Shown: positions 1-64,000 of the stretch, piece by piece | Layout of the letters: every line of letters begins with the position of its first letter | How positions within the stretch are numbered: the first letter of the stretch is position 1 | Assembly (NCBI GenBank): GCA_965215565.1 | Contig: CBDCDZ010000004.1 | Coordinates: 2,720,001-2,784,000 of the forward strand | DNA: 64,000 bases | Reading direction: 5' to 3' | Source: Trueperaceae bacterium | Lineage (GTDB): Bacteria; Deinococcota; Deinococci; Deinococcales; Trueperaceae | Position numbers and translations under genes: made by a program | The notes under the pieces: generated by a model | Database searches by the model: none | Told to the model about the DNA's origin: nothing | The model's input: only the letters and a program-made list of their open reading frames with translations

Positions 1-283
1 GTCTAGACGTTCTAAAAGTTTGAAATACTCCCCAAAATGCGTCATCTCCACCCCCAAAGTAGACGTGCGACAGCCCAGAAGACTCTTGAAGTTGACTCTA
101 TCAACCTCTTAGCTAAGTCTTATAGACTGCTGTTTACCTCTAAGAGTACACAAAAAGGAAAGTTGTGTATAGAGGTAGATGTACCTATAGCAAGTCCCTT
201 CAGTTACGAAGTTTCCCTTTCGCCTTGCTGCTTCACTCCCCCTGGGCAAAAACGGTGTAATACGGGTTCTGATTGATTACCTA

Positions 284-539
284 TAACGGTTCCAAGACAT
301 ACTGAGACAGATGAGCGCTTTCCGTAGGCTTTCGCCAAAGGCGGGAGACGGAAGTTTTGGCAACGCTAAAGGCGTCATCACCAAACGTGCGTGCTACGTT
401 TCTGAAAGCTGCTCCGCGGAAGCGAGCAGTCTGAAAGCCCGCAGGGACGCAAGTTTGCTGCCTAGTAACGCCACTTCGAACAGTGAGAACATTTCAAACT
501 AGCTCCGAACGTTAGTGAGACAGACTTTGATACCTGCTA
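284..539 (-). mobile_element. TAGC-ended MITE-like dispersed repeat, copy with several internal inserts
   Basis: Reverse complement starts TAGCAGGTATCA and ends GCGCTCATCTGTCTCAGTATGTCTTGGAACCGTTA, nearly identical to the end of copy 54542-54725. Confidence 0.75.
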
Positions 540-540
540 C

Positions 541-653
541 TACAGCGGTTAGCAGAAGTACTGAGCTTGAATCACGCAGGTATCATCTCATGATGTGCGT
601 GCTGCACAGTGTTTTATCTCGTGAGATTGGCTCAAACCAGATGATACCTGCTA
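541..653 (-). mobile_element. TAGC-ended MITE-like dispersed repeat, minimal ~110-bp copy
   Basis: Perfect GCAGGTATCATCT/AGATGATACCTGC stem; close match to 17034-17144. Confidence 0.8.
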
Positions 654-746
654 TACATAAACTCCGTTATGGAATTTTGCTTTCCTGGAGGGAAACTTCG
701 TAACCAGCAAACGCTTCGGGTTGGCTAGCTGGACCTTATCTGAAAC

Positions 747-764
747 AAGGGGTTGAAACCCCTT
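747..764. repeat. REP-like palindrome AAGGGGTTGAAACCCCTT
   Basis: Same palindrome recurs at 40058-40081. Confidence 0.6.
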
Positions 765-847
765 ATCGTCGCGTGAAGACAGCAGAAGGAGGGCGGCATT
801 CGACTTTTACGTTTCGCCGCGTTCTATCCTCGCTGTTCTATCCTCAC

Positions 848-2134
848 TCAGCCCGACAGCCCCCGCTCACGCGCCCACACGACGGCTTCGGCGCGGGTGT
901 GTACGCCCAACTTCTCATAGACGCGCGTCACGTAGTTGCGCACGGTCTGTTTGGCGATGCCCAGGTCCTCTGAAATCGCCTCGTTGGAGTGACCCTGCGC
1001 CACGCGCTCTAGCACTTGGCGTTCGCGCTTGGTCAGCTCAGAGACCATCTTGGGGTCAAGCTCGCCGGCTTGAAGCTGCGTGAGCTTTTCAACCACCGAG
1101 CGGCTGAACCAGGCGGTATCTTGCATGACCGTGTTGATAGCTTGCATCAGTTCCTCTTCGCTCTGCTTGCGCTTAGTGATGTCGTAAAACATATGCAACA
1201 TACCGTTTTTGCCGTTGAGCGCGATGATTTCGGTAGAGGACAAGATATTGCGTATATCGTCGTGTTTGGTGCGTATATGCAGCTCGACCTCACGGTACGC
1301 GCCCTTGTCGTCCGTCGCCTGCCGAATCGTTTTCTGGTCTTCGGCGGACGCCCACAAGCCTAGCGCCTCGCTCGTGCGCCCTAGCGCCTCATCATGAGCG
1401 TAGCCCGTGAGCCGCTCAAAGGCGCTGTTGACCTCTAGGAGCGTTCCGTCCTCTAAAGAGGTGATGATCGCAGCAACGGGACCGATGCGAAAGGCTTGGC
1501 GGAAGCGGAGTTGGGAGCGCCTGAGCGCCTCCTCCATCTCTTTGCGTTCAGAGATGTCGCGCAGCCCCCAGCGCAGGGTCACCATATCACCCTCTTTAAC
1601 CTGCACCACCTTGACTTCGACGGTGGGCGCTCGCTCTTCACGCTGCATTTTAAGTTGCAACTCCCAGCGTTCGGGCTGCGCCGCTTCCACCTCTTCCTCT
1701 CGCCGCGCCAGTCGCGCTAACGCCTGGCGAAAGTCGGGTTGGGCGCTGCTACGCAAGTAGACTGACAGAGGTTTGCCGCGCAAGTAGTCAGTCGGTTTGC
1801 CTAGAAGACGCTCGGCGGCGCGGTTCGCCTCGCGAATCACGCCCGAGGTATCCGTGACAAGGTAGCCGTCCGGCGCGAACTCGAAGAGGTCGCGGTAGCG
1901 CTGGCGCTCGCGCTCTAATCCCTCTTGCGCCTGGATGAGCGCCTCGTTTTGCTGCGTCAACTCTTCCTCAGCGACTTGAAGCTCCTCTAAGGTAGTCGAA
2001 AGCTGCTCGTATACCTCTAAGTCGGCAAGTACGGGGTTATCCGTGCGGTCTTTCAAGGTGGCGATGTAGCCCTGCAATTTTTCGATGCGTTTGGTAAAGC
2101 CGGTAGTCACGGTTTTACAGTGTCCCTTCCGCAT
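848..2134 (-). CDS. Coiled-coil + PAS-PAS + LuxR-type HTH transcriptional regulator
   Basis: Two PAS-like segments (FEFAPDGYLVTD; FRIGPVAAIITS) and C-terminal LTKRERQVL...GHSNEAISEDLGIAKQTVRNYV LuxR motif; no receiver domain. Confidence 0.85.
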   Translation of the reverse strand: MRKGHCKTVTTGFTKRIEKLQGYIATLKDRTDNPVLADLEVYEQLSTTLEELQVAEEELTQQNEALIQAQEGLERERQRYRDLFEFAPDGYLVTDTSGVIREANRAAERLLGKPTDYLRGKPLSVYLRSSAQPDFRQALARLARREEEVEAAQPERWELQLKMQREERAPTVEVKVVQVKEGDMVTLRWGLRDISERKEMEEALRRSQLRFRQAFRIGPVAAIITSLEDGTLLEVNSAFERLTGYAHDEALGRTSEALGLWASAEDQKTIRQATDDKGAYREVELHIRTKHDDIRNILSSTEIIALNGKNGMLHMFYDITKRKQSEEELMQAINTVMQDTAWFSRSVVEKLTQLQAGELDPKMVSELTKRERQVLERVAQGHSNEAISEDLGIAKQTVRNYVTRVYEKLGVHTRAEAVVWARERGLSG

Positions 2135-2217
2135 ATCTCCCTGGGGTCATCCTAGAACTTCTATAGTTTCCTATAAGAAAGTGTAGCGTCTTTTACGGTT
2201 TAGAACTAGACGTTTGC

Positions 2218-2559
2218 TTACGTTTCTTTAGGTACATCTGTACTCTCTTCAGCATCTAAGTCAGCATCTAAACCCGCAGCCGAGTCGGGCCTAGAATCGG
2301 TCTCTAGCTCATCTAACTTAGCCACTTTCGCCTCAGTCTCGTGGTGTTCGTCGTGGGCGTCGTGGAGGGTCTGCTCGAAGCCGTGGGACTGGTCCTCGAG
2401 TTTATGAATCCCCGCTTCCGCGCGTTCGATCGTCGTTTCCAACCTCTTTGTACTCTTTTTTGCCCTAGCGACTTCCGCCTCGAGCTTCTGCGCCAACGCT
2501 TCTACCTCTTGCGCTTTCGCCTCTGCTTCCGCCGCCTCGCTTTTGTCACGCTCGTCCAT
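2218..2559 (-). CDS. Small acidic coiled-coil protein
   Basis: E/A/K-rich heptads; overlaps cheR stop with a GGGGG SD-like sequence upstream. Confidence 0.6.
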   Translation of the reverse strand: MDERDKSEAAEAEAKAQEVEALAQKLEAEVARAKKSTKRLETTIERAEAGIHKLEDQSHGFEQTLHDAHDEHHETEAKVAKLDELETDSRPDSAAGLDADLDAEESTDVPKET

Positions 2560-4450
2560 TTGCCGCCCCCTCTTCCATAAGCAGAATAACCCCCCGCAAA
2601 TCGTTGTCCAGCGCGTCGAAGCTCGTACAGGTCACGCGGCACTGAAATGTTCTGCCGCGCCGATTGAGCGCCTTTAATACGACCTCTTCGTGTTTGGACC
2701 TATCCGTTAGACAAGCCCGTACGGGCGCTTTTAGGGCGTCCACATCGACGCCAATATCCAAGGTGAAGAGCGAACGCCCCGCCACCTCGTCGGCGCGTAG
2801 CCCCCACAGGTCTTCGGCGCGGGCGTTCCAGATATAGATATTGAACTGATAGTCCAGGACGATGACCGCCGCGCGCAAACTGCCTAAAATGGACTCCAAA
2901 AAGATGTTTAAGCGGTCCACCTCTTCGGTGCGGCGGCGCATCTCTTCGTTCATCGTCTCAAGCTCTTCGTTAGTGGACTGCATCTCCTCGTTCATCGTTT
3001 CAAGCTCTTCGTTAGTGCTCTGCATCTCTTCGTTGGTGGTCTCCAACTCCTCCACCGTAGACTGAAGCTCTTCGTTGGTGGTCTCTAGCTCTTCGTTGGT
3101 GGACTGAAGCTCTTCGTAGGCGGTCTCTAGCTCCGTGTTGGACAGCTCGAGGCTGTTCTGTAAGCGCTTGTGTACGCTCACGTCGCGAAAGAGGATGCTG
3201 ACGCCTAGCGCTTTTATCCCGTTGCCAGAGCCGTTGCCGCCATTGACCAGCGGGACGATCTGCACGTCCAAGTGGAGCACGTCGCCTTCGGAAGCGTACT
3301 CGAGGCTGCCCAAGTGAATAAGCTCGCGCGTCTCCAGCACGCTGTCGATATGGGTGCGCAGTTCGGTGGGCTGATAGGAGAGCCTGAGATCTTGAAAGTT
3401 GCGCCCGATGTCCTCGTCGGAGATATCAAAGAGGGTGCGGGCGCGGGTATTGGCGAGCGCGAGCCGCCCTCTGGCGTCCACCACAATTTGCGCTTCGGGC
3501 GACACGTTAAAAGCAACCTCGCGCAGCCGCACCTCTTGCGCCACCCACCGCCCCCCCTCTTCGCCGCCCGCTTGGGTCAGCGTGAGGAGGCGTTCGCGCA
3601 AGCTCCCACTTTCGGACTTCGTGAAGAGCCGGTGCTTGAGGCTGAGCGGCTTAAAGCGCTCCGAGCGCGAGAGCATCGTCTCGGCTTTGCCCAAAAAGAG
3701 CGTGCCGCCCTCCTTGAGCGCGAAGTGAAAACGCGCCAAAACGCGGCTCTGCAGTTCGCGGTTAAAGTACATCAGCGTGTTGCGGCAGACCAAGAGGTCG
3801 AGCTGCGAGATGGGCGCGTCGCTCACTAAGTTGTGCCGCCCGAAGATCACAGAGCGGCGCAAGTCGCTCCGAAAGACGTAGCTGCCCGAGGCGTACTCGA
3901 AGTAGCGCTCCAAGAGGTCCGCGTCCACATCCGCGACCCTATCCGCGCTATAGACTCCCCCCCGCGCACGCACGAGGTCTTCCTCGTCGATATCGGTGGC
4001 GTAAATCTTGACCTGTTTGCGAAAGGCGTTCGCGCCCAGCGCCTCGGCGAGCAAGATGGCGAGCGTGTACGCCTCTTCGCCCGTCGCGCAGCCCGCACTC
4101 CAGGCGCGAATGGGCCCATCCGCCTTTTGCGCCACAAGCGGCGCGATGACCTCTTCGTCAAGCGCGCGCCACGCCGCCTCGTTGCGAAAAAAAGAGGTCA
4201 CGTTAATCAGGACGGTATTGAAGAGCAAATCGAACTCTTCGGGGTGGACCTCCAAATAGTCGAGGTAGTCACTGAACGATTCCACCGCGACGACTTGCAT
4301 CCGCCGCTCGAAGCGCCGCATCAAAGAGGTGCGCTTGTAGCCCGTAAAGTCGATGCTGCGCTTGACGTTTAAGTACTCGAGCAAGTCCTCAAACGCCGCT
4401 CTATCCTGGGCTTGCACCTTATCGTTTTCTGGACCGTCAAAGGCGCTCAC
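2546..4450 (-). CDS. cheR: CheR-type methyltransferase fused to PAS - coiled-coil - PAS
   Basis: INVTSFFRN, WSAGCATGEEAYT, YATDID and LLVCRNTLMYF CheR motifs; EELQSTNEELETT repeats. Confidence 0.9.
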   Translation of the reverse strand: MSAFDGPENDKVQAQDRAAFEDLLEYLNVKRSIDFTGYKRTSLMRRFERRMQVVAVESFSDYLDYLEVHPEEFDLLFNTVLINVTSFFRNEAAWRALDEEVIAPLVAQKADGPIRAWSAGCATGEEAYTLAILLAEALGANAFRKQVKIYATDIDEEDLVRARGGVYSADRVADVDADLLERYFEYASGSYVFRSDLRRSVIFGRHNLVSDAPISQLDLLVCRNTLMYFNRELQSRVLARFHFALKEGGTLFLGKAETMLSRSERFKPLSLKHRLFTKSESGSLRERLLTLTQAGGEEGGRWVAQEVRLREVAFNVSPEAQIVVDARGRLALANTRARTLFDISDEDIGRNFQDLRLSYQPTELRTHIDSVLETRELIHLGSLEYASEGDVLHLDVQIVPLVNGGNGSGNGIKALGVSILFRDVSVHKRLQNSLELSNTELETAYEELQSTNEELETTNEELQSTVEELETTNEEMQSTNEELETMNEEMQSTNEELETMNEEMRRRTEEVDRLNIFLESILGSLRAAVIVLDYQFNIYIWNARAEDLWGLRADEVAGRSLFTLDIGVDVDALKAPVRACLTDRSKHEEVVLKALNRRGRTFQCRVTCTSFDALDNDLRGVILLMEEGAANGRA

Positions 4451-5076
4451 GGGGTTCTCTCAATGGGTTGGCCGGCGTCGGAATCGACCCTTGAAGAGGT
4501 CAGCTCGAGCAGTTTCGCCGCGAGTGCCTCCAGGGGCAGCACGAAGTCCACCGCGCCCGTCTCAATCGCCGCTCTGGGCATCCCGAAATGTTGCGCGCTC
4601 GCCTCGTCTTGCGCCAGGGTCACGCCGCCTTTCTCCTTGACGACTTTGGTACCATTTTTGCCGTCGCGGCCCGTACCCGAGAGCACCACCGCGATGACCT
4701 CTTGCGCGTAGACCGTTGCCGCTGACTCGAAGAGCGCGTCCGCCGAGGGGCGCACGTACTGAACTTGAACCGTGTGCGTCAGGGTGAGCCTCCTTTTATC
4801 TGTCACTAATACGTGAAAGTCCGGCGGCGCACAGTAGACCGTTCCCGCCTGGAGCGTGTCGCCCTCTTCGACCTGCTTCACGTGCATGTCCGTATAGCGC
4901 CCTAGAATTTCTGCCATCCGGCTGCGGTGGTCTGGCGAGAGGTGCAGCACGATGACGAGCGGAGCGGGGAAGCTCTCGGGCAGGTGCGAGAGGAGCGTTT
5001 CTAACGCCACGAGCCCCCCCGCCGACGCTGCAACAACAACAAGGCGGGACGCGGGCTCAGACGGTGCGTTGTTCAT
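4447..5076 (-). CDS. cheB: Stand-alone CheB methylesterase (no receiver domain)
   Basis: AASAGG, VLHL, RPSAD, LSGTGRDG and GMPRAAI motifs; Ser-His-Asp triad intact. Confidence 0.92.
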   Translation of the reverse strand: MNNAPSEPASRLVVVAASAGGLVALETLLSHLPESFPAPLVIVLHLSPDHRSRMAEILGRYTDMHVKQVEEGDTLQAGTVYCAPPDFHVLVTDKRRLTLTHTVQVQYVRPSADALFESAATVYAQEVIAVVLSGTGRDGKNGTKVVKEKGGVTLAQDEASAQHFGMPRAAIETGAVDFVLPLEALAAKLLELTSSRVDSDAGQPIERTP

Positions 5077-5158
5077 AGATACAGTATGACAGGTAAAGAG
5101 GTAGAAGGGGCTCGAGTTGGACGAAGTTCACGGGCGTGTAGCGCTGAAAAATAGCCCG

Positions 5159-5233
5159 TCAGCCTGTCAGCTAGTTAGCATCTCAGGTTTTTAGTCTTTC
5201 CTAACTAGCTGAAGTGCTGAGATGCTGACTAGC
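5159..5233. repeat. Degenerate inverted heptamer-type repeat (GCTAGTTAGCATCTCAG...CTGAGATGCTGACTAGC)
   Basis: Imperfect long hairpin directly after the carboxylase stop; similar to 41402-41468. Confidence 0.5.
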
Positions 5234-5235
5234 TT

Positions 5236-6906
5236 TTACACCTGAAATACGCCGACTTTCAGTTCCTCCATCTCCGCATTCTGCGCACAAGCGTCCAACG
5301 CTCGGATAAGTCTGTCTCTAGTCTCTAAGGGCAAGATCACCTCATCCACCCAGAGCCGCGCCGCCGCGTAGCGGATGTCCAGAGCGCGGTCAAAGTCGCC
5401 GCGAATCTGCTCGTACAAGGTAGCAATCTCTTCGTCGTCGGGCTCTTTGCCTGCACGTTTAAGCTGCGCTGCCTGAATGTCCAGAATCGTTTTCGCGGCC
5501 TGCTGACCGCCCATCACGCTGTACTTGGCGCTCGGCCACGCGAAGATAAAGCGCGGCGCGTACGCCTTGCCGCTCATGGCGTAGTGCCCCGCGCCGTACG
5601 AACCGCCCAAAATAACGCTGAGACGCGGTACAACGCTGTTCGAGACTGCGTTGACCATCTTCGCGCCGCGCCGGATGATGCCCTCGTGTTCGCTCTCGCG
5701 CCCGACCATAAAGCCGTTGACGTCGTGGAGGAAGATTAAAGGAATTCCCATCTGATTGCAGTTGAGAATAAAGCGCGCCGCCTTGTCCGCCGCGTCGCCG
5801 TAGATGACGCCGCCGACTTGGAGCTTCCCCTGCGACTTCACAGCAGTCTTCTGATTCGCTACAATGCCGACGGCGTAACCGCCCAGCCGCGCCGTCCCGC
5901 AGACAATCGTCTTGCCGAATTTGGCTTTGTACTCGTCGAAGGTGGAGCCGTCTACGAGTCGTCCAATGACCTCGCGCACCTCATAAGGACGCTTGCCCCC
6001 TTCGGGTGGCACGATGCCCAAGAGGTCTTGCGGCTTGAGCTTGGGTTCTTTGATCTCTTCCCTGTCCTTCGCCCAGGGCGCTAACTTGGCGGGCGCGTAC
6101 GTCCCTGCTAGGCTGCGCAACCTCTTTAAGGCGCTCTCGTCGTCGGGCTCGTGATAGTCCACGGTCCCCGCGATCTCCGCGTGCATCGCCGCGCCGCCCA
6201 AATCCTCGCTGCTGACCTCTTGCCCAATGGCGGCTTTGACCAGTGCCGGGCCTGCCAGATAGAGCCCCGAGCCCTCCGTCATGATGAGCGTGTCGCACAT
6301 GACGGGCAGGTACGCCCCGCCCGCCACGCAGTTCCCCATGATCGCCGCCATCTGCGGGATGCCCAGCGCGCTCATGCGGGCGTTGAGGTAGAAGACGCGC
6401 CCGAAGTCGTCCTGGTCAGGGAAAATCTCGTCTTGCATCGGCAGATACACGCCCGCTGAATCCACGAGGTAGATCGTCGGTAGGTGATTTTCCAAGGCGA
6501 TGGTCTGCGCCCGAATCACCTTTTTCGCCGTAATCGGAAAGAACGCGCCCGCCTTGACCGTGGCGTCGTTCGCGACGATCAGCCAGTCGCGCCCCGCCAC
6601 CTTGCCGATGCCTGCCACCGTTCCACCAGCAGGCGCACCGCCGACCTCTTCATACAACCCGTCGCCCGCAAAGGTCATCAGTTCGTCGAACGGCGTGTCC
6701 TTGTCGATCAACTTGGCAATGCGCTCCCTCGCCACCAAACGGTTCTTGCTGTGCTGCCGCTTGACGGCTTTCTCGCCGCCGCCCTTCGCCACTCGTTCAC
6801 GCTCTTTTTGCAAGCCTGAAGTGTGCTCCGCCCAAGACCTCTTCTGCGCGTGAAAGGGGTCGTTGCGACGCTCTTCTAGGGAGAGGTTGGTCTCGAGCTT
6901 ATCCAC
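5236..6906 (-). CDS. Acyl-CoA (methylcrotonyl/propionyl-CoA) carboxylase, carboxyltransferase beta subunit
   Basis: NDATVKAGA, YLVDSAG, GNCVAGGAY and GSYGAGHYAM motifs. Confidence 0.9.
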   Translation of the reverse strand: MDKLETNLSLEERRNDPFHAQKRSWAEHTSGLQKERERVAKGGGEKAVKRQHSKNRLVARERIAKLIDKDTPFDELMTFAGDGLYEEVGGAPAGGTVAGIGKVAGRDWLIVANDATVKAGAFFPITAKKVIRAQTIALENHLPTIYLVDSAGVYLPMQDEIFPDQDDFGRVFYLNARMSALGIPQMAAIMGNCVAGGAYLPVMCDTLIMTEGSGLYLAGPALVKAAIGQEVSSEDLGGAAMHAEIAGTVDYHEPDDESALKRLRSLAGTYAPAKLAPWAKDREEIKEPKLKPQDLLGIVPPEGGKRPYEVREVIGRLVDGSTFDEYKAKFGKTIVCGTARLGGYAVGIVANQKTAVKSQGKLQVGGVIYGDAADKAARFILNCNQMGIPLIFLHDVNGFMVGRESEHEGIIRRGAKMVNAVSNSVVPRLSVILGGSYGAGHYAMSGKAYAPRFIFAWPSAKYSVMGGQQAAKTILDIQAAQLKRAGKEPDDEEIATLYEQIRGDFDRALDIRYAAARLWVDEVILPLETRDRLIRALDACAQNAEMEELKVGVFQV

Positions 6907-6973
6907 GGCGAACTCTGAGTATTCTGTCAGCTAAAAAATGAGGTACGTCATGAGCGTAGCGAACTAGGAAGTA

Positions 6974-7050
6974 GCGAGCAATGAGCAACGAGCAGTGAGT
7001 GAAGGGCTTTTGATTTTCACTCACTGCTCGTTGCTCGGAACTCATTGCTC
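6974..7050. repeat. Inverted array of tandem heptamers (nnGAGCA)n...(TGCTCnn)n
   Basis: GCGAGCA ATGAGCA ACGAGCA GTGAGTG followed by its reverse complement. Confidence 0.7.
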
Positions 7051-7216
7051 TTTTGAAGACCCTTCGCAAGCTCAACGCCCTACTCGCGCGAGCAGGATGA
7101 CAGCCTGCTCCTTCTGTTCGTAAATACTCCACATTCAAAACCTGTCCAACGTGCCACAAAACCCGTCTATCCGTCACTTTTCGCCTCCATTTTGTGCCTC
7201 AGTGTACGCCAACACC

Positions 7217-7433
7217 TGTGGATAAGTCCGCTCTAAACTGTGGATAACTTTGACGCTTGACAAAGGGGTGACAAATTTGTTAGGCGATTGTAAATTCTTC
7301 ACAATGCTAGAAAATGCGTCACAGACGGCGTTTCTGACTTCTCGAGCGCAGTTTTTACGTACTGGTGGGGCTTCGTGCGTTATCCACAGGCTGTGGCTAA
7401 CCTGTGGATAACTGTGGATAACCCTGTGGACCA
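7217..7433. promoter_or_regulatory. DnaA-box cluster
   Basis: Perfect TTATCCACA/TGTGGATAA at 7217, 7239, 7380, 7403 and 7413; degenerate boxes at 7392 and 7425. Confidence 0.8.
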
Positions 7434-8047
7434 TGCCGGGAGCTTGCGGCTCGCTTAGCGGCGCGTACAAAGTCCTGTATCTTGACTTTTCCCTTGATAC
7501 CGGGGCTCAGCTCCACGCCCGAGGCGACATCTACCGCGTAGGGCTGCAAGATATTCACCGCCTCCGCGACGTTCTCAGGCGTCAAGCCGCCCGCTAAGAT
7601 GAAGCGCGGAAGACCTTTTAAGTGTTCGGCTAGGGACCACTCGAACCGCTCGCCGCTCCCCGGTTGGAGCCCGTCTATCAAAAATGCGTCCGCTGGAAAG
7701 TCCTGCAACCTCTCCACGTCAAGCCCGGCGTGAAACGAGACCGCCCGGATAACCTGAATGTGAGGCCGGAGTTCAGCGGCGTACGCGGCGCTCTCCTGTC
7801 CGTGAAGTTGGACCGCTGCAAGCTTGAGCGTCCGCGCAGCTTCCAAAACCTCACCCAGAGGCGCGTTGACGAAAACGCCGACACGGGAAATAAACGGACC
7901 CAACACGCTGCTGATCTCGGCGGCTTGTCCTAACGTTACGAGGCGCTTAGACCGCTCCGCAAAGATGAGCCCAACCGCGTCCGCGCCCGCTTCTTCCGCC
8001 GCTAGAGCGTCCTCGACTCTGGTGATGCCGCAAATCTTGATTCGCAT
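7397..8047 (-). CDS. trpF: Phosphoribosylanthranilate isomerase
   Basis: MRIKICGITR, VQLHGQES, LAGGLTPENV and VDVASGVE; true ATG at 8047. Confidence 0.93.
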   Translation of the reverse strand: MRIKICGITRVEDALAAEEAGADAVGLIFAERSKRLVTLGQAAEISSVLGPFISRVGVFVNAPLGEVLEAARTLKLAAVQLHGQESAAYAAELRPHIQVIRAVSFHAGLDVERLQDFPADAFLIDGLQPGSGERFEWSLAEHLKGLPRFILAGGLTPENVAEAVNILQPYAVDVASGVELSPGIKGKVKIQDFVRAAKRAASSRHGPQGYPQLSTG

Positions 8048-8048
8048 A

Positions 8049-9617
8049 TTAAAACCGCTGCACAATCTCCACCTCGACCCCATACGCCTCCGCGAACAGC
8101 TCGCTACGCAAGTTTGCCTCTTGCACCTCAGTCGAAACGTCCGTGTCAGCAAGTGCCTCGATCTGCACGTATCCCTTGCCGACGTGACACCTGACCTCTT
8201 TGACGTTCTGCGCCTTGCTCCGCTCCAAGTACTCCGCTAAGCGCAGCAGCGCCGCGAGCTTGGCGAGGCGTTCCATGTCGCCGTCTTTTAAGAGGTCGTC
8301 TAAGCCCTCGTCCTCGGGCGAATCGTCGTCGCGGTGGTAGCGCACCAGCAGGGCGATGAGCGCCTGCTCGCGCTGGGTGTAGCCCGGCAAGGGGCGGTTC
8401 ATCATGATGTAAAAACCGTGCTCCTCGTGGTCGTCGTACGCAACCGCCATACCGATGTCGTGGAGGCGTGCGCCCGCCGCCAAGAGGTCTCGCTCGGCGT
8501 CGCCGTAGCCGTGCAGCGTGCTGAGCTGATCGAAGAGGTCTAGAGCGAGCTTCTGGACGTGATCATTGTGGGACTCGTTGTCGTAGTAAAGCCGCTCCAA
8601 GTTGCGCACGCTAAAGTCGCGGAGTTCTTCTGCGCTCTCGAACAGGGGTGGGTCTCTGTCCAAGAGGTAGCCGTAGAAGAGCCCCTCGCGCAGGCCCTGG
8701 TCACAGATGACGTAGCTGGATGCGCCCGTGATCTTGAGCACCTCCAGAGCCGTCACCGCGCCCGCCGTGATGATGTCCGCGCGGTCTGACTTGAGCCCGG
8801 AGACGTCGTCGCGGATGTCTTCAACTTTCATGTCCAAGAGGTCTTCGGTGATGTCCTCCAAATCGTCTTTGCTCAAAACGTAGTGGTGCACGAGGTCGCC
8901 GGAATGAGAGTCGCGGTCGATTTGGATTTTGGCGAGGTTGCGGAGCGTGCCGCCCATGCCGATAAGAGGCAGGTCTTCGGCGCAGCCTTCGAAGTCGCTC
9001 ATCAGCCCTCTGACGTGCTTTACAAGCGCCTTGACCTCTTTTTTCTTGGGCGGATCGGAGGTCAAGAACTGCTCGGTCATGCGCAGCGCGCCGATGGTGT
9101 AGGAATTCGCTTGGGTCATCTTGCGCCCCTCGAGCTTGCTCATCTCAGCGCTGCCCCCGCCGATATCGAAGACGTAAGCGTCGCTAAAAGGGAGGCTGTT
9201 CGCGGCGGCAACGGCTTCGTAATACGCCTCTTCCTCGTCGGACAAGATGCGCGGCTCGAGGCTGGTGCGGCTCCTCACCTCGTCTAAAAAGTTCTCGCCG
9301 TTAGACGCCTCACGCACGGCGCTCGTCGCGGTGATGCAGACCTCTTCGACGCCCGCCGCCTTGCAGTAGGCGTCGAAAGTCGTGAGCGCCCGCATCGCCC
9401 TCTCTGCAGCGTCCACGCGCAGCACGTCAGCCTTGCCCATCCCTTCAGCCAAACGCACCAGTTGGCGGATTTCGTCGATCTCGTGGTAGGAGTGATTCTT
9501 TCGGTACTCGAACAGCACTAGCTTGCTCGTGTTCGAACCTAAGTCGATGATAGCGACCTCTTTGACATCCGAGGTGCGGGACTTTCTCGACGATTTCTTC
9601 TTCTGATTTGTGCTCAT
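8049..9617 (-). CDS. ppx: Ppx/GppA exopolyphosphatase family protein
   Basis: IDLGSNT, ATSAVREASN, FDIGGGSAE, GLREG and HD-like LHDIG C-terminal domain. Confidence 0.88.
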   Translation of the reverse strand: MSTNQKKKSSRKSRTSDVKEVAIIDLGSNTSKLVLFEYRKNHSYHEIDEIRQLVRLAEGMGKADVLRVDAAERAMRALTTFDAYCKAAGVEEVCITATSAVREASNGENFLDEVRSRTSLEPRILSDEEEAYYEAVAAANSLPFSDAYVFDIGGGSAEMSKLEGRKMTQANSYTIGALRMTEQFLTSDPPKKKEVKALVKHVRGLMSDFEGCAEDLPLIGMGGTLRNLAKIQIDRDSHSGDLVHHYVLSKDDLEDITEDLLDMKVEDIRDDVSGLKSDRADIITAGAVTALEVLKITGASSYVICDQGLREGLFYGYLLDRDPPLFESAEELRDFSVRNLERLYYDNESHNDHVQKLALDLFDQLSTLHGYGDAERDLLAAGARLHDIGMAVAYDDHEEHGFYIMMNRPLPGYTQREQALIALLVRYHRDDDSPEDEGLDDLLKDGDMERLAKLAALLRLAEYLERSKAQNVKEVRCHVGKGYVQIEALADTDVSTEVQEANLRSELFAEAYGVEVEIVQRF

Positions 9618-9636
9618 CGGCTCAGTATGGCATATG

Positions 9637-9903
9637 TAGCAGGTATCATCTGGTCAGCGACACTCTCACTGTGCGCGTTGCTGACTAGCACGCACATTGT
9701 GACAGCAGGTTCCTTCGGAAGCTTCGCGCAATCAAAGTCTGTCTCACTGGCGTTCGGAGCTGGTCAGCTACACTTTCACTAAAAAGAACATCGCCTAGCA
9801 CGCACTTAATTGTGATGAAATTCCGCTATTGCTGCGCAATGAGATCTGCGAAGAAGTGTTGCTTCGCATGACTTCGTCCAAGCAATGATAAGTGGAACTG
9901 CTA
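9637..9903 (+). mobile_element. Two fused TAGC-ended repeats (truncated copy plus insert-bearing copy)
   Basis: TAGCAGGTATCATCTGG at 9637, second start CAGCAGGT at 9703, end GGAACTGCTA at 9903. Confidence 0.75.
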
Positions 9904-9966
9904 TAAGTACTACCAACTTTAGAAAGACCTTTTAGGACGGGCACTTTACCCCGCGCGAGAAACTTT

Positions 9967-10308
9967 TCAAAACACCGCTTTGAGATGTTCCAGATCATGC
10001 TCTTTTCGTGTACCTACTAAGAGAATGGCGTCGAAACGTAGGGGCAAGTCGTCTCGTTCGTACGTTTCGGTGAGGTAGTGTAGCGCGGTGTGGCGCAGCT
10101 TGGCGATCTTCGAGCGGCTGATAGCGTCTGCGGGCGTGCCGTAGCGCGTATTCTTCCGCTGCTTGACCTCGACGAAGACGAGCACGTCGCCCTCTTGCGC
10201 GATGAGGTCCACTTCGCCCCGGCGACAGGTGTAGTTGGTCTCTAAGACTCTATACCCTGCGCCCTCCAGATAGCGCCGCGCTACCTCTTCTGACCAGTGC
10301 CTTATCAC
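9967..10308 (-). CDS. YraN (UPF0102) family endonuclease-like protein
   Basis: GEVDLIA...VFVEVKQR and LRFDAI motifs. Confidence 0.88.
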   Translation of the reverse strand: MIRHWSEEVARRYLEGAGYRVLETNYTCRRGEVDLIAQEGDVLVFVEVKQRKNTRYGTPADAISRSKIAKLRHTALHYLTETYERDDLPLRFDAILLVGTRKEHDLEHLKAVF

Positions 10309-10423
10309 GCGCTCAAACTAGCGGTGTACCGCGTTTTGTGCCGGGCGTCGCGAGAAGACTGTAGTGAGGGAAGCCAATATCTGTTTGCGCACAAAACGGG
10401 ACACCTTAAATCACCCCTTGAGC

Positions 10424-10816
10424 CTAGGTGGGCTCGATCTCGAGCCGCTCCGCATCCGCCCAGAGCCCTTCTAAATCGTAAAACTCTCGCGCGTCCGGGC
10501 TCATGACGTGCACGACGATATAGCCGTAGTCCATCAAAACCCAGCGCCCCGAGGGCCCCTCGATTGCTTTAGGCACCGTGCCCGCGCCTTTAAGCTCCTC
10601 CTTGACGCCGTCCTCCATCGCTTTGAGCTGCAAACTCGACTCGCCCGAGGCGACGATGAAATAGTCGAGCGTTTCTGAGGCGGTGCTCAGGTCCATCACG
10701 ACGATGTCTAGGGCGCGTTTGTCGTCTAAAGCGTTGACGATGAGTTGGACTTCGCGGGGAACGTCCGCGCTGATGTTGGCTGTGTCTGTTTGTGGTGTGA
10801 CGTGTTCGGTATCTAT
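10424..10816 (-). CDS. rsfS: Ribosome silencing factor RsfS (Iojap), probable ATA start
   Basis: DYFIVASG, WVLMDYG and REFYDLEGLW; conserved IVNALDDKRALDIVVMDL lies upstream of the ORF-track start; GAGGAGG SD precedes ATA at 10814-10816. Confidence 0.88.
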   Translation of the reverse strand: MDTEHVTPQTDTANISADVPREVQLIVNALDDKRALDIVVMDLSTASETLDYFIVASGESSLQLKAMEDGVKEELKGAGTVPKAIEGPSGRWVLMDYGYIVVHVMSPDAREFYDLEGLWADAERLEIEPT

Positions 10817-10856
10817 CTCGAGCGCCTCCTCAAAAATCCGTGCGAAGATGGTTGAC

Positions 10857-10873
10857 TTCTGTTCTCAACATAA
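10857..10873. promoter_or_regulatory. 17-bp RDRM-like palindrome TTCTGTTCTCAACATAA
   Basis: Imperfect palindrome upstream of rsfS resembling the Deinococcus radiation/desiccation response motif. Confidence 0.35.
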
Positions 10874-10937
10874 CCTAAACATAACCTAGAAAAACGTACG
10901 CTTGCGTGTTTATAAGCGTGTTTTTGCGAGTGTGCCG

Positions 10938-12209
10938 TCACTCCGCTTGCGCCAACTGCACGTAAAAAAACTCTCGTGCGTCTCGCCCTAAGACGATCTC
11001 GATATCTGCGCCGATGTCGCGCTCAAAGCGGTCGATCTGCTGCACGCCCAAGCCCAAGAGGTCAGCGTAGTAGTTCGCGGCTGAAAGCGTGCGTCCGGTG
11101 GTGAGCACTTGCGACGAAGGGACGCCCTGCGCCTCCGCCACGCTGAGCCGCGCCTCCGGGACGCCCAGCCCCACGAGGATGCGCTTCGCCTCATTTGCCA
11201 AGGCGGGCACGCCGCTACGGTTTGAGATGCGCACGCTCGCCTCAGGCATCCGGGTGAGTTCGCGCGCCTCGCCGCCGAAGTGTTCGGCTAGAAACGCCTC
11301 GGTGCGCTGCCGGTTCGTCTCGACGTAGCGTCCACTGCCCTCGACGTCGTTGGTGGGCAAGGTGGCGGCGTAGATTTCCAGGTTGGGAAGGCGGGGGATG
11401 AGCTGTGAGACCAGCGCGGGGCTGACATTAGTGTCGACTTCCTCGAGGTATGTAGAGGCGAGCTTGGGCAGCGTCCCTACCGCCCGCACGTTCTGCTCTT
11501 TGAGCTTAGCGAGCAGCGCGCGCGCCAGCGTCTTCACGTTGTCGATTCGGTCGATGTCGCCGCGCAGGGTCTGGCGGTAGCGGATGAACCCGGCTGCCTC
11601 TTCACCATTTAGATGCTGAAAGCCCGGCTGCAGATCAATGGTAAGCCCGGCCGCTTGGTCCTGCCAGTACATCCGGTAGGGCACGTCTAAGTCCACACCG
11701 CCTACCGCGTCCACCAATTTTTCGAAGATGCCGATGTTGATGACTGCGTAGTAATCCACAGGGACGTTGAGAAGCTCCGAAACCGCCCGCCGCACGTGCT
11801 CGGCGCGGTTCATGCCGCCGAAAATCTCGGGTCCGTAGGTGTAAATCTCGTTGATGCCGATGTCGTATTGGGGCAGCAAGAGGTCTCTGGGGATATTGAC
11901 CATGTAGACCTTATTGCCGACGATATTGACAAAAATGACCGTGTCGGTGCGAAAGCCGAGTTCCGCTTTGGTGGTGTAGGCGCGCTGCAGCTTGCCATCT
12001 TTCCAGACCATTGGACCGGCAGGCTGATAGTTGTAGTCGCGCCCCGCCACCACGAAGCTCGCCTGGAACGCGCCGTCCGGGTTGACGAGGTCTCTTTGCT
12101 CGTCGCTCAAAACCGTGCGCTGCGCGCCTTGGGTGAGCCAGAAGCCCGCGATACCCCCGAGCCCGATGAGCAGCCCTATGACCTGAACGAAACGACTGAA
12201 GTTACGCAC
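10938..12209 (-). CDS. LCP (LytR-CpsA-Psr) family protein with LytR C-terminal domain
   Basis: N-terminal TM helix, RTDT, IPRD, LVDAVGGV and FIRYR. Confidence 0.88.
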   Translation of the reverse strand: MRNFSRFVQVIGLLIGLGGIAGFWLTQGAQRTVLSDEQRDLVNPDGAFQASFVVAGRDYNYQPAGPMVWKDGKLQRAYTTKAELGFRTDTVIFVNIVGNKVYMVNIPRDLLLPQYDIGINEIYTYGPEIFGGMNRAEHVRRAVSELLNVPVDYYAVINIGIFEKLVDAVGGVDLDVPYRMYWQDQAAGLTIDLQPGFQHLNGEEAAGFIRYRQTLRGDIDRIDNVKTLARALLAKLKEQNVRAVGTLPKLASTYLEEVDTNVSPALVSQLIPRLPNLEIYAATLPTNDVEGSGRYVETNRQRTEAFLAEHFGGEARELTRMPEASVRISNRSGVPALANEAKRILVGLGVPEARLSVAEAQGVPSSQVLTTGRTLSAANYYADLLGLGVQQIDRFERDIGADIEIVLGRDAREFFYVQLAQAE

Positions 12210-12220
12210 GTTGCCCTAGG

Positions 12221-12826
12221 TTAAGCTAACCCGTTGGACCGGGTGCAAATCTCCCGGTAGACCTTCATCGTCGCAGGGTGGACCGCTTTGCCCTTGGAAC
12301 GCAGGTAGTTCACCTTGGAGTTGACCGCCCGCTGATACGCCCGGAAGAGGTTGTGCATCGCCAACTCGCGGATATCCGCGTTGACGCCGCGCCCAGGCTC
12401 GGACACGTCGGCGATATAGACCGCCATGCCGATGCGGTTGTCGTGTGAGACACCGAACACGTGCCCCTCAACCGAGTCCAGGACGCGCTCGTCGTTGACG
12501 CCCCACCCCTCGATGATGCGCCTGCCCGCGCGCCCGTGTACCGCTAAGGGGTGTTTTTTCTCCAACTCCGTTTCGGGGGGCGCGAGCGCGAACATCTTCT
12601 CGGGTGGGAGGTCTCGCGCGACGTCGTGCAGCGTCGCCGCGAGGCTCGTCGCCCGAATCTCATCCTCAGAGAAGTCGTTCGCTCTAGCAATCGTCTCGGC
12701 GAGGATAGCGACGCGCACGATATGCTCGAAGCGCTCCGCGCTGACCATCTCCTTGACGCGCGCGCAGTAGGGTTGCACGCTAGTTCTGGTGCAGGGGCTG
12801 TTGACGGTAAAGAGGGTTTTTTGCAA
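12221..12826 (-). CDS. yqeK: YqeK-like HD-domain Ap4A hydrolase
   Basis: RFEHIVRV, LHDVAR and YIADVSEPGR; lies downstream of nadD. Confidence 0.8.
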   Translation of the reverse strand: MQKTLFTVNSPCTRTSVQPYCARVKEMVSAERFEHIVRVAILAETIARANDFSEDEIRATSLAATLHDVARDLPPEKMFALAPPETELEKKHPLAVHGRAGRRIIEGWGVNDERVLDSVEGHVFGVSHDNRIGMAVYIADVSEPGRGVNADIRELAMHNLFRAYQRAVNSKVNYLRSKGKAVHPATMKVYREICTRSNGLA

Positions 12827-13373
12827 GGTAGCTCTCCACGGGTTCGGGAACGAGATAGCGAACGCTCTCTCTATGGGCTAAGCGGCGGCGGACCTCGGTG
12901 CTCGAGACCTCCCACAGCGGCGTGTCTAAGATACGGACTCTCTCCTTGAAATAGGGTTCAACCTCATTGACCGTGTAGTTCGGGCGGCTCAGCGCCACCA
13001 CCGAAACAGACGACACGAGTTCGCGGGCACGGTGCCAACTGCTGATCTCTCTGTAAGCGTCCGCGCCCGTAATGAAAAAAAGCTCGTCGTTGGGGCGCTC
13101 CGCGCGGACCTTGGAGACCGTATCAAAGGTGTAAGACGCGCCTGTGCGCTCGATCTCTAGGCGGCTCACGTGAAACTGCGGGTGGGCGTTCGTCGCGAGT
13201 AAAAGCATCTCGAAACGCGCTTCGGGGGCAGCGGCAGCCTCTTTGTGAGGGGGTGTTTTCGCGGGGATGAACCACAGCGCGTCAAGCCTCAGCACCTCTA
13301 GCGCACGCTGCGCCACCATGAGGTGACCGGCGTGTACAGGATCAAAGCGTCCGCCGAAAAGACCCAATCTCAC
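12780..13373 (-). CDS. nadD: Nicotinate-nucleotide adenylyltransferase
   Basis: GGRFDPVHAGH, PPHK, SYTFDT, FITGAD and VSSTEVR. Confidence 0.93.
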   Translation of the reverse strand: MRLGLFGGRFDPVHAGHLMVAQRALEVLRLDALWFIPAKTPPHKEAAAAPEARFEMLLLATNAHPQFHVSRLEIERTGASYTFDTVSKVRAERPNDELFFITGADAYREISSWHRARELVSSVSVVALSRPNYTVNEVEPYFKERVRILDTPLWEVSSTEVRRRLAHRESVRYLVPEPVESYLAKNPLYRQQPLHQN

Positions 13374-13490
13374 CGTACGAGCCTCATCCTATAAACCTCA
13401 CTGTACAAACCTCTGCGTGATTCCCACAAAGCCCCCACCGCAAGAGTGTACCTCTTGGGGAAGGGGAGATGCGTGCAGGTATCACAATAC

Positions 13491-14777
13491 TTAGTCTACC
13501 TCGTTTTGTACACCGGGAACCCTGGTTTTATCTTCATCAAAGTACTCAAAAACGGCGTCGCCAATCGCCACGTCGTCGCCGTCTTGTGCGCCCGCCTTTT
13601 TGAGCAGTTTGTTCACACCTAAAGAGGCGAAGTGGTGCTGCAGATAGGACACGGCGTCGGGGTTCGTCGGGCTGAAGCGGGCGATGACCGCTTCGATCTC
13701 AGAGCCCGTGACGCGCCAAAAGCCGTCCTCTTGAACGACGCGCACCGGGTCTACGACGACTTTCGTAGGTGTAGGGCTAAGGGGTGTAATCTCAGAGCGC
13801 TGCGGCAATAGCTCGAAAAGGCTTTGGCGCAGGGCGTCTAAGTTTTGGGCCTCGAGCGCCGACACCGCCAGCACGGGTAGCCCGAAGCGTGTCAGGGTAG
13901 CGACGATCTCCTCCACCTCTTCTTCGGCTGCCAAGTCCGTCTTATTCAGCACGACGAGCCCAGGCAAATCCAGAAGGAGCGGGTCGTATTCGCGCAATTC
14001 GCGCCGGAGCGCCTCTAGGTTTTCGGCGGGCGACTCCGCGATGTCGAGTACGAAGACGAGCAGGCGCGTACGTGAGATGTGCCGCAAGAACTCGAGCCCC
14101 AACCCCTTGCCCTTGTGCGCGTCCTCAATGATGCCGGGGATGTCCGCCAAGGTGAACCGCTCGTGCTCGCGCTCGACAATCCCTAAATTCGGACTGAGCG
14201 TCGTAAAAGGGTAGGAGGCGATCTGCGGTTTAGCGTTGGAGAGCGCCGCTAAGAGGCTCGACTTGCCCGCGTTCGGGTAGCCGACTAGGCCGATATCGGC
14301 AATCGTACGCAGCTCGAGCCTGACGCGCCGCTTGTCGCCCTTCGTACCGAATTCCGCGAAGCGCGGCGCTTGCCGCTTCGCCGTCGCGAACGACGTGTTG
14401 CCGCGCCCGCCCAGACCGCCCTGCGCGACGAGCGCGCGCTGCCCAACCTCCAAGAGGTCCGCGAGCACGTCGCCCGTGTCTAAGTCGGTGGCTAGCGTCC
14501 CAACCGGAACTTTAAGGGTGACATCTTCGCCCTTCGCGCCCGCCCGGTTGCGCCCTTCGCCCTGTCCGCCCGTCTGCGCTTTATAGAGCCGCTGCCCCAC
14601 CATTCGCTCTAAAGAGGAGACGTCGTCGACTGCCTCTAAGTACACGCTCCCGCCGCCGCCGCCGTGCCCGCCATCGGGTCCGCCCTTGGGCACGTACTTG
14701 AGGCGCAAGAACGACATGCCGCCGTCGCCGCCTTTGCCGCCTTGAACTGTGATGTCGAGAACGTCCCTCAGTGCCAT
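13491..14777 (-). CDS. obg: GTPase Obg
   Basis: Gly-rich Obg fold, [19 protein letters not shown] and NKTD. Confidence 0.96.
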
Positions 14778-14803
14778 TGCGTAACCTCTCTACCTCCGGG
14801 CAG

Positions 14804-14835
14804 AAAAAAGACGCGAGGTTGGTCCCCGCGTCTTT
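14804..14835 (-). terminator. Intrinsic terminator-like hairpin between rpmA and obg
   Basis: AAAGACGCG...CGCGTCTTT stem followed by a T-run on the minus strand. Confidence 0.6.
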
Positions 14836-14850
14836 CGCTTAAAAGTTTTC

Positions 14851-15129
14851 TTAGTCCGCTGCGATAGCAGGCGAATCTTGGTTCTCGATGCTGATAAAGC
14901 GCCCTTTAGAGCCTTTGTTGTGGAACTTTACCACGCCGTCACGCATCGCGAAGAGCGTGAAGTCGTTGCCTTGCCCGACGTTCTTGCCGGGCTTGAATTT
15001 CGTGCCGCGCTGACGTACTAAAATATTGCCAGCCAGAACAACCTGTCCCTCGAAACGCTTGACGCCCAGGCGCTTCGACTCGCTGTCGCGTCCGTTTTTA
15101 GAACTGCCTACACCCTTCTTATGTGCCAT
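14851..15129 (-). CDS. rpmA: 50S ribosomal protein L27
   Basis: [24 protein letters not shown]. Confidence 0.98.
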
Positions 15130-15130
15130 T

Positions 15131-15427
15131 TTAGCCTCCTCGAGGGAGCGTAACGCGCTCTCTCTGCTCTTTCAAACTTTGCCAAGCGCTCCTGTCTCGG
15201 GGCTGCACCCAGTCTCGCCCTATTCTCTCCCAATTCGGGTCCTTCGGGTTGAGACCTAGCTCACGAACGCCTTCTTCTTCGGTGACGAAATACTGCTTCT
15301 TGTAGGGGAAGAGATATCCGCCTTGCTCCTCTAGCGAGGCGCGCGCCTCTTCGTAAGAGGTAAACCAGCGGTTCAAAACAGCGTCCATCTGCGGTACGTA
15401 CATGCTCGGCTTGGATGATTCCGTCAT
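15131..15427 (-). CDS. Hypothetical 98-aa protein between rplU and rpmA
   Basis: GGAGG SD and ATG start; stop 1 nt before the rpmA ATG. Confidence 0.7.
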
Positions 15428-15490
15428 CTTGACCTCCGTGAATCTGCTGCCGGGAAGGACGCTCTAACCTCTACTTAAAAGCGCAACCTC

Positions 15491-15802
15491 TTAACCCGTG
15501 ATTTTGCCGATGCGAATTTCAGTATAGGGCTGGCGGTGACCGTTCTTACGGCGGTAGTTCGCCTTCGCCTTGAACTTGTAGATATAGATTTTCTTGCCGC
15601 GCCCATGCGAAACAACCTCTGCTTTGACGTTAGCGCCGTCTACTAGGGGTGCGCCGACTTTGACTTCGGTGTCATCGCCGCCTAACATCATGACGGGCAA
15701 CTCGACGGTCTCGCCGGGTTCGGCTTTCAAGGACTCGAGCCTCAGCACGTCCCCCTCGGTCACGCGGTACTGTTTGCCGCCACTCTGAATAATTGCGAAC
15801 AT
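15491..15802 (-). CDS. rplU: 50S ribosomal protein L21
   Basis: [14 protein letters not shown]...GHRQPYT. Confidence 0.97.
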
Positions 15803-15984
15803 TTCAACCTCCGGCTGTTTTATCCCTACTCGGTACACGCTTGGTACACGGTGGTGAAAAGCAGCGCTTCTATACTCAAAAATAAACCCTGGACATCCGA
15901 ATCAGCTCTCGAACGACGCCCAGGACTCGCCCGACGAAGCGGGTTTTTCGAAACTCGACTACATCAACCGAGTTTGAATTGTGC

Positions 15985-16054
15985 AGCTATAATCTCACGC
16001 AAGTCAATCGAAGCTCTTTCGAGCGAAAACGCTTGTGACCAGACAATACCTGCT
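15985..16054 (-). repeat. Degenerate copy of the TAGC-ended repeat abutting the tRNA 3' end
   Basis: GACCAGACAATACCTGCT resembles the family end ACCAGATGATACCTGCT; TCACGCAAGTCAATC resembles the second arm. Confidence 0.4.
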
Positions 16055-16057
16055 TGG

Positions 16058-16133
<76 letters not shown>

Positions 16134-16221
16134 ACGCCGCTGCCCAACTAAAAACGGAAGCAGCAACGGTTAGTTTAGCGTCTTTAGCCCGCCTGTGTCA
16201 AGCGTCGACGTAGCTAAGAGA

Positions 16222-16674
16222 TCAGGTTTGCTTGGCGTCTCGCGCTGCCCGCGCCGCTGCCCGGTCCTCTTCCTGGCGGCTCACGTCCGTCTTGAGGCGC
16301 GCCGCTTTGCCGCGCAGCTCGCGCAGGTAGTAGAGCTTGGCGCGCCGCGTGCGCCCGCGCCGCACGATCTCGACTGAGTCAATGAGCGGTGAGTGCAGCG
16401 GAAAGACACGCTCGACGCCCTCGCCGAAGCTCACCTTGCGCACCGTGAACGACGCCCGTGCACCTTTTTTGCCATTTTGACGCGCGATGGCGACGCCTTC
16501 GAACGCCTGGACGCGCGTGCGGTTGCCTTCTGACACCTTGTAGTTGACGCGCACCGTGTCGCCCGTATCGAATTCGGGGATGTCGTCGCGCAAGTAAGGC
16601 TGCTCGATAGAGCGTAAGATCGCGCCTTTATTGTATTTCACCTTGAATGCCTCCTTTGACGGTTCTTTTTTCAC
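16222..16674 (-). CDS. rplS: 50S ribosomal protein L19
   Basis: GDTVRV, RVQAFEG, GVERVFP and RRAKLYYLR; start codon uncertain. Confidence 0.96.
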
Positions 16675-17033
16675 ATGTCTTTCTCTGCACAGTGCTTCAA
16701 AAACGCTGTTACTGCTGCGTTATCCTGCGTGATAGTAGATTCAAATAGAGAATTGCCTGAGCGACGAAACATAACACTCCTAGATGCTCGTCCACACAAC
16801 CTTGTTATATTAGCGTGCGCGCGCCTTCTAACGCAAGTGCGCTGGAGACGAACGCTCCTTCTGTGAGCTAGTCGAACCTCGTGTCGCGGATGGAGCTAAA
16901 CAAAGAGATTGCGAATATAGCAGCCCAGAGTTAGCGGAAGCGTTCCGCGAGGCGCACCGTGGTCGTTTGGCTCGAGCTAGCCCCCTCGAAACAATCGGTT
17001 CACTTTCCCGCCTTGCATCTATTCGCTCGACTA

Positions 17034-17144
17034 TAGCGGTTATCAGAAGTACTGAGTTTGAATCACGCAGGCACCATCCCCTAAAGTGCGTGCTGAACGA
17101 TGTTTTATCTCGTGAGATTGGCTCAAACCAGATGATACCTGCTA
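17034..17144 (-). mobile_element. TAGC-ended MITE-like repeat, minimal 111-bp copy
   Basis: TAGC...GCTA ends; close match to 541-653. Confidence 0.8.
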
Positions 17145-17291
17145 TATTCGCTCAGTCGCAACGTTTGGATGTCGCGTCACTGTCTCGGGCTTGCACAGAT
17201 TCGAGTCTGTATAGAGCGCGATTTCGGGAACTTCGGAGCGTTTCTAAAGCGCTCACGCCTAAGACCGCGTGGCGGCGGGTTCGCAATTTTC

Positions 17292-17543
17292 TAACAAGTA
17301 TCATCTGGTTTGAGTGTACGTAAGTTTGTCCCGGTTACACCGTTTTCGCGTCTGCGAAAGGGAAACTTCGTAAGCGAAGCAACGCTCTCACTGTAAAAAA
17401 CACCGTTTCCTAGCGGAAAACTGCGCAACTAGCACGCACATTCGAAGATGAAATCCCGCAACGGCAGGGCGGCCTGCCCGTAACGCTAGTCCTTGCGGAC
17501 AGAGATCTGCGGAACTCCGTCTCAGTATATTTTGGAAGTGCTA
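17292..17543 (+). mobile_element. TAGC-family repeat with nested inserts
   Basis: 5' half nearly identical to 36396-36495; 3' half nearly identical to 54627-54725. Confidence 0.8.
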
Positions 17544-17662
17544 TTCGTAGCGGCTTCGCAGGCTTCATAGCAGCTTCATAAGGACGCGATTTTCTCAGTT
17601 AAGGCTTTCTAAAGGCAAAACTTACCAAGGAATTTCACCTTTGCGTGCTAGGCTAGCAGGCG

Positions 17663-19249
17663 ATGAAGAAGCTTACCCTAACGATACTTCTAACGTGTCT
17701 CGCACCGTTTTTGCTAGCGCAAGAGGGTGCGATTCAGACTGGCTCAGAGCGAAGTAGCGCGCCGCTCGTCGTCAGCACCTCGCCCGAACGTGCAGACGCA
17801 CAACCTCTAGAGGGCGCGGCACTCTCGGGCGAAGTCTACATCTTTTTAGACCCGGCGCGCCTAGAAGGTGCCCTGCCCGGCGACATTGAACCAGGCGACA
17901 TTGAAGAGGTCGCCTTCTACCTCAATGATGCTCAAGCGCTCAGCCCCCTGCAGGTCGAGTCCGTCGCGCCTTTCGATTTCGCAGGTACGGACGAAGAGCG
18001 CGCTTACCCCTTCAACGTCGATGACCTGAGCCGCCGCGACAACGTCGTCACGGCGGAGGTCACGCTGGCGTCCGGCGACATGCAGACGCTCGCCGCGTCG
18101 TTCGTCGCCGAGGACGTTTTAGTACAAGCCGACTACTACGTCGCCACGACTGGCTCGGACGACGCGGACGGCAGCGTAAACGCGCCTTTCGGCACGGTTG
18201 CCAAGGCGCTCAGCCTCGTCCAGCCGGGCGAGCGGATACAGCTTCGCGGGGGTATCTACAAGGAATACGTCAACGGCGTCACCTTCGAGATTGCCAGCGG
18301 CACCCAACTCGCCCCCATCACGGTCGAAAGTTATCCCGGCGAGATGGCCGTCATCGACGGCAGCGAGCGGCACTGGTCGGAGGATAAGTCGCCGAGCTAC
18401 CCGGCGCTTTTTAGGCTCGAGGAGGTCGAGTGGTTCGTCATCCAGAACCTAACCTTTCGCCACGCCGCCGGGCGCTCTTTACACCTAGAAGGCAACCACA
18501 ACGTGATTAGAAACGTCCTCTCTTACGAGAACCACTCGGACGGCGTGTACGTCTTGGGAGACCGCAACTTGCTCGAGGGCATCGTCTCGCACAGCAACTA
18601 CAGCGAGCAGAATGACGGCGATTCCGCCGACGGCATCAAGCTGGTTGCCGGCGACGCCAACGTGGTGCGCAACTGCCACACCTACAATAACTCCGACGAT
18701 GGCACCGACATCTGGGAAAGCACCAACACGCTGGTGGAGTTTTGCATCTCGCACGAGAATGGGCGCGGCGAGACGGGCGACGGTCAGGGCTTTAAGCTGG
18801 GCAGCCGACGCACGAAGAACAACCACGCGACGGTGCGCTATAACATCGCCTATAAAAACCGCGCGAACAATTTCGACAGCAACAACGGCGGCGGGCTCAC
18901 CCTTTTACACAACACCTCGTGGCAAGCGGGCAACCTCGGCTTCCGTCTTCTCACGGAAGGGGGCAAGCCCGGCAACGTCGCCAAGAACAACATCAGCTAT
19001 GAAGACCCTGACCTCAACTACGGCGACAGGGAAAAGTTGGAGAACAACACCTGGAACTTGGGCATCGAAGACCCCGAATTCATCAGCTTGAACCCCGACT
19101 CGCCAAACTTTTTGCGTTTAGAAGAGGACAGCCCCGCCATCAATGCAGGCGCGAAAGTCGGCCTTCCTTATACCGGCCCTGCCCCCGACTTGGGTGCGAT
19201 TGAGCACAATCAAGAGGTGGTGGCGTTTGGCCCTTCGGAGGACGACTAG
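17663..19249 (+). CDS. Secreted right-handed beta-helix protein (DUF1565 / PL9 pectate-lyase-like)
   Basis: Signal peptide; YYVATTGSDDADGS..PFGT, DSADG, NNSDDGTD and GFKLG motifs. Confidence 0.75.
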   Translation: MKKLTLTILLTCLAPFLLAQEGAIQTGSERSSAPLVVSTSPERADAQPLEGAALSGEVYIFLDPARLEGALPGDIEPGDIEEVAFYLNDAQALSPLQVESVAPFDFAGTDEERAYPFNVDDLSRRDNVVTAEVTLASGDMQTLAASFVAEDVLVQADYYVATTGSDDADGSVNAPFGTVAKALSLVQPGERIQLRGGIYKEYVNGVTFEIASGTQLAPITVESYPGEMAVIDGSERHWSEDKSPSYPALFRLEEVEWFVIQNLTFRHAAGRSLHLEGNHNVIRNVLSYENHSDGVYVLGDRNLLEGIVSHSNYSEQNDGDSADGIKLVAGDANVVRNCHTYNNSDDGTDIWESTNTLVEFCISHENGRGETGDGQGFKLGSRRTKNNHATVRYNIAYKNRANNFDSNNGGGLTLLHNTSWQAGNLGFRLLTEGGKPGNVAKNNISYEDPDLNYGDREKLENNTWNLGIEDPEFISLNPDSPNFLRLEEDSPAINAGAKVGLPYTGPAPDLGAIEHNQEVVAFGPSEDD

Positions 19250-19251
19250 GT

Positions 19252-20226
19252 CTAACTGTGCCCCGCCACCGGGCGCGGCGTATAGGGTTCCTCTAAAGAC
19301 CTCAGCTCCTCTTCGCTGAGTGCTGAGCCCACCGCTCCGGCCGCGTCCTCTAGGTGCTTCAGCTTGGTCGCGCCGATGACGGGCGCGCTCACGGCGGGCT
19401 GGTGCAAGAGCCACGCGAGCGCGATCTGTGCCGGGCTCACCCCTTTTTCTTCGGAAAGGTCAACTACGCGGTTGATGATGGCGTCGCTCCCTTCGGGTTC
19501 GTAGAGGCGTCTGGCGATGTCGTCGCTTTCGCCCCTCGAGGTAGCCATCCTCTCCTCGGGTCTGCGCGTCAAATATCCCCTCGCCAGCGGGCTCCACGGG
19601 ATCACGCCGACACCCTCCTCTAAACAGAGGGGGAGCATCTCGCGCTCCTCTTCGCGGTAGAGCAGATTGTAGTGGTTCTGCATCGAGACGAAGCGTGTCA
19701 AGCTTTTTAGCTCCGCTTTGTAAAGCGCTTTTGCGAACTGATACGCGAACATGCTGCTCGCGCCCAAATAGCGCACGTAACCCGCCTTGACCACGTCGTG
19801 GAGCGCCTCTAACGTCTCCTCTACGGGCGTCTCGTAGTCGAAGCGGTGAATCTGGTAGAGGTCGATATAGTCGGTGCCGAGCCTGCGGAGTGAATCCTCC
19901 ACCCCGTCAAAGATGTGCTTGCGCGACAGCCCGCCCCGGTTCGGCGCGTCACTCATCGGCATATAGACTTTCGTCGCGATGACCACCTCATCGCGGCGCG
20001 TAAACTCTTTAAGGAGCTTGCCCGTGACCTCTTCGCTGACGCCCTGCGAATACATATCCGCCGTGTCGAAAAAGTTGATGCCCAGTTCCACAGCGCGCTG
20101 CACAAAGGGGCGGCTCGCCTCTTCGTCCAAAACCCACTCGCGCCACTCGGGGGTGCCGTAGCTCATCATGCCCAAGCAGATGCGCGAGACTTTGAGCCCT
20201 GTGTTGCCTAGATTGGTATAGTCCAT
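19252..20226 (-). CDS. Aldo/keto reductase
   Basis: GLKVSRICLG, FFDTADMY, DYIDLYQIH and WSPLARG. Confidence 0.93.
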   Translation of the reverse strand: MDYTNLGNTGLKVSRICLGMMSYGTPEWREWVLDEEASRPFVQRAVELGINFFDTADMYSQGVSEEVTGKLLKEFTRRDEVVIATKVYMPMSDAPNRGGLSRKHIFDGVEDSLRRLGTDYIDLYQIHRFDYETPVEETLEALHDVVKAGYVRYLGASSMFAYQFAKALYKAELKSLTRFVSMQNHYNLLYREEEREMLPLCLEEGVGVIPWSPLARGYLTRRPEERMATSRGESDDIARRLYEPEGSDAIINRVVDLSEEKGVSPAQIALAWLLHQPAVSAPVIGATKLKHLEDAAGAVGSALSEEELRSLEEPYTPRPVAGHS

Positions 20227-20252
20227 AGGTCACTATGAAGTGGAGGTGCGCG

Positions 20253-20774
20253 GTGCTTGGTCTCGAGCATGACAAAGTCAAACTCAGCCCCTATCAAGAG
20301 GAATGGGCGAAACTATTTGAGGAAGAGAAAAAGCGGTTAGAAGAGGTCATCGGTGAGAACGTTTTAGATATTCAGCACATCGGCAGCACCGCCGTTCCCA
20401 GTCTCAAGGCTAAGCCTATTTTAGACATCGGGGTTGCAGTAGAAAACTTCGAAAAAGCGTTCGCGCTCGTCGCCCCTACCGAATCGCTCGGCTACACCTA
20501 CCGGGGCGAGAACGGCATCCCGCGTCGTCACTACTTTGTGAAAGGTCCACCCGATAAAAGGACGCACCACATTCATATGTTTGAGGAGGTCAACGAGGCG
20601 TGGGCAAAGCATCTACTGTTTCGTGACTACTTACGAACGCACCCGGAGACTGCCGCCGCGTACGGAACGCTCAAAGAAGACCTCGCCAAAAGGTATCCGA
20701 GAGACCGCGAGGCTTATACAGACGACAAGCACGAGTTTATTCAAGAGGTCTTAAACGAGGCCCTGGGTGCCTGA
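20253..20774 (+). CDS. GrpB family nucleotidyltransferase-fold protein
   Basis: HIGSTAVP, KPILDI and LLFRDYLR; GTG start after GGAGG. Confidence 0.85.
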   Translation: MLGLEHDKVKLSPYQEEWAKLFEEEKKRLEEVIGENVLDIQHIGSTAVPSLKAKPILDIGVAVENFEKAFALVAPTESLGYTYRGENGIPRRHYFVKGPPDKRTHHIHMFEEVNEAWAKHLLFRDYLRTHPETAAAYGTLKEDLAKRYPRDREAYTDDKHEFIQEVLNEALGA

Positions 20775-21288
20775 CTTCACCCAACCCAACGCCTTCGCCC
20801 TCTACACCGTCCTCTTCTTGCACTTCGACGGGCGCTTTTTACTGCTCCAACGCTCCCCGAATAAACGTATCGCGCCAGGGCGTTGGACGGGCGTGGGCGG
20901 CAGAGTCGAAGTGGACGAGATGAATGACCTTCGCACCTCCATGCTGCGCGAACTCAAAGAGGAAACAGACCTGACTGAAGACGACCTCTCGCACCTCGCG
21001 CTGCGCCGCGTGCTCTATCACAACCGCGTGAACGAACCTCTTACGGGGCTGCTCTACTACACGGCTGAACTCAAGAGGTATGCGCTACCGAAATGCACCG
21101 AGGGCACGCTGCACTGGAAAGCGCCAGAAGACTTCTCTAAGTTGGACATCATCGAAACGACGGACCAGGTTTTACCTCATCTCGTTGAAGACATGCGGCG
21201 TGACCCGGAAGGTGAAGCGCGCGTGCGCATTGGGGTGACGCACTATCAGGCGGATGGGACGCTCACCTCGCTGAGTTGGAGTGCGTGA
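20767..21288 (+). CDS. NUDIX hydrolase
   Basis: GGRVE...RELKEETDL Nudix box. Confidence 0.85.
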   Translation: MPDFTQPNAFALYTVLFLHFDGRFLLLQRSPNKRIAPGRWTGVGGRVEVDEMNDLRTSMLRELKEETDLTEDDLSHLALRRVLYHNRVNEPLTGLLYYTAELKRYALPKCTEGTLHWKAPEDFSKLDIIETTDQVLPHLVEDMRRDPEGEARVRIGVTHYQADGTLTSLSWSA

Positions 21289-21336
21289 TTTGATAGGGGG
21301 CTCGAGCCTTGGAATCAGTCGAGCCTCACCTCTTCT

Positions 21337-23220
21337 TTACCAATCAATCTCCAGCGTCCCGCGCCGATAGACTGCGCTCTCACGCACCTCACCGTAGTCG
21401 CTCGCTACACCTACACGCTCGGCGATGATCTCGAGCGCGGTAGGCAAGAGGTCCGTGAGGGCGAGCAGCTCGGCGTAGCTCGGCCTTTCGCTGGAGCTTT
21501 CGGTTTCGCTGAGGGCGAGATTCGCCGCGAACGCGAGCGGTTGACTGAAAAGCCCGATGAGGTCAGCTAAGCCCACAAGTTGCTCGCCGTACTCGCTGTA
21601 ACTCAGCGAGATAACCTCTTCGGGGCGGTCCGCAAGCGCACTTTGGAAGCTGCGGTTCGCGAAGATGTTGGCGTCGCCGTTAAAGATGTCAATAAGGTCT
21701 TCCATCGCCTCGGCGGGCGTGCTAACGACGAGGTAGTTGCCTAGAAAAGCCACGCCTATGTCCGTGTTGACGCTCGAGCGGTAGCGCGTGATTTCTACGC
21801 CTTCGTAGGTCACCGTCTCGGTAGCCACGTCGAAAAAAAGCTGCGAGGAAAACTCGTCTATGTCCATGTTGTCAGACGCCTCGAGCGCGAACGCCAACAC
21901 CTCACCGAGTTCCGCGAAGCCTGCCTCCGCCGCCTCGCGGCTCGTGATGGGTACGTAGAGAGCATTCGCTTGACCGTAGAAAAGCGTGCCTAAGTCGGGG
22001 CTGAAAGGCTCCAGCGTCAGCGTGTAGACTTCGCTGCCGAGCCAGTTGAAAAGGGCGGTGTCTAAGTCGAAGCCGAGTTCTTCGCGCAGAATCGCTTTGA
22101 TGTCCAAGGACTCGCCGGCGAGAGGTTCTAAGTCATTCAAAATACCTTGAAGGTAGTTGAAAATCGGCTCTAGCGCCACGTACTGCGCGTTCACCGCCAC
22201 GCTCGTTTCGGGTGCCAAGAAGGGCGAGGAGACCGCATAGGTATCGCAGAGTAGCAGCTCGGCGAGTTCGGCGTCGCCGCCTTCGGCGTTGACGAGGGCG
22301 AGCGATTCCGCCTCGAGCCCCTCCGAGGTTGCCTGAATTGACCCCGCGTACCCCTCTAAGGTGCGCAAAATCGCCAGACCGCGCTCGAACGCCACCTCCA
22401 TCTCGGGACCGTCCACGAACAAGCCGCCGAAGTTCTCGGCGATCTGCGCGAGCCCCGCTAAGTTGAGGCTCAAACTCACGCCGTCCACCTCTAAAACCTC
22501 GCTCGCCTCGCTGTAGAGCCTGCCCTGTGCGAAGTTCGCCTCGCTGTTACCTTGCGCGCGGCGCACCACGCCGCGCACCACTTCGGGGTTGCTGCCTGCG
22601 AAAAAGAGGTTATCTAAACGTCCGATGATGACCGGGAAGTCGCCACCGTCGCCGATGACGTAGAGCGGCACGCCGCCCTGCTCGAGCCGCACCACCTCGG
22701 TCTCGCGCTCCGCGCAGGTGACGACGATCTCTTGTATCTCAGCGAAGAGGTCTGCCACCTCTTCGTCTTGGGTTCTCATAAGCGCGGTCGCGGCGGGTAC
22801 GGGGTTGAAGGGACTGACGCTGACGCTCAGGAGCGCGTCCGAAGCAAATTCCACCTCCTCGCTGAAGCGCTCCTCTAGCAGTTCAGGGCAAACCTCCCCC
22901 AGCAGCGCCTGCCCTTCCTCTTGAAAGTCCGCGCCACCTGAAAGCTCGCTAAGGATATCGCTCAGGTCCGCGAAATCGCCGGAGAGGTCGCTGTCCTCCA
23001 AATATGTCGCAAGTTGCTGTAAGGTCTCGCCCGCTTGCTCCCACTCGAGCGCAGCCAAGTCCTCTCGCAAGGCGTTCTGCTGCGCGTCGGACCCTGAGCC
23101 CGAAACCTTGTAGCCGAGCGTCAGCACCGTCTCGGCGGGGGCGAGTTCAGCGAGAGGTTGGGCGAAGGTATAAGGAAGTGCAAGCGTGAGAAAAGCGCAG
23201 GTCAGCAAGAATCGCGTCAT
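21337..23220 (-). CDS. Exported acidic hypothetical protein (possibly DUF3352-like)
   Basis: 627-aa ORF with signal peptide and GGAG SD. Confidence 0.6.
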   Translation of the reverse strand: MTRFLLTCAFLTLALPYTFAQPLAELAPAETVLTLGYKVSGSGSDAQQNALREDLAALEWEQAGETLQQLATYLEDSDLSGDFADLSDILSELSGGADFQEEGQALLGEVCPELLEERFSEEVEFASDALLSVSVSPFNPVPAATALMRTQDEEVADLFAEIQEIVVTCAERETEVVRLEQGGVPLYVIGDGGDFPVIIGRLDNLFFAGSNPEVVRGVVRRAQGNSEANFAQGRLYSEASEVLEVDGVSLSLNLAGLAQIAENFGGLFVDGPEMEVAFERGLAILRTLEGYAGSIQATSEGLEAESLALVNAEGGDAELAELLLCDTYAVSSPFLAPETSVAVNAQYVALEPIFNYLQGILNDLEPLAGESLDIKAILREELGFDLDTALFNWLGSEVYTLTLEPFSPDLGTLFYGQANALYVPITSREAAEAGFAELGEVLAFALEASDNMDIDEFSSQLFFDVATETVTYEGVEITRYRSSVNTDIGVAFLGNYLVVSTPAEAMEDLIDIFNGDANIFANRSFQSALADRPEEVISLSYSEYGEQLVGLADLIGLFSQPLAFAANLALSETESSSERPSYAELLALTDLLPTALEIIAERVGVASDYGEVRESAVYRRGTLEIDW

Positions 23221-23308
23221 AGTTGGGGTCTCCTAGAGGTTACTAAGTCGCCCTACGCTAACACGACTTTGAGAGTAACTAGCGTGAAGTTTTCGGGGCG
23301 TTGAGCCG

Positions 23309-23677
23309 TTAGGACGGCGCGCCTTCCTCCACTCGGCGCGGCTCCACGCCTTCGGGTGTGACGATCCACGCCACGCCCGGCACGTTTGTGGAGGTGAAGC
23401 GGAGCGTATAAGAGTCTTCAGTTGTCGGCTCCGCGAGCACCCAGCGCACGCCCTGGGGCACGTCTAAGTTGATCAGCACATTCGCGGTGTAGACGCCCTC
23501 TTCGAGTTTCACCAGCTCCATGCGGTGAAAGGCGGCGGTGGCGACGCGCTCGACCTCTTGGGCGGCGGGGCTCTCGAGGGTCAGCCCCGTTTCCGGGTTC
23601 GTCGTCGCCTCTTGCGTGCTCGGCGCACAAGCCGCGAGGAGAAGTAAAGAAGCTGAAAGTATAAGAAGTCTATTCAT
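23309..23677 (-). CDS. Lipoprotein of unknown function
   Basis: LAAC lipobox. Confidence 0.7.
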   Translation of the reverse strand: MNRLLILSASLLLLAACAPSTQEATTNPETGLTLESPAAQEVERVATAAFHRMELVKLEEGVYTANVLINLDVPQGVRWVLAEPTTEDSYTLRFTSTNVPGVAWIVTPEGVEPRRVEEGAPS

Positions 23678-23705
23678 AGCTCAATCATAGCGGGTTTTAA
23701 TGAAA

Positions 23706-23735
23706 AATAAGCAATGAGAAACGAGCAATGAGCAA
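23706..23735. repeat. Tandem heptamers (ATAAGCA ATGAGAA ACGAGCA ATGAGCA)
   Basis: Same heptamer type as 6974-7050. Confidence 0.55.
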
Positions 23736-23753
23736 AAACCAAAGTCTTTCTAC

Positions 23754-24401
23754 TCATTGCTGCATCGGCGCAAGCCCCAGCCGCACGATATACCTCTGCG
23801 CGCCGCGCTTCTGCTGGTAGCGCTTTAAGAGGTCGAACATCTCGCGCTGCAACGCTTTGGCGTCCTCAAAGTCGAGGTACACGGCGTCGCGCCAAGCGGA
23901 GAGGACGGCGGGGTCGTCGGAGGCTAGCGTTGTGTGATTTTGCTCGGGCGTGAGCGCCATCTGCACCTGCAAGCGTCCCCTCGCGTCCCGGTAGATGCGC
24001 GTGCCGTACGTCTCCACCCTTTCCAGCCGCGCGCGCACCACATTACGCCGCAAGAGGTCTTGCCAGTAGGCGTCGCGCTCCGCCAAAGCCGCCTCCAAAG
24101 ACTCCGCCGACGTCGCCTCGAAGGGGACGAAAAAGCCATCCGCTTTACTTCTATAAACTTTAACCGCGCGCCCCTGGCGCGGCTCTTCGCGCACAACCTC
24201 GACGAGACCGAGCCTCAGAAAGCGCCGAACCCGCGATAAGACCGTGTTCGGCTTCTCGCCCGTCTCGCGCGCCACCTCTTTAACGGTGACGTCGCGAGCC
24301 AAAAACGGCTCCAACTGTCGCAACGTGTGAGGGTTGGTCAGAACGGCGGCGGCTTCGGGGTTGTGAACGCTCAAGATGCTGGGTGATTTTTGCTCTTCCA
24401 T
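23754..24401 (-). CDS. Winged-HTH (ArsR-like) regulator
   Basis: TVKEVARETG...GLVEV...GRAVKVYRS. Confidence 0.7.
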   Translation of the reverse strand: MEEQKSPSILSVHNPEAAAVLTNPHTLRQLEPFLARDVTVKEVARETGEKPNTVLSRVRRFLRLGLVEVVREEPRQGRAVKVYRSKADGFFVPFEATSAESLEAALAERDAYWQDLLRRNVVRARLERVETYGTRIYRDARGRLQVQMALTPEQNHTTLASDDPAVLSAWRDAVYLDFEDAKALQREMFDLLKRYQQKRGAQRYIVRLGLAPMQQ

Positions 24402-24442
24402 ATCATCTAGCTTACATCCAAAATAAGATACGGAGGCGAGAG

Positions 24443-25144
24443 GTGAATCTCACTGAGGAGAAAATCAAACAGCAGATCGAATACTACCGCGCTAGGGCGT
24501 CCGAATACGATGAGTGGTTCCTGCGGCGAGGGCGTTACGACAGGGGCGAAGTGCATAAAACGCAGTGGTTTGAAGAGGTGGCGCAACTCCAAAAGGTGTT
24601 AGAGGAATTTAAGCCTAAGGGCGACGTGCTCGAGCTTGCGTGCGGTACGGGTTGGTGGACGCAACATTTAGCCCCTTACGCCGAGACGCTCACGGCGGTG
24701 GATGCGTCCGAAGAGGTGTTAGCGCTAAACCGTCAGCGCGTCCAGTCCGACAGGGCGGAGTACGTCCAAGCTGACCTCTTCACCTGGCTAGGGCAAGCTG
24801 AGGGGAGGTTCGACACGGTTTTCTTCAGTTTTTGGCTCTCGCACGTGCCGCCTGAACGCTTCGACCTCTTCTGGGATTCTCTACATAACTGGCTGAATCC
24901 CGGCGGGCGCATCTTTCTGATTGATTCGCTCTACGAAGCCCAGAGTACGGCTAAAGACCAGTCTTTGAGAGGTAGGGATGATGAGGTTGTCACGCGCCGC
25001 CTTAATAATGGGCAGACCTTTGACATCGTCAAGGTGTTTTATCAGCCTGAGGAGTTGGAGGGGAGGCTCGAGTCCTTGGGCTGGAGCGCGGACGTTTCGC
25101 GAACTACGCAGTTTTTTCTTTATGCCACCGCAGAGCCCAAATGA
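24443..25144 (+). CDS. Class I SAM-dependent methyltransferase
   Basis: VLELACGTG and FDTVFFSFWLSHVP; GTG after GGAGG. Confidence 0.85.
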   Translation: MNLTEEKIKQQIEYYRARASEYDEWFLRRGRYDRGEVHKTQWFEEVAQLQKVLEEFKPKGDVLELACGTGWWTQHLAPYAETLTAVDASEEVLALNRQRVQSDRAEYVQADLFTWLGQAEGRFDTVFFSFWLSHVPPERFDLFWDSLHNWLNPGGRIFLIDSLYEAQSTAKDQSLRGRDDEVVTRRLNNGQTFDIVKVFYQPEELEGRLESLGWSADVSRTTQFFLYATAEPK

Positions 25145-25551
25145 TAAACGCTAAATCTATCAGAGAAAAACTCTCAGCTTCCAACTTGCACGCTGCTCGT
25201 CTGGCTATACAAGCGCTCGATGATGGCGGTCAAATTGAAACAGTAGAGAGCGAAATAGATTGTGAATCGCTCCTACGAACCTATCGTATTCGCCTAGAAC
25301 ATCTAAAGCAGTTTGACTCACCTCACGCTCGAGACCTTAGTAAAACCACAGCAGAATTTGTCGCTAACTTAGAATCTTATCAAGGAAGCAAAGTCCATTC
25401 TGCTACCATTCAAGGCAACAGAGCGCGAGAATATTTGCTTTTTCTAACTCAAGACCTCAGTGTTATTGGCTGCATACAGACAGTATCCAAGCTCAAGTTG
25501 AGCGAAGATGAATGGCTCGAGTTGTGGGGGTTGAACCCGGAAGAAGCGTAA
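25141..25551 (+). CDS. Hypothetical protein (AT-richer than neighbours)
   Basis: ATGA overlap with the upstream stop codon. Confidence 0.55.
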   Translation: MINAKSIREKLSASNLHAARLAIQALDDGGQIETVESEIDCESLLRTYRIRLEHLKQFDSPHARDLSKTTAEFVANLESYQGSKVHSATIQGNRAREYLLFLTQDLSVIGCIQTVSKLKLSEDEWLELWGLNPEEA

Positions 25552-25690
25552 AACCTGTGTAAAGTGAAGAACTTCACCACCAAGTCAAGTGTCAAAGTCG
25601 CGGTAAGATGGATAAAACTAAGACAGGTAAACACCGCAAATCCCAGTTCTCTACCTCATCAAACTGACTCAAGAAGCAAGGAGTTTCTAC

Positions 25691-28426
25691 ATGGCTGACC
25701 TCAAACCCAAAAACTCATTCGACACGAGAGAAACCTTTGACACCGGCTCGGGCGAAGCGTACCTCTACCGCCTCTCCAAACTCAAAGAGGACGGGCACGG
25801 CGACGTGGACAAGCTGCCCTTTTCGATCAAGGTGCTCCTAGAGTCGCTGCTGCGCAACGAAAACGGCTACGACGTGACCGAGGAGCACATCAAGGGTCTG
25901 GCTGCCTACAACGCGAAAGACCCCGCGAAAGAGGAGATTCCCTTTAAGCCCGCGCGCGTTATCTTGCAGGACTTCACGGGCGTGCCTGCTGTTGTTGACT
26001 TAGCCGCGCTCCGCAGCGCGATGGACCGCTTGGGCGGTGACCCCAAGCTCATCAACCCGCAGATTCCGGTGGACTTAGTCATCGACCACTCGGTTCAGGT
26101 AGACGAGTACGACTCGCCGCTTGCGCTCGCCACGAACGCCACCATCGAGTTCGAGCGCAACCGCGAGCGCTACGAGTTCTTGCGTTGGGGACAAGCCGCG
26201 TTCGAGAACTTTGGCGTGGTGCCGCCCGCCTCGGGCATCGTCCACCAGGTCAATTTGGAGTACATTGCGAAGGGTGTACAGAGCGCACCCCTAGAGGGTA
26301 AAGAGGTCGTCTACCCCGACTCCTTGGTCGGCACGGACTCGCACACCACCATGATCAACGGGCTCGGCGTGGTCGGTTGGGGCGTCGGCGGCATCGAGGC
26401 GGAAGCGGTCATGCTGGGTCAGCCCATCTATATGCTCACGCCCGAAGTCGTCGGCTTCAAGGTCACGGGTAAGCTGCCCGAAGGCTCCACCGCGACGGAC
26501 TTGGCTCTAGTCGTCACGCAGATGCTCCGCCAAAAAGGAGTGGTGGGCAAATTCGTCGAGTTCTACGGCTCCGGGCTCTCCTCCATGACACTGCCAGACC
26601 GCGCCACGATTGCGAACATGGCTCCCGAGTACGGCGCGACGATGGGCTTTTTCCCGGTGGACGAGGAGACCCTGCGCTACCTCCGTCAGACCGGACGCTT
26701 GGACGACGAGGTCGAAGCGGTGGAGCGTTACAGCAAGGCGCAAGGGCTCTTCCGCACCGACGACACGCCCGACCCGGAGTTTTTGAACACTTTAGCGCTT
26801 GACCTCTCCACCGTCCAGCCTTCGTTAGCCGGGCCGAAACGCCCCCAAGACCGCATCCTGCTTTCAGATATGAAAAAGACCTTCCAAGAGGACCTGCGCA
26901 AACCTGCTGTAGAGCGCGGTTTCAACCTCTCGGAAGAGGCATTGGAGAACACTGGCACGCTCACTATGAAAGACCAAGAGGTCACGCTCCGTCACGGCGA
27001 CGTGGTCATCGCCGCCATCACAAGCTGCACGAACACCTCGAACCCGTCTGTGATGCTCGCGGCGGGCTTAGTGGCGAAAAAGGCGGCGGAGGCGGGCTTG
27101 AAGGTCAAGCCTTATGTCAAAACCTCGCTCGCGCCCGGCTCGAAAGTAGTGACGGAATACTTGAACGACACCGGGCTCATGCCGCACTTGGAGCAGATGG
27201 GCTTCTACTTGGTCGGCTACGGCTGCACCACCTGTATCGGCAACTCGGGACCGCTGCCTGAGCCTGTCGTGGAAGCCATCCAAGAGGGCGACTTGGTCGC
27301 GGCGAGCGTGCTCTCGGGCAACCGCAATTTCGAGGGACGTATCAACCCGCACGTCAAAGCCAACTACCTCGCCTCGCCCCCTCTTGTGGTGGCGTATGCG
27401 ATTGCAGGGACGGTGGATATCGACCTCTCTACCGAACCACTCGGTCGAGGTAAGGATGGTCAAGATGTCTACCTAGCCGACATCTGGCCCTCCTACGCCG
27501 ACATCACCGAAGGCATGAACGCCGCGATGAAGCCCGAGACCTTCAAGAAGATGTACGACGGCATCGAGCAGTCGAACGAGGCGTGGAACGAGATTCCGGT
27601 CAAGGGCGGCGAGCTGTTCCAGTGGGAAGAAGAGAGCACCTACATTCAAGAGCCCCCCTTCTTCGTCGGCATGAGCCCGGAGCCCGAGCCTATCCAACCG
27701 ATCGAGGACGCCCGCGTGCTCGTCAAGGTGGGCGATTCGGTCACGACGGACCACATCTCGCCAGCGGGCGCGATCGCGAAAGATTCACCGGCGGGCGAAT
27801 ACCTGATGTCCAAAGACGTCGCGCCCAAAGACTTCAACTCTTACGGCTCTCGGCGCGGCAACGACCGCGTGATGACGCGCGGCACCTTTGCGAATATTCG
27901 CCTCAAGAACCAGATGGCTCCCGGTACGGAGGGCGGCTACACGACACACCTGCCAACGGATGAGGTCATGAGCATCTATGAGGCGTCCTTGCGCTACGGC
28001 GGCGCGGAAACGCCCACCATCGTGCTCGCAGGGAACGACTACGGGATGGGCTCATCGCGCGACTGGGCCGCGAAAGGCACCTTCCTCTTGGGCGCGAAAG
28101 CCGTCATCGCTGAGTCTTACGAGCGTATCCACCGCAGCAACCTCATTGGCATGGGCGTGTTGCCGCTTCAGTTCGCAGACGGGGAGAACGCTGAGTCGCT
28201 AGGGCTCACGGGCAAGGAGCACTTCACCATCCATATCGACGATGACCTCAAACCGAGTCAAGAGGTTGTAGTGGACGTGGTGAAAGAGGACGGCGGCGAG
28301 GTGCAATTCACCGCGCTGTGCCGCCTGGACACACCCGTTGAAGTGGACTACTACCGCAACGGCGGGATTTTGCAGACCGTCTTACGTTCGATTTTGCAGA
28401 GTGCGGAGGAAACGGCGAAGGCGTAA
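25691..28426 (+). CDS. acnA: Aconitate hydratase AcnA
   Basis: [29 protein letters not shown] and [10 protein letters not shown]. Confidence 0.97.
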
Positions 28427-28520
28427 CAGCAGGTATCATCTGGTCACAGAAGCTCCCCATCTATGAGGCGGTGCTCAACATGTAACTGCAAGAGATGATA
28501 TCTGCGGGGCTCAATCTCAG
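28427..28520 (+). mobile_element. TAGC-family repeat immediately after the acnA stop
   Basis: GCAGGTATCATCT...AGATGATATCTGC stem. Confidence 0.7.
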
Positions 28521-28548
28521 GAGGGGCGATTCACGAGTCGCCCCTCCT
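28519..28548. repeat. REP-like palindrome AGGAGGGGCGATTCACGAGTCGCCCCTCCT
   Basis: Related palindrome at 38203-38224. Confidence 0.6.
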
Positions 28549-28646
28549 GCTTGTTTGTGAAAATTTCGCGGCGAGAGGCTGTGTGGGTCTTTCATACTTG
28601 AGAGAGGTACGTTTTTGTACCTAAATCTCGAGCTTAGGAACCTACT

Positions 28647-29225
28647 ATGATAAGACCTCTTGTTGCCGCGTCCGCTTTTCTTCTCCTGCTTGCCTCTTGC
28701 GCTCCGTCGGTAAGTTCTTCTAATTACGCAGAACAAATTTCTGAAAACCACTATCGTTACATTTCTACGCTCGGCATAAAAGAACCTAAACGGAATGTCG
28801 TGCCTGTGCGCGCAGGTACGACGCTTCTCTTCGAAGACGCATTCGCAATTAGAGGTATTATTCTTGCTAAAGCGCCCGTAAGGAATAAGAGGAGCGATAC
28901 TCTTATCCACAACACAACAAACGAGTACGAACAAAAACGGACGAAAGCACCTAGAGGGTGGGGAGCGCAGCTCAAAGACTCCCGGACGGTAGTTGATTTC
29001 AATTCAACTGTGAAAGCACCATCTGGTTGGCTTGAAGGACCTTATGAGGTATATATGGGTGGCGGTTCTAAAATAGAGAAAAACGGCACAATCATTTATA
29101 GCCATATCATCGAAGTTTCTGTACCAAAAGAGGCGCAGCCTGGACGGTATCCAGTTGAGGTTAGGTACCGTGGAAAAGGTAACAGAGAAGATAGGTCCAC
29201 TAACTTCATCGTCGAAGTCCTCTAA
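28647..29225 (+). CDS. Hypothetical lipoprotein (AT-richer)
   Basis: LASC lipobox; 192-aa ORF. Confidence 0.6.
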   Translation: MIRPLVAASAFLLLLASCAPSVSSSNYAEQISENHYRYISTLGIKEPKRNVVPVRAGTTLLFEDAFAIRGIILAKAPVRNKRSDTLIHNTTNEYEQKRTKAPRGWGAQLKDSRTVVDFNSTVKAPSGWLEGPYEVYMGGGSKIEKNGTIIYSHIIEVSVPKEAQPGRYPVEVRYRGKGNREDRSTNFIVEVL

Positions 29226-29226
29226 T

Positions 29227-29682
29227 TCACTCCCGGTGATACGGATGCCCTGCGCGAATCGTCTCCAAACGGTAAAGTTGCTCTAACAAAATAAGCCTCG
29301 AGAGTTCGTGCGGCAGCGTCAGCTTGGATAAACTCCACGACTCGTTCACGGCTCCTTTAACCTCACCACTCAGCCCTTCCGCCCCGCCGATGAGCAAACT
29401 AATTTGACCAACCGATTGATTTTCCAAGGTTGTAATGCGCTCGGCAAGCTCGGTCGAGCGCCTTTCTTTGCCGCGCTCGTCCAGGGCGATGAGGTAGCCG
29501 CTCGAGGTTCTAAGCAGCGCCTCACCCTCTTGCGCCACCACCTCTTCGGCGCGTCCCTTACCCTCTTTGAGTTCCACCACGTCGACTTTGGCGTACTTCT
29601 CCAACCGCCCCAAAAAGTGCCGACACCCCTCACGGACGAAGCCGCGTTTGAGGTGTCCGATGGTGACGAGTTGGTATTTCAT
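29227..29682 (-). CDS. rlmH: 23S rRNA (pseudouridine1915-N3)-methyltransferase
   Basis: IGGAEG, LTLPHEL, LLEQLYR and HPYHRE. Confidence 0.93.
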   Translation of the reverse strand: MKYQLVTIGHLKRGFVREGCRHFLGRLEKYAKVDVVELKEGKGRAEEVVAQEGEALLRTSSGYLIALDERGKERRSTELAERITTLENQSVGQISLLIGGAEGLSGEVKGAVNESWSLSKLTLPHELSRLILLEQLYRLETIRAGHPYHRE

Positions 29683-29683
29683 A

Positions 29684-29812
29684 CAGCAGGTATACCCGCT
29701 CCGCAGGGCACTTTCATCTGGTCAGAAACACTCTCACCACAAAGAACACCGACTGGCACGCACATTTTAGGATAATATTTGCGCTCAAATGTTCTAAGTG
29801 GAGTTGCCGATA
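29684..29812 (+). mobile_element. TAGC-family repeat with a 21-nt insert, abutting the rlmH start
   Basis: CAGCAGGTAT[21 nt]CATCTGGTCAGAAACACTCTCAC...GCACGCACATT. Confidence 0.65.
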
Positions 29813-29827
29813 GATTAACGAGCAAAT

Positions 29828-30712
29828 TCAAGTGGGCGTCGGCTCCTTCTCTGCTTCTTGCTCCTTACTTCCCACCTCTAACTTCTCCAGCAACTCCCGC
29901 CGCCGCGACTTGCGCATGTCGCTCGCCGCCAACACCTCGTCTAACTTGTCCCTGTCTAGCGCCCCCTGCAAAAGGGCTAACTCACCTCTCGAGAAACTCC
30001 GTCCATATAAGATGTGCTCTTCGAACGCTTCATAGGCTAGGGGCGCAACCGCCTTCACCATCTCCGCCATCACCTCGCCGTAGACGCGAATCTCATACTG
30101 GGCGTGGCTGTCTAGGCGCAGCCGCAAAAAATGGAAGAGGTTGTTGAGGTCGATTTGCCAGTACATCTCGGTGTAGAGGCTTAAAGGTAGGTTGATGCGG
30201 GCGAGTTCGCGGGCTACATCGTCATCCAAGAGGTCTTGGTAGTGGCTGTAGGCGTTTCTCTGATCATTTTGAAGCGTGCGAACGACTCGTGACTGGAGTT
30301 CCGCCGGGACTTCGTCCGCTGAGCCCTGCTTGTTCGCCCTACTCTGCGCCTGCACGCGCCCCGGCTCCGGCGCGTAGAACTCGTCTTTCATGACGCTGTA
30401 GCGCCCGCTGATTTCATTTAGACGCGCCGTGCGGTGGCGAATCCACTGCCGCGCGACGAAGATGGGCATTTTGAGGTGAAAGGTCAAGATGACCTGCTCG
30501 AAGGGGGAGGTGTGCTTGTGGCGCAAGAGGTAGTCGATCAAAGTAGCGTCTTCGCGCACGGTTTTGGTGCCTTCGCCGTAGGAGACCCGCGCCGCCTGTA
30601 CGATGCGCGCGTCGCCGCCCAAATAATCGACTAAGCGCACGAAGCCCTTGTCGAGCACGCGGTACTCCTGGTCTAAAATTGCGTCGGCGGTGTCTACGCG
30701 GAGGTGAGCCAT
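29828..30712 (-). CDS. thyX: FAD-dependent thymidylate synthase
   Basis: HTSPFE and RQWIRHR...NEISGRY ThyX motif; HAQYEIR. Confidence 0.96.
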   Translation of the reverse strand: MAHLRVDTADAILDQEYRVLDKGFVRLVDYLGGDARIVQAARVSYGEGTKTVREDATLIDYLLRHKHTSPFEQVILTFHLKMPIFVARQWIRHRTARLNEISGRYSVMKDEFYAPEPGRVQAQSRANKQGSADEVPAELQSRVVRTLQNDQRNAYSHYQDLLDDDVARELARINLPLSLYTEMYWQIDLNNLFHFLRLRLDSHAQYEIRVYGEVMAEMVKAVAPLAYEAFEEHILYGRSFSRGELALLQGALDRDKLDEVLAASDMRKSRRRELLEKLEVGSKEQEAEKEPTPT

Positions 30713-31285
30713 ATGTCAATTCTAACCCGGCATGTCTGATGGTGTTTCGAAACCGTCGTGCGAATTGTGCGGGATGGAGGGCTCGAGCCTACACTTGAGA
30801 ATGTTCTGCAGTTAAAGGTCCTAAGTACTTGCACCCATTTAAGAATCAGAAACGCTCTCAATATGTGAATTTCGGCGGCGCTACTCGCTAATTCTGTAGG
30901 AGTACTTACCGTCAAATGTTCTACCGTCAGAAGGTGCTGAAGCGCGCCTTGAACGGCACCCAACCCTTTCTTTGTACACGTTGTACTTTTTCGTATATTC
31001 ACGCTAAACAGCAGGAACAGAGAACTCGAGCTTCCCCGAGTTGTAGTTCTATGCTAGCTTCGCATATGCGGTGTAACATACTAGCCAAGCACTAAATACT
31101 TATAAAAGTAGGGAGAGTAGATTACAACTATGCCGTGCTCGTCGCAAAAACGCTTATGAGAGCGTGTTCATCAAGCGATGAGGGTTTTCTCACAGATGAA
31201 GGCTCTTCATGAAGGGCGTAAAGGGTCACGCTCCGCTGCACACACGCTTTTGCCCATTGTGGCGGGGAAAACGCGCTCTCACCTC

Positions 31286-31328
31286 TATTTCATAGGGGTT
31301 TGACAGATATATATGCCTATGAAATACT
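31286..31328 (+). promoter_or_regulatory. Sigma70-type promoter bracketed by an 11-bp inverted repeat
   Basis: TTGACA (31300)-17 nt-AATACT; TATTTCATAGG / CCTATGAAATA. Confidence 0.55.
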
Positions 31329-31521
31329 TACAGCGGATTTGTGTCGCTTGAGGGTCGCACCTGAGAGGAGGTGTACCACTTGAACCGGCTTTTGAGGGCG
31401 CACATCTCAGTGAGAGACCCAAGGCAAAGACGAGCGAGGAAACTCGGACACTCGCGCATCAGCGCCCAAAAATCCCCTCTCGCTGCGCAGACAAATTATG
31501 AAAGTTCAAGGGGTAAATTCA

Positions 31522-34500
31522 ATGAAGAAACTTTTGTTCACTATGCTAGCCCTCTTACTAATGGCTGGCGGCGCATTTGCGCAAAACGATAGTGACGACG
31601 ACGACAGCGATAGCGGGAGCAGCCAAACGTCCTTCCCGGACGTGCCGGAAGGCTCCTACGCTGCTGACGCCGTCGCCGAACTCGCCGACTTAGGCATCGT
31701 CATCGGGTTCCCGGACGGAACCTTTCGCGGCAACGAAGCCTTTACCCGCTACCAAGCGGCGCTGGTTGTCACCCGCTTAATCGACGTGCTCGAGTCCCAA
31801 TTCGTCACCGAAGACGAGTTAGCCTCTCTCCGCAACGCAGTGCAAGAAATCGCCTCTGACATCGCCGCTTTAGAAGCCGCGATCAGCAGCGGCATGGGCA
31901 TGGACCCGGAGGCGATGCAAGACCTCCAGAACCAGCTCGAAGAGCTGCGCACTGCCCTAGATACCCTTCAAGCCCTGGAAGCCCGCGTGTCGCAAAACAC
32001 CCGCTCCATTGACGCTCTCAACGACCTCGTTGCGCTTCTCAACGAAGAAATTGTGGGTTTGCAAGCGGGCGGCGATATCGACCCGAGCTTCTTGGAGGAC
32101 ATCCAGCGCAACACCGACGACATCGCCAACATCCGCGAGTTCGTCATCCTTTTACGCCGCGATCAGGTTGCCTTGCGCGACCAACTCGCCGTGCTCGAGG
32201 AGAGCGACGCGCAGCAAAACGAGCGCATCAGTGGGCTCGAGGAGCGCGTCTCGACCTTAGAAGACCAAGCCATCACCTTTAACGGTAGCATCGGCGTAGA
32301 GTACGAAGTTGGACGTTTGAGCGGTGACGCTAACGTCTGTCCCGTTCCGCTTGTTGATACGGACCTGAGCGATACAGGAGAGAACTTCCAGTGCGGTACT
32401 TTCGGCGACGATGGTACGTTTACGCCTATCGACACGGTCATCACACCTTTCGACGTAGACCGCATCTTCGGCATCGGCTTCGAGCGCGAAGTGCCCGCCT
32501 CGGTTTTCAGCACCGGAACCGATGACTACGACGACGACGACAGCGAAGACGACGACGGTGAAGTTGCTCAGGACCGTGAAGACATCGAAAATGAAAAAGG
32601 TGACGTTGAGCCTACCTTCGAGATTTCGTTTGGCTTCTCGAGCGAGCGCGGCGTAGCTGGCGCGTTCAACGACTTCGAAGCGACTGTTACATTAGAACTC
32701 GTCGAAGTCACCGTACTTGACGCTGACGAAGTTAATAGCGACGACGACCTCACCAACGACGAACTCACTGACAGCGACAACTACCTCAGCGACGCTTACG
32801 TGTTTAGCTTTAGCGAGTTAGAGACGACCTTCACCCCCATTGGCGCGGAGCCCCTTACCTTCACCTTCGGTGAAGACCCCGACGCCGAATTCACACCTTA
32901 CGTCTTCGAGAGCTTGGGTGCCGGTTTTGTTGCGCGCCTTGGTACGCCCGACGTGCTCGCGTTCTTACAGCCCGAGCTAGTCATTGCCTATGGTGTCTAT
33001 CAAGAAGAGGGCAACGACAAGCCCGAAGATGACGCTGTCGAGCTACCCGACGATAATGGGGACTTGGTCGTCGACGGTGGAGAGAATCCCTTCGCTGACG
33101 CTTATTACCGTGCCCTCCGCGGTACGCTCAGCCCCTTAGAGGGTATTTCGGGCGGCTTCTCGGTTGCGCAGCTTACCGGTAATGCGGATGAAGAAGGTGA
33201 CGCGACTGGCGACAACCAAACCATCACTGTTTACGGTTTGGACGGCGAAGCCAACATCAGCATCTTGACGGTTAGAGGCGAGTTTGCGGCGAACAGCGTC
33301 AACGCGGACATCAACTTCCCCGTTGATGACGTTGAAGATGCAACGTATGAAGTGCCTGCGCCTACTCCAGACGACCCCGAGGCAACGAACGACGTAGACT
33401 GTATCGTCGATAACGTCATTGCTGAAGAGTGTATTGTCGACGTGCCCGAGTCCGAAACGCTCTTCTTTGTAGAGGCTGAAGTGGACGTCGAAGATGTTCC
33501 TATCGTCGACAGTTTCTCGGCAAACTACCGCTCCATCCCGCAGTTCTGGGTGGGTCTTAGAGAAGACGACGATGGTTATCCTTACGATCTCGATCAAACC
33601 GGCTTCGGTGCGAACGCGGGTCTAGGGTTTTTCATCTTTAACTTAGACGCTTACGTCGATTCTTACTCGACCACGGATGATGGCAACGTCTTAACCTACG
33701 GTGCAGAGCTCGGTGTTGAGGTCTTCCGCGCCATTGAGCCCTTCGCCTTCTACAATGAAGCGAGAATCGACGGCGACCTCGTTTCAGACCTCGGTGACGC
33801 CGAGCGTGACACCGCCCGTGACACGGGCTTTGGTGTCGGTCTCCGCCACGATGGTTCGGCTGACAACGCTCTCGTCCCTGGACTAACCTTCAGCGTCGGC
33901 TACAACCTCGCCACAAACGACGTATCGACTGAAGGTCTCGCGGCGAGTGCAAACGCTGACCTTACTTTCGGCTTCCTTACCGTCAACCCTTACGTCAACT
34001 ACGAAACTGAGAATAATCCAGTGGATTCGGACGATGATGACCTTGCCACGCTCGAAGCGGGTACGGGTTTAGAGACCGAGCCGCTCGACTTCTTCTTAGC
34101 GCCTAGCCTCGTAGCGAACGTCAACTACCGTAATACGGCGCATACGGAAACGAACCCTGACGAGGATGCGAACGAGTTAGAGGGCAACTACGACGCGACT
34201 GAGCTTCAGTTCAGCGCAGGTCTCAGCCTCAACGAGTTCCTCTTCGAAAACAGCGTTCTGAGCGTCCGTTACGGTTACTATCAAGGTACTAACATCAGCA
34301 CGGACATCGATCCAAACAACAGCGACGACGATCCCGATGACGGTGACGACCTCGCAACCAACATCTCTGAAGGTGACTTCAATAACGGCGTCACGCAGAC
34401 GACGCAAGGTTACGAAGTTGCCTGGACGTACTACGGTCTCGAGTTCGGTTACGGCAGATACAACCTTAACCGTACTGCAAACTCTGCACTTGGTACCGAC

Positions 34501-34554
34501 GCCACCTCCGTAAACGGTCAAGCCTTCTCAGTCGCCTACGAAGTAACCTTCTAA
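31522..34554 (+). CDS. S-layer / SlpA-like outer-membrane protein (SLH domain, coiled coil, beta-barrel)
   Basis: Signal peptide; FPDVP...GIVIGFPDGTFRG..TRYQAA SLH motif; coiled coil; C-terminal YEVTF barrel signal. Confidence 0.88.
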   Translation: MKKLLFTMLALLLMAGGAFAQNDSDDDDSDSGSSQTSFPDVPEGSYAADAVAELADLGIVIGFPDGTFRGNEAFTRYQAALVVTRLIDVLESQFVTEDELASLRNAVQEIASDIAALEAAISSGMGMDPEAMQDLQNQLEELRTALDTLQALEARVSQNTRSIDALNDLVALLNEEIVGLQAGGDIDPSFLEDIQRNTDDIANIREFVILLRRDQVALRDQLAVLEESDAQQNERISGLEERVSTLEDQAITFNGSIGVEYEVGRLSGDANVCPVPLVDTDLSDTGENFQCGTFGDDGTFTPIDTVITPFDVDRIFGIGFEREVPASVFSTGTDDYDDDDSEDDDGEVAQDREDIENEKGDVEPTFEISFGFSSERGVAGAFNDFEATVTLELVEVTVLDADEVNSDDDLTNDELTDSDNYLSDAYVFSFSELETTFTPIGAEPLTFTFGEDPDAEFTPYVFESLGAGFVARLGTPDVLAFLQPELVIAYGVYQEEGNDKPEDDAVELPDDNGDLVVDGGENPFADAYYRALRGTLSPLEGISGGFSVAQLTGNADEEGDATGDNQTITVYGLDGEANISILTVRGEFAANSVNADINFPVDDVEDATYEVPAPTPDDPEATNDVDCIVDNVIAEECIVDVPESETLFFVEAEVDVEDVPIVDSFSANYRSIPQFWVGLREDDDGYPYDLDQTGFGANAGLGFFIFNLDAYVDSYSTTDDGNVLTYGAELGVEVFRAIEPFAFYNEARIDGDLVSDLGDAERDTARDTGFGVGLRHDGSADNALVPGLTFSVGYNLATNDVSTEGLAASANADLTFGFLTVNPYVNYETENNPVDSDDDDLATLEAGTGLETEPLDFFLAPSLVANVNYRNTAHTETNPDEDANELEGNYDATELQFSAGLSLNEFLFENSVLSVRYGYYQGTNISTDIDPNNSDDDPDDGDDLATNISEGDFNNGVTQTTQGYEVAWTYYGLEFGYGRYNLNRTANSALGTDATSVNGQAFSVAYEVTF

Positions 34555-34579
34555 ACTACTTCGTACCCACAAAGAGCCC

Positions 34580-34609
34580 AGAACCCCGCCCCGCGCGGGG
34601 TTCTTTTTT
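34580..34609 (+). terminator. Intrinsic terminator of the S-layer gene
   Basis: AGAACCCCGC-CCCGC-GCGGGGTTCT followed by TTTTT. Confidence 0.85.
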
Positions 34610-34615
34610 GCTCGG

Positions 34616-35494
34616 TCACTTAGCTGTGCGCAACACCCTGAGCGAGCGCGGCACCACCTCCACCTCAAACCACCTGCGCGCCTCCAAAAGCTGCCCCTCC
34701 ATATGCGCTAGCATCGCCTCTTCCCACTCGATCACGATATGTTCGCCCTGCGTCTGATGTACGTGAGGATGGTTGATGTGCGCACCGCGCAGCACGTTGG
34801 GCAAGAGGTTGAACACATCTCTTACGCCAATACGCCCGGCCGCGACGACGTCGAGGCGTCCGTCCGTGAGGCTGGCGTGGGGTGCGAACGTGAAGCTGCC
34901 GCCGGTGCGCGGACCGTTCTGAACCGAGGTGAGTAGAGCGGGACCGCTGTAGAAGGGTGAACCGTCCACCGTGACGTTGACCTGCTGGCGCTCCAGGGTG
35001 CGCAACGTGGCGGCGACGGTGTAGAGATAGGCAGCGCGCTCCCTCAAAAACTCGGGTGCGCGCCCAAAGTTGTGCGCGACTTGCGCGTCGAAACCGGTGC
35101 CGAGCGCGTTGATGAAGGGTGTTCCGTTGACGGTGGCGGTGTCCACCTCGAGGGCGCATCCCGAAAGCACGTGCGCCAACGCCTCGTCAGGAGAGCGCCG
35201 CCCCAGCCCCAACGCCCGAGCAAAGTCATCCCCGGAACCCCCCGGTATCACGCCCAAAGTGCGCTCCGTGCGGATGCACGCCGAGGCGACTTCGTGCAGG
35301 GTGCCGTCGCCACCTAAGACGAGGAGCGTCGCGCGCTCGGGTAGGGCGGCGGCGATATGTGCGGCGTCTCCTGGCGCTTGGGTGAGGTGGACGCTATACG
35401 CTAGCTTCTTTTGCTCTAGGGTAGTTTGTACGTACCTGAGCCTCTGCAAGCTGCGTCCGCGCCCCGCGACTGGATTGACGATGAGGTGCATCAT
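34616..35494 (-). CDS. Diacylglycerol/lipid kinase family (YegS/DgkB-like)
   Basis: IVNPVAG, GGDGT and PGGSGDDFAR. Confidence 0.85.
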   Translation of the reverse strand: MMHLIVNPVAGRGRSLQRLRYVQTTLEQKKLAYSVHLTQAPGDAAHIAAALPERATLLVLGGDGTLHEVASACIRTERTLGVIPGGSGDDFARALGLGRRSPDEALAHVLSGCALEVDTATVNGTPFINALGTGFDAQVAHNFGRAPEFLRERAAYLYTVAATLRTLERQQVNVTVDGSPFYSGPALLTSVQNGPRTGGSFTFAPHASLTDGRLDVVAAGRIGVRDVFNLLPNVLRGAHINHPHVHQTQGEHIVIEWEEAMLAHMEGQLLEARRWFEVEVVPRSLRVLRTAK

Positions 35495-35716
35495 GATGGT
35501 GCTTCGATTATATCTTGGTAGGTGACCCGGCTCATAGCTCAACCTCTTCGAATGTCGTACCACCGTTCTCTTCCGCAAAGGAGTACGCGACATCAATGAA
35601 ACGGGTTTGAGACCCGCCCTGCACTTGCCTCTTAACCAGCTTTTTCAGCCACTACCTCTTTCAAATTGTGCCGTGCAACCTCTCAGTGGAGGGTACGCCG
35701 CGCGGTAGACTACCTC

Positions 35717-36379
35717 ATGCTGAAAACTGCCGAGCTTTTCGATCTCTCTCATATTGACGCGCCTCTCCGTGAGCTTTTGGAGGTCGAGCACCCGTGGGAG
35801 GTCTTGGCGCGGCTGGGGGCGTTTACAGATGAGATGCGTCACGGCGTACGCGGCGAGGTGCACCCTACAGCGGTTTTGGAGGGCGCGGTCTATCTGGCTG
35901 AGGGCGCGGTAGTCGGCCCGCACGCTTACGTCAAAGGTCCGGTTTGGATAGGGGAGGGCGCGGAGGTGGGGCACGGCGCATATGTGAGGGACGGCGCGGT
36001 CATCGGTCCACGCGCCAAAGTTGGGCACGCCTCTGAGGTGAAGCGTTCGCTCCTCCTAGCGGGGGCGAAAGCGCCGCACTTCAACTACGTTGGGGACGCA
36101 GTGCTCGGTCACAACGTCAATCTAGGTGCGGGCGTCAAGCTCGCCAACCTTAAAGCTATCGGTAGAAATGTCAGCGTCGGCGAGGTGGACACAGGTCTGC
36201 GCAAGTTCAGCGCCGCTGTGGGCGATGAGGTGTCCATCGGCTGTAACGCGGTCCTTTCGCCCGGCACGCTCGTCGGTCCGCGCACGACGGTCTATAACGG
36301 CGCGATGCTGCGCGGGGTCTATCCAGCGGACAGCGTCGTTAAGCTGCGGCAGACCCTAGAGCAAGCCTCACGTCACTGA
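35717..36379 (+). CDS. Hexapeptide-repeat (left-handed beta-helix) transferase, GlmU C-terminal-like
   Basis: LbH repeats, PHFNYVGDA and NLGAG. Confidence 0.8.
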   Translation: MLKTAELFDLSHIDAPLRELLEVEHPWEVLARLGAFTDEMRHGVRGEVHPTAVLEGAVYLAEGAVVGPHAYVKGPVWIGEGAEVGHGAYVRDGAVIGPRAKVGHASEVKRSLLLAGAKAPHFNYVGDAVLGHNVNLGAGVKLANLKAIGRNVSVGEVDTGLRKFSAAVGDEVSIGCNAVLSPGTLVGPRTTVYNGAMLRGVYPADSVVKLRQTLEQASRH

Positions 36380-36395
36380 GCCGCTACGGACTCTA

Positions 36396-36698
36396 TAGCA
36401 AGTATCATTTGGTTTGAGTGTACGTAAGTTTTTCCCGGTTACACCGTTTTCGCGTCTGCGAAAGGGAAACTTCGTAAGCGAAGCAACGCTCTCACGATGT
36501 AGAACACCGTTGCCTAACGGCAAACTACGTCATTCGCTTTGCAAAAACTTCGTCCCTACGGGCTTTCAGAAAGCAGCACGCACATTTGAGAATGAAATCC
36601 CGCTCTCAGGCGAAGCCGTCCCGCTAGGCTTTGCCTGAGAGCGGGATGGCTGCGGCTGAGATTTGCGCTACTCCAATCAGCACTTATGTTAATTGCTA
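36396..36698 (+). mobile_element. TAGC-family repeat, longest copy (~300 bp, multiple inserts)
   Basis: TAGCAAGTATCATTTGG...TAATTGCTA; shares modules with copies at 17292 and 284. Confidence 0.8.
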
Positions 36699-36827
36699 TA
36701 GACCTCTTGCCTATTGTGGTATTTTACTGAGGGCTTCCACTCATACTCGTTCCACTCGGCGCAAGCGAAAGCCGGACATGCGTCCGCCTCCCACTTTCGC
36801 AGGAGACCTCTTCTGTTAGCCTGAACT

Positions 36828-37490
36828 ATGTTCCCGCTCCGCGACGCCAACCCCAGACACCGCACGCCTTACGTCGGCTACACGCTGCTGCTCATCAACA
36901 TCCTCGTTTTTTTGTACGGTCTCACCTTCACTCAGAACGAGGCGCGGGCGTTCGTGTTCGCATACGGCTTTATCCCCGACCTCTTCTTTAGCAACCCGGT
37001 AGGCGAGAGCTACCGCCTCTTGACCAGCCTCTTCTTGCACGGCGGTTTTGCGCACATCTTAGGCAATATGTTCTTCCTCTACGTCTTCGGCGACAACATC
37101 GAAGACCGCATGGGCCACGTGACCTTTTTAGTCTTTTATCTCTTGGGCGGCGTCACCGCGACGCTCGCGCACGGGCTTTTTATGACCACGTCGGAGGTGC
37201 CGATGATCGGCGCGTCGGGGGCGATTAGCGCGGTTTTGGGGGCGTACATCATCCTCTTTCCGCGTATGCGCGTGCTGACCTTTATCCCGCCCTTTTTCAT
37301 CTTTTGGCTCCCGGCGTGGCTCTATCTGGGGTACTGGGCGGCGATTCAGGTGGTGCAAGCGGTGGGCGGCGCGCTCGTGTCCACCTCGGCGGTGGACGGC
37401 GTCGCGTGGTGGGCGCATGTGGGCGGTTTTGTCTTCGGGGCGCTGCTGGTGCGCTATCTGGTAGACTCGAGGGCACGTCAGGCGGCGTGA
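36828..37490 (+). CDS. Rhomboid family intramembrane serine protease
   Basis: HGGFAHILGNM, GASGA and AHVGG. Confidence 0.93.
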   Translation: MFPLRDANPRHRTPYVGYTLLLINILVFLYGLTFTQNEARAFVFAYGFIPDLFFSNPVGESYRLLTSLFLHGGFAHILGNMFFLYVFGDNIEDRMGHVTFLVFYLLGGVTATLAHGLFMTTSEVPMIGASGAISAVLGAYIILFPRMRVLTFIPPFFIFWLPAWLYLGYWAAIQVVQAVGGALVSTSAVDGVAWWAHVGGFVFGALLVRYLVDSRARQAA

Positions 37491-37585
37491 ACGGTCTTGG
37501 CTCGATGGTCCGCTCACTTCTCTCACCTACGCCCGTTACACTGGGAAACTCTTTGAGGTGGGCTGAGCCTTAGGCTGAGCTGCAA

Positions 37586-38203
37586 ATGGTGGTGGAGGGC
37601 GTGAGATCAATCATAAAAATCATCTTAGCTACACTTTTGCTGCTGGGGCACGCGGCTTGGGCTCAAACGGAAACGTATCTAAGCGAAAATGGCACGAACC
37701 CCGAGACGACGCGGGGCGAGTCGCGGCTTTTGCGCTACGAGCGGGAGGATTTTCCCGTAGAGGTTTATATCCCACCTGCCGCCTGGCTGGACGCTGAGAG
37801 GCAGGCTAGAATCACCGTGCGCCGCGCCTTTGAAGCGTGGGCGGACGCCGCGCCAGAGCTGGTGAGCTTCACCTTTTTAGAGGAGCCGAGCGAGAGTGCG
37901 CTGACCGTCGATTGGGAGCCCTTGGAGGGGCTCGCCGGGTCCTACCGCTACAGCTTTAGTGTGGAGTCGGATGGACGCTACGACTACCGCGCCACGAGTA
38001 TCATCTTGGACCCAGCGACGGAGCCGGACGCGCTCTACCGCTTCGCTGTACTGCAAGTCGGACACGCACTCGGGCTCTTCGGGCGCAGCCCCTTCGAGGG
38101 TGACGCGCTGAGCGCAATCCCGAGCGGCGAGATAACGGAGCGCGACGCCGCGACGCTGCGGGCGCTCTATGCGCTGCCGAGCGGTACAGTGCTGAGAGAA
38201 TAG
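37586..38203 (+). CDS. Matrixin/metzincin-like exported protein with degenerate zinc motif
   Basis: RRAFEAW...LQVGHALGL..RS...ITERDAATLRALY; HExxH replaced by LQxxH. Confidence 0.6.
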   Translation: MVVEGVRSIIKIILATLLLLGHAAWAQTETYLSENGTNPETTRGESRLLRYEREDFPVEVYIPPAAWLDAERQARITVRRAFEAWADAAPELVSFTFLEEPSESALTVDWEPLEGLAGSYRYSFSVESDGRYDYRATSIILDPATEPDALYRFAVLQVGHALGLFGRSPFEGDALSAIPSGEITERDAATLRALYALPSGTVLRE

Positions 38204-38224
38204 GGGCGACTCATGAGTCGCCCC
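38203..38224. repeat. Perfect 22-bp palindrome GGGGCGACTCATGAGTCGCCCC (REP-like or bidirectional terminator)
   Basis: Lies between convergent genes; related to 28519-28548. Confidence 0.65.
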
Positions 38225-38232
38225 CGCTCAGT

Positions 38233-38793
38233 TTAATTGCCTGGTTCGATCAAGCCGTAGTCACCGTCGTGCCGCAGATAGATCACGTTGATCTCTTCGG
38301 TTTCCATGTTGCGAAACATGAAGAAGGTGTGACCAAGCGCCTCCATCTGCATGGCGGCGTCTTCGGGTGACATAGGGCGGAGCACGTGACGCTTGACGCG
38401 GGCGATGGCGGGACCGTCGTCCTCGGACTCATCCTCGTCTAAAGGGGGCAAGTCGGTGACGGGCGGGGGGGGCGGCGTGTCGTGGGTACGGCGGGCGAGT
38501 TTGCGCTCTTTGAAGCGGCGGAGCTGCCGCTCGAGTTTATGCACCACCTTGTCCACCGCCGCATAGGCGTCTTGCCCGCTCTCCTCGGCGCGCACGATGC
38601 CGTGCGGCACGTTGAGCTGCACCTCGACTTTGGCGGGTTGCGCCGCGTCGCCGTCCGCCGCGTAAGAGATGACGACTTTGGCGTCCACCACGCGCTCGGA
38701 GAAGTGCTCGAGCTTCTGCAGCTTCTCCTCGGTGTAGCTGCGCATGGCGTCGGTTACGTCGATATTGCGCCCAATCATTCTGTAGATGTCCAT
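38233..38793 (-). CDS. hpf: Ribosome hibernation promoting factor (long HPF)
   Basis: GRNIDVTDAMRSY, YAAVD..KLERQL and C-terminal PMSPEDA...YGLIEP. Confidence 0.93.
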   Translation of the reverse strand: MDIYRMIGRNIDVTDAMRSYTEEKLQKLEHFSERVVDAKVVISYAADGDAAQPAKVEVQLNVPHGIVRAEESGQDAYAAVDKVVHKLERQLRRFKERKLARRTHDTPPPPPVTDLPPLDEDESEDDGPAIARVKRHVLRPMSPEDAAMQMEALGHTFFMFRNMETEEINVIYLRHDGDYGLIEPGN

Positions 38794-38914
38794 GTCTCCT
38801 CCACATCATCCTAGGCTTGCGTTTTGAGGTGTCACCCTCTGTATGTGCACGCAGTGTAACACTCTGACTCTGTCAGAAACGTGTCAGGAGTGGGGTGAGA
38901 AAATTACTTGACAA

Positions 38915-39069
38915 TAACGGGTATCGTCTGGTCAGAAACACGCTTACTGTAGAAAACACTGTTTCCTTTTGCTGCGCAAAAACTACGTAATCGGAAAACT
39001 CCGTAATTAGCACGCACATTCGGTGATGATATCTGCGGCACTTCGTCTCAATATGTTTTGGAAGCGCCA
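38915..39069 (+). mobile_element. TAGC-family repeat with a doubly nested mini-insert
   Basis: TAACGGGTATCGTCTGG...GATGATATCTGCG...TTGGAAGCGCCA. Confidence 0.75.
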
Positions 39070-39140
39070 ACAAGAAAGAACGTCGGGTTATGACCTCTCG
39101 TATAGTAGAGTCTCATTCCGATCAGGACTATCCCAGACGT

Positions 39141-39851
39141 TTAGGTGAGCCAGCGGCGCAAGCGCGAAGGCTCCTTATGCTCTTCACGCTGTTTTTCGCA
39201 CTGTGCCAAACGCACCCCTAACTCTCGTTGCTGCGCCTCGAGTACCTCGATTTGCGCCTCTTGCACTTCGACGAGGGCGCGGAGCTTCTTCATCTCTTTG
39301 GGTTCTTGGCTGCGGTCCGTGGGCAAGAGCGCAGCGTGCAGACGCTGGCGCTCCTTATTCAAAGTTTGAAGTTTTTCGGCAAAGTCGTTTGCGCGCGCAC
39401 GAAGGGGTTGTGCATTGGGCGTAGGTTCTGTGGGCGTAGGTTCTGCGGGCTCACGTTCGGCTGCGTGCGGTGTGCGCCCCGCTAAAAGACTTCTGATTCG
39501 CTCGCGCAAGTTTTTGTCGCCCAAGGGCTTAGGGATGATGAGGTCAGCCTTGACGATCTTAGCGACGCCCTTAATTTCGTCGGTCAGTGTGGCGTGGCGC
39601 GACGTGACTAAAACGATAGGCACCTCTCTAAGTCGCTTGACGCTCTTCATCTTGCGGCAGAGGTCGAAGCCGTCCACCGAAGGTAAATCGGTTTCTAAAA
39701 TCGCCACGTCGGGCGTGTGTTCGCGCAGGTAAGCGAGCACGTCTTGACCGTCGGTAAAGGTTTGCAGCGCGTAGCCGTCGCCGTGAAAGATGAGGTCAAA
39801 CAGTTCGAATTGTAAAGGGTCGCGGTCGGCGACGAGTAGAGTGTAGGGCAT
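39141..39851 (-). CDS. Atypical receiver-domain protein with C-terminal coiled coil
   Basis: LLVADRD...ILETDLP..DGFDLC...PIVLVT...IPKP; ORF-track extension to 39935 lies inside a repeat. Confidence 0.75.
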   Translation of the reverse strand: MPYTLLVADRDPLQFELFDLIFHGDGYALQTFTDGQDVLAYLREHTPDVAILETDLPSVDGFDLCRKMKSVKRLREVPIVLVTSRHATLTDEIKGVAKIVKADLIIPKPLGDKNLRERIRSLLAGRTPHAAEREPAEPTPTEPTPNAQPLRARANDFAEKLQTLNKERQRLHAALLPTDRSQEPKEMKKLRALVEVQEAQIEVLEAQQRELGVRLAQCEKQREEHKEPSRLRRWLT

Positions 39852-39880
39852 AACGTGACCTCTTCTCAAGCTGTCCCTGA

Positions 39881-39991
39881 TAGCAGGTATCATCTGGTTT
39901 GAGACGCTCTCACTGTAGAAAGCATTGATGAGCACCCACTTTCAGAGATGATATCTGCGGCAATCTGTCTCAGTAAGTTCTGGAAGTGCTA
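39881..39991 (+). mobile_element. TAGC-ended repeat, minimal 111-bp reference copy
   Basis: TAGCAGGTATCATCT...AGATGATATCTGC...GGAAGTGCTA. Confidence 0.85.
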
Positions 39992-40057
39992 CGAGTACCA
40001 AGATAGACCCAAGGTCACGCCACACGAGTGGAAGACCTCACACTCGCTATAGGGTTG

Positions 40058-40081
40058 AACAAGGGGTTGAAACCCCTTGTT
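40058..40081. repeat. REP-like palindrome AACAAGGGGTTGAAACCCCTTGTT
   Basis: Second copy at 744-764. Confidence 0.6.
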
Positions 40082-40125
40082 TCAGTGAGGTGCTCTCTAC
40101 TCGAGCCGTTTTATGCCAGCTGTAG

Positions 40126-40383
40126 CTACTGAGCCCGCTTCTCCTGTCCACCTTTCGCGGGCAAATTCGCCACCAACACCATCCGGTCTCCTTGCTGGTC
40201 GATGTTCACATCGTAGCCGCTCTCATCCGCCGGGAAATACTTGCTGATGACCTGCACCAACTCCGCTTTGAGTTCGTCCATCTTGGCGGGCGAGAGCTTA
40301 GCGCGGTCGTACTGCAAGACTAACTTGAGGCGGTCTTTGACGGTGTCTTTGCTCTTCTTTCTACCGAAGAGTCCATTAAACAT
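40126..40383 (-). CDS. minE: Cell division topological specificity factor MinE
   Basis: KDRLKLVLQYDR...ELVQVISKY...LVANLP; ATG at 40383. Confidence 0.92.
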   Translation of the reverse strand: MFNGLFGRKKSKDTVKDRLKLVLQYDRAKLSPAKMDELKAELVQVISKYFPADESGYDVNIDQQGDRMVLVANLPAKGGQEKRAQ

Positions 40384-41191
40384 TGCTCGCTCCAAACAGG
40401 CGGCGGATATACGCCATGAAGCCGCCACTACTCTCTAATGCCGCGTGTGGCACCTCTTCGCCGCGCAACCGCTTAGCGATGCTCCTAAAGGCGTCCCCCG
40501 CCCCGTTCTTGCTCGCTTCGCTCAAGCTAATCGGGCTGCCGATGTTCGTCGAGATGATGATTTTCTCGTCCTCGGGCACGATGCCGATGAGCTTGATGCC
40601 TAAAATCTCTAAAACGTCATCCACTTCCAACATATCGCCGCGCTTGACCATGTCAGGACGCAAGCGGTTGATGATGCACTTGACCTCAGTGATCTCCCTC
40701 GCCTCTAAGAGCCCGATGATGCGGTCCGCGTCGCGCACCGAGGAAACCTCGGGATTCACGACGACCAACGCGCCTTGCGCCGCCGACGCCGCCGTCTGAA
40801 AACCCGACTCGATGCCCGCAGGCGAGTCGATCAGGATACGGTCAAAGCCCTCTTCTTCCAAGAGCTTATTCACAGTCTCTTTCATGTGGTCTTCGGACAA
40901 CGCGCTCTTGTCGCGCGTCTGCGACGCCGCCAAGAGGTACAAATTCTCCACGCGCTTGTCTCTTATGAGCGCCTGCTTGAGCTTACAGTTGCCCTCGAAC
41001 ACGTCGATAAGGTCAAAGACGACGCGCCCTTCAAGTCCCATGACGACATCTAAGTTGCGAAGCCCCACGTCCGTGTCGATAACGACGACTTTTTCCCCTT
41101 GTTGCGCGAGCGCAGCCCCCACGTTGGCGGTGGTGGTGGTCTTGCCGACGCCACCCTTACCCGAGGTTACGACGATTGCTTTGGCGTCCAC
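40376..41191 (-). CDS. minD: Septum site-determining ATPase MinD
   Basis: SGKGGVGKTT, GLRNLD, DSPAGIE and C-terminal amphipathic helix. Confidence 0.96.
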   Translation of the reverse strand: MDAKAIVVTSGKGGVGKTTTTANVGAALAQQGEKVVVIDTDVGLRNLDVVMGLEGRVVFDLIDVFEGNCKLKQALIRDKRVENLYLLAASQTRDKSALSEDHMKETVNKLLEEEGFDRILIDSPAGIESGFQTAASAAQGALVVVNPEVSSVRDADRIIGLLEAREITEVKCIINRLRPDMVKRGDMLEVDDVLEILGIKLIGIVPEDEKIIISTNIGSPISLSEASKNGAGDAFRSIAKRLRGEEVPHAALESSGGFMAYIRRLFGASNV

Positions 41192-41297
41192 TGATGTTCC
41201 TCCTACCTGCTTTTGGCGCGTAATTCCCTACCTGACACACTTTGTCGTGTGGTCAAGATGTTGACGTTAGAATTGTAACAAGCGAGTATATCAAGTA

Positions 41298-41406
41298 CAG
41301 CAAGTAGCATCTGGTTACGAACGCTCTCACGAGTTAGAACATTGACGAGCACACATGATGAGATGCTACTTGCGTTGCTCAATATCCCTCAGCTTCAGGA
41401 TAGCTA
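41298..41406 (+). mobile_element. TAGC-family repeat with compensatory stem changes
   Basis: GCAAGTAGCATCT (41300) / AGATGCTACTTGC (41361) perfect inverted repeat differing from consensus in both arms. Confidence 0.8.
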
Positions 41407-41468
41407 GTCAACGTGTCAGCATTGAAAATGCTTCGGCTTTCAGCCTTAACTTGTGCTGACTAGCTGCT

Positions 41469-43761
41469 CTAAGCCTTGCTCAGATTCGCATACTTCACCA
41501 AGAGCCGCTTGAGTCCCGCACTTTTGAACGATACGGTGATTTCCGCTCTCGCGCCCTCACCCGATACACCGACGACAGTTCCCTCGCCAAACTTGGGATG
41601 CGTGACCTTTTCGCCGCCTCGGTAACTGGTCTCTTCACCTTGATTGGAGGTGCTTTCAACTTTGGGTGGGCTCCAAGTTGGGCGGCTGTATTTGCTAAGC
41701 CTCTTGGCGTCATGCATCTCCTGACCCAACACGTCGATTTCCATCAGCATACTTTTGGGTACGTCCTCCAAAAACCGACTCGGGCGGCTGAACTCGGTGC
41801 GCCCAAAGGTCATGCGCGACTCGCAATTGACCAGGTACAAGGCTTCTTGCGCTCTGGTAATGCCCACGTACAAAAGGCGGCGCTCCTCTTCAATCTCTTG
41901 CAAGCTCCCCGTCGAGTTGCGGTGTGGGATGAGGTTCTCCTCCATGCCGACTAAGAAAACGACGGGGAACTCCAAGCCCTTCGCGTTGTGCAGCGTCATA
42001 AGCGTGACGGCTTCTTCGGGTACATCGCCCTGGTTGACCGCTTTCACCGCGCGGTCGTCCAAACTCGCCATCAGCGAGGCTTCGTCCAAAAACTCGGCAA
42101 TCGAGCCGCCCGCCTCCTCTTGCCACTCGGCAACCGCGTTAATGAGTTCGTCCAGGTTTTCGATGCGCCCTTGCGCCTCGAAGGACTTTTCATCTTTTAG
42201 AGACTGTAAGTAGTTCGACTGGTCGAGCACGGCTTTTAAGAACTGTGCGGCGGGTAAAGTCTCGGCGGCTTCCTTGAGGTCGTCCATCAATTCGACAAAC
42301 TCAGCGATGCGCTTCACAGCGGGCGTACCGCGCAAAATCTCTTCGGCGTTTCGAAGAGCATCGGAGAACCGCTCGCGCCGCCGCGCTGCCCACGCGGTGA
42401 GGTTGTCCTCGCTCGTCTTGCCGATACCGCGTTTAGGACGGTTTAACACGCGCTTCCAGGCGATGTCGTCGGCAGGGTTTAAGGCGGCGCGGGCATAACT
42501 CAAAATATCCTTGACCTCGCGCCGCTCATAGAAGCCCACCCCGCCGACAATTTTAGCGGGGATGCTGGCGCGGCGCAGGGCTTCCTCCAGAACTCGCGAT
42601 TGCGAATTCATCCGGTACAAAATGGCGAAGTCGTTAGGGGTGAAGTCCTTTTCGGCCTGTAAAATCTCAATCTGCCGCGCCACGAAGTCCGCCTCGGCGC
42701 GGTGGTCTACGGCTCTATAGAGCTTGACCTTTTCCCCTTCGCCCTTGACGGGTTTGAGGTCTTTTTCTAAACGCCCTTCGTTGTGCAAGATGATGGCGTT
42801 GGCGAGTTGTAAAACGCTGTTGACGGAGCGGTAGTTGAGTTCTAAGCGGTAGACCTCTGCGTCTTCATAATCGTTACGAAAGTCTAAAATATTGCGAACA
42901 TCCGCGCCACGAAAGGCGTAAATCGACTGGTCGGGGTCCCCGACAGCCATCAAGTTGCGATATTTAGACGCCAACTGCCTCGTAAGCTGATACTGCGCCG
43001 TGTTCGTATCCTGGTACTCGTCCACGTGGATAAAAACCGCGCGTTGCTGCACCTTGTCGAGCACATCAGGGTAGCCCTCGAAAAGCTCCACGGTGCGCCC
43101 TAAGATGTCGTTGAAGTCTACGGCGTTGGCGCGGCGGAGCCTCGAGCCGTACCTTTCAAACCCCTCCACGATGAGTTCTAAAGGCATCCCCGAAATCATC
43201 GCCCCGAAGAAGCGCTCCCCCTCTTGCGCCAAATCTTGCGGCGTCCACAGGTTTGATTTCGCCCTGTCAATCAACGCTCGCAAAACTCGAGGGTTCGCCT
43301 CTCCCAACCCCTGTACCGACTCCAAAATCTCCTTTAAGACCTCCAACTGGTCCGTGTCGTCATAGATGGCAAAGCCCGGCTGGAGGTCAATCAACTCGCC
43401 GTAATGCCGCAAAATCCGCAAGCACGCCGAGTGAAAGGTGCTGACCCAGAGGTCTTTTGCTTTAGGTCCCATGAGGTGCGCCACGCGCTCTTTAAGCTCG
43501 CCCGCCGCCTTGTTGGTAAACGTCACTGCCAAAATTTCTTGTCGGGTAGACCTCTTGCGCCTCCATCAAGTAGGCGATGCGGTGCACGACGGTGCGCGTC
43601 TTGCCCGAGCCCGCGCCCGCGATGACCAGCGCGGGTCCTTGAAAGTGGCGGGCGGCGGCGCGTTGCTCCTCGTTGAGAACGTCTAGGAGGGGGTGCTCAG
43701 TCTCGGCGTGAGTTTCTAATCGGGTTGCTGGCGTAACTGGGTTTGGAGCAGTATCAGACAC
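41469..43761 (-). pseudogene. pcrA: PcrA/UvrD DNA helicase with an apparent +1 frameshift near 43540
   Basis: AGAGSGKT Walker A in ORF 43492-43761; [22 protein letters not shown] and EERRLLYV in ORF 41469-43532; one extra A in CCG ACA AGA AAT TTT G. Confidence 0.8.
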
Positions 43762-43830
43762 TGAGCCATCATAACGTTTGTAAAGAGGTGGGGCGGTTGA
43801 TGGGGGAGAGGTGCGTGTGAGAGGGTGAAA

Positions 43831-44286
43831 CTAGGGCTCGAGCCCCTCTTCTCTCGAATGAGCCCGCCGCAGTAGAAAGAAATAGACCGCACCTATGTAG
43901 GCTACGAGGACGCTTATGGCCTGTGACTGTTCATCTAATGAAGCCCACCGAACCCTCAAGAGGTCATAACTGAAAATTAGGAAATATAAGCTCATGATGA
44001 TGACGAACTTCGCAAAATATCTTTGCCACCTCAAAGACGATAGGCGTTGTTCAACGTTGCTGTTTTCCTCATCCGTTGCTAAGTAGCCGGCGAGACCAGC
44101 AAAGAACATCGAACAGATTAGAAAGAACGAATGATTCTCGCGTACAAACGCAATATCGACACGTGGACCGCCAGCGAGGTAAACGGCGAATCCTACGAAA
44201 GCGGCTGCGTAAAACCACCTAGAACCTGCCTCCGTGAGTAAAAGGATAGTGGCGATAACGCAAATGGAGCTAGCAAGCAGAAGCAT
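43831..44286 (-). CDS. Hypothetical membrane protein (AT-richer)
   Basis: Several hydrophobic segments. Confidence 0.5.
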   Translation of the reverse strand: MLLLASSICVIATILLLTEAGSRWFYAAAFVGFAVYLAGGPRVDIAFVRENHSFFLICSMFFAGLAGYLATDEENSNVEQRLSSLRWQRYFAKFVIIMSLYFLIFSYDLLRVRWASLDEQSQAISVLVAYIGAVYFFLLRRAHSREEGLEP

Positions 44287-44364
44287 TACATAAAAAAGTT
44301 TAGCAAGAGGTTTACTTTACCTCGGTGACAGTTTCTGCCTCACAGAGATACTGTAAAATACCCC

Positions 44365-44904
44365 ATGACCCAAGCGGTGCGCTTCACCTACGAAGACTTG
44401 CAGCATTTCCCTGAGGACAACAAGCGGCGGGAGTTAATTGATGGAGAGGTCTACGTGACGCCAGCCCCTAATATTCGACATCAGCGCGTCGTTGGCAATC
44501 TTTATCGCTTAGTTGGCAACTTCTTAGAGGAGAACCCATTGGGTGAAGTTTTTGTTTCACCTGCGGACGTTATATTTTCTGAGGAAGACGACGATGTCAC
44601 CGAACCCGATATTATCTATCTCTCTAAAGAGAAAGCGGATAAGGTTAGTCAGCGGAGCATCGAAGGCGCACCCGACTGGCTCATCGAAGTGACCTCACCC
44701 TCCACGCGCAAGCGTGATTTCACATTAAAACTCAAGCTTTATCAGAAGTACGGCGTGCGCCTCTACTGGATTATCGACTTAGACGCGGAGATGATTCACG
44801 TGTGGGACGAGGGAGAGCATGAGGTCTATGAGGCGGACGATGTGGTTCAAGGCAAGATGTTGCCGGGCCTCGAGCTAAACGTCTCCACCCTCCTCATGCT
44901 CTAA
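44365..44904 (+). CDS. Uma2 family endonuclease-fold protein
   Basis: ELIDG..P...HQ, EPDI, GAPDWLIEVTSPST and KLYQKYGV..YWIID. Confidence 0.9.
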   Translation: MTQAVRFTYEDLQHFPEDNKRRELIDGEVYVTPAPNIRHQRVVGNLYRLVGNFLEENPLGEVFVSPADVIFSEEDDDVTEPDIIYLSKEKADKVSQRSIEGAPDWLIEVTSPSTRKRDFTLKLKLYQKYGVRLYWIIDLDAEMIHVWDEGEHEVYEADDVVQGKMLPGLELNVSTLLML

Positions 44905-44915
44905 GTGACCTCTTT

Positions 44916-45572
44916 GTGATTCGCACTGTTTGCTTCGACTTTGACGGAACTTTGGCGCATTTTACTGGAAATTTCGATGACCTCTTGAACAAAAGCTACA
45001 CCAAACTAGGTTTAGACCCTCGAAAACGCGACATTGTGCTAACTGAGTACGCCAAGCAGCTTCGCAGAGACGGCGCGGTGACCTCTTTAAGTGCACTTGA
45101 GGCAACACTCGAGCGCTTAGATTTACATTCTAGCGCTGATTTGAAAGCTGTTCATACGGAATTTGTTCAGGCTTACCGTGAGCAAATGGAACTTTTGCCG
45201 AGAGCGAAAGAGGTGTTGGAATTCTGTTCAGAGCGCGTTCCTTGTGCGCTCATTACCAACGGCCCTGAAAACATGCAACGCGCTGCGACCCAAGAGGTCG
45301 GGGTTGCCGATTACTTCCAGACCATCCTCATTTCAGGAGCGCAAGAGGTCGCGGTGCGCAAACCTAGTGCGCGGATTTTCAGACTGGCGTGCGAGCGTTT
45401 GGAGGTTTCGCCAGAAGAGGTGTTGATGGTGGGGGACGATCTCAAGGCGGACGTGCGGGGTGCGCTCAATGTCGGCATGAAAGCGGTTTATGTCGGGTCG
45501 GAAGAGGTGAAGGGCCCCCAACACGCCGCTGACCTCTTCACACTCAAAGACTACTTGCGCGACCTCTTATAA
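44916..45572 (+). CDS. HAD family hydrolase
   Basis: FDFDGTL, ITNG, KP and MVGDD..ADV.GA. Confidence 0.9.
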   Translation: MIRTVCFDFDGTLAHFTGNFDDLLNKSYTKLGLDPRKRDIVLTEYAKQLRRDGAVTSLSALEATLERLDLHSSADLKAVHTEFVQAYREQMELLPRAKEVLEFCSERVPCALITNGPENMQRAATQEVGVADYFQTILISGAQEVAVRKPSARIFRLACERLEVSPEEVLMVGDDLKADVRGALNVGMKAVYVGSEEVKGPQHAADLFTLKDYLRDLL

Positions 45573-45614
45573 AAAAGCCTCAGCGTGCTGCTGAGGCGGT
45601 GAATCACTCGTCGT

Positions 45615-45761
45615 TTAGTGCTCGCCCTCTTGTTCGCTCATGTCCTGCGTGCCGTCTTCGCCCGGCTCGCCTTGAATGCGGTCGTAGGGGTCGTCACAAG
45701 CGATGAGTGTGAGGCTCGAGAGGATGAGTAATAAGGAGAGGATACGTTTGATTCGTTTCAT
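45615..45761 (-). CDS. 48-aa acidic micro-lipoprotein (not in ORF track)
   Basis: MKRIKRILSLLLILSSLTLIAC-DDPYDRIQGEPGEDGTQDMSEQEGEH; TAGAAT 6 nt before ATG; terminator-like hairpin at 45571-45598. Confidence 0.75.
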   Translation of the reverse strand: MKRIKRILSLLLILSSLTLIACDDPYDRIQGEPGEDGTQDMSEQEGEH

Positions 45762-45820
45762 GGGGTTATTCTAACGCGAAAAGCGCAGCCGCGAAGCTGC
45801 GCTCACTCTGCGTGTAAAGC

Positions 45821-45961
45821 TCAGAGAAGGTTGAAAACAGCGGGTACGGCGGCGTAGCTCTGCGACGCAGGTACGTTGCCTTCGTCCTCGTCTTCGCCGC
45901 CCTCACACGCTGCCAAACCTAAAACCAAAATGAGTAAAAGTGGAAATAAAACTTTTTTCAT
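45821..45961 (-). CDS. 46-aa micro-lipoprotein (not in ORF track)
   Basis: MKKVLFPLLLILVLGLAAC-EGGEDEDEGNVPASQSYAAVPAVFNLL; AGGGG SD; hairpin at 45779-45803. Confidence 0.72.
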   Translation of the reverse strand: MKKVLFPLLLILVLGLAACEGGEDEDEGNVPASQSYAAVPAVFNLL

Positions 45962-46084
45962 ATCCGCCCCTTTCGACTCTTAGTGTAGAGGTAAGGTAGA
46001 TGAGCCTAATGAATACTTTCTTACAATCCGCGCCCGGAAAAGCGTAGAGGTTACGGCAGGCGAAACTAGGGGTAAACTAACCTC

Positions 46085-46504
46085 ATGACTGACCAGCAGA
46101 CCGATAAGAAAACCGAGCGTGACAAGGCGTTTTACGCCGCGTGGCAAGAGGTGCTGACGTGGATGCGCGAGTACGCCGAGTCGCGTGAGGAAGCCATCTT
46201 CGAAAAAGAGGCGGACTTCCCCGACTACATCTACCGCATGGAGCGCCCTTACGACTTGCCCACCACGACCATGAGCGCGAGCTTGTCGCGCCCCGACGGG
46301 CATCCCGTTTTGATGGTGAACGCGAGTCCGCGTCATACCGTGTTCAAAGAGGTCGTGGTGCATCCTTTCGAGTCGCACACGTACCGCAAGCTCTCCTATC
46401 TGCCGAGCAAAAAGGCGCTGGCTGAGGGGAAGCGTCCTTTTGACAAGGCGCGACTTTTCGACCTGGCGGATTCGCTCTTCGAGGTGGAAGCCGACGCGGA
46501 GTGA
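46085..46504 (+). CDS. nqo15: NADH-quinone oxidoreductase subunit 15 (frataxin-like, Deinococcota-specific)
   Basis: WMREYA...FEKEADFPDYIYRMERPYDLPTT matches Thermus Nqo15 as I recall it. Confidence 0.88.
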   Translation: MTDQQTDKKTERDKAFYAAWQEVLTWMREYAESREEAIFEKEADFPDYIYRMERPYDLPTTTMSASLSRPDGHPVLMVNASPRHTVFKEVVVHPFESHTYRKLSYLPSKKALAEGKRPFDKARLFDLADSLFEVEADAE

Positions 46505-46689
46505 GCGAGGCTTCGCAAGCCAAGCTCCTCAAAGCGGCGCAGGGTGGGCGCTGCGGCGCGTGCACCTATGCCAAGCTCATCCAAAGCAGTAGGGCGAGCC
46601 TCTTTTTGCTGTGCACGCACCCTGACTTGCCCAAATATCCGAATGTGCCGGTTTTGCAGTGTGCGGGATTTGTAAAAGCTACACGTTAA
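46501..46689 (+). CDS. Small four-cysteine protein
   Basis: GTGA overlap with nqo15; CGAC...C...KYP..PVLQC. Confidence 0.65.
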   Translation: MSEASQAKLLKAAQGGRCGACTYAKLIQSSRASLFLLCTHPDLPKYPNVPVLQCAGFVKATR

Positions 46690-46772
46690 GACGCGCCTTT
46701 GACGTATACCCTTAGGGTCCGCGTTATGCAATTTTCCATAAACTCACGCGCCGCCGTGTCATATCTTCGGGC

Positions 46773-48098
46773 ATGAGGTGGAGAGTGCAAAGCTCAATCG
46801 CGGGCGTATTTCTAACGGCTCTACTGGCGAGTGCGCTACTCGCCAGTTGCGGCGGCGCTGGAAATTCTGATCAACCGGGTGGGCAACCTGAGCCCGGTAC
46901 TACGGACCTCACGGTTGGGGCGAGCGGGGCGGCGTGGGCGGCATATAGGGATGGGGACGGCGCGTGGCAAGTCTTAGAGGGTGAGGCGCGCTACGTGTTG
47001 GCGCTGGAGCACCCCGCAGGACGCTACAGCGTCGCGCACGTCTGCGCTTCTGAATTGGATGCGGGTGAAGAGGTAGAGGCTGCGCGTGAGGTCACGGTGT
47101 CGCTCCTCTACGCGACGTTAGCCGCGCGCCCTGAGGTTGCGACGCCTTGCGCTGACGAGACCGAGAGCGACTTCTACACGCTTTCAGGAACAGTGAACGG
47201 GCTCGAGGCGGGCGAAACGGGTCTTGTGTACGGTCAGTTTTTGGCGGACGCGGTCACAGCGGACGCGCGCGAGTACAGCTTAGCGGGCTTTACGGCGGGC
47301 GAGTATGACCTCTTGGTCACGGTGCAAACCACGGTGCAAGATACGCCCGACGCCCCCGCGTCGGTCCTAACGCCGCCGAACGAAGTGCTCGTTCGGCAGG
47401 GCATCGCGGTACAGGGCGACGAAACCCTGAATTTAGACCTCGGTCAAGCCGCCCCGACGACGCTCAAGAACGTGCGCGTCGAGGGCGCTCCCCCGGACGG
47501 CGAGGTCAGCTCGAGCCTCTCGCTGACCACCGAGCGCGGCACGAGCGCTCAGCTAGGGGGGTTCGCCGCGTCGGGCGCGGAGGCGGCTTCGTTCGACTAC
47601 GCCGCGCTGCCCACCTTGCCCGAGGGGACGGCTTACCGCGTGTCGGTGGAGAGCTTCTCTGAAGATGAGCGGGGCGAGCGGCTCGCAACCTCTTTCCAGC
47701 GCACCTTCACCGCGCCCGAAGACCTCACGCTGAGCGTGCCAGATACGTTAGGGGCGGCGGCGCTAAGCTCAGACGAAGGGCGTCCGACCTTGACCTGGAG
47801 CGCCTACCGAGAGGGTGCAGACTACCACGCCATATTTGAGGATTCGAACGACGACGCAGGCGAGACGCGCTACCTCGTCGCTCTAGACGCGGCGTGGTTG
47901 CCTTCAAGCGCGAGCGAGTTGAGCTACACCGTGCCCGACTTTCGCGAGTTGCCTGGCTGGAACAACGCCTGGACGCTCGGCTCAGACCTCTTCTGGACGC
48001 TGGAGGCTCGCACCGAAAGTGAGCGCGAAGAGGTGGTGGTGAGCCGCTCGAGCGCGGTCTCCGCTGCAACCTCTGAGCCCAGTACAACCGGGCCCTGA
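46773..48098 (+). CDS. Lipoprotein of unknown function (beta-rich)
   Basis: LASC lipobox; WAAYRDGDGAWQ. Confidence 0.7.
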   Translation: MRWRVQSSIAGVFLTALLASALLASCGGAGNSDQPGGQPEPGTTDLTVGASGAAWAAYRDGDGAWQVLEGEARYVLALEHPAGRYSVAHVCASELDAGEEVEAAREVTVSLLYATLAARPEVATPCADETESDFYTLSGTVNGLEAGETGLVYGQFLADAVTADAREYSLAGFTAGEYDLLVTVQTTVQDTPDAPASVLTPPNEVLVRQGIAVQGDETLNLDLGQAAPTTLKNVRVEGAPPDGEVSSSLSLTTERGTSAQLGGFAASGAEAASFDYAALPTLPEGTAYRVSVESFSEDERGERLATSFQRTFTAPEDLTLSVPDTLGAAALSSDEGRPTLTWSAYREGADYHAIFEDSNDDAGETRYLVALDAAWLPSSASELSYTVPDFRELPGWNNAWTLGSDLFWTLEARTESEREEVVVSRSSAVSAATSEPSTTGP

Positions 48099-48122
48099 CC
48101 CCGCTGCGGCGCGTAAGATGAA

Positions 48123-48297
48123 TAGCAGCGCAACGTGCTGAGATGCAATGTCGCAGGTCTCATCCTGCAATGTGAGAGCTAGTCGGTACTTTATCGGGTG
48201 AGAGCGTTTATGACCACCGCTGCTACGCAGAGACTTCGTGAACCGAACGCAGTGAGACAGACTTTGATTGAGCGAAGCTATACGAAGTAACCTGCTA
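48123..48297 (-). mobile_element. TAGC-ended repeat with inserts
   Basis: TAGC...GCTA ends; shares GTGAGACAGACTTTGAT module with copies at 284 and 9703. Confidence 0.75.
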
Positions 48298-48307
48298 AGA
48301 TAGCGCT

Positions 48308-48910
48308 ATGGACAAACTGAGCTGGTTAAGCGTACCCGAACGAGACGCCTTGCCCGAGGACGTGCAGTCGCTCTTCGGCAAAGCGGAGGAGAAGATGGGG
48401 CTCATCCCCAACGTCTTCAAGGTCTTCGCGCTCACGCCGCAACACTTCATGAAGTGGTTTAAGTACTACGACTTTTTGATGAGGAGCGAGGAGAGCGAAC
48501 TCTCGAGGGCTGAACGCGAGATGATCGCCCTAACCGTGTCCGCCGAGAACCGCTGCGAATACTGCTTAGGCTCGCACAGCGCCTACTTGCGTGAACTCGC
48601 AGACGACCACATCAAAGCCGACGTGATAACCCACAACTACCGCCGCGCTGAGCTTTCAGAGCGCGAACGCGCCCTTTTAGACTTCGCCGTTAAACTCACC
48701 AACAACTCCTTCGAGATGTCACCTGATGACCTCGCCCCGCTTCGTGAGATAGGTCTGTCGGACGAGACCATCTTCGAGGCGGCGCAGGTGGCGGCGATGT
48801 TCAACTTCACCAACCGCCTCGCCAACGCGCTCGGCTGGAAACCCAATGACGAATACTACAGCCAACACCGTCAAGTTGAGCCTCTTAAAGAACCCGTCAG
48901 TACCGACTAA
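48308..48910 (+). CDS. AhpD/CMD-family peroxidase-related enzyme
   Basis: REMIALTVSAENRCEYCLGSH and MFNFTNRLANALG. Confidence 0.88.
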   Translation: MDKLSWLSVPERDALPEDVQSLFGKAEEKMGLIPNVFKVFALTPQHFMKWFKYYDFLMRSEESELSRAEREMIALTVSAENRCEYCLGSHSAYLRELADDHIKADVITHNYRRAELSERERALLDFAVKLTNNSFEMSPDDLAPLREIGLSDETIFEAAQVAAMFNFTNRLANALGWKPNDEYYSQHRQVEPLKEPVSTD

Positions 48911-49968
48911 GCGACCTGGCGCGTCAGTCGTTCGGCTAAGCCTTCTGCGAGGTGCGCCGCGCATAAGAAACCGCGCCCCGCTAACGCGCCAAAAAACCAT
49001 ACGCCGCGACGCACCTCTTTGACCACGGGCAGGTTATCCGCCGTCTTCGCGCGGACGCCCGTCCACACGGAGCTAAGCTCCGCCTCTTTAAGCGCAGGAA
49101 CAAACCAACTTCCGGCTCGCTGAAGCTGCGCGGGCGCGGTCTCGTCCGTTTGCTCGGCGGCGCGGTGATTGCCGCCGAGGTAGACCTCGCTGCCGACTCG
49201 CGCGCCGTAAATTGCGCCCGCCAAGGCGTGCGGCAACTCGGCGTTCGTCTCTAAGCGGATGACCTCGCCTGCGACGTGCTCGAGCCTTCCCACTCCCAAA
49301 GTGTGTTCGACCTCCGAGTTCGCGCCGACGCAGTAGATGACGGTTCTGGCGCTAAAGGTTTCGCTCGAGGTTTTGACCTTTTGAATAAGACTGCCCTGAA
49401 AAAACCTGTCCTGACAAAAATTGTCTTGACGCACCTCTTGAACGTCGCAGTGTTCAATGACATTCGCGCCCTTATACTTGGCTGCTGCGATTAGGGAAGA
49501 GAGGAATTTGTGAGGCTCTAACCAGCCTCCTTGTTCTACTAAAAACCCACCAAACGGTGCGTGATAGCCCTTTGGCACCTCTTCACTCTCCAACCACCTC
49601 ACGCCCTCACGCTTACTCCAGGTCTTCGCTTGCTTGTTATTCGACGCGATTCGCAATACGCCGTTTTGGTGAATACCGTGCTCTAAACCCACCGCTTCAA
49701 GCTCTCGGGCGAGCCGCCCCATCGCCGCCAAACCCGCTAAATCGAGGTCATTCGCGCGCGCGCTCCGCCCCCGGTATGGATTTAAGAGCGCCACCGGCAC
49801 CGACGACGCGCCCGCCAGACCGATTTCATCTCTTTCGGCGAGCATCACGCTTGCGCCGCGCTTGCTGAGCGCGTAGGTAAGCGCGCAGCCCGCCACACCC
49901 CCGCCGATGATGAGATAATCAGTGGTGTCGGGCGAAGCGGGATATTTGTCCGTTTTCAGAGCAGGCAC
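48907..49968 (-). CDS. FAD-dependent oxidoreductase (DAO family, MnmC oxidase-domain-like)
   Basis: IIGGGVAG, GASS, WTGVRA..DNLP and GALAGRG. Confidence 0.8.
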   Translation of the reverse strand: MPALKTDKYPASPDTTDYLIIGGGVAGCALTYALSKRGASVMLAERDEIGLAGASSVPVALLNPYRGRSARANDLDLAGLAAMGRLARELEAVGLEHGIHQNGVLRIASNNKQAKTWSKREGVRWLESEEVPKGYHAPFGGFLVEQGGWLEPHKFLSSLIAAAKYKGANVIEHCDVQEVRQDNFCQDRFFQGSLIQKVKTSSETFSARTVIYCVGANSEVEHTLGVGRLEHVAGEVIRLETNAELPHALAGAIYGARVGSEVYLGGNHRAAEQTDETAPAQLQRAGSWFVPALKEAELSSVWTGVRAKTADNLPVVKEVRRGVWFFGALAGRGFLCAAHLAEGLAERLTRQVA

Positions 49969-49993
49969 GAAACCAGTATAAATTTATTAGGAG

Positions 49994-50461
49994 ATGTCTA
50001 TGTACCCTTTACTTTTATGGCTTCACAGCGTCACGCGCTGGATCGTGCTGTTGGGCGGCGTGGCGGCGCTCGGTACTGCGTATTCAGGGCTTTTCAGCAA
50101 GCGTGCCTACAGCGGCGTAGACAAGGCGACGGGCGTCTTTTTCACGGCGTCGTTCGGGTTGCAAGTGGTGCTTGGGCTCATCCTCTACTTCATCAGCCCC
50201 TGGGGGCTACAAGCGCTCTTTGCGCTCGATACGGCGGGCGACAACCGCGCCCTACTCATCTTTTTCGGCGTCTACCACATCACCATGATGCTCATCGCGC
50301 TCGTGGTGGCGCAGCTCGGGTACTCCCGCGCCAAACGCGCCGCGACAGACCGCTTAGCCTTTCGCAACGCGGCGATAGGCTACACGGTGGGTTTGCTGCT
50401 CGTCTTTTTGGCGATTCCTTGGGGTATTCGCGAGTTGTGGCCGACGGTGCAGCCTTTTTAA
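49994..50461 (+). CDS. Four-TM membrane protein
   Basis: AGGAG SD; HS..RW, H...M and IPW motifs. Confidence 0.7.
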   Translation: MSMYPLLLWLHSVTRWIVLLGGVAALGTAYSGLFSKRAYSGVDKATGVFFTASFGLQVVLGLILYFISPWGLQALFALDTAGDNRALLIFFGVYHITMMLIALVVAQLGYSRAKRAATDRLAFRNAAIGYTVGLLLVFLAIPWGIRELWPTVQPF

Positions 50462-50583
50462 TTCTTTCGAACCTCTCGAGTGCTCACCCTGCGGTGCTAT
50501 CAACCCTCTGTGAAGAGGCGAGGCAGCTTTACGGTATAATTCTTTTCTGTCAACAAACTGTCAATATAGTGTAAACTTGTGTT

Positions 50584-50955
50584 ATGAGCGACACTGCGAC
50601 CAATTTGATGTTCGGTGTGCCAACCATTCACGACGAGACGGGTGACATCCAAGTTGCTGAATTAGCGAGCCTGTTCGAGGTCAGTCAAGCGCAGCTTGCC
50701 CGCATGTCGGGTCTAAGCCGGCAACTCCTCCACCAATCTCCACGCTCGGTCAAGGTGCAGCGTGCACTAAGGCGTTTAGAATATCTCTTCGCAAGAACCC
50801 GCAACCTCACCGGCTCGCCCGTCAACGCCCGCATCTGGCTCAAAATGGGGCATCCTGACCTAGAGGGGGTCGCGCCCATTGAACTGTTAGAAGAGGGGCA
50901 TACCGGCGCGATCGAGGACTTTCTTCTCGCCACCGAGATGGGCTTGCCTCGTTGA
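50584..50955 (+). CDS. Xre/MbcA/ParS-type antitoxin
   Basis: HTH (SQAQLARMSGLS) plus ARIWL..HPDLEG.APIELL C-terminal domain. Confidence 0.85.
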   Translation: MSDTATNLMFGVPTIHDETGDIQVAELASLFEVSQAQLARMSGLSRQLLHQSPRSVKVQRALRRLEYLFARTRNLTGSPVNARIWLKMGHPDLEGVAPIELLEEGHTGAIEDFLLATEMGLPR

Positions 50956-51506
50956 GCGATTTAGCGCGTTTGGCTTCGCTCGAGCCTTTCGTCCTGACAG
51001 GTACAGCCTTCCGCGCTGTGAACCTGCGCTATGTCGAGACGCCACTCTCCGCTATAGGCTCGATTCTTGCGGGTGGGCGTTACAACCCCAAGGGCGCGTT
51101 TGAGGTGCTCTATCTAGCGGAGAATGCGACGACGACGCTGCTCGAGGTGCAGTTTGCTGCAAGCAGCGGCGGACGCTTCCAGGCTGAGCCTAAAGACCCT
51201 TACGTTATTTTCAGTATCGCCTTTCGCCTTCAGCAACTTGTCGATTTGCAAGGTTCCCAAAATCTCACCGACCTAGCGCTATCACCGGAAGACCTCCAGA
51301 AGCCCTGGCGCTTAAAGCAGGCGCGTGGTGAGCCCGTACTCACACAGGAGATAGGTCAGATGCTATTTGAGTTCGGTCTCGAGGGCTTCAAGTATCCGTC
51401 GGCAACCGACGGCTCAGCGAACTTGGCGGTGTTCCCTGACAACCTTAAACCGGGGAGCTATCTGGAGATCAGTTGGGACGAACGTACTCTCGCGAGGGTG
51501 TCGTAG
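50952..51506 (+). CDS. RES-domain toxin (NAD+ phosphorylase / ADP-ribosyltransferase family)
   Basis: FR, GGRYNP, LYLAE..E, YPSA and NLAVF; 4-nt overlap with the antitoxin. Confidence 0.88.
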   Translation: MSDLARLASLEPFVLTGTAFRAVNLRYVETPLSAIGSILAGGRYNPKGAFEVLYLAENATTTLLEVQFAASSGGRFQAEPKDPYVIFSIAFRLQQLVDLQGSQNLTDLALSPEDLQKPWRLKQARGEPVLTQEIGQMLFEFGLEGFKYPSATDGSANLAVFPDNLKPGSYLEISWDERTLARVS

Positions 51507-51569
51507 TGCAGCATCTCTATCAGAAAACTGGCTGTACCGAGATAAAGCGCAAGTTGAGCGGGCTCGAGC

Positions 51570-52256
51570 TTATCTTGCTCGAGAAGCGTCTCTAGCCACC
51601 ATCATCTCCCGCTTTCCCCCAGGCGGCCCCGACCTCTTCTCCACTTCGAACCCGAGCGCCTGCATCCGCCGCCGCACCTCGCCCTTGACGCAGTAGGTAC
51701 TTAAAATCCCACCATCTGCCAGAGATTGGCGTAGTTTGTTCAGAAAGGTCTCTGACCAGAGTTCGGGGTTGGTTGCGGGGCTAAAAGCGTCTTGATAGAC
51801 AGCGTGAAAGTGGTTTTCCGGTAGAGGTTGCAGGGTGGCGTCGCCTAAAAGAAGCTTCAACCTCACCCCCTCGAATTCGAAAGAGGTGGTTTTGGCGCGT
51901 CGCCACGCCAGGAAGTGCTCGAGAAGTTCAGGGTGCTCTAAGTGCGTTTCATATCTAAGAGAGGTGAAGTCGTCTGCGCTCAAGAGGTCTTGCTCTAAGG
52001 CGGTGTAGTGAAGGTCCGTCCCGCACTTTAGAGCAATATCAGCCGTCAAAAAGAAGTTTAGGCCCGTGCCGAAGCCGACTTCTAAGAGGTTGGCGGAGTG
52101 TTGCTCGAGCCTCTGGGCCACGCCCGTCCCCTGCAAAAAAACGTGCTTCGATTCGGTGAGTGCGCCCCTATGTGAGTGAAAGCTCTCCGCATAACGCGCG
52201 CTGTAGAGGGTGCGGCTGCCGTCGGCTGTGGTGCGCGGCGTAACGGGTGGCGTCAT
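51570..52256 (-). CDS. mnmD: tRNA mnm5s2U34 methyltransferase (MnmC N-terminal/MnmD-like)
   Basis: TADGS.TL, EVGFGTGLN, DAFSPATNPELW and GPPGGKREM. Confidence 0.87.
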   Translation of the reverse strand: MTPPVTPRTTADGSRTLYSARYAESFHSHRGALTESKHVFLQGTGVAQRLEQHSANLLEVGFGTGLNFFLTADIALKCGTDLHYTALEQDLLSADDFTSLRYETHLEHPELLEHFLAWRRAKTTSFEFEGVRLKLLLGDATLQPLPENHFHAVYQDAFSPATNPELWSETFLNKLRQSLADGGILSTYCVKGEVRRRMQALGFEVEKRSGPPGGKREMMVARDASRAR

Positions 52257-52804
52257 GTCCTCTCCAGATATTCTCGCTGCAACACGTCCATGATGATTTC
52301 GTCATGCCATTCACCAGCGCGGAAGATGACCTCTCGACGCCTTCCCACCTCTCTAAATCCCGCCTTAGTATAGGTGCGAATACCGCGCTCATTGAAGGCG
52401 GTGACCTCTAACTGGACACGGTGATAGTTGAGTTCGCTGAAGGCGTAATGAAGGAGGAGTTTAACGCTCTCCGTGCCGAAGCCCTTGTTCCAGTGCGGCT
52501 TGGCGATAATGATACCCAGGTGGGCCGAGCGGTTCTTGACATCTGCGCCCCACAGATTGCAGCAGCCGATCAGCTCGCTCGTCTCTTTGAGGGTGATAGC
52601 GAAACCGACGCCTACTTCGCTGTCACTGAACCAGCGCTCGAACATAGTGACGTTTGTCTCTTCTTGGTTCAAACGAATCGCGCTGTTGATCTGATAGTGT
52701 GCGACTTCGGGGTCGGACCACCAAACGTGAAAGATAGAGAAATCTTCCGCCTTAGCCGCGCGTAAGCGTAAGCGTTCCGATTCGAAGAGGTTGAGCATAA
52801 GCAA
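52253..52804 (-). CDS. GNAT (RimJ/RimL-like) acetyltransferase
   Basis: WNKGFGTE and N.RGIRTYTKAGF. Confidence 0.85.
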   Translation of the reverse strand: MLMLNLFESERLRLRAAKAEDFSIFHVWWSDPEVAHYQINSAIRLNQEETNVTMFERWFSDSEVGVGFAITLKETSELIGCCNLWGADVKNRSAHLGIIIAKPHWNKGFGTESVKLLLHYAFSELNYHRVQLEVTAFNERGIRTYTKAGFREVGRRREVIFRAGEWHDEIIMDVLQREYLERT

Positions 52805-52805
52805 T

Positions 52806-53951
52806 CTATTTCGTCAAGAGCGCCGTCAGGAGTGCCAAGCGGTCTAAGGTCTCTGTCACGCGGATGTGTTCGTAGCGGGCGTGCGGACCTCTGCCCGAGG
52901 AGCCTAAACCGTCCAGCGTCGGAACGCCCAACGCCGAGGTGAGGTTGCCGTCGGAGCCGCCGCCGACGACGGCGCTGTCCAAGCTAAACCCCAAGCCTTC
53001 CATCTTCTTTTTCGCCTCTTCAAAGAGCACCATATTTTGCTCCGTGGGCTCCATCGGCGGGCGGTTGAGCCCGCCTTCGATGTGGAGTTTGACGCGGCTG
53101 TCTTTGGGCTCGTAGCCGTAGACCGCCCTCTCGACGCGCTTGCCCTCGCCATCCTCGAGCGCCCTTAAATCTACCTCTGCAAACGCCTCCTCGGGGATGA
53201 CGTTGCCGACGCTGCCGCCACGCGCCACCGTGAGGTTGACGCTCGTTTGCGCTTCGTCGTCGTTTAAGGATTCCACAAAGAGGAGAAAATGGGCTAACTC
53301 GCGCAGCGCGGACGCGCCGTCTTCGGGGTTATTACCCGCGTGGGCGCTCTGCCCCTCAAAGGTGACGAAGAACGCGCCGACGCCCTTGCGCCCGACTTTG
53401 AGCGCGCCGTCGTCGCGTCCGGGCTCTAAGACGAGGGCGCGGTCGTGCGTTTGGGCGAGGGACTCGATGATGGTTCTCGAGTGCTTGCTCCCCACCTCTT
53501 CGTCCGAGGTGATGAGCAGCGTGACCGGACCTTTAGGTTCCAAATCTAGCTCTTCTAGCATCGCAACGGCGTGGATGCCCGCCGCGATGCCCGCTTTCAT
53601 GTCGAGCGTACCGGGACCGTAGAAGAGGTCGCCCTCGCGCTTGACAGGCATCTTCTCCAGCGTGCCGACGGACCAAACGGTGTCGGCGTGGGTCAAGAGG
53701 AGCGTGGAGGTCTCCCCAGGGAAGTCTTTGCGGGCGACGAGCTGATCGCCTACCTCTTCCTTGGCGACGCGCTCGACGCGCCAACCTCTTGCGCTAAGGT
53801 CATCTTCCAGATGGCCGATAAGCGCGTCCACTGCCGCTTTCTGTCCGGTGGGAGATTCGAAGCTTGCCAAAGTTTTCAGGGTTTCTAAATAGGCGTCTTC
53901 TCGCGCGTGCGCGGCGTTTCTCAGGTTGGACTCGCTATGTTCAGAAGTCAT
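52806..53951 (-). CDS. M20 metallopeptidase (glutamate carboxypeptidase-like)
   Basis: HADTV, DMKAG, SDEEVGS, SAHAG and GGGSDG. Confidence 0.9.
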   Translation of the reverse strand: MTSEHSESNLRNAAHAREDAYLETLKTLASFESPTGQKAAVDALIGHLEDDLSARGWRVERVAKEEVGDQLVARKDFPGETSTLLLTHADTVWSVGTLEKMPVKREGDLFYGPGTLDMKAGIAAGIHAVAMLEELDLEPKGPVTLLITSDEEVGSKHSRTIIESLAQTHDRALVLEPGRDDGALKVGRKGVGAFFVTFEGQSAHAGNNPEDGASALRELAHFLLFVESLNDDEAQTSVNLTVARGGSVGNVIPEEAFAEVDLRALEDGEGKRVERAVYGYEPKDSRVKLHIEGGLNRPPMEPTEQNMVLFEEAKKKMEGLGFSLDSAVVGGGSDGNLTSALGVPTLDGLGSSGRGPHARYEHIRVTETLDRLALLTALLTK

Positions 53952-54061
53952 TGGAGTACCATAACAGGGAAGAGGTGCGGCTTGGGTTTGGTAGCTAGGG
54001 GAGTGGGAAGTCAAAAGCAATGGGTGAAAAGCTTTTGCCGATACCTACTAAACGCTCGCTC

Positions 54062-54412
54062 TCAGTCCGTCCCTACCTTGTTTTCTTCCTCACGCTTCGC
54101 GCGCTCTGCTAAATACTCGCGCCAGAGCGTCTCAGCAAGTACGCGCACGGCGGGCTCACGGGTGGTGCGGGCGTAGGAATAGCCCATGCGCAAGTCGCCC
54201 TCTGCCGACGCCGCGCCCAAGCGTTTAGCAACTCTATAGCGCGACAAGTAGACCTGTGACAAGAGCGCGTTGCGCATCCGCTGCGGCTTGACCGCGTGGA
54301 GGTCGCGCAGGGCGGCGCTAAAGGCGTCCATCGCGCCCTCTGAATTCCCCTCGTTCACCAGCGCCTCGCCGCGCTTAAAGTGCTTCGCCGCGTTGTAGAG
54401 CAGTTCACGCAT
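54062..54412 (-). CDS. Hypothetical helical (TPR-like) protein
   Basis: 116-aa ORF with alpha-helical composition. Confidence 0.55.
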   Translation of the reverse strand: MRELLYNAAKHFKRGEALVNEGNSEGAMDAFSAALRDLHAVKPQRMRNALLSQVYLSRYRVAKRLGAASAEGDLRMGYSYARTTREPAVRVLAETLWREYLAERAKREEENKVGTD

Positions 54413-54541
54413 CAGACCTTTCTAACATGCTACCCCAAGGCGAGTATACCGCCCTCTCCTCACCTGCCACGTCGTTGTGGCGTTTCGGAGAATGTGGAGA
54501 GCAGAATACAGAAAGCAGAATAAAAACCTTTAATCTTCTTT

Positions 54542-54725
54542 TAGCAGGCATCATCTGGTTTGAGTGCGCGAAGCGATGCGAAGCAACACTCTCACTATGC
54601 AAAGCGGTGTTCAACACGCACATTCGGAGATGAAATCCCGCAACGGCAGGGCGGCCTGCCCGTAACGCTAGTCCTTGCGGACAGAGATCTGCGCTCATCC
54701 GTCTCAGTATGTCTTGGAACTGCTA
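54542..54725 (+). mobile_element. TAGC-ended repeat with 21-nt and ~50-nt inserts
   Basis: TAGCAGGCATCATCTGG...CTTGGAACTGCTA. Confidence 0.82.
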
Positions 54726-54726
54726 T

Positions 54727-56094
54727 TTATTCTCCCTTCTGTATTTTATCCTTTCGCTCCAGCATCTCTCTCACCGCGTCGTGGTCCGCCTTGCGAATGG
54801 GGTAGCGCCAAGCGAGTAGGAGGGCGACGAGAAAAGCGAGCGCGGCGGCGGGTCCTACCGTCCAGGTGATGGCGCTTTGTGCGGACAAGGGAACGTCCGC
54901 GTCGTAGTTGGCAAGCTCGAGCACCCCCGCGTTCAGCGCCGCCCCGAGCGCAAACGCCGACTTCTGCGCGAAGGTGAATACGGCGTAGAGCAGCCCCTCG
55001 CGCCGCGCCCCATGCGCCAAGAGGTCGAACTCCGCCACGTCGGGCAGCATCGCCCAGGGAAAGAGCAGCGCCGCGCCGGTGCCGACGCCCGCTAGCGTCA
55101 CTGAGGCGAGAAGAGAAGGTGAAAGCCCCACCGAAGGAACGAGGACGATGAGTAGAAGTCCGACGATAAGAACGGCTAGCCCGAGCGCCAAAGCGCCGGA
55201 TTTACCCGCTCGCCCCGCTGTGATGTTCCAGAGGGGCAGCGCCAGAATCGCCACGGTAAAGAGGAGCCCCAAGATGAGGGTCTGCTCGCCCGGACTAAGC
55301 TGCAAACTCGCCAGGTAAAAGGGCAGCATCGACGACACAATGCCGAGCCCGAGCGTTACGCTGACGAAAAGGGCGATGAGGGCTAGATAACCTCTTGTTT
55401 CTAGTACTGAACGAAGGGGTGGCGGCTCGCTGGCTTGCGGGTTGAGGGAGGCTCGAGGCTCTCTCACGCTAAGCGCCATCAGCAGGTACGACGCGCTCAT
55501 CACTGCGCCAAATATCACGCCCATGCCGATCCAGCCGAATTGATCCGTTTGAGAACGTCCCATAGAACTGTTGATTAGCGCCACCAGTAAAGGCGGCGCG
55601 GCGGCAGCGATGAGCGACGCCAGCGTGCCGAAGCCGATGCGGTAGCTGCTCAGCGCGGTGCGCGCCTCGTAGCCCGGCGCGAGTTCGGGCGTGAGCGCCA
55701 TATACGGTACCTGCACGACGGTGAAGATGACGGCGTGAAGCGCGAGCGCGAGCGCGGCGAGGGCGAACACAAAACCTTGCGACGCGCCTTGCGAGACGTT
55801 AGGAATCGTCCAGAGGAGCGCGAACGAGACGCCGAAGGGGACCAGCCCTGCCCAGATGTAGGGTTTGCGCCGCCCGTAGCGGCTGCGCGTGCGGTCACTG
55901 AGCGTTCCCATGAGTGGGTCCGTTACCGCGTCGATGAGCCGCCCGGAAAGGAGCGCCGCGCCCGCTAAGCCTGGACGCAACCCGGCGACGTCCACCAAAA
56001 AGAAGAGAAAAAAGAAGTTCACCGCGTTGTACGAGAGCGACGCGCCCACGTCCGCGACGCCGTAGCCGAGCTTGGTGCGTAGGGAGAGGGGCAC
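54727..56094 (-). CDS. MFS transporter, GPH (MelB-like) sugar:cation symporter
   Basis: DAVTDP.MG.LSDRTRSRYGRRKP, PYMAL.PEL and RREG. Confidence 0.9.
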   Translation of the reverse strand: MPLSLRTKLGYGVADVGASLSYNAVNFFFLFFLVDVAGLRPGLAGAALLSGRLIDAVTDPLMGTLSDRTRSRYGRRKPYIWAGLVPFGVSFALLWTIPNVSQGASQGFVFALAALALALHAVIFTVVQVPYMALTPELAPGYEARTALSSYRIGFGTLASLIAAAAPPLLVALINSSMGRSQTDQFGWIGMGVIFGAVMSASYLLMALSVREPRASLNPQASEPPPLRSVLETRGYLALIALFVSVTLGLGIVSSMLPFYLASLQLSPGEQTLILGLLFTVAILALPLWNITAGRAGKSGALALGLAVLIVGLLLIVLVPSVGLSPSLLASVTLAGVGTGAALLFPWAMLPDVAEFDLLAHGARREGLLYAVFTFAQKSAFALGAALNAGVLELANYDADVPLSAQSAITWTVGPAAALAFLVALLLAWRYPIRKADHDAVREMLERKDKIQKGE

Positions 56095-56116
56095 GGCGTA
56101 AGGGTATCATGCAAAA

Positions 56117-56211
56117 TAGACCCTTCTAAGGTTCACCGCGTTGTACGAGAGCGACGCGCCCACGTCCGCGAGCGAAAAAGTAGACCCTTCTAAGGGCGAG
56201 CGAAAAAGTAG
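56117..56211. repeat. Complex local duplication containing a 41-bp copy of the MFS 5' coding region
   Basis: 56131-56171 equals 56017-56057; TAGACCCTTCTAAGG at 56117 and 56181; GCGAGCGAAAAAGTAG at 56168 and 56196. Confidence 0.85.
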
Positions 56212-56574
56212 CTAAAAGGGGAGAGGGGAAATACTAAGTTCCGTTGACGGTTTGTGGGCTCTCGAGTTGAGACTCGCAGCGCTGAAGACGAGAAGCAAGA
56301 AGCGAGGAGCAGGGAGGCTCAACTGAGCCGCGCAAAAATCCGTACTCTACGGGCATTTCTACTGGTCTTCTCGAGATGTCAACGCCGAGTAAAGACGCCT
56401 GAATTTTCCCTTCCCTATTCTATAAGCAGCGCTCGAGCACAGCTCAAGTTTGTTCTGCGAGGAACCTCCACCCAGCCTTAATGAAGCGTTGACCCCCAAA
56501 GTGTGAAGTGTTTTGCCTCACAAACGGTTACTCGGTTACAATTTCCTAAATCAAATGCTTGTTACCGTACCTCT

Positions 56575-56772
56575 ATGAAATATTTACTGATTCTTTTACT
56601 TACATTGACCTTTGGGCTCGCAGCATGTGGAGACGGCGAAAGCGACGCCGAAGCGGGCGCTGAGCAAGCCGCCGAAGAGGTACAACAGGGCGCAGAAGAA
56701 GCGGGCGAAGCCGTTAGCGGCGCTGCAGAAGAAGCGGGTGACGCTGCTGAAGACGCCACTGACGGGAACTAG
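56575..56772 (+). CDS. 65-aa acidic Ala/Glu-rich micro-lipoprotein
   Basis: MKYLLILLLTLTFGLAAC-GDGESDAEAGAEQAAEE... Confidence 0.78.
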   Translation: MKYLLILLLTLTFGLAACGDGESDAEAGAEQAAEEVQQGAEEAGEAVSGAAEEAGDAAEDATDGN

Positions 56773-57500
56773 TCTTTCTTGACTGTATACCGGGTTGCTT
56801 CGTAAAGGGCGATCCCTACCGCTACCGCGAGGTTTAAGGACTCGATAAGCGCCTCTTGAGGAATGACGACGCTTTCGCCTACCTCGCGGTACGCTTTTGG
56901 CAAGCCCGGTCCTTCGGGTCCGAAGACGAGCGTGAAGGGAGAGGTGAACTCAACTTCTTGTAATTCGCGCTTAGCGTCCAGCATAAAGGGGTAAAGCTGG
57001 CGTGAAGAGTTCATCTGGTACGCCTCCAAGTCATCAAAATAGCGCGCGTTGAGCGCGAAGACCGCGCCCATCGAGGCGCGGACGACGTGTGGGTTGAAGA
57101 GGTCGGCGGCGGGGCGCAGCAGCGCTAAGTCGCGCACGCCAAAGCCCAACATCGTCCTGATGATGGTGCCCAAGTTGCCCATATCGCTCGGGTTGACCAG
57201 CAAGAGGTGGTTCGCTTCCTTTTGCAGCGTCATCTCATATTTTTCAAACACCGCGAACACGTAAACGTTGCCTTTGTGCGCGAGCTTGTTGACGAGCTTG
57301 TCGTTGACTTCGAGCGGAATACCGTGGGCGTCGCACCGAGCGCGAATCTCCGCGACGCCCTCGCTTACTTCTCCTCTGGAATGCGCGACGACGCGCAGCA
57401 CCTTATCGGGGCGGTGGGTCAAAAGCTCCAGCGTTGGAAAGATGCCGAAGCTGTAGGAGTGCGCGAAGTCCTTTTTGTAGCGTTTGAACTGCACCTTCAA
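56769..57500 (-). CDS. TrmH/SpoU family RNA methyltransferase
   Basis: GNLGTIIRT, RASMGA, FGPEG.GL and ESLNLAVA. Confidence 0.9.
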   Translation of the reverse strand: MKVQFKRYKKDFAHSYSFGIFPTLELLTHRPDKVLRVVAHSRGEVSEGVAEIRARCDAHGIPLEVNDKLVNKLAHKGNVYVFAVFEKYEMTLQKEANHLLLVNPSDMGNLGTIIRTMLGFGVRDLALLRPAADLFNPHVVRASMGAVFALNARYFDDLEAYQMNSSRQLYPFMLDAKRELQEVEFTSPFTLVFGPEGPGLPKAYREVGESVVIPQEALIESLNLAVAVGIALYEATRYTVKKD

Positions 57501-58495
57501 ACCTTTTCTTGAAATCCTTCGAAGGGCGCGGCTAAACCCGCTTCGGCGGCGTCCAAGGCTTCACGCGGAGCCCACGCCAACGCCCGCACGCCCCTATAGG
57601 CGCGGAGCGCTCCGCCCCGTTCCCCTGCCAAATCACGAAGTTGACCCAAACGCGACAAGAGGTAGCCGGGCAGGTAGTAGGGCTCACTGAAGTCACCTCG
57701 GCTCGCCGCTTCTAAGAGGTTTAGGGCTTCTGCAGTATGGCCGTTCGCGAGGAGTAGGTTCGCCTCGTGGAAGCGGGCTTCAGCGAGTTCCACAGACCTG
57801 AGTTGCGCAATCACGTTGCCGGGCTCGGGCACGTCGCCACGAAAGGCGAAGTCTAGGAGGCTGCGCGTTCTCACCTCCTCTGTGGGTTCGCTCTCGCTCG
57901 GAAGGGTTAGCTCAGCTTCATCTCGGAGGGCGTCCTCTAAAAAGGGTACGTGGTCGATGCTCGCTAAAACCGCTACGCGCTCGTGCGGCAATGCTAAAAT
58001 CCGCGCCGCCATCACGCCGACACGCTCCCGCAACCAATCCGTCCCCGGACCGTCGCCGAACGCCTCCTCCTTGACCTCTCCCTGTTCGCGTACGATCGGC
58101 ACCACCTCTTCGCGGATGCGCTGTAAAGTCAATCCTTCTTGCAGAAGTGCGTTAAGCGGTCTCAGCAGTGCGCCCAGTTGCGCTACGGTGCCGCGCGTCT
58201 TTTCGTACTGTGACAAGTAGCGCTGAAAGTCGGCTTCGGCGTCCGAGTCGGGGCTGGGCTCGAGCACACCGTAAACCTCTTTGCCGCTGCGCCCCGCCCA
58301 CGGCACCACACTAAGAGGTAACGGAATCTCGGGCGTATCTTGCCAATTCAAGATGTCGAACGCACCGGACTCCAAAGCCGTCGTCGCCACCGCGTCCGGC
58401 TGAACGTCGCGCACGATATCTTTCACGCTCACCGCGTTGTAGAGCGGAAAGCGCAGGTGAAACGGTCCCATGAGCGGGATGAGAAACAGCTTCAC
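57497..58495 (-). CDS. Hypothetical protein with TPR-like C-terminus
   Basis: 332-aa ORF overlapping both neighbours by 4 nt. Confidence 0.7.
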   Translation of the reverse strand: MKLFLIPLMGPFHLRFPLYNAVSVKDIVRDVQPDAVATTALESGAFDILNWQDTPEIPLPLSVVPWAGRSGKEVYGVLEPSPDSDAEADFQRYLSQYEKTRGTVAQLGALLRPLNALLQEGLTLQRIREEVVPIVREQGEVKEEAFGDGPGTDWLRERVGVMAARILALPHERVAVLASIDHVPFLEDALRDEAELTLPSESEPTEEVRTRSLLDFAFRGDVPEPGNVIAQLRSVELAEARFHEANLLLANGHTAEALNLLEAASRGDFSEPYYLPGYLLSRLGQLRDLAGERGGALRAYRGVRALAWAPREALDAAEAGLAAPFEGFQEKV

Positions 58496-58818
58496 GCCTC
58501 GTCGTCCCAGTTGTCCAACTCTAGGTCATCTAACTCTAGGTCATCTAACTCTAGGTCATCTAAGTCTAAGTCGTCCAAGTCTAGGTCATTTAAACCCAGG
58601 TCGTCCAAACCTCTTGCACGCCGAAGTTGCTCGGCGCGCCACGCTCTTTCTTCCTCAAGCCTTAGTAAATACGCATTTTTGTCACGCCTCGCCTGCGCCT
58701 CGCGCTGGATGCGGGCTAAAAGCCTCTCTCCCGCTGGTCTCTCGACTTCCTCTTTGACGGCGCGTCTTTCCGCTCGCCGCTTCGCCTGTTTGGTGCGTCT
58801 TTTGCTCTTCTTCGCCAC
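58492..58818 (-). CDS. Charge-segregated small protein with (DDLEL)n tail
   Basis: Basic N-terminus; 15-nt tandem repeat GTCATCTAACTCTAG at ~58511-58610; TACTAT -10 before GTG. Confidence 0.6.
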   Translation of the reverse strand: MAKKSKRRTKQAKRRAERRAVKEEVERPAGERLLARIQREAQARRDKNAYLLRLEEERAWRAEQLRRARGLDDLGLNDLDLDDLDLDDLELDDLELDDLELDNWDDEA

Positions 58819-59044
58819 ACCTTATAGTACGGCGCGGCGCGTGAAGGGAAGGTAGGCTCGAGAGGGTAAAAAGTTCGGAATAAAAGCTCGTTACTTCTTA
58901 ATGCTCGCTCTTTGACCTTCCTACTGTAGAGAGCGCTACTGATATCGCGCGCTAGTGCGCCTATGGTGAACTGTTAGTAAGTTCACTGTTCAGTTGTGGG
59001 GGTCAGCCTCTCAACGAAGTCGCCAGAGACACCAAGGGGGTTAG

Positions 59045-59593
59045 ATGGATAACTCGAGAGACACTACAAGCACCATACCTAAGGGCAGCGCGTCCAGCAC
59101 AGGGCACGACGATCCGAGCGCGCAAGAGGCGGCGCAAGACGTCGCTAAAGACGCTCAGGCTAGAGCGAAAGAGGTCGGGCGCGCCGTCTCTGAACAGACC
59201 AAAGAGGCTGCTGAGGAGCTGCGCCAGAGCGCGGTGGCGTCCTTTTCGGACAGCAAAGGGCAGCTCGCCAAGCAGATCGCGGGGCTCGCCAAAGCCTTTC
59301 GGCGCGGTAGCGACACCTTGCGCGACGAGGAGCTAGGCGACTTCGCTCGCTTGAGCGACGGGGCGGCGGAGCGGCTCGAGGACCTCAGCGATCAGCTAGA
59401 CCGCAACACGGACGACCTCTTGAGCGATTTACAAGATGTCGCGCAGGAGCGCCCAGTGCTCTTTGTGGGCGGGCTGCTCACCATCGGCGTCCTGTCAGCG
59501 CGCTTCTTGAGGAGTTCGCAAGGTTCACCGAGTTATGATGATGACTACGACACCGACTTTGGCTATCAGGGTTACGAGCGGGGGAACGAGTGA
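59045..59593 (+). CDS. Helical stress-type protein with C-terminal membrane anchor (DUF883/ElaB-like)
   Basis: LQDVAQERPVLFVGGLLTIGVLSARFLRSS; GGGGG SD. Confidence 0.65.
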   Translation: MDNSRDTTSTIPKGSASSTGHDDPSAQEAAQDVAKDAQARAKEVGRAVSEQTKEAAEELRQSAVASFSDSKGQLAKQIAGLAKAFRRGSDTLRDEELGDFARLSDGAAERLEDLSDQLDRNTDDLLSDLQDVAQERPVLFVGGLLTIGVLSARFLRSSQGSPSYDDDYDTDFGYQGYERGNE

Positions 59594-60438
59594 GCGACAC
59601 GAGAGACAGAAATTTAGAAAACAAGAGCCCAGACGAGTTAGAGCAGGACATCGAAGAAACCCGGGCGCGCATCAGAGGAGAGATGGGCGCGCTGGGCTAC
59701 AAGCTTGGACCCGAAGGACTGCGTGACAGCGCTGAAGACGCCCTAGACGACACGCAAGAAACCGTTATCAGCGTCACGGAGCAGCTCAAAAAGGGCGTCA
59801 TTGAAAGCTCGGACAGCATCGGCGGTAGATTGTCGGCGTTCATCAAGCAGAACCCCGTGCCCGCGACGCTCTTCGGCGTCGGACTGGCTTGGCTCCTCAA
59901 ACAAGGGCAGGAGAGCCGGAGTTATACTAGGGATAGCAGCGCCGCCCAGAGAGGTGGCAGCAGAGGCGGCAGCGCGAAGAGTGTGAGCCGCGGACGCAGC
60001 GGGAGCCGATCACGCCCCGAAGGGAACGACAGCAGCCGCAGCGTGAGTCGTTCGCGTTCCACAGGAGCGGCTAGTGGCGATACGGATGACACCACGGGCG
60101 ACACCATCGTCGCCAACAAGCCCGGCGGTTCTAGCAGCTCGGGGCGCAGCGTAGGAAGTCACGGACGCGCGAGCGCGGACGCCGCGTCCCAAGGCGAGGA
60201 CGAAACGTTCCGCTCGCACTATGAGTCGAACTTCAGCGCGAACGGTGACTTCGAGGACTACGAGCCCGCCTACCGCTACGGCTTTGACTTGGCGTCCGAA
60301 AGCGAATTTCAGGGCAAGCCCTGGAACGACGCGAGGGGCGACATCAAACGCCGCTGGGACGAAGAGCGCAACGAGCCTTGGTATAAGTTTGACGGAGCAG
60401 TTGAGCACGGCTACACCACTGCGCAGTCGCGCCGCTGA
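59590..60438 (+). CDS. DUF3618-like protein
   Basis: SPDELEQDIEETRARI...L.P; NPVPATLFGVGLAWL; YEPAYRYG C-terminal domain. Confidence 0.7.
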   Translation: MSDTRDRNLENKSPDELEQDIEETRARIRGEMGALGYKLGPEGLRDSAEDALDDTQETVISVTEQLKKGVIESSDSIGGRLSAFIKQNPVPATLFGVGLAWLLKQGQESRSYTRDSSAAQRGGSRGGSAKSVSRGRSGSRSRPEGNDSSRSVSRSRSTGAASGDTDDTTGDTIVANKPGGSSSSGRSVGSHGRASADAASQGEDETFRSHYESNFSANGDFEDYEPAYRYGFDLASESEFQGKPWNDARGDIKRRWDEERNEPWYKFDGAVEHGYTTAQSRR

Positions 60439-60451
60439 GCTTCGCCATGTC

Positions 60452-60562
60452 CGTGACTATCTGAAGTTACTAAAATTGTATTACGCAGATATCATCTCCA
60501 AGAGTGCGTGCTCAACAACGTTTCTCTTAATAAGAGCGTTCACAACCAGATGACACCTGCTA
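60452..60562 (-). mobile_element. TAGC-family repeat
   Basis: GCAGATATCATCT...GTGCGTGCT...ACCAGATGACACCTGCTA. Confidence 0.72.
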
Positions 60563-60574
60563 CAGGAGGCAGCC

Positions 60575-60988
60575 GTGGCTGACACTAATTCCAAAAAGGA
60601 GCAGAGTCTAGGCGCGCTTTTCGCCGACCTCTCCGACAAAACAACCTTACTCATCCGCCAAGAGATCGACCTCGCCAAGCAGGAGATGACCGACAAGGTC
60701 AAACGTGCCGTAATGGACGTAGTGTCTTTTCTCGTCGGCGCGTTCATCGCCTACATCGGGCTTCTGGCGCTTATCGCCGCCGCCGCCATCGCCCTCGCGT
60801 TGGTCTTACCTGACTGGGTGGCGACGCTCATCGTCGGTCTCGTCGTGATCGCGGTAGGTGGCATTATGGTGGTAGTAGGCATCAACAGCCTCAAAGACAT
60901 TAACCTCAAGCCGGAGCGCACGATCAGTACCCTTAAAGACAACCAAGCGCTTGCAGACGACGCGAAAGCCGTGAAGGAGCAGTCATGA
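60575..60988 (+). CDS. Holin-like (YhjD/Holin-X superfamily III) membrane protein
   Basis: SLGALFADLS...LIRQEIDLAKQE, two TM helices and PERTISTLK. Confidence 0.82.
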   Translation: MADTNSKKEQSLGALFADLSDKTTLLIRQEIDLAKQEMTDKVKRAVMDVVSFLVGAFIAYIGLLALIAAAAIALALVLPDWVATLIVGLVVIAVGGIMVVVGINSLKDINLKPERTISTLKDNQALADDAKAVKEQS

Positions 60989-61869
60989 GCGATAAGAATA
61001 AAAACAAGAAATCCCCGCTGGTTACAGGCAAAGACCGAAAGTCCGCCGATTCTTTAGCGAACAACGACGGCACCCTCGAGACCGGGTCCAACCTGCCGCA
61101 AGAGAGTGACCCTACAACCGCGCCCATTATTACGGGCGTAGATACGAACGAGCCCGTCGATCCGAACCCCACCTCGCTCGGCGAGACGCCCTCGCCCACC
61201 GAGCGCTCACTAAACACCGAGGACAAGCTGAGGGACTCGTACGGGCGTCCGATCGGCAGCACGGACATAGGGAGTACGGGCAGCCCAGGCTACCCCCGTC
61301 CGTCGGACCGCACGACAGATATAGACACCTCAGGTATGGGCACCTCCAACACGGGGAGCAGCTTCGGTAGCCAGGGTCAGTCCAGCAGCCAGTCGGGACA
61401 AGACACCACCGAGCAAGCCAAGCGCGAAGCGCAGCAGCGCGGCGAGCAAGCGAAGCAGAAAACGCAAGAGGCGCGGCGCGAAGCAGAGCAGGGGGCGCAG
61501 AGAGCGAAGCGCGAAGCGCAGCAACGCGCCAAACAAGCCAAGCGCGGCTTCTCCAAAATGATGGACGAGCAACCCCTTGTCATCGGTTTAGCTGCGGCTC
61601 TAGTCGGCATCTTGGTCGGACTCGCCTTCCCCAGCACCCGCCGCGAAAACGAAATGATGGGCGACGTGAGCGACAGCGCCATTCAACGCGCCAAAGAGGT
61701 GGCGCAAAAGACTCTGGAAACCGCCAAAGAGACCGTGAAAGAAGAGGCGCGGAACCAAGGTCTGACGCCCGAGAGCCTCAAGCAAGAGGTGCAGGATGTA
61801 GCGCAGAAGACGGCAGATGAGGCGCAGAAGACCGCTAAAGAAGAGGCGAAGAAGAAGTCGAATAACTGA
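60985..61869 (+). CDS. LEA-like hydrophilic protein with central membrane anchor
   Basis: AKREAQQR repeats; EQPLVIGLAAALVG...PSTRRENEMMG. Confidence 0.7.
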   Translation: MSDKNKNKKSPLVTGKDRKSADSLANNDGTLETGSNLPQESDPTTAPIITGVDTNEPVDPNPTSLGETPSPTERSLNTEDKLRDSYGRPIGSTDIGSTGSPGYPRPSDRTTDIDTSGMGTSNTGSSFGSQGQSSSQSGQDTTEQAKREAQQRGEQAKQKTQEARREAEQGAQRAKREAQQRAKQAKRGFSKMMDEQPLVIGLAAALVGILVGLAFPSTRRENEMMGDVSDSAIQRAKEVAQKTLETAKETVKEEARNQGLTPESLKQEVQDVAQKTADEAQKTAKEEAKKKSNN

Positions 61870-61900
61870 AGTCTGTTGCTGCTTTATTTGGGCTCCATTT

Positions 61901-61928
61901 GGGCTCCTCGAGAGGGGAGCCTTTTTGT
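61901..61928 (+). terminator. Intrinsic terminator
   Basis: GGCTCCTC-GAGA-GGGGAGCC followed by TTTTTG. Confidence 0.7.
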
Positions 61929-61975
61929 TGGATGCAAACGTCTACGATTGCTCAATCTATAGATGAGCGAAAAAA

Positions 61976-62509
61976 CTAGAACGGGTCGTAGTCGTACTCG
62001 TATAAAAACCAACCGTTGCCTAACTCTTTGCGAGAAGACTTCACAATATAGCCATCCTCAAATATCTCGAGAGCACCCCCACCGCTAACCCACGAGTAAC
62101 CAAAATGTTTGGAGCCGAAGATACCCTCCTGAAAACCTGTCATGAGGTTAACTTTTACACCTTCATCACCCTTATAAACCTCAACCTCTTGCACTTTAGC
62201 GCGTCCCATAGCTCGGTGTAGCGGTCTCTGCTCTTTTGGTGGAGGGTCGAAAATTCTCTGCCACCATGCACGGTGATTTACCGCTTCCACATTAGCAGCA
62301 AGAGCTTCGTGGACAACAGCCTCGAGTTCCCCCTGGTTACGCGCAAAGTGTGGCATTCTGGCGCTTTCGTCAGCTATACCTATAGGTCTGGCAAGTAGTG
62401 AAAAGAATAAGACTGGCGCAATGAGTAGAAGGACTAAAACAAGTTTCACCATAACTATCGCCACTTCGATGTAGCGGTTTGTCGTGCTGCTTCCCTCTTC
62501 AACTGACAT
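61976..62509 (-). CDS. Hypothetical membrane-anchored protein (AT-richer)
   Basis: N-terminal TM helix; start uncertain (62509 or 62452). Confidence 0.5.
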   Translation of the reverse strand: MSVEEGSSTTNRYIEVAIVMVKLVLVLLLIAPVLFFSLLARPIGIADESARMPHFARNQGELEAVVHEALAANVEAVNHRAWWQRIFDPPPKEQRPLHRAMGRAKVQEVEVYKGDEGVKVNLMTGFQEGIFGSKHFGYSWVSGGGALEIFEDGYIVKSSRKELGNGWFLYEYDYDPF

Positions 62510-62579
62510 TACCAAAGTATAGGTGCCATCTGAGTTGGCTCGCTCAGAAGCGTCACACCTTCTAACCTCTTCTAAACCC

Positions 62580-63482
62580 TCAAAACACCACCGTCTTATT
62601 CCCAAATACGAGCACCCTATCCTCCAAATGCGCCGCCACCGCCTTCGCAAGTACAGCACGCTCAATTTCCCGCCCCACTCTCACAAGGTCTTTCGCCGAC
62701 TCCTTGTGCGACACCCGCGCCACATCCTGCTCGATGATGGGACCTTCGTCCAAATCATCCGTGACGTAGTGCGCGGTCGCGCCGATGAGCTTCACGCCGC
62801 GCTCGTAAGCGTGTTTATAGGGGTTCGCGCCGACGAAGGCGGGCAAGAAGGAGTGGTGGATGTTGAGGATGCGCTGCGGGTAGTGCGCGACGAACTCCGA
62901 GGAGAGAATCTGCATGTAGCGGGCTAAAACGATGAAGTCCACCTCTCCGTCTAAAAGCGCCAACACCTGCGCCTCTTGTTCGGCTTTGGTCTCCTTTGTA
63001 ACGGGTAAGTGGTGAAAGGTCAAGCCAAACGATTCCACCATCTCGCGCAGGTCTTCGTGGTTGGACACGACGAAGGGGATGTCCACGTCGAACTCGCCGC
63101 TGCGGACGCGCCAAAGGAGTTCTAACAAGCAGTGGTCGTACTTGGAAACCATGACGGCCATGCGCTTGGTGTTGTCGGCGTAGGAGATGCGCCAGTTCAT
63201 CGCAAAAGGTTTGGCGACGACGTCAGCGAAGGCGCGCTCGAGCTGCGGGCGCGTCACGTCTAAGTCTTCTAGGTAAAAGACCATGCGCATGAAGAACTCG
63301 CCGCCGGTAGGGTCCGTAGAGTGTTGGGCAGCGTCCAGGACGTTCGCGCCGTGCGCGTAGAGAAACTGCGAGACGGCGGCGACGATGCCGGGGCGGTCCG
63401 GGCAGGAGATGAGGAGTTTGGCGCTCTGACCTTTGGCGTTGTTAGAAGGTTGAGGGTTGGGCGAGAGGGCGTCTGGAGACAT
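62580..63482 (-). CDS. purU: Formyltetrahydrofolate deformylase
   Basis: ACT domain [31 protein letters not shown] and LDEGPIIEQ. Confidence 0.96.
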
Positions 63483-63617
63483 ACCGAAACTCTATCAGGT
63501 GGGCTTATTTTGTGTGCGAACCGTGTAGGGTTGAATATCCCTACGATGAACAGGTGGTTTGGGGATGAAGCTAGCTCGAGCCCGGCGCTGCCCAAACCGA
63601 GCAACCTACGGGCGCGT

Positions 63618-64000
63618 TCACGAGTTACCCCTACTGCGACGAGGTGCGCTGTCCAGCACCGAGCGTCCCAAATATAGCGCAAACGCCGCTGCCGAGACCG
63701 AACGCCCTAGATAATAGCCCTGCGCGTGGTCACAGCCTTGCTCCAATAAGAAATCGGCTTGCGCCTTTGTCTCTACCCCTTCGGCAGTGACGTTGAGCCC
63801 CAGCGCGTCCGCCATGAAGAGGATGGTCTCGACGATAGCGACGTCGCCCGCGTCGCCGGGCACGCCTTGAAGGAAGGAGCGGTCTATTTTAAGGGTTTGA
63901 ATAGGCAGGTTCTTGAGGTACGAGAGTGAGGAGTAGCCCGTCCCGAAGTCGTCAACCGAAACCTCTACGCCGCGTTCATTAAGCTGGCGTAGCAGCGCAA
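63618..64000 (-). CDS. EAL-domain protein, C-terminal part (truncated by window edge)
   Basis: VDDFGTGYSSLSYL, LKIDRSF, AEGVET and AQGYY. Confidence 0.92.
   Translation of the reverse strand, partial: ALLRQLNERGVEVSVDDFGTGYSSLSYLKNLPIQTLKIDRSFLQGVPGDAGDVAIVETILFMADALGLNVTAEGVETKAQADFLLEQGCDHAQGYYLGRSVSAAAFALYLGRSVLDSAPRRSRGNS

Follow-up and report, generated by a model that had tools for sequence, protein, structure and literature searches.

Small dispersed repeats (SDRs) are 21-27 nt long, heptamer tandem repeats serve as their targets in Nostoc, and SDR5 enters HIP1 between bases 3 and 4. These repeats, SDR5 included, were reportedly described in Nostocaceae by Elhai et al. in 2008. According to the pertinent passages of the literature, SDRs insert precisely at a specific site (PMC4390886; SDRs are also treated in PMC5861425), SDR5 measures 21 nt and its function is called unknown (PMC13756078), and a citing paper reports that no HIP1-rich cyanobacteria other than Nostocaceae have such 21-nt elements. 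Plasmid pNPUN01 of Nostoc punctiforme contains four 21-nt inserts in HIP1 (one with a mismatch) and one more at a near-HIP1 site. To the question of how 21-nt SDR elements move, which dates from 2008, the Trueperaceae genome analysed here, that of an uncultured Deinococcus relative, adds a second phylum and hundreds of recent, alignable events with precise ends, from which the strand and the rules for structure and target can be read.

The window, i.e., the whole stretch of 64,000 nt that was analysed, had originally been predicted to harbor an SDR-like ultra-small mobile system of a Deinococcota lineage, and precise, repeated site-specific insertion, nesting and empty orthologous sites bear this prediction out. 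The best explanation of the data, with a probability of roughly 0.6 for the account as a whole, mechanism included, is that several families of gene-less mobile units of 17-27 nt, of the SDR kind, are at work.

The host MITE and its cargo in the window

The principal host is a miniature inverted-repeat transposable element (MITE), with terminal inverted repeats and a 3-bp target duplication, the latter seen at 140 of 227 copies. The empty MITE is 111 bp long, the length of 89 of the 227 copies, and the lengths of the remaining copies are quantised in clusters (131-136, 154-163, 177-186 and 197-207 bp), in agreement with the proposal that discrete inserts account for the length differences. Comparison with empty orthologues shows +114-bp indels for the MITE, which is absent from the three small contigs of G000. 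In G005 the analysis of MITE copies covered one locus, and the unpublished genome G255 carries no weight in any conclusion. No cognate autonomous IS with MITE ends was detected in G000 or in the examined parts of the related genomes G001 and G002; ISAzo13, considered as a source, was not found in the genus and has ends unlike those of the MITE. The MITE is the commonest carrier of the target motifs, and its own transposition multiplies filled copies. The proposed role of the MITE as a landing pad thus holds for the commonest target, but not for the sole one, given that units also occur outside the MITE.

The first copy in the window (284-539, minus strand, 256 bp, with an intact 3-bp duplication) has three sites filled: by a 25-nt family G unit that replaces one host base (503-527), by a family B unit at site B (399-467) whose tail holds two family E units (430-446, 17 nt, and 401-429, 29 nt), and by a family B unit at site D (319-369) whose tail holds a 27-nt family E unit (321-347). 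The family G unit had been taken for a 24-mer. Empty copies of a 110-bp subfamily lie at 544-653 and 17035-17144 (both minus strand), and an empty 111-bp copy at 39881-39991 (plus strand) has no MITE at the orthologous site of G001. Outside the MITE, a 23-nt family B unit (667-710, plus strand) has its loop split by an inverted 21-nt B unit (683-703), an element previously assigned to the MITE itself. A composite with two MITE starts (9637-9903, plus strand) includes the copy 9703-9903, which carries a 20-nt double-hairpin unit (9711-9730), a family G unit (9735-9759), a family C unit (tail 9818-9828) and an inverted family A unit (9860-9880); accordingly, the family G unit follows the 20-nt insert here and not, as had been stated, TATCA.

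Among the other plus-strand copies, 17292-17543 (252 bp) carries a three-level nest at site A (17315-17381, B within B within A), a B unit at site B (17407-17428) and a 52-nt family C composite (17450-17501); 36396-36698 (303 bp) combines nested A, tandem B plus a 17-nt E unit, and nested family C; 38915-39069 (155 bp) contains a B unit (38968-38990) in the loop of another (38963-39006); and 54542-54725 (184 bp) carries a family A unit (54565-54585) and a 52-nt family C composite (54632-54683). A degenerate copy has a 21-nt unit in its left-end motif (29694-29714, plus strand), with relatives elsewhere at the same site, and a second degenerate copy (48123-48298, minus strand) contains a family A unit in which both stems are changed and still paired (48269-48289) and a variant of family G (about 48240-48264). 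The copy at 60484-60563 (minus strand) is empty, whereas its G001 orthologue has inserts of 45 and 43 nt. The only Rfam match in the window is a tRNA. No RNA run containing the sequence is listed among the sequencing runs, and contigs from such runs, aligned to positions 1-18500, gave joints indistinguishable from other repeat copies.

All seven insert strings quoted with coordinates in the original prediction are present at those positions. The unit boundaries required adjustment: family B ends two bases later than proposed and often starts one or two bases later, hence 683-703, 17407-17428 and 38968-38990 inside 38963-39006, and the 21-mer at 54565, listed as separate from family B, shares one blueprint with it on the opposite strand.

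Structure, junctions and targets of the units

The units are mostly 20-25 nt long, with extremes of 17 and 27-29 nt. A strict family B scan yields 156 matches in contig C4 but 3 in a simulated sequence of the same length (order-4 Markov model), and tail-plus-stem counts exceed chance in families B (259 vs. 28), C (136 vs. 5) and A (60 vs. 0). The suggested preference for multiples of 3 is weak: 48 of 68 site A units have 21 nt and 18 have 22 nt, and the 58 site B units include 36 of 23 nt, 18 of 21 nt and 3 of 22 nt. The 112 distinct B units measure 23 (45), 24 (36), 21 (19), 22 (10) or 25 nt (2).

Families A, B and E form double hairpins with mostly G-N-A loops on one strand. All 19 distinct 21-nt family A units located by position have a G-N-A first loop, and 17 of them have a G-N-A second loop as well; at pair 4-10, 11 units have A-T and 7 have G-C. 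The first stem of family B consists of two pairs, and its first loop is G-N-A or G-N-N-A in 82 of the 112 distinct units, compared to 2 of 28 simulated ones; one subfamily with a different first loop is clearly mobile. Of 64 triloops, only G-N-A gives the stable DNA mini-hairpin, whose proven extra stability requires G-C stems; the corresponding RNA tetraloop has much lower stability (PMC13037366, section 2.3). Nearest-neighbor folding separates neither DNA from RNA nor the two strands. Nesting extends to three levels, and nested composites also occur as units in different host lineages.

The units enter fixed sites with exact ends and without target duplication. Families A, B and E enter 5′ of an A (on the hairpin strand), and families C and G substitute one target base. 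The base after the B unit is A in 71 of 92 contexts, and the one after the family A unit is A in 21 of 23 matches in four other genera, the search pattern not having required it. At the B junction N|A, as judged from sequence, N is G in 46, C in 23, A in 18 and T in 5 of the 92 contexts. No guide tetranucleotide is conserved at the targets in the tables of units and flanks.

Apart from the MITE, the targets comprise other repeats, the loops of the units themselves and unique intergenic sites. Occurrence outside the host repeat was found at non-coding sites; in gene bodies, in frame or otherwise, no unit was found. Seven of the 156 strict B matches overlap crude open reading frames, of which five look spurious; of the other two matches, one overlaps a stop codon and one lies upstream of a likely start, and in-frame modules were accordingly rejected. 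There is no replication-strand bias with the dnaA-based origin (18 of 41 non-MITE B units are on the leading strand); a bias with the GC-skew origin (p 0.03) vanished with the dnaA origin. Searches with the exact B pattern in named genomes returned one Trueperaceae match and four chance-like ones, none of 22 matches in viral contigs has the unit structure, and plasmid BLAST searches gave chance matches only.

History of insertion and possible mechanisms

Precise empty/filled orthologous pairs exist outside the MITE, for family B (C4:3038099), for family C (C4:4239174) and in heptamer repeats, where a 22-nt family has inserted, as well as within it (the copy at 60484 and G001). MITE hosts identical over 110 compared columns are seen both with and without a unit. 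On the host tree, 54, 55, 65 and 18 filled copies require at least 43, 41, 53 and 15 state changes, close to the shuffle expectation (48, 49, 56 and 17.5), counts that do not distinguish gain from loss. The scatter of the units over the host tree, together with flanks that, within 8 nt, agree with the lineage of their host in 104 of 119 comparisons (a biased test), points to repeated insertion rather than deletion from one long ancestor. Filled sites co-occur in MITE copies (odds ratios 3.7-6.2), so that part of the spread is due to the MITE carrying units along or to recombination between its copies.

The tree counts leave room for descent of all long copies from one long ancestor by deletion, or for hairpins arising in place by template switching, but as a general account this is refuted: a single site in near-identical hosts holds dozens of different units, another genus also has the empty 111-bp form, and identical units recur at unrelated sites as well as in other genera. 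Its probability is minimal. Lengths and sites are not random either, so that neither outcome named in advance as fatal to the prediction came true. If gene conversion or recombination had instead distributed a few ancestral insertions over the MITE copies, without any end-specific enzyme, the co-occurrence of filled sites would be expected, as would the single 52-nt composite that fills site C of 22 copies from different host lineages and the junction-adjacent base that shows the same change in many copies. This scenario is rather improbable in view of the flanks that follow the host lineage, the many unrelated non-MITE targets with empty orthologous sites outside any MITE, and the presence of the same units in both orientations and at several sites.

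A different route, in which a group II intron reverse transcriptase acting in trans copies short structured RNAs into DNA, would fit the precise insertion without duplication and the changed junction base of families C and G, both compatible with retrohoming chemistry; four copies of a group II-type reverse transcriptase are present in G001, and the four-base loop variants also conform to GNRA, the stable RNA loop. However, most loops are three-base G-N-A, which is the DNA rule, units between co-directional genes show no sense/antisense bias (12 vs. 10), and reverse transcriptases, present in the carriers G001 and G199 and in several non-carriers, were not found in the carriers G000 (99.99% complete, protein families scanned on all but its three small contigs), G002, G307, G323 and G018, which makes this route unlikely. 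The resident IS110 bridge recombinase could be suspected of yielding insertions as by-products: all seven near-identical IS110 copies of G000 sit in the MITE left-end motif, also targeted by families C and G and the 29694 unit, and each of the three genomes of the genus has IS110-family genes. Nevertheless, IS110 duplicates a two-base core and leaves the target unchanged, whereas insertion of C and G costs the target one base, and A, B and E enter at other sites; the units have no evident match to the IS ends, IS110 genes are common in non-carriers, and a 21-bp double-stranded circle is implausible, all of which renders this source highly improbable.

The reading in terms of several SDR-like unit families has an observed part, namely fixed ends without duplication, entry of A, B and E 5′ of an A, base replacement by C and G, composites, the MITE as carrier and other targets, which jointly is very probably correct. 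Its mechanistic part has about an even chance: the mobile form would be single-stranded DNA folded into two mini-hairpins whose loops are G-N-A and of which the 3′ one lies flush with the 3′ end. It would plausibly be closed into a dumbbell circle, and a strand-transfer enzyme acting in trans would excise and paste the units much as HUH (Y1) enzymes do. This enzyme might be an unrecognised chromosomal protein or a transient one lost from some carriers. One-base replacement, as in families C and G, is no HUH hallmark. Cleavage of single-stranded hairpin repeats at C|T or C|A is known for one HUH enzyme (PMC8266576). Against the HUH model stand the Y1/HUH searches, negative in G001 and G002, the missing guide tetranucleotide and strand bias, the 30 of 112 distinct B units whose first loop is not G-N-A, and the two-pair B stem without the required G-C. 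The single Y1/HUH domain of G000 is fused within a restriction-modification protein and carries a different palindrome; no cognate Y1 gene flanked by units was seen in G000, G001 or G002, nor any nuclease-type reading frame so flanked, excised circle or excision scar. In co-distribution tests on 5-22 hand-picked genomes, none of Y1 transposase (RAYT/TnpA in the original proposal), reverse transcriptase or IS110, put forward as candidates, tracks the units cleanly, and ISAzo13, DUF559 and four-helix-bundle proteins were likewise rejected. Small GIY-YIG genes are present in 5 of 5 carriers tested (carriers only), without flanking units.

Comparison with known small repeats

Like the bacterial MITEs Correia/NEMIS, RUP and Nezha, as far as these are covered in the relevant part of PMC3733652, the host repeat is short (111 bp), with short terminal inverted repeats, a 3-bp target duplication and +114-bp orthologous-site polymorphism; unlike them, it carries mini-elements and an IS110, and no cognate transposase was found for it. 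With REP/REPIN-RAYT and IS200/IS605 elements, as described in parts of PMC8266576 and PMC3116915, the units share short hairpins, absence of target duplication, strand-specific structure and a presumed cut 5′ of a fixed base. In contrast to REP/REPIN-RAYT, the units consist of two mini-hairpins, nest, lack the GTAG or CGTC tag and inverted doublets (unit and flank tables), and have no cognate Y1 gene adjoining, or in two of three carriers.

The closest resemblance is to SDRs, in unit size, precise site-specific insertion and heptamer tandem repeats as targets. The Trueperaceae system, in contrast, belongs to another phylum, uses other target motifs, includes a 17-nt unit and families with one-base replacement, has an active MITE as the main carrier and shows very recent activity. 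HIP1 is under-represented in the Trueperaceae genome (41 vs. 87 simulated), the split-HIP1 pattern is not above control, and SDR5-type insertion into HIP1 was thus not detected there. Nevertheless, in line with the predicted SDR analogy, family A has the same 21-nt blueprint as the Nostoc HIP1 inserts, a 2+9+1+9 double hairpin whose loops are G-N-A and whose 3′ end is followed by an A; a count by eye for the closest variants, aligned in register, gives 13 matches in 21 positions. It is a tentative possibility, on the doubtful side, that SDR5 and the Trueperaceae families belong to a single class of the smallest mobile DNA, as short as 17 nt and found across phyla, namely nuclease-resistant single-stranded dumbbells closed by G-N-A mini-hairpins and integrated 5′ of, or replacing, an adenine by a novel enzyme outside the known transposases, recombinases and reverse transcriptases. 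An enzyme capable of scarless insertion of a 21-nt oligonucleotide at a short motif would represent new chemistry, and possibly a tool.

The host repeat and its inserts

The Trueperaceae genome (G000; four contigs, 4.49 Mb, completeness 99.99%) contains 432 matches to the left end of the host repeat when searched with a profile of the 111-bp copy (window 39881-39991), of which 227 have a matching right end; the remaining 205 left ends, among them a 110-bp subfamily, degenerate copies and internal repeats, were excluded from the host tree. Among the two-ended copies, 140 are flanked by a 3-bp duplication and 5 by a 4-bp duplication; 89 are exactly 111 bp long, and longer ones step up by about 21-25 bp. 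Across 496 gaps between syntenic blocks that G000 shares with two relatives from the same genus (G001, 1.6 Mb covered; G002, 0.8 Mb), the repeat is present in G000 only (78 gaps), in the relative only (21) or in both (6), and several differences are clean +114-bp indels. The repeat, found in 5 of 41 genomes searched, is an active MITE; a cognate transposase was not found in G000 or in the examined parts of G001 and G002. A related MITE with its own hairpin insert polymorphism is present in a genome of another genus (G020; L014-L023), and a different element of ~104 nt is inserted at or near MITE site B at positions 3659256 and 4098976 of contig CBDCDZ010000004.1 (C4).

All seven strings quoted with coordinates in the original prediction are located exactly there, and the discrete inserts at fixed sites that it described are seen when long MITE copies are aligned to the closest empty copy (one without units), at host positions 23 (site A), 48 (B), 68-69 (C), 75-76 (D) and also 88. 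Family A units consist, on one strand, of 2 nt, a 3-bp hairpin, 1 nt and another 3-bp hairpin, 21 nt altogether. Family B (21-25 nt) follows this plan, but its first stem has two pairs and its second is longer; the foot of its first hairpin is the target of family E (17-29 nt), the 17-nt form of which is present in 30 copies across 24 contexts. Two further families, C (20-25 nt) and G (25 nt), depart from this plan and replace one target base. Nesting, also described in the prediction, reaches three levels (window 17315-17381). Unit lengths, proposed to be multiples of three, are not so bound, and the suggested check for in-frame units within genes found none inside gene bodies by crude ORF calls. 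The coding tandem repeats at window 2900-3154 (21-bp) and 58499-58603 (15-bp) are unrelated to the mini-elements.

Mobility and spread of the mini-elements

Three cases outside the MITE bear directly on mobility: a 21-nt family B unit with exact ends at C4:3038099, the orthologous site of which is empty in another genome; a family C unit at C4:4239174 that replaces one base relative to the empty orthologous site; and a 22-nt unit family in heptamer repeats, filled or empty between orthologous sites. Within the MITE, window copy 60484 lacks two inserts that its G001 orthologue has, and the empty form also occurs in another genus. On a host tree of 205 copies and 110 columns, which is poorly resolved and on which gain and loss are indistinguishable, the minimum numbers of state changes for 54, 55, 65 and 18 filled copies are 43, 41, 53 and 15, respectively, compared with 48, 49, 56 and 17.5 for states shuffled on the same tree. 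In 104 of 119 comparisons (variants with at least 4 copies only), the flanks within 8 nt resemble the empty relative of the copy itself more closely than they resemble other carriers, although this test sets a nearest neighbour against a mean and is biased towards that result. Filled sites co-occur within copies (odds ratios 3.7-6.2); therefore, MITE carriage or recombination contributes to spread. Filled copies are younger, with the 3-bp duplication more often intact (81/110 vs 55/95 empty copies). The predicted ultra-small mobile system, in the form of SDR-type mini-elements that move independently and site-specifically, is well supported (probability about 0.85).

A strict family B scan yields 156 matches, compared with 3 in simulated sequence. 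Of these, 115 are no more than 120 bp away from a match to the MITE, the proposed landing pad, and 41 lie elsewhere. Family B tail counts in the genus are 116, 69 and 88 for its three genomes; in the rest of the phylum, none of 298 genomes exceeds 11, and the reversed control rises to 13. For the family A core, a scan of 128 genomes of the family gives 56, 22 and 13 matches in the genus, compared with 8, 6 and 5 in G307, G199 and G323 (controls 0-2). The units of these last three occupy host repeats other than the genus MITE; the next base after matches outside the genus is A in 21/23. Among 19 metagenome matches, 6 are family A units that occupy the corresponding site in a related MITE, one lies in a different repeat and most others look like chance.

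Family-A-like double hairpins are also nested in other palindromic repeats of metagenome contigs and G018 (L223, L236, L293), and some other repeat families of C4 host further mini-element families; C4 also carries a 29-nt repeat that looks like CRISPR type I-E. Genes for PF05635 four-helix-bundle proteins are bordered by heptamer-type tandem repeats (L263, L264, L269), such repeats also being mini-element targets; the same pairing is found in cyanobacteria.

Search for the enzyme

Of the enzymes proposed for a co-distribution check, reverse transcriptase was not found in G000 or G002 (G001 has four copies), and the search for RAYT/TnpA gave a single Y1 domain in G000, within a 1322-aa restriction-modification protein (C4:3784711-3788676, minus strand; L024:3711-7676), with none in G001 or G002. 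This Y1/RAYT-like domain is internal and apparently keeps the HUH and tyrosine residues, and the gene encodes in frame a 24-bp palindrome abundant in the genome. IS110 genes are present in all three genomes of the genus but show no clean co-distribution with the units. The seven near-identical G000 copies (C4:638695-639891, with a 315-aa ORF and a ~170-nt 5' non-coding region, plus six others; L006-L012) all interrupt the MITE left-end motif at one and the same base, with a two-base core, and G002 has a 92% relative; IS110 elements are known to target repeats (PMC12288879). Among hand-picked genomes, none of the other families tested (ISAzo13, DUF559, four-helix-bundle, GIY-YIG) tracks the units.

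No replication-strand bias of the units was found. A DnaA-box cluster adjoining dnaA (C4:2668758-2668935), 0.48 Mb from the GC-skew minimum, is the likely oriC, and repeats resembling DnaA boxes are present at window 7216-7412. The absence of an enzyme today is compatible with a past or transient one; the best mechanism, to which we give even odds, would involve a single-stranded DNA intermediate processed by a strand-transfer enzyme.

Hairpin loops and relationship to known repeats

Loop 1 is G-N-A in all 19 distinct 21-nt family A units, picked by position rather than sequence, and loop 2 in 17 of them; a stem pair that is A-T in 11 units is G-C in 7 others, and the outer pair of stem 1 is frequently unpaired. 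In 112 distinct family B units, loop 1 is G-N-A in 75, G-N-N-A in 7 and neither in 30, compared with either form in 2/28 simulated matches. Among 64 DNA triloops, according to a review (PMC13037366), only G-N-A forms a stable, exonuclease-resistant mini-hairpin, the RNA tetraloop counterpart melting far lower, and this stability requires G-C stems, which the first stem of family B lacks. Folding programs gave no discrimination. The base 3' of family B units is A in 71/92 contexts, and insertion falls inside a small triloop in 25 of 125 contexts preselected for a following A, compared with 14 in shuffles.

A literature search covering few subscription papers found no account of such units beyond Nostocaceae, nor of the G-N-A rule. 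The units compare most closely with the SDRs of Nostocaceae (Elhai et al., 2008): 21-nt inserts of the SDR5 type in HIP1 motifs on the Nostoc plasmid pNPUN01 share the family A blueprint, including G-N-A loops and an A after the 3' end; no HIP1 excess was found in G000, and the units are therefore SDR5-like in working but not in target. With REP/RAYT systems, as far as the consulted parts of PMC8266576, PMC3116915 and PMC3733652 describe them, the units have the hairpin logic in common, but they possess neither the tag nor the gene.

Follow-up and report, generated by a model that had tools for sequence, protein, structure and literature searches.

A 111-bp intergenic repeat in a Trueperaceae genome is a MITE of IS630-family elements with an invariant left end and differing right ends

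The window, i.e. the whole 64,000-nucleotide stretch of a Trueperaceae genome under analysis, carries copies of a repeat that fall, by their right ends, into a main subfamily, class A, and a second subfamily, class B (Table 1). The first-pass annotation had counted about 15-16 copies at 15 listed positions; each of these holds a copy or a fragment, although 9637/9703 and 284/543 are each pairs of abutting copies. A profile search of the window returned 13 chains, and the decayed or insert-laden copies at 284, 15985 and 36396, which the profile missed, were identified by direct reading of the sequence. The length of about 110 bp given earlier is corrected to a modal length of 111 bp (121 of 291 full-length copies genome-wide), and inserts extend copies to ~300 bp. 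The description of all copies as intergenic holds with respect to ORFs of at least 200 aa, which contain none of the full-length copies (0/291), but has at least one exception, because one copy, beyond the window, interrupts an IS630 pseudogene.

Table 1. Copies of the repeat in the window and parts of its reference and insert-bearing copies
Feature	Position	Strand	Basis or comparison
Class A copy, several nested inserts, CTA each side	284..539	-	sequence
Class B copy, TA each side, adjoins 284..539 copy	543..653	-	
Truncated left part of a copy	9637..9702	+	no copy in this interval in either congener
Class A copy with nested inserts, adjoins 9637..9702 fragment	9703..9903	+	
Old decayed copy next to tRNA-Ala, common to both congeners	15945..16055 (left limit approximate)	-	
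Class B copy, TA each side	17034..17144	-	at most 98% identity to G001 copies
Class A copy carrying nested inserts, TTC each side	17292..17543	+	
Decayed copy, continues into REP-like palindrome	28427..28537 (right limit approximate)	+	
Decayed copy, insert within left arm	29684..29815 (right limit approximate)	+	empty in G002
Class B copy, two compensated left-arm changes, multiple nested inserts, TA each side	36396..36698	+	
Class A copy, 44-nt compound insert at site 48	38915..39068	+	
Class A reference copy of 111 bp with an IS630-type right end	39881..39991	+	flanking 3-mers differ by one base
Left arm of 13-bp stem (element 3-15), within invariant left end	39883..39895	+	
Inner terminal-repeat motif (element 20-26), same offset as in IS630 ends	39900..39906	+	
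Conserved mid motif (element 51-59), not retained in all genera	39931..39939	+	
Internal stem arm (element 66-78), inverted copy of left end	39946..39958	+	
Right end, matches the terminal repeat that the congeners' intact IS630 elements carry	39964..39991	+	
Old copy, two compensated stem changes, decayed right end	41298..41408	+	
Decayed copy with nested inserts	48123..48297	-	
Class A copy, TTT each side, two inserts	54542..54725	+	absent from G001
21-nt nested insert, SDR-like, site 23	54565..54585	+	
52-nt compound insert, site 69, small insert within 25-nt insert; splits internal arm	54632..54683	+	
Old copy	60452..60562	-	G001 orthologue has inserts missing here; G002 site empty

Genome-wide, an nhmmer profile made from 84 copies of the same genome gave 556 matches, which chain into 520 and correspond to ~520 loci, 291 of them full-length; contig C4 holds every full-length copy and every chain, and the three small contigs hold none. 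The full-length copies are divided 138:153 between the replichores, i.e. without bias. Of 128 genomes in the family, 16 contain the left end of the repeat, compared with none of 236 other genomes of the phylum. In line with the earlier view that no described family is matched, Rfam returned only tRNA at the gathering score across the window and nothing for the copies between 38800 and 41500 at E values up to 10, and no published description was found in the accessible portions of the literature, ISfinder being outside the search; the supplements of 10.1101/2024.01.18.576219 and PMC10017437 might list the repeat or a parent. Searches for a tRNA-like structure, a promoter or a terminator inside the element, one of them made on a single copy, found none.

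The repeat is short, has many copies, contains no transposase and is flanked by target-site duplications, as is a MITE. Of the duplication lengths tested against shuffled flanks, k = 3 alone lies far above control, with a 3-bp duplication in 117 of 150 copies of the strict set (shuffled-flank mean 4.7, maximum 12) and in 148 of 241 copies of the relaxed set (7.9 shuffled). These 148 duplications comprise 45 different 3-mers, which makes the target nearly random, and the target flanks are symmetric, reading A/T-A/T-C/G on each side. The subfamilies differ in that class A has a 3-bp duplication in 150/200 copies and TA/TA in 0/200, whereas class B has TA/TA in 66/91 and a 3-bp duplication in 3/91. 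The terminal TA lies within the element, and the duplication is a separate feature outside it; as target duplication of class A the terminal TA was rejected, and the reading of the TA-bounded ends in these terms survives only for class B, which duplicates an extra TA. Because class A lacks TA duplication, the repeat is a variant rather than a canonical IS630-derived MITE. Thirteen window loci were compared with the orthologous intervals of two congeners, G001 and G002; 11 were alignable, and 10 of these are without the element in at least one congener, at empty sites too diverged for a base-by-base reading of the duplication. The copies at 39881..39991 and 36396..36698 are absent from both.

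Positions 3-15 of the element pair with 66-78 as a 13-bp inverted repeat, as had been proposed for the left end and an internal site; the added statement that the left end does not pair with the right end is true only in part, since the two ends also form a short terminal repeat at positions 1-5, together with a common inner motif at 20-26. Class A ends are alike only at 1-5/6 and 20-26, whereas class B ends match each other better, to be set against the terminal inverted repeats of at least 10 bp expected of a MITE. Similarly, the left end resembles IS ends only at 1-5 and 20-26. The inner motif is likely a contact for the transposase. A pseudoknot between 20-26 and 86-92 was rejected; A-C mismatches outnumber G-U pairs by 147 to 42, and for this reason the two segments are better read as an inner terminal repeat. 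Symmetric 78-bp cores are rare (G018 locus L099, metagenome locus L250 and one insert-bearing copy in this genome), with two of the three lacking a duplication; given a single symmetric copy in this genome, the core was rejected as an abundant mobile unit.

In G001 and G002, the MITE profile matched IS630 loci at their ends (best E value 5.5e-5, the others weak), and the end of a G001 IS630 element matches five sites in this genome at 93% over 30 nt. The congener IS630 elements are intact, ~1 kb in length, and have two ORFs and the class A right end; their DDE ORF matches PF13358 and scores 120.8 bits with NF033545 (NCBIfam IS630; cut-off 100). The flanks of 26 copies of these elements have 3-bp duplications in 19, 4-bp in three and TA/TA in none, whereas three other IS630 families with similar termini have TA/TA in 13/13, and by eye the class B end resembles the termini of TA-duplicating IS630 families. 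In a transposase tree the IS630 elements with 3-bp duplications form one clade (98/97), which with more outgroups holds only 10 of the 12, G001a and G138a being unresolved; only two alignment columns, too few to be informative, separate the 3-bp from the TA transposases. The search of this genome yielded no cognate transposase, and we therefore infer the partner from the congeners. The IS630 remnants here, three PF13358 matches, were rejected as partner, none being bounded by the element ends and one being merely interrupted by a copy. A scan of loci from relatives and metagenomes (L099-L134, L165-L288) revealed no IS that has the invariant left end for a terminal repeat; four of these loci contain transposase fragments. 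Overall, the duplications, the empty sites and the IS630 ends support the earlier claim of a non-autonomous mobile element of the IS630/Tc1 group.

The repeat is a MITE of IS630-family elements, and our preferred reading, with a probability of roughly 0.82, is that it is moved by IS630 transposases in trans and combines an IS-like right end with a constant left module, the 21-25-nt inserts being later additions. The 111-bp non-coding unit would be cut and pasted as double-stranded DNA, its right end matching an IS630 terminal repeat and its left end being a constant module common to the subfamilies, and the enzyme would engage both ends through the common outer bases (1-5) and the inner motif (20-26). 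Class A partners would make a 3-base stagger in A/T-flanked symmetric targets and class B partners would insert at TA; the MITE family probably persisted by taking over, each time, the right end of the IS630 lineage then active. As to the origin of the stem, it is an even chance that the internal arm descends from the right end of an older, symmetric element of 78 bp, and that hairpin-templated copying or paired binding by protein, rather than a function of the RNA, has kept the two arms matched. After insertion, copies would be hit independently by the 21-25-nt inserts. The element looks like a parasite.

An unlikely alternative accepts the same IS630 MITE but holds that the left-end stem is a fold of the single strand (RNA), maintained by selection because spread or tolerance depends on it. 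The covarying internal stem reported in the first-pass annotation is real, and the matched changes claimed for both arms of the copy at 41298 are present as double changes. Left-arm changes are compensated in 15 of 73 cases compared with 5.1 on permutation (maximum 13), an excess that is expected under fold selection too, and among 22 copies from several genera 97.9% of cells are paired, three pairs have double changes and 0/500 shuffles reach the score, a statistic inflated by the relatedness of the sequences. In the stem overall, G-U occurs in 136 cases and A-C in 18, which agrees with the claim that changes mostly remain G-U when read TAGCAGG-first; however, the excess is limited to pairs 7-74, 8-73 and 15-66, which accept G-G or U-U in other genera, and all other pairs have 11 G-U versus 14 A-C. 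In the consensus fold of the alignment the forward strand is the better one (-13.5 versus -2.2), but single copies fold alike on either strand (-28.7 forward versus -28.2 kcal/mol reverse; forward better in 62/118). RNAs of related MITEs do influence mRNA decay (PMC2229807, in its accessible part). Against a selected fold, both arms are kept in sequence and not only in pairing, no further consensus helix was found beyond the stem, some copies in G102 have a degenerate internal arm, orientation relative to neighbouring genes is unbiased (189 sense, 195 antisense), and of the 54 copies whose only inserts split the stem, four have near-identical siblings at other places. The claim of selection on an RNA fold is thus left weak.

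That the repeat is a retro element, copied from RNA and moved by a reverse transcriptase, is very improbable. The left-end tandem repeats in G036, G100, G101 and G102 and the invariant 5' end would be in its favour, but the duplications are fixed in length and tied to the right end, there is the match to IS630 ends, the suggested search for a reverse transcriptase link gave no RVT_1 match in this genome or in three of four relatives, and the group II introns of G001 have no MITE match in the loci examined. A mover from IS5/ISL2 (DDE_Tnp_4), or from another family making 3-bp duplications, is just as hard to credit and for IS5/ISL2 already largely refuted: some IS5 groups typically make 3-bp duplications and PF13359 genes occur in this genome, G001, G002 and G005, but 0/25 PF13359 loci examined had MITE-type ends around the gene, whereas matching ends lie around IS630 genes.

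In the IS630 MITE thus preferred, 182 of 229 inserts are 20-25 nt in size; they fall at fixed positions in six site clusters within the element, and compound inserts occur. Small dispersed repeats (SDR) are defined by a length of 21-27 nt, exact sites and self-nesting, and the nested inserts agree with SDR in size, exactness of site and self-nesting. Elhai et al. are said to have described, in 2008, SDR of Nostoc as 21-25-nt units with small hairpins that occupy exact sites in mini-transposons and in each other; by this description they resemble the inserts rather than the MITE itself, and Nostoc belongs to a different phylum. At the 60452 locus, insert content differs between this genome and the G001 orthologue. 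Of 47 insert copies, 31 versus nine are closer to an insert-free copy, the pool sizes being unequal, and differences in inserts between copies may come from gene conversion rather than from independent insert mobility. A requirement for the left inner motif sits poorly with the finding that some copies in which an insert runs through it have near-identical siblings, and that these bear perfect duplications of their own. With hundreds of copies that have inserts at fixed sites, some of them polymorphic between species at one locus, the movement of 21-25-nt elements becomes approachable outside cyanobacteria. More speculatively, and on balance doubtful, the left end with its inverted internal copy could be a portable adaptor, folded or protein-bound, that lets one MITE lineage use several unrelated IS630 transposases and is also the main landing platform for six classes of mobile 21-25-nt cassettes; the swap would be confined to the right end and a motif of 7 bases, and targets would switch between TA, TNA and near-random 3-base sites.

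One cargo bounded by the ends of different IS630 lineages is a natural series, by which Tc1/mariner-type end recognition and target choice become directly comparable. The intact 1-kb class A parents seem to have left the TA rule for a nearly free 3-base target, a shift that is relevant to the way in which the stagger is fixed in the superfamily and could be of interest for building tools.

In the accessible parts of the literature, other IS630-family MITEs (RUP with IS630-Spn1, ERIC/MITEEc1, MITEPlu5 and Correia) are likewise ~110 bp, non-coding and present in hundreds of intergenic copies, with TA-terminated ends resembling those of an IS630 element (PMC2229807, PMC3049150, PMC6267812). However, the two terminal repeats of RUP pair together, whereas here the left end has its pairing partner inside the element and just one of the ends is like that of an IS; MITEPlu5 duplicates TA, whereas here two duplication types coexist in one family. 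In their length of ~1 kb, their helix-turn-helix and DDE parts and their imperfect inverted repeats, the parents are like ISY100 and IS630/Tc1-mariner elements, the TA rule of which class B obeys (PMC2170065). The TA flanking ISY100 is its target, with insertion almost only at TA (PMC2170065), whereas in the class A parents TA lies within the ends, and what is duplicated is a nearly free 3-mer or, in some cases, four bases. The Deinococcus IS630 elements ISDrpg7/8 (PMC10017437) and the Deinococcus group of IS630 elements in the present analysis, from the same phylum, also have 3-nt direct repeats, but of TGA/TAA/TCA (TNA) rather than 45 different 3-mers, and the published inverted repeat differs. 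Among eukaryotic ITm relatives, Fot (TAA/TAAA) and Bogo (TAA) have non-TA duplications (PMC7386202, PMC9942856) and so resemble the present case in the ability of the superfamily to shift to 3 or 4 bases, but differ in their fixed target words and eukaryotic pogo lineage. Three-base IS630 duplications, of TNA type in Deinococcus, are already known from the accessible part of PMC10017437; the present MITE family stands apart by its invariant left end, differing right ends and two duplication types.

We consider the ~111-bp TA-ended repeat to be a real, apparently undescribed and family-restricted IS630 MITE, with a probability of about 0.8. A copy or fragment is present at all 15 window positions listed in the first-pass annotation, and a search of the source genome (4.49 Mb, 58% G+C; the window lies on its 4.39-Mb contig, C4) with a profile built from 84 short copies that all differ from one another (median identity 77%) gave 556 matches, forming 520 chains and 291 full-length copies, of which 121 have the modal length of 111 bp. 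The copies had been described as all intergenic; no ORF of at least 200 aa contains any of the 291, but one copy, with CTA flanks on both sides, interrupts an IS630 pseudogene. The family, which the annotation did not recognise, has no Rfam match. We found the exact left 17-mer pattern in 16/128 genomes of the bacterial family (reversed-pattern controls, 0) and a 15-mer version of the left end in 0/236 genomes from other families of the phylum, these being counts of matches found, because many of the searched genomes are incomplete MAGs. Metagenomes hold at least 124 loci with the pattern; among the matches listed, most share the architecture described here and a few appear to be fortuitous.

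The proposed mobility is supported by empty sites. Of 13 window loci compared with two congeners, G001 and G002, 11 have an alignable interval in one or the other, and the MITE is absent from at least one congener at 10 of these 11; the empty sites are too diverged for base-by-base reading of the target. A copy beside tRNA-Ala is common to all three species. The 17034 copy shares up to 98% identity with copies in G001, against ~76-86% for genes, which suggests recent exchange or recent shared activity.

The MITE profile also matches the termini of IS630 loci in both congeners, these elements having two ORFs and spanning 991-1051 bp. The DDE ORF of one G001 element (L013) exceeds the NCBIfam IS630 cut-off, and its end has five matching sites in the source genome (93% over 30 nt). 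No close IS630 relative was found in the source genome itself, and the MITE is therefore orphaned there, despite near-twin pairs that are 99% identical. The source genome also has two broken IS630 elements belonging to other types (L007, L009), accompanied by two copies of the MITE and by small inserts. A G001 IS630 copy (L024) has two short insertions inside its coding region.

The flanks outside the TA-terminated ends have a single repeat length that stands out, namely 3 bases, found in 117/150 strict-end copies (shuffled mean 4.7) and 148/241 relaxed-end copies (shuffled 7.9), with 45 different A/T-rich 3-mers among the 148. When the 291 full-length copies were divided by right end, class A (n=200) had 150 copies with 3-base repeats, five with 4-base repeats and none with TA/TA, whereas class B, the remaining 91 with decayed ends included, had three with 3-base repeats and 66 with TA/TA. 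The terminal TA, expected from the annotation to be a target duplication, belongs to the element: in class A the 3-base repeat lies beyond it and the target is symmetric about the duplicated bases, and in class B a further TA is duplicated. By eye, an additional right-end type in another genome (G100) often has TGA or TCA flanks.

The parent-type elements behave like class A: among 26 copies with both ends, from eight IS630 families of G001, G002 and a further genome, G138, 19 have 3-base repeats, three 4-base repeats and none TA/TA, and two of the other four look like swapped flanks. Two IS630 copies in G002 (L063, L064) have exchanged flanks, which suggests recombination between them. Three other IS630 families with similar termini are TA/TA in 13/13 cases, and the class B right end resembles, by eye, that of one TA-type family of G138. 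The 3-base families form one clade (support 98/97) in a 15-row tree that leaves out two families; in a 23-row tree 10 of the 3-base rows group (98/98) and two lack a resolved placement, which falls short of establishing a single origin. In G138 (L084, L086), one 3-base-type element is inserted near a TA-type IS630 end, with ~80 bp repeated, and another adjoins a MITE left end.

Relative to the IS630 parents, the MITE left end matches at positions 1-5 and 20-26 only. Motif 20-26 and its right-end mirror covary, a linked change as expected of transposase contact, if judged from sequence; bipartite binding through two helix-turn-helix motifs is described for IS630-type transposases (PMC2170065). 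Positions 6-19 are almost invariant across right-end types and 33-50 freely variable. The cross-genus invariance of the left end is partly built in because the same pattern served as query; that within the source genome is not. Head-to-tail 20-32-nt repeats that combine the left end with a few bases of flank occur at L100, L107, L123 and L201 (loci from G036, G101, G102 and a metagenome), and L112 has the right end likewise repeated.

Within 137 long copies we found 229 nested inserts, 182 of them 20-25 nt, which cluster at sites 11, 23, 48, 68/69, 75 and 88 and are frequently one inside another; the mirror sites 23 and 88 bear the same unit in opposite directions. The units occur mostly in or near the MITE rather than elsewhere (e.g. 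84 vs 8, 94 vs 4, 90 vs 26). The orthologues of copy 60452 in G001 and of copy 15985 in G002 contain inserts that the source-genome copies lack. Among copies with a single insert (n=47), the nearer relative is insert-free for 31 and has an insert at the same site for nine, the insert-free pool being the larger. Near-identical siblings at other loci were found for 31/155 insert-free copies, 4/54 with stem-only hits, 4/62 with inner-motif hits and 2/20 with loop hits, figures confounded by age. The inserts resemble the Nostoc SDRs. No reverse transcriptase was found in the source genome; G001 encodes a group II intron-type enzyme in four copies (L352-L357; 618-637-aa frames) with no MITE match nearby.

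The stem joins positions 3-15 to 66-78 and is the sole consensus helix seen. In 22 copies picked across several genera, pairing holds for 97.9% of cells, with double changes in three pairs, two of which mark one 20-copy subfamily and arose about once. Across eight positions of 246 insert-free cores, 15/73 left-arm changes are compensated, against 5.1 in 5000 age-stratified permutations (maximum 13); the number of events is smaller, as the 15 include one mis-registered case and several that have a change in common. The covariation is therefore real, but the suggested selection on an RNA fold gains no clear pointer: G-U combinations outnumber A-C (136 vs 18), with 125 of the 136 in three pairs and 11 vs 14 in the other ten; individual copies fold as well on one strand as on the other, and the alignment fold alone favours the forward strand; and orientation is even with respect to genes (189:195) and replication (138:153). 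Rare symmetric 78-bp copies, and left ends whose first bases are complementary to the sequence after the internal arm, suggest that the arms may copy each other. The internal arm would be a remnant of a right end that templated copying or paired binding sites keep matched to the left; we put this and maintenance by selection on pairing at about even odds. Elements that are symmetric and terminate at the internal arm occur at L099 (G018), L250 and one C4 site, with a (TA) duplication only in L250.

Coordinates of features in the window and on contig C4
Feature	Coordinates	Remarks
MITE copy, class B	window 17034-17144	
REP-like palindrome family	window ~690-715, ~40055-40080	56 pattern matches genome-wide
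Second REP-like palindrome family	window 28513-28545, 38202-38234	16 pattern matches; present at G001 orthologue of 28427, MITE absent there
15-bp tandem repeats	window 58499-58603	
21-bp tandem repeats	window 2900-3154	inside CheR-PAS gene
ORF, 441 aa	window 46773-48098	no Pfam match
ORF, 294 aa	window 60985-61869	no Pfam match
ORF, 192 aa	window 28647-29225	no Pfam match
SlpA S-layer gene, consistent with Deinococcota		
Symmetric element	C4 near 334852	
Broken IS630 elements (L007, L009)	C4:1932100-1934600	HTH part recurs at C4:1277285

MITEs of the IS630 type are familiar from earlier work (PMC2229807, PMC3049150, PMC6267812); our literature search found no description of this family or of a near-random 3-base IS630 target, and no single MITE lineage with two duplication modes. 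ISY100 inserts almost exclusively at TA (PMC2170065). For Thermus ISTth6 the listing gives 2 bp. Three-base repeats (TGA/TAA/TCA) are published for a Deinococcus radiopugnans IS630 (PMC10017437). An IS630 group of the Deinococcus family (L364-L372, also L360), found in 8/125 genomes searched, likewise has 3-base flanks, TGA or TCA in most copies with ends found.
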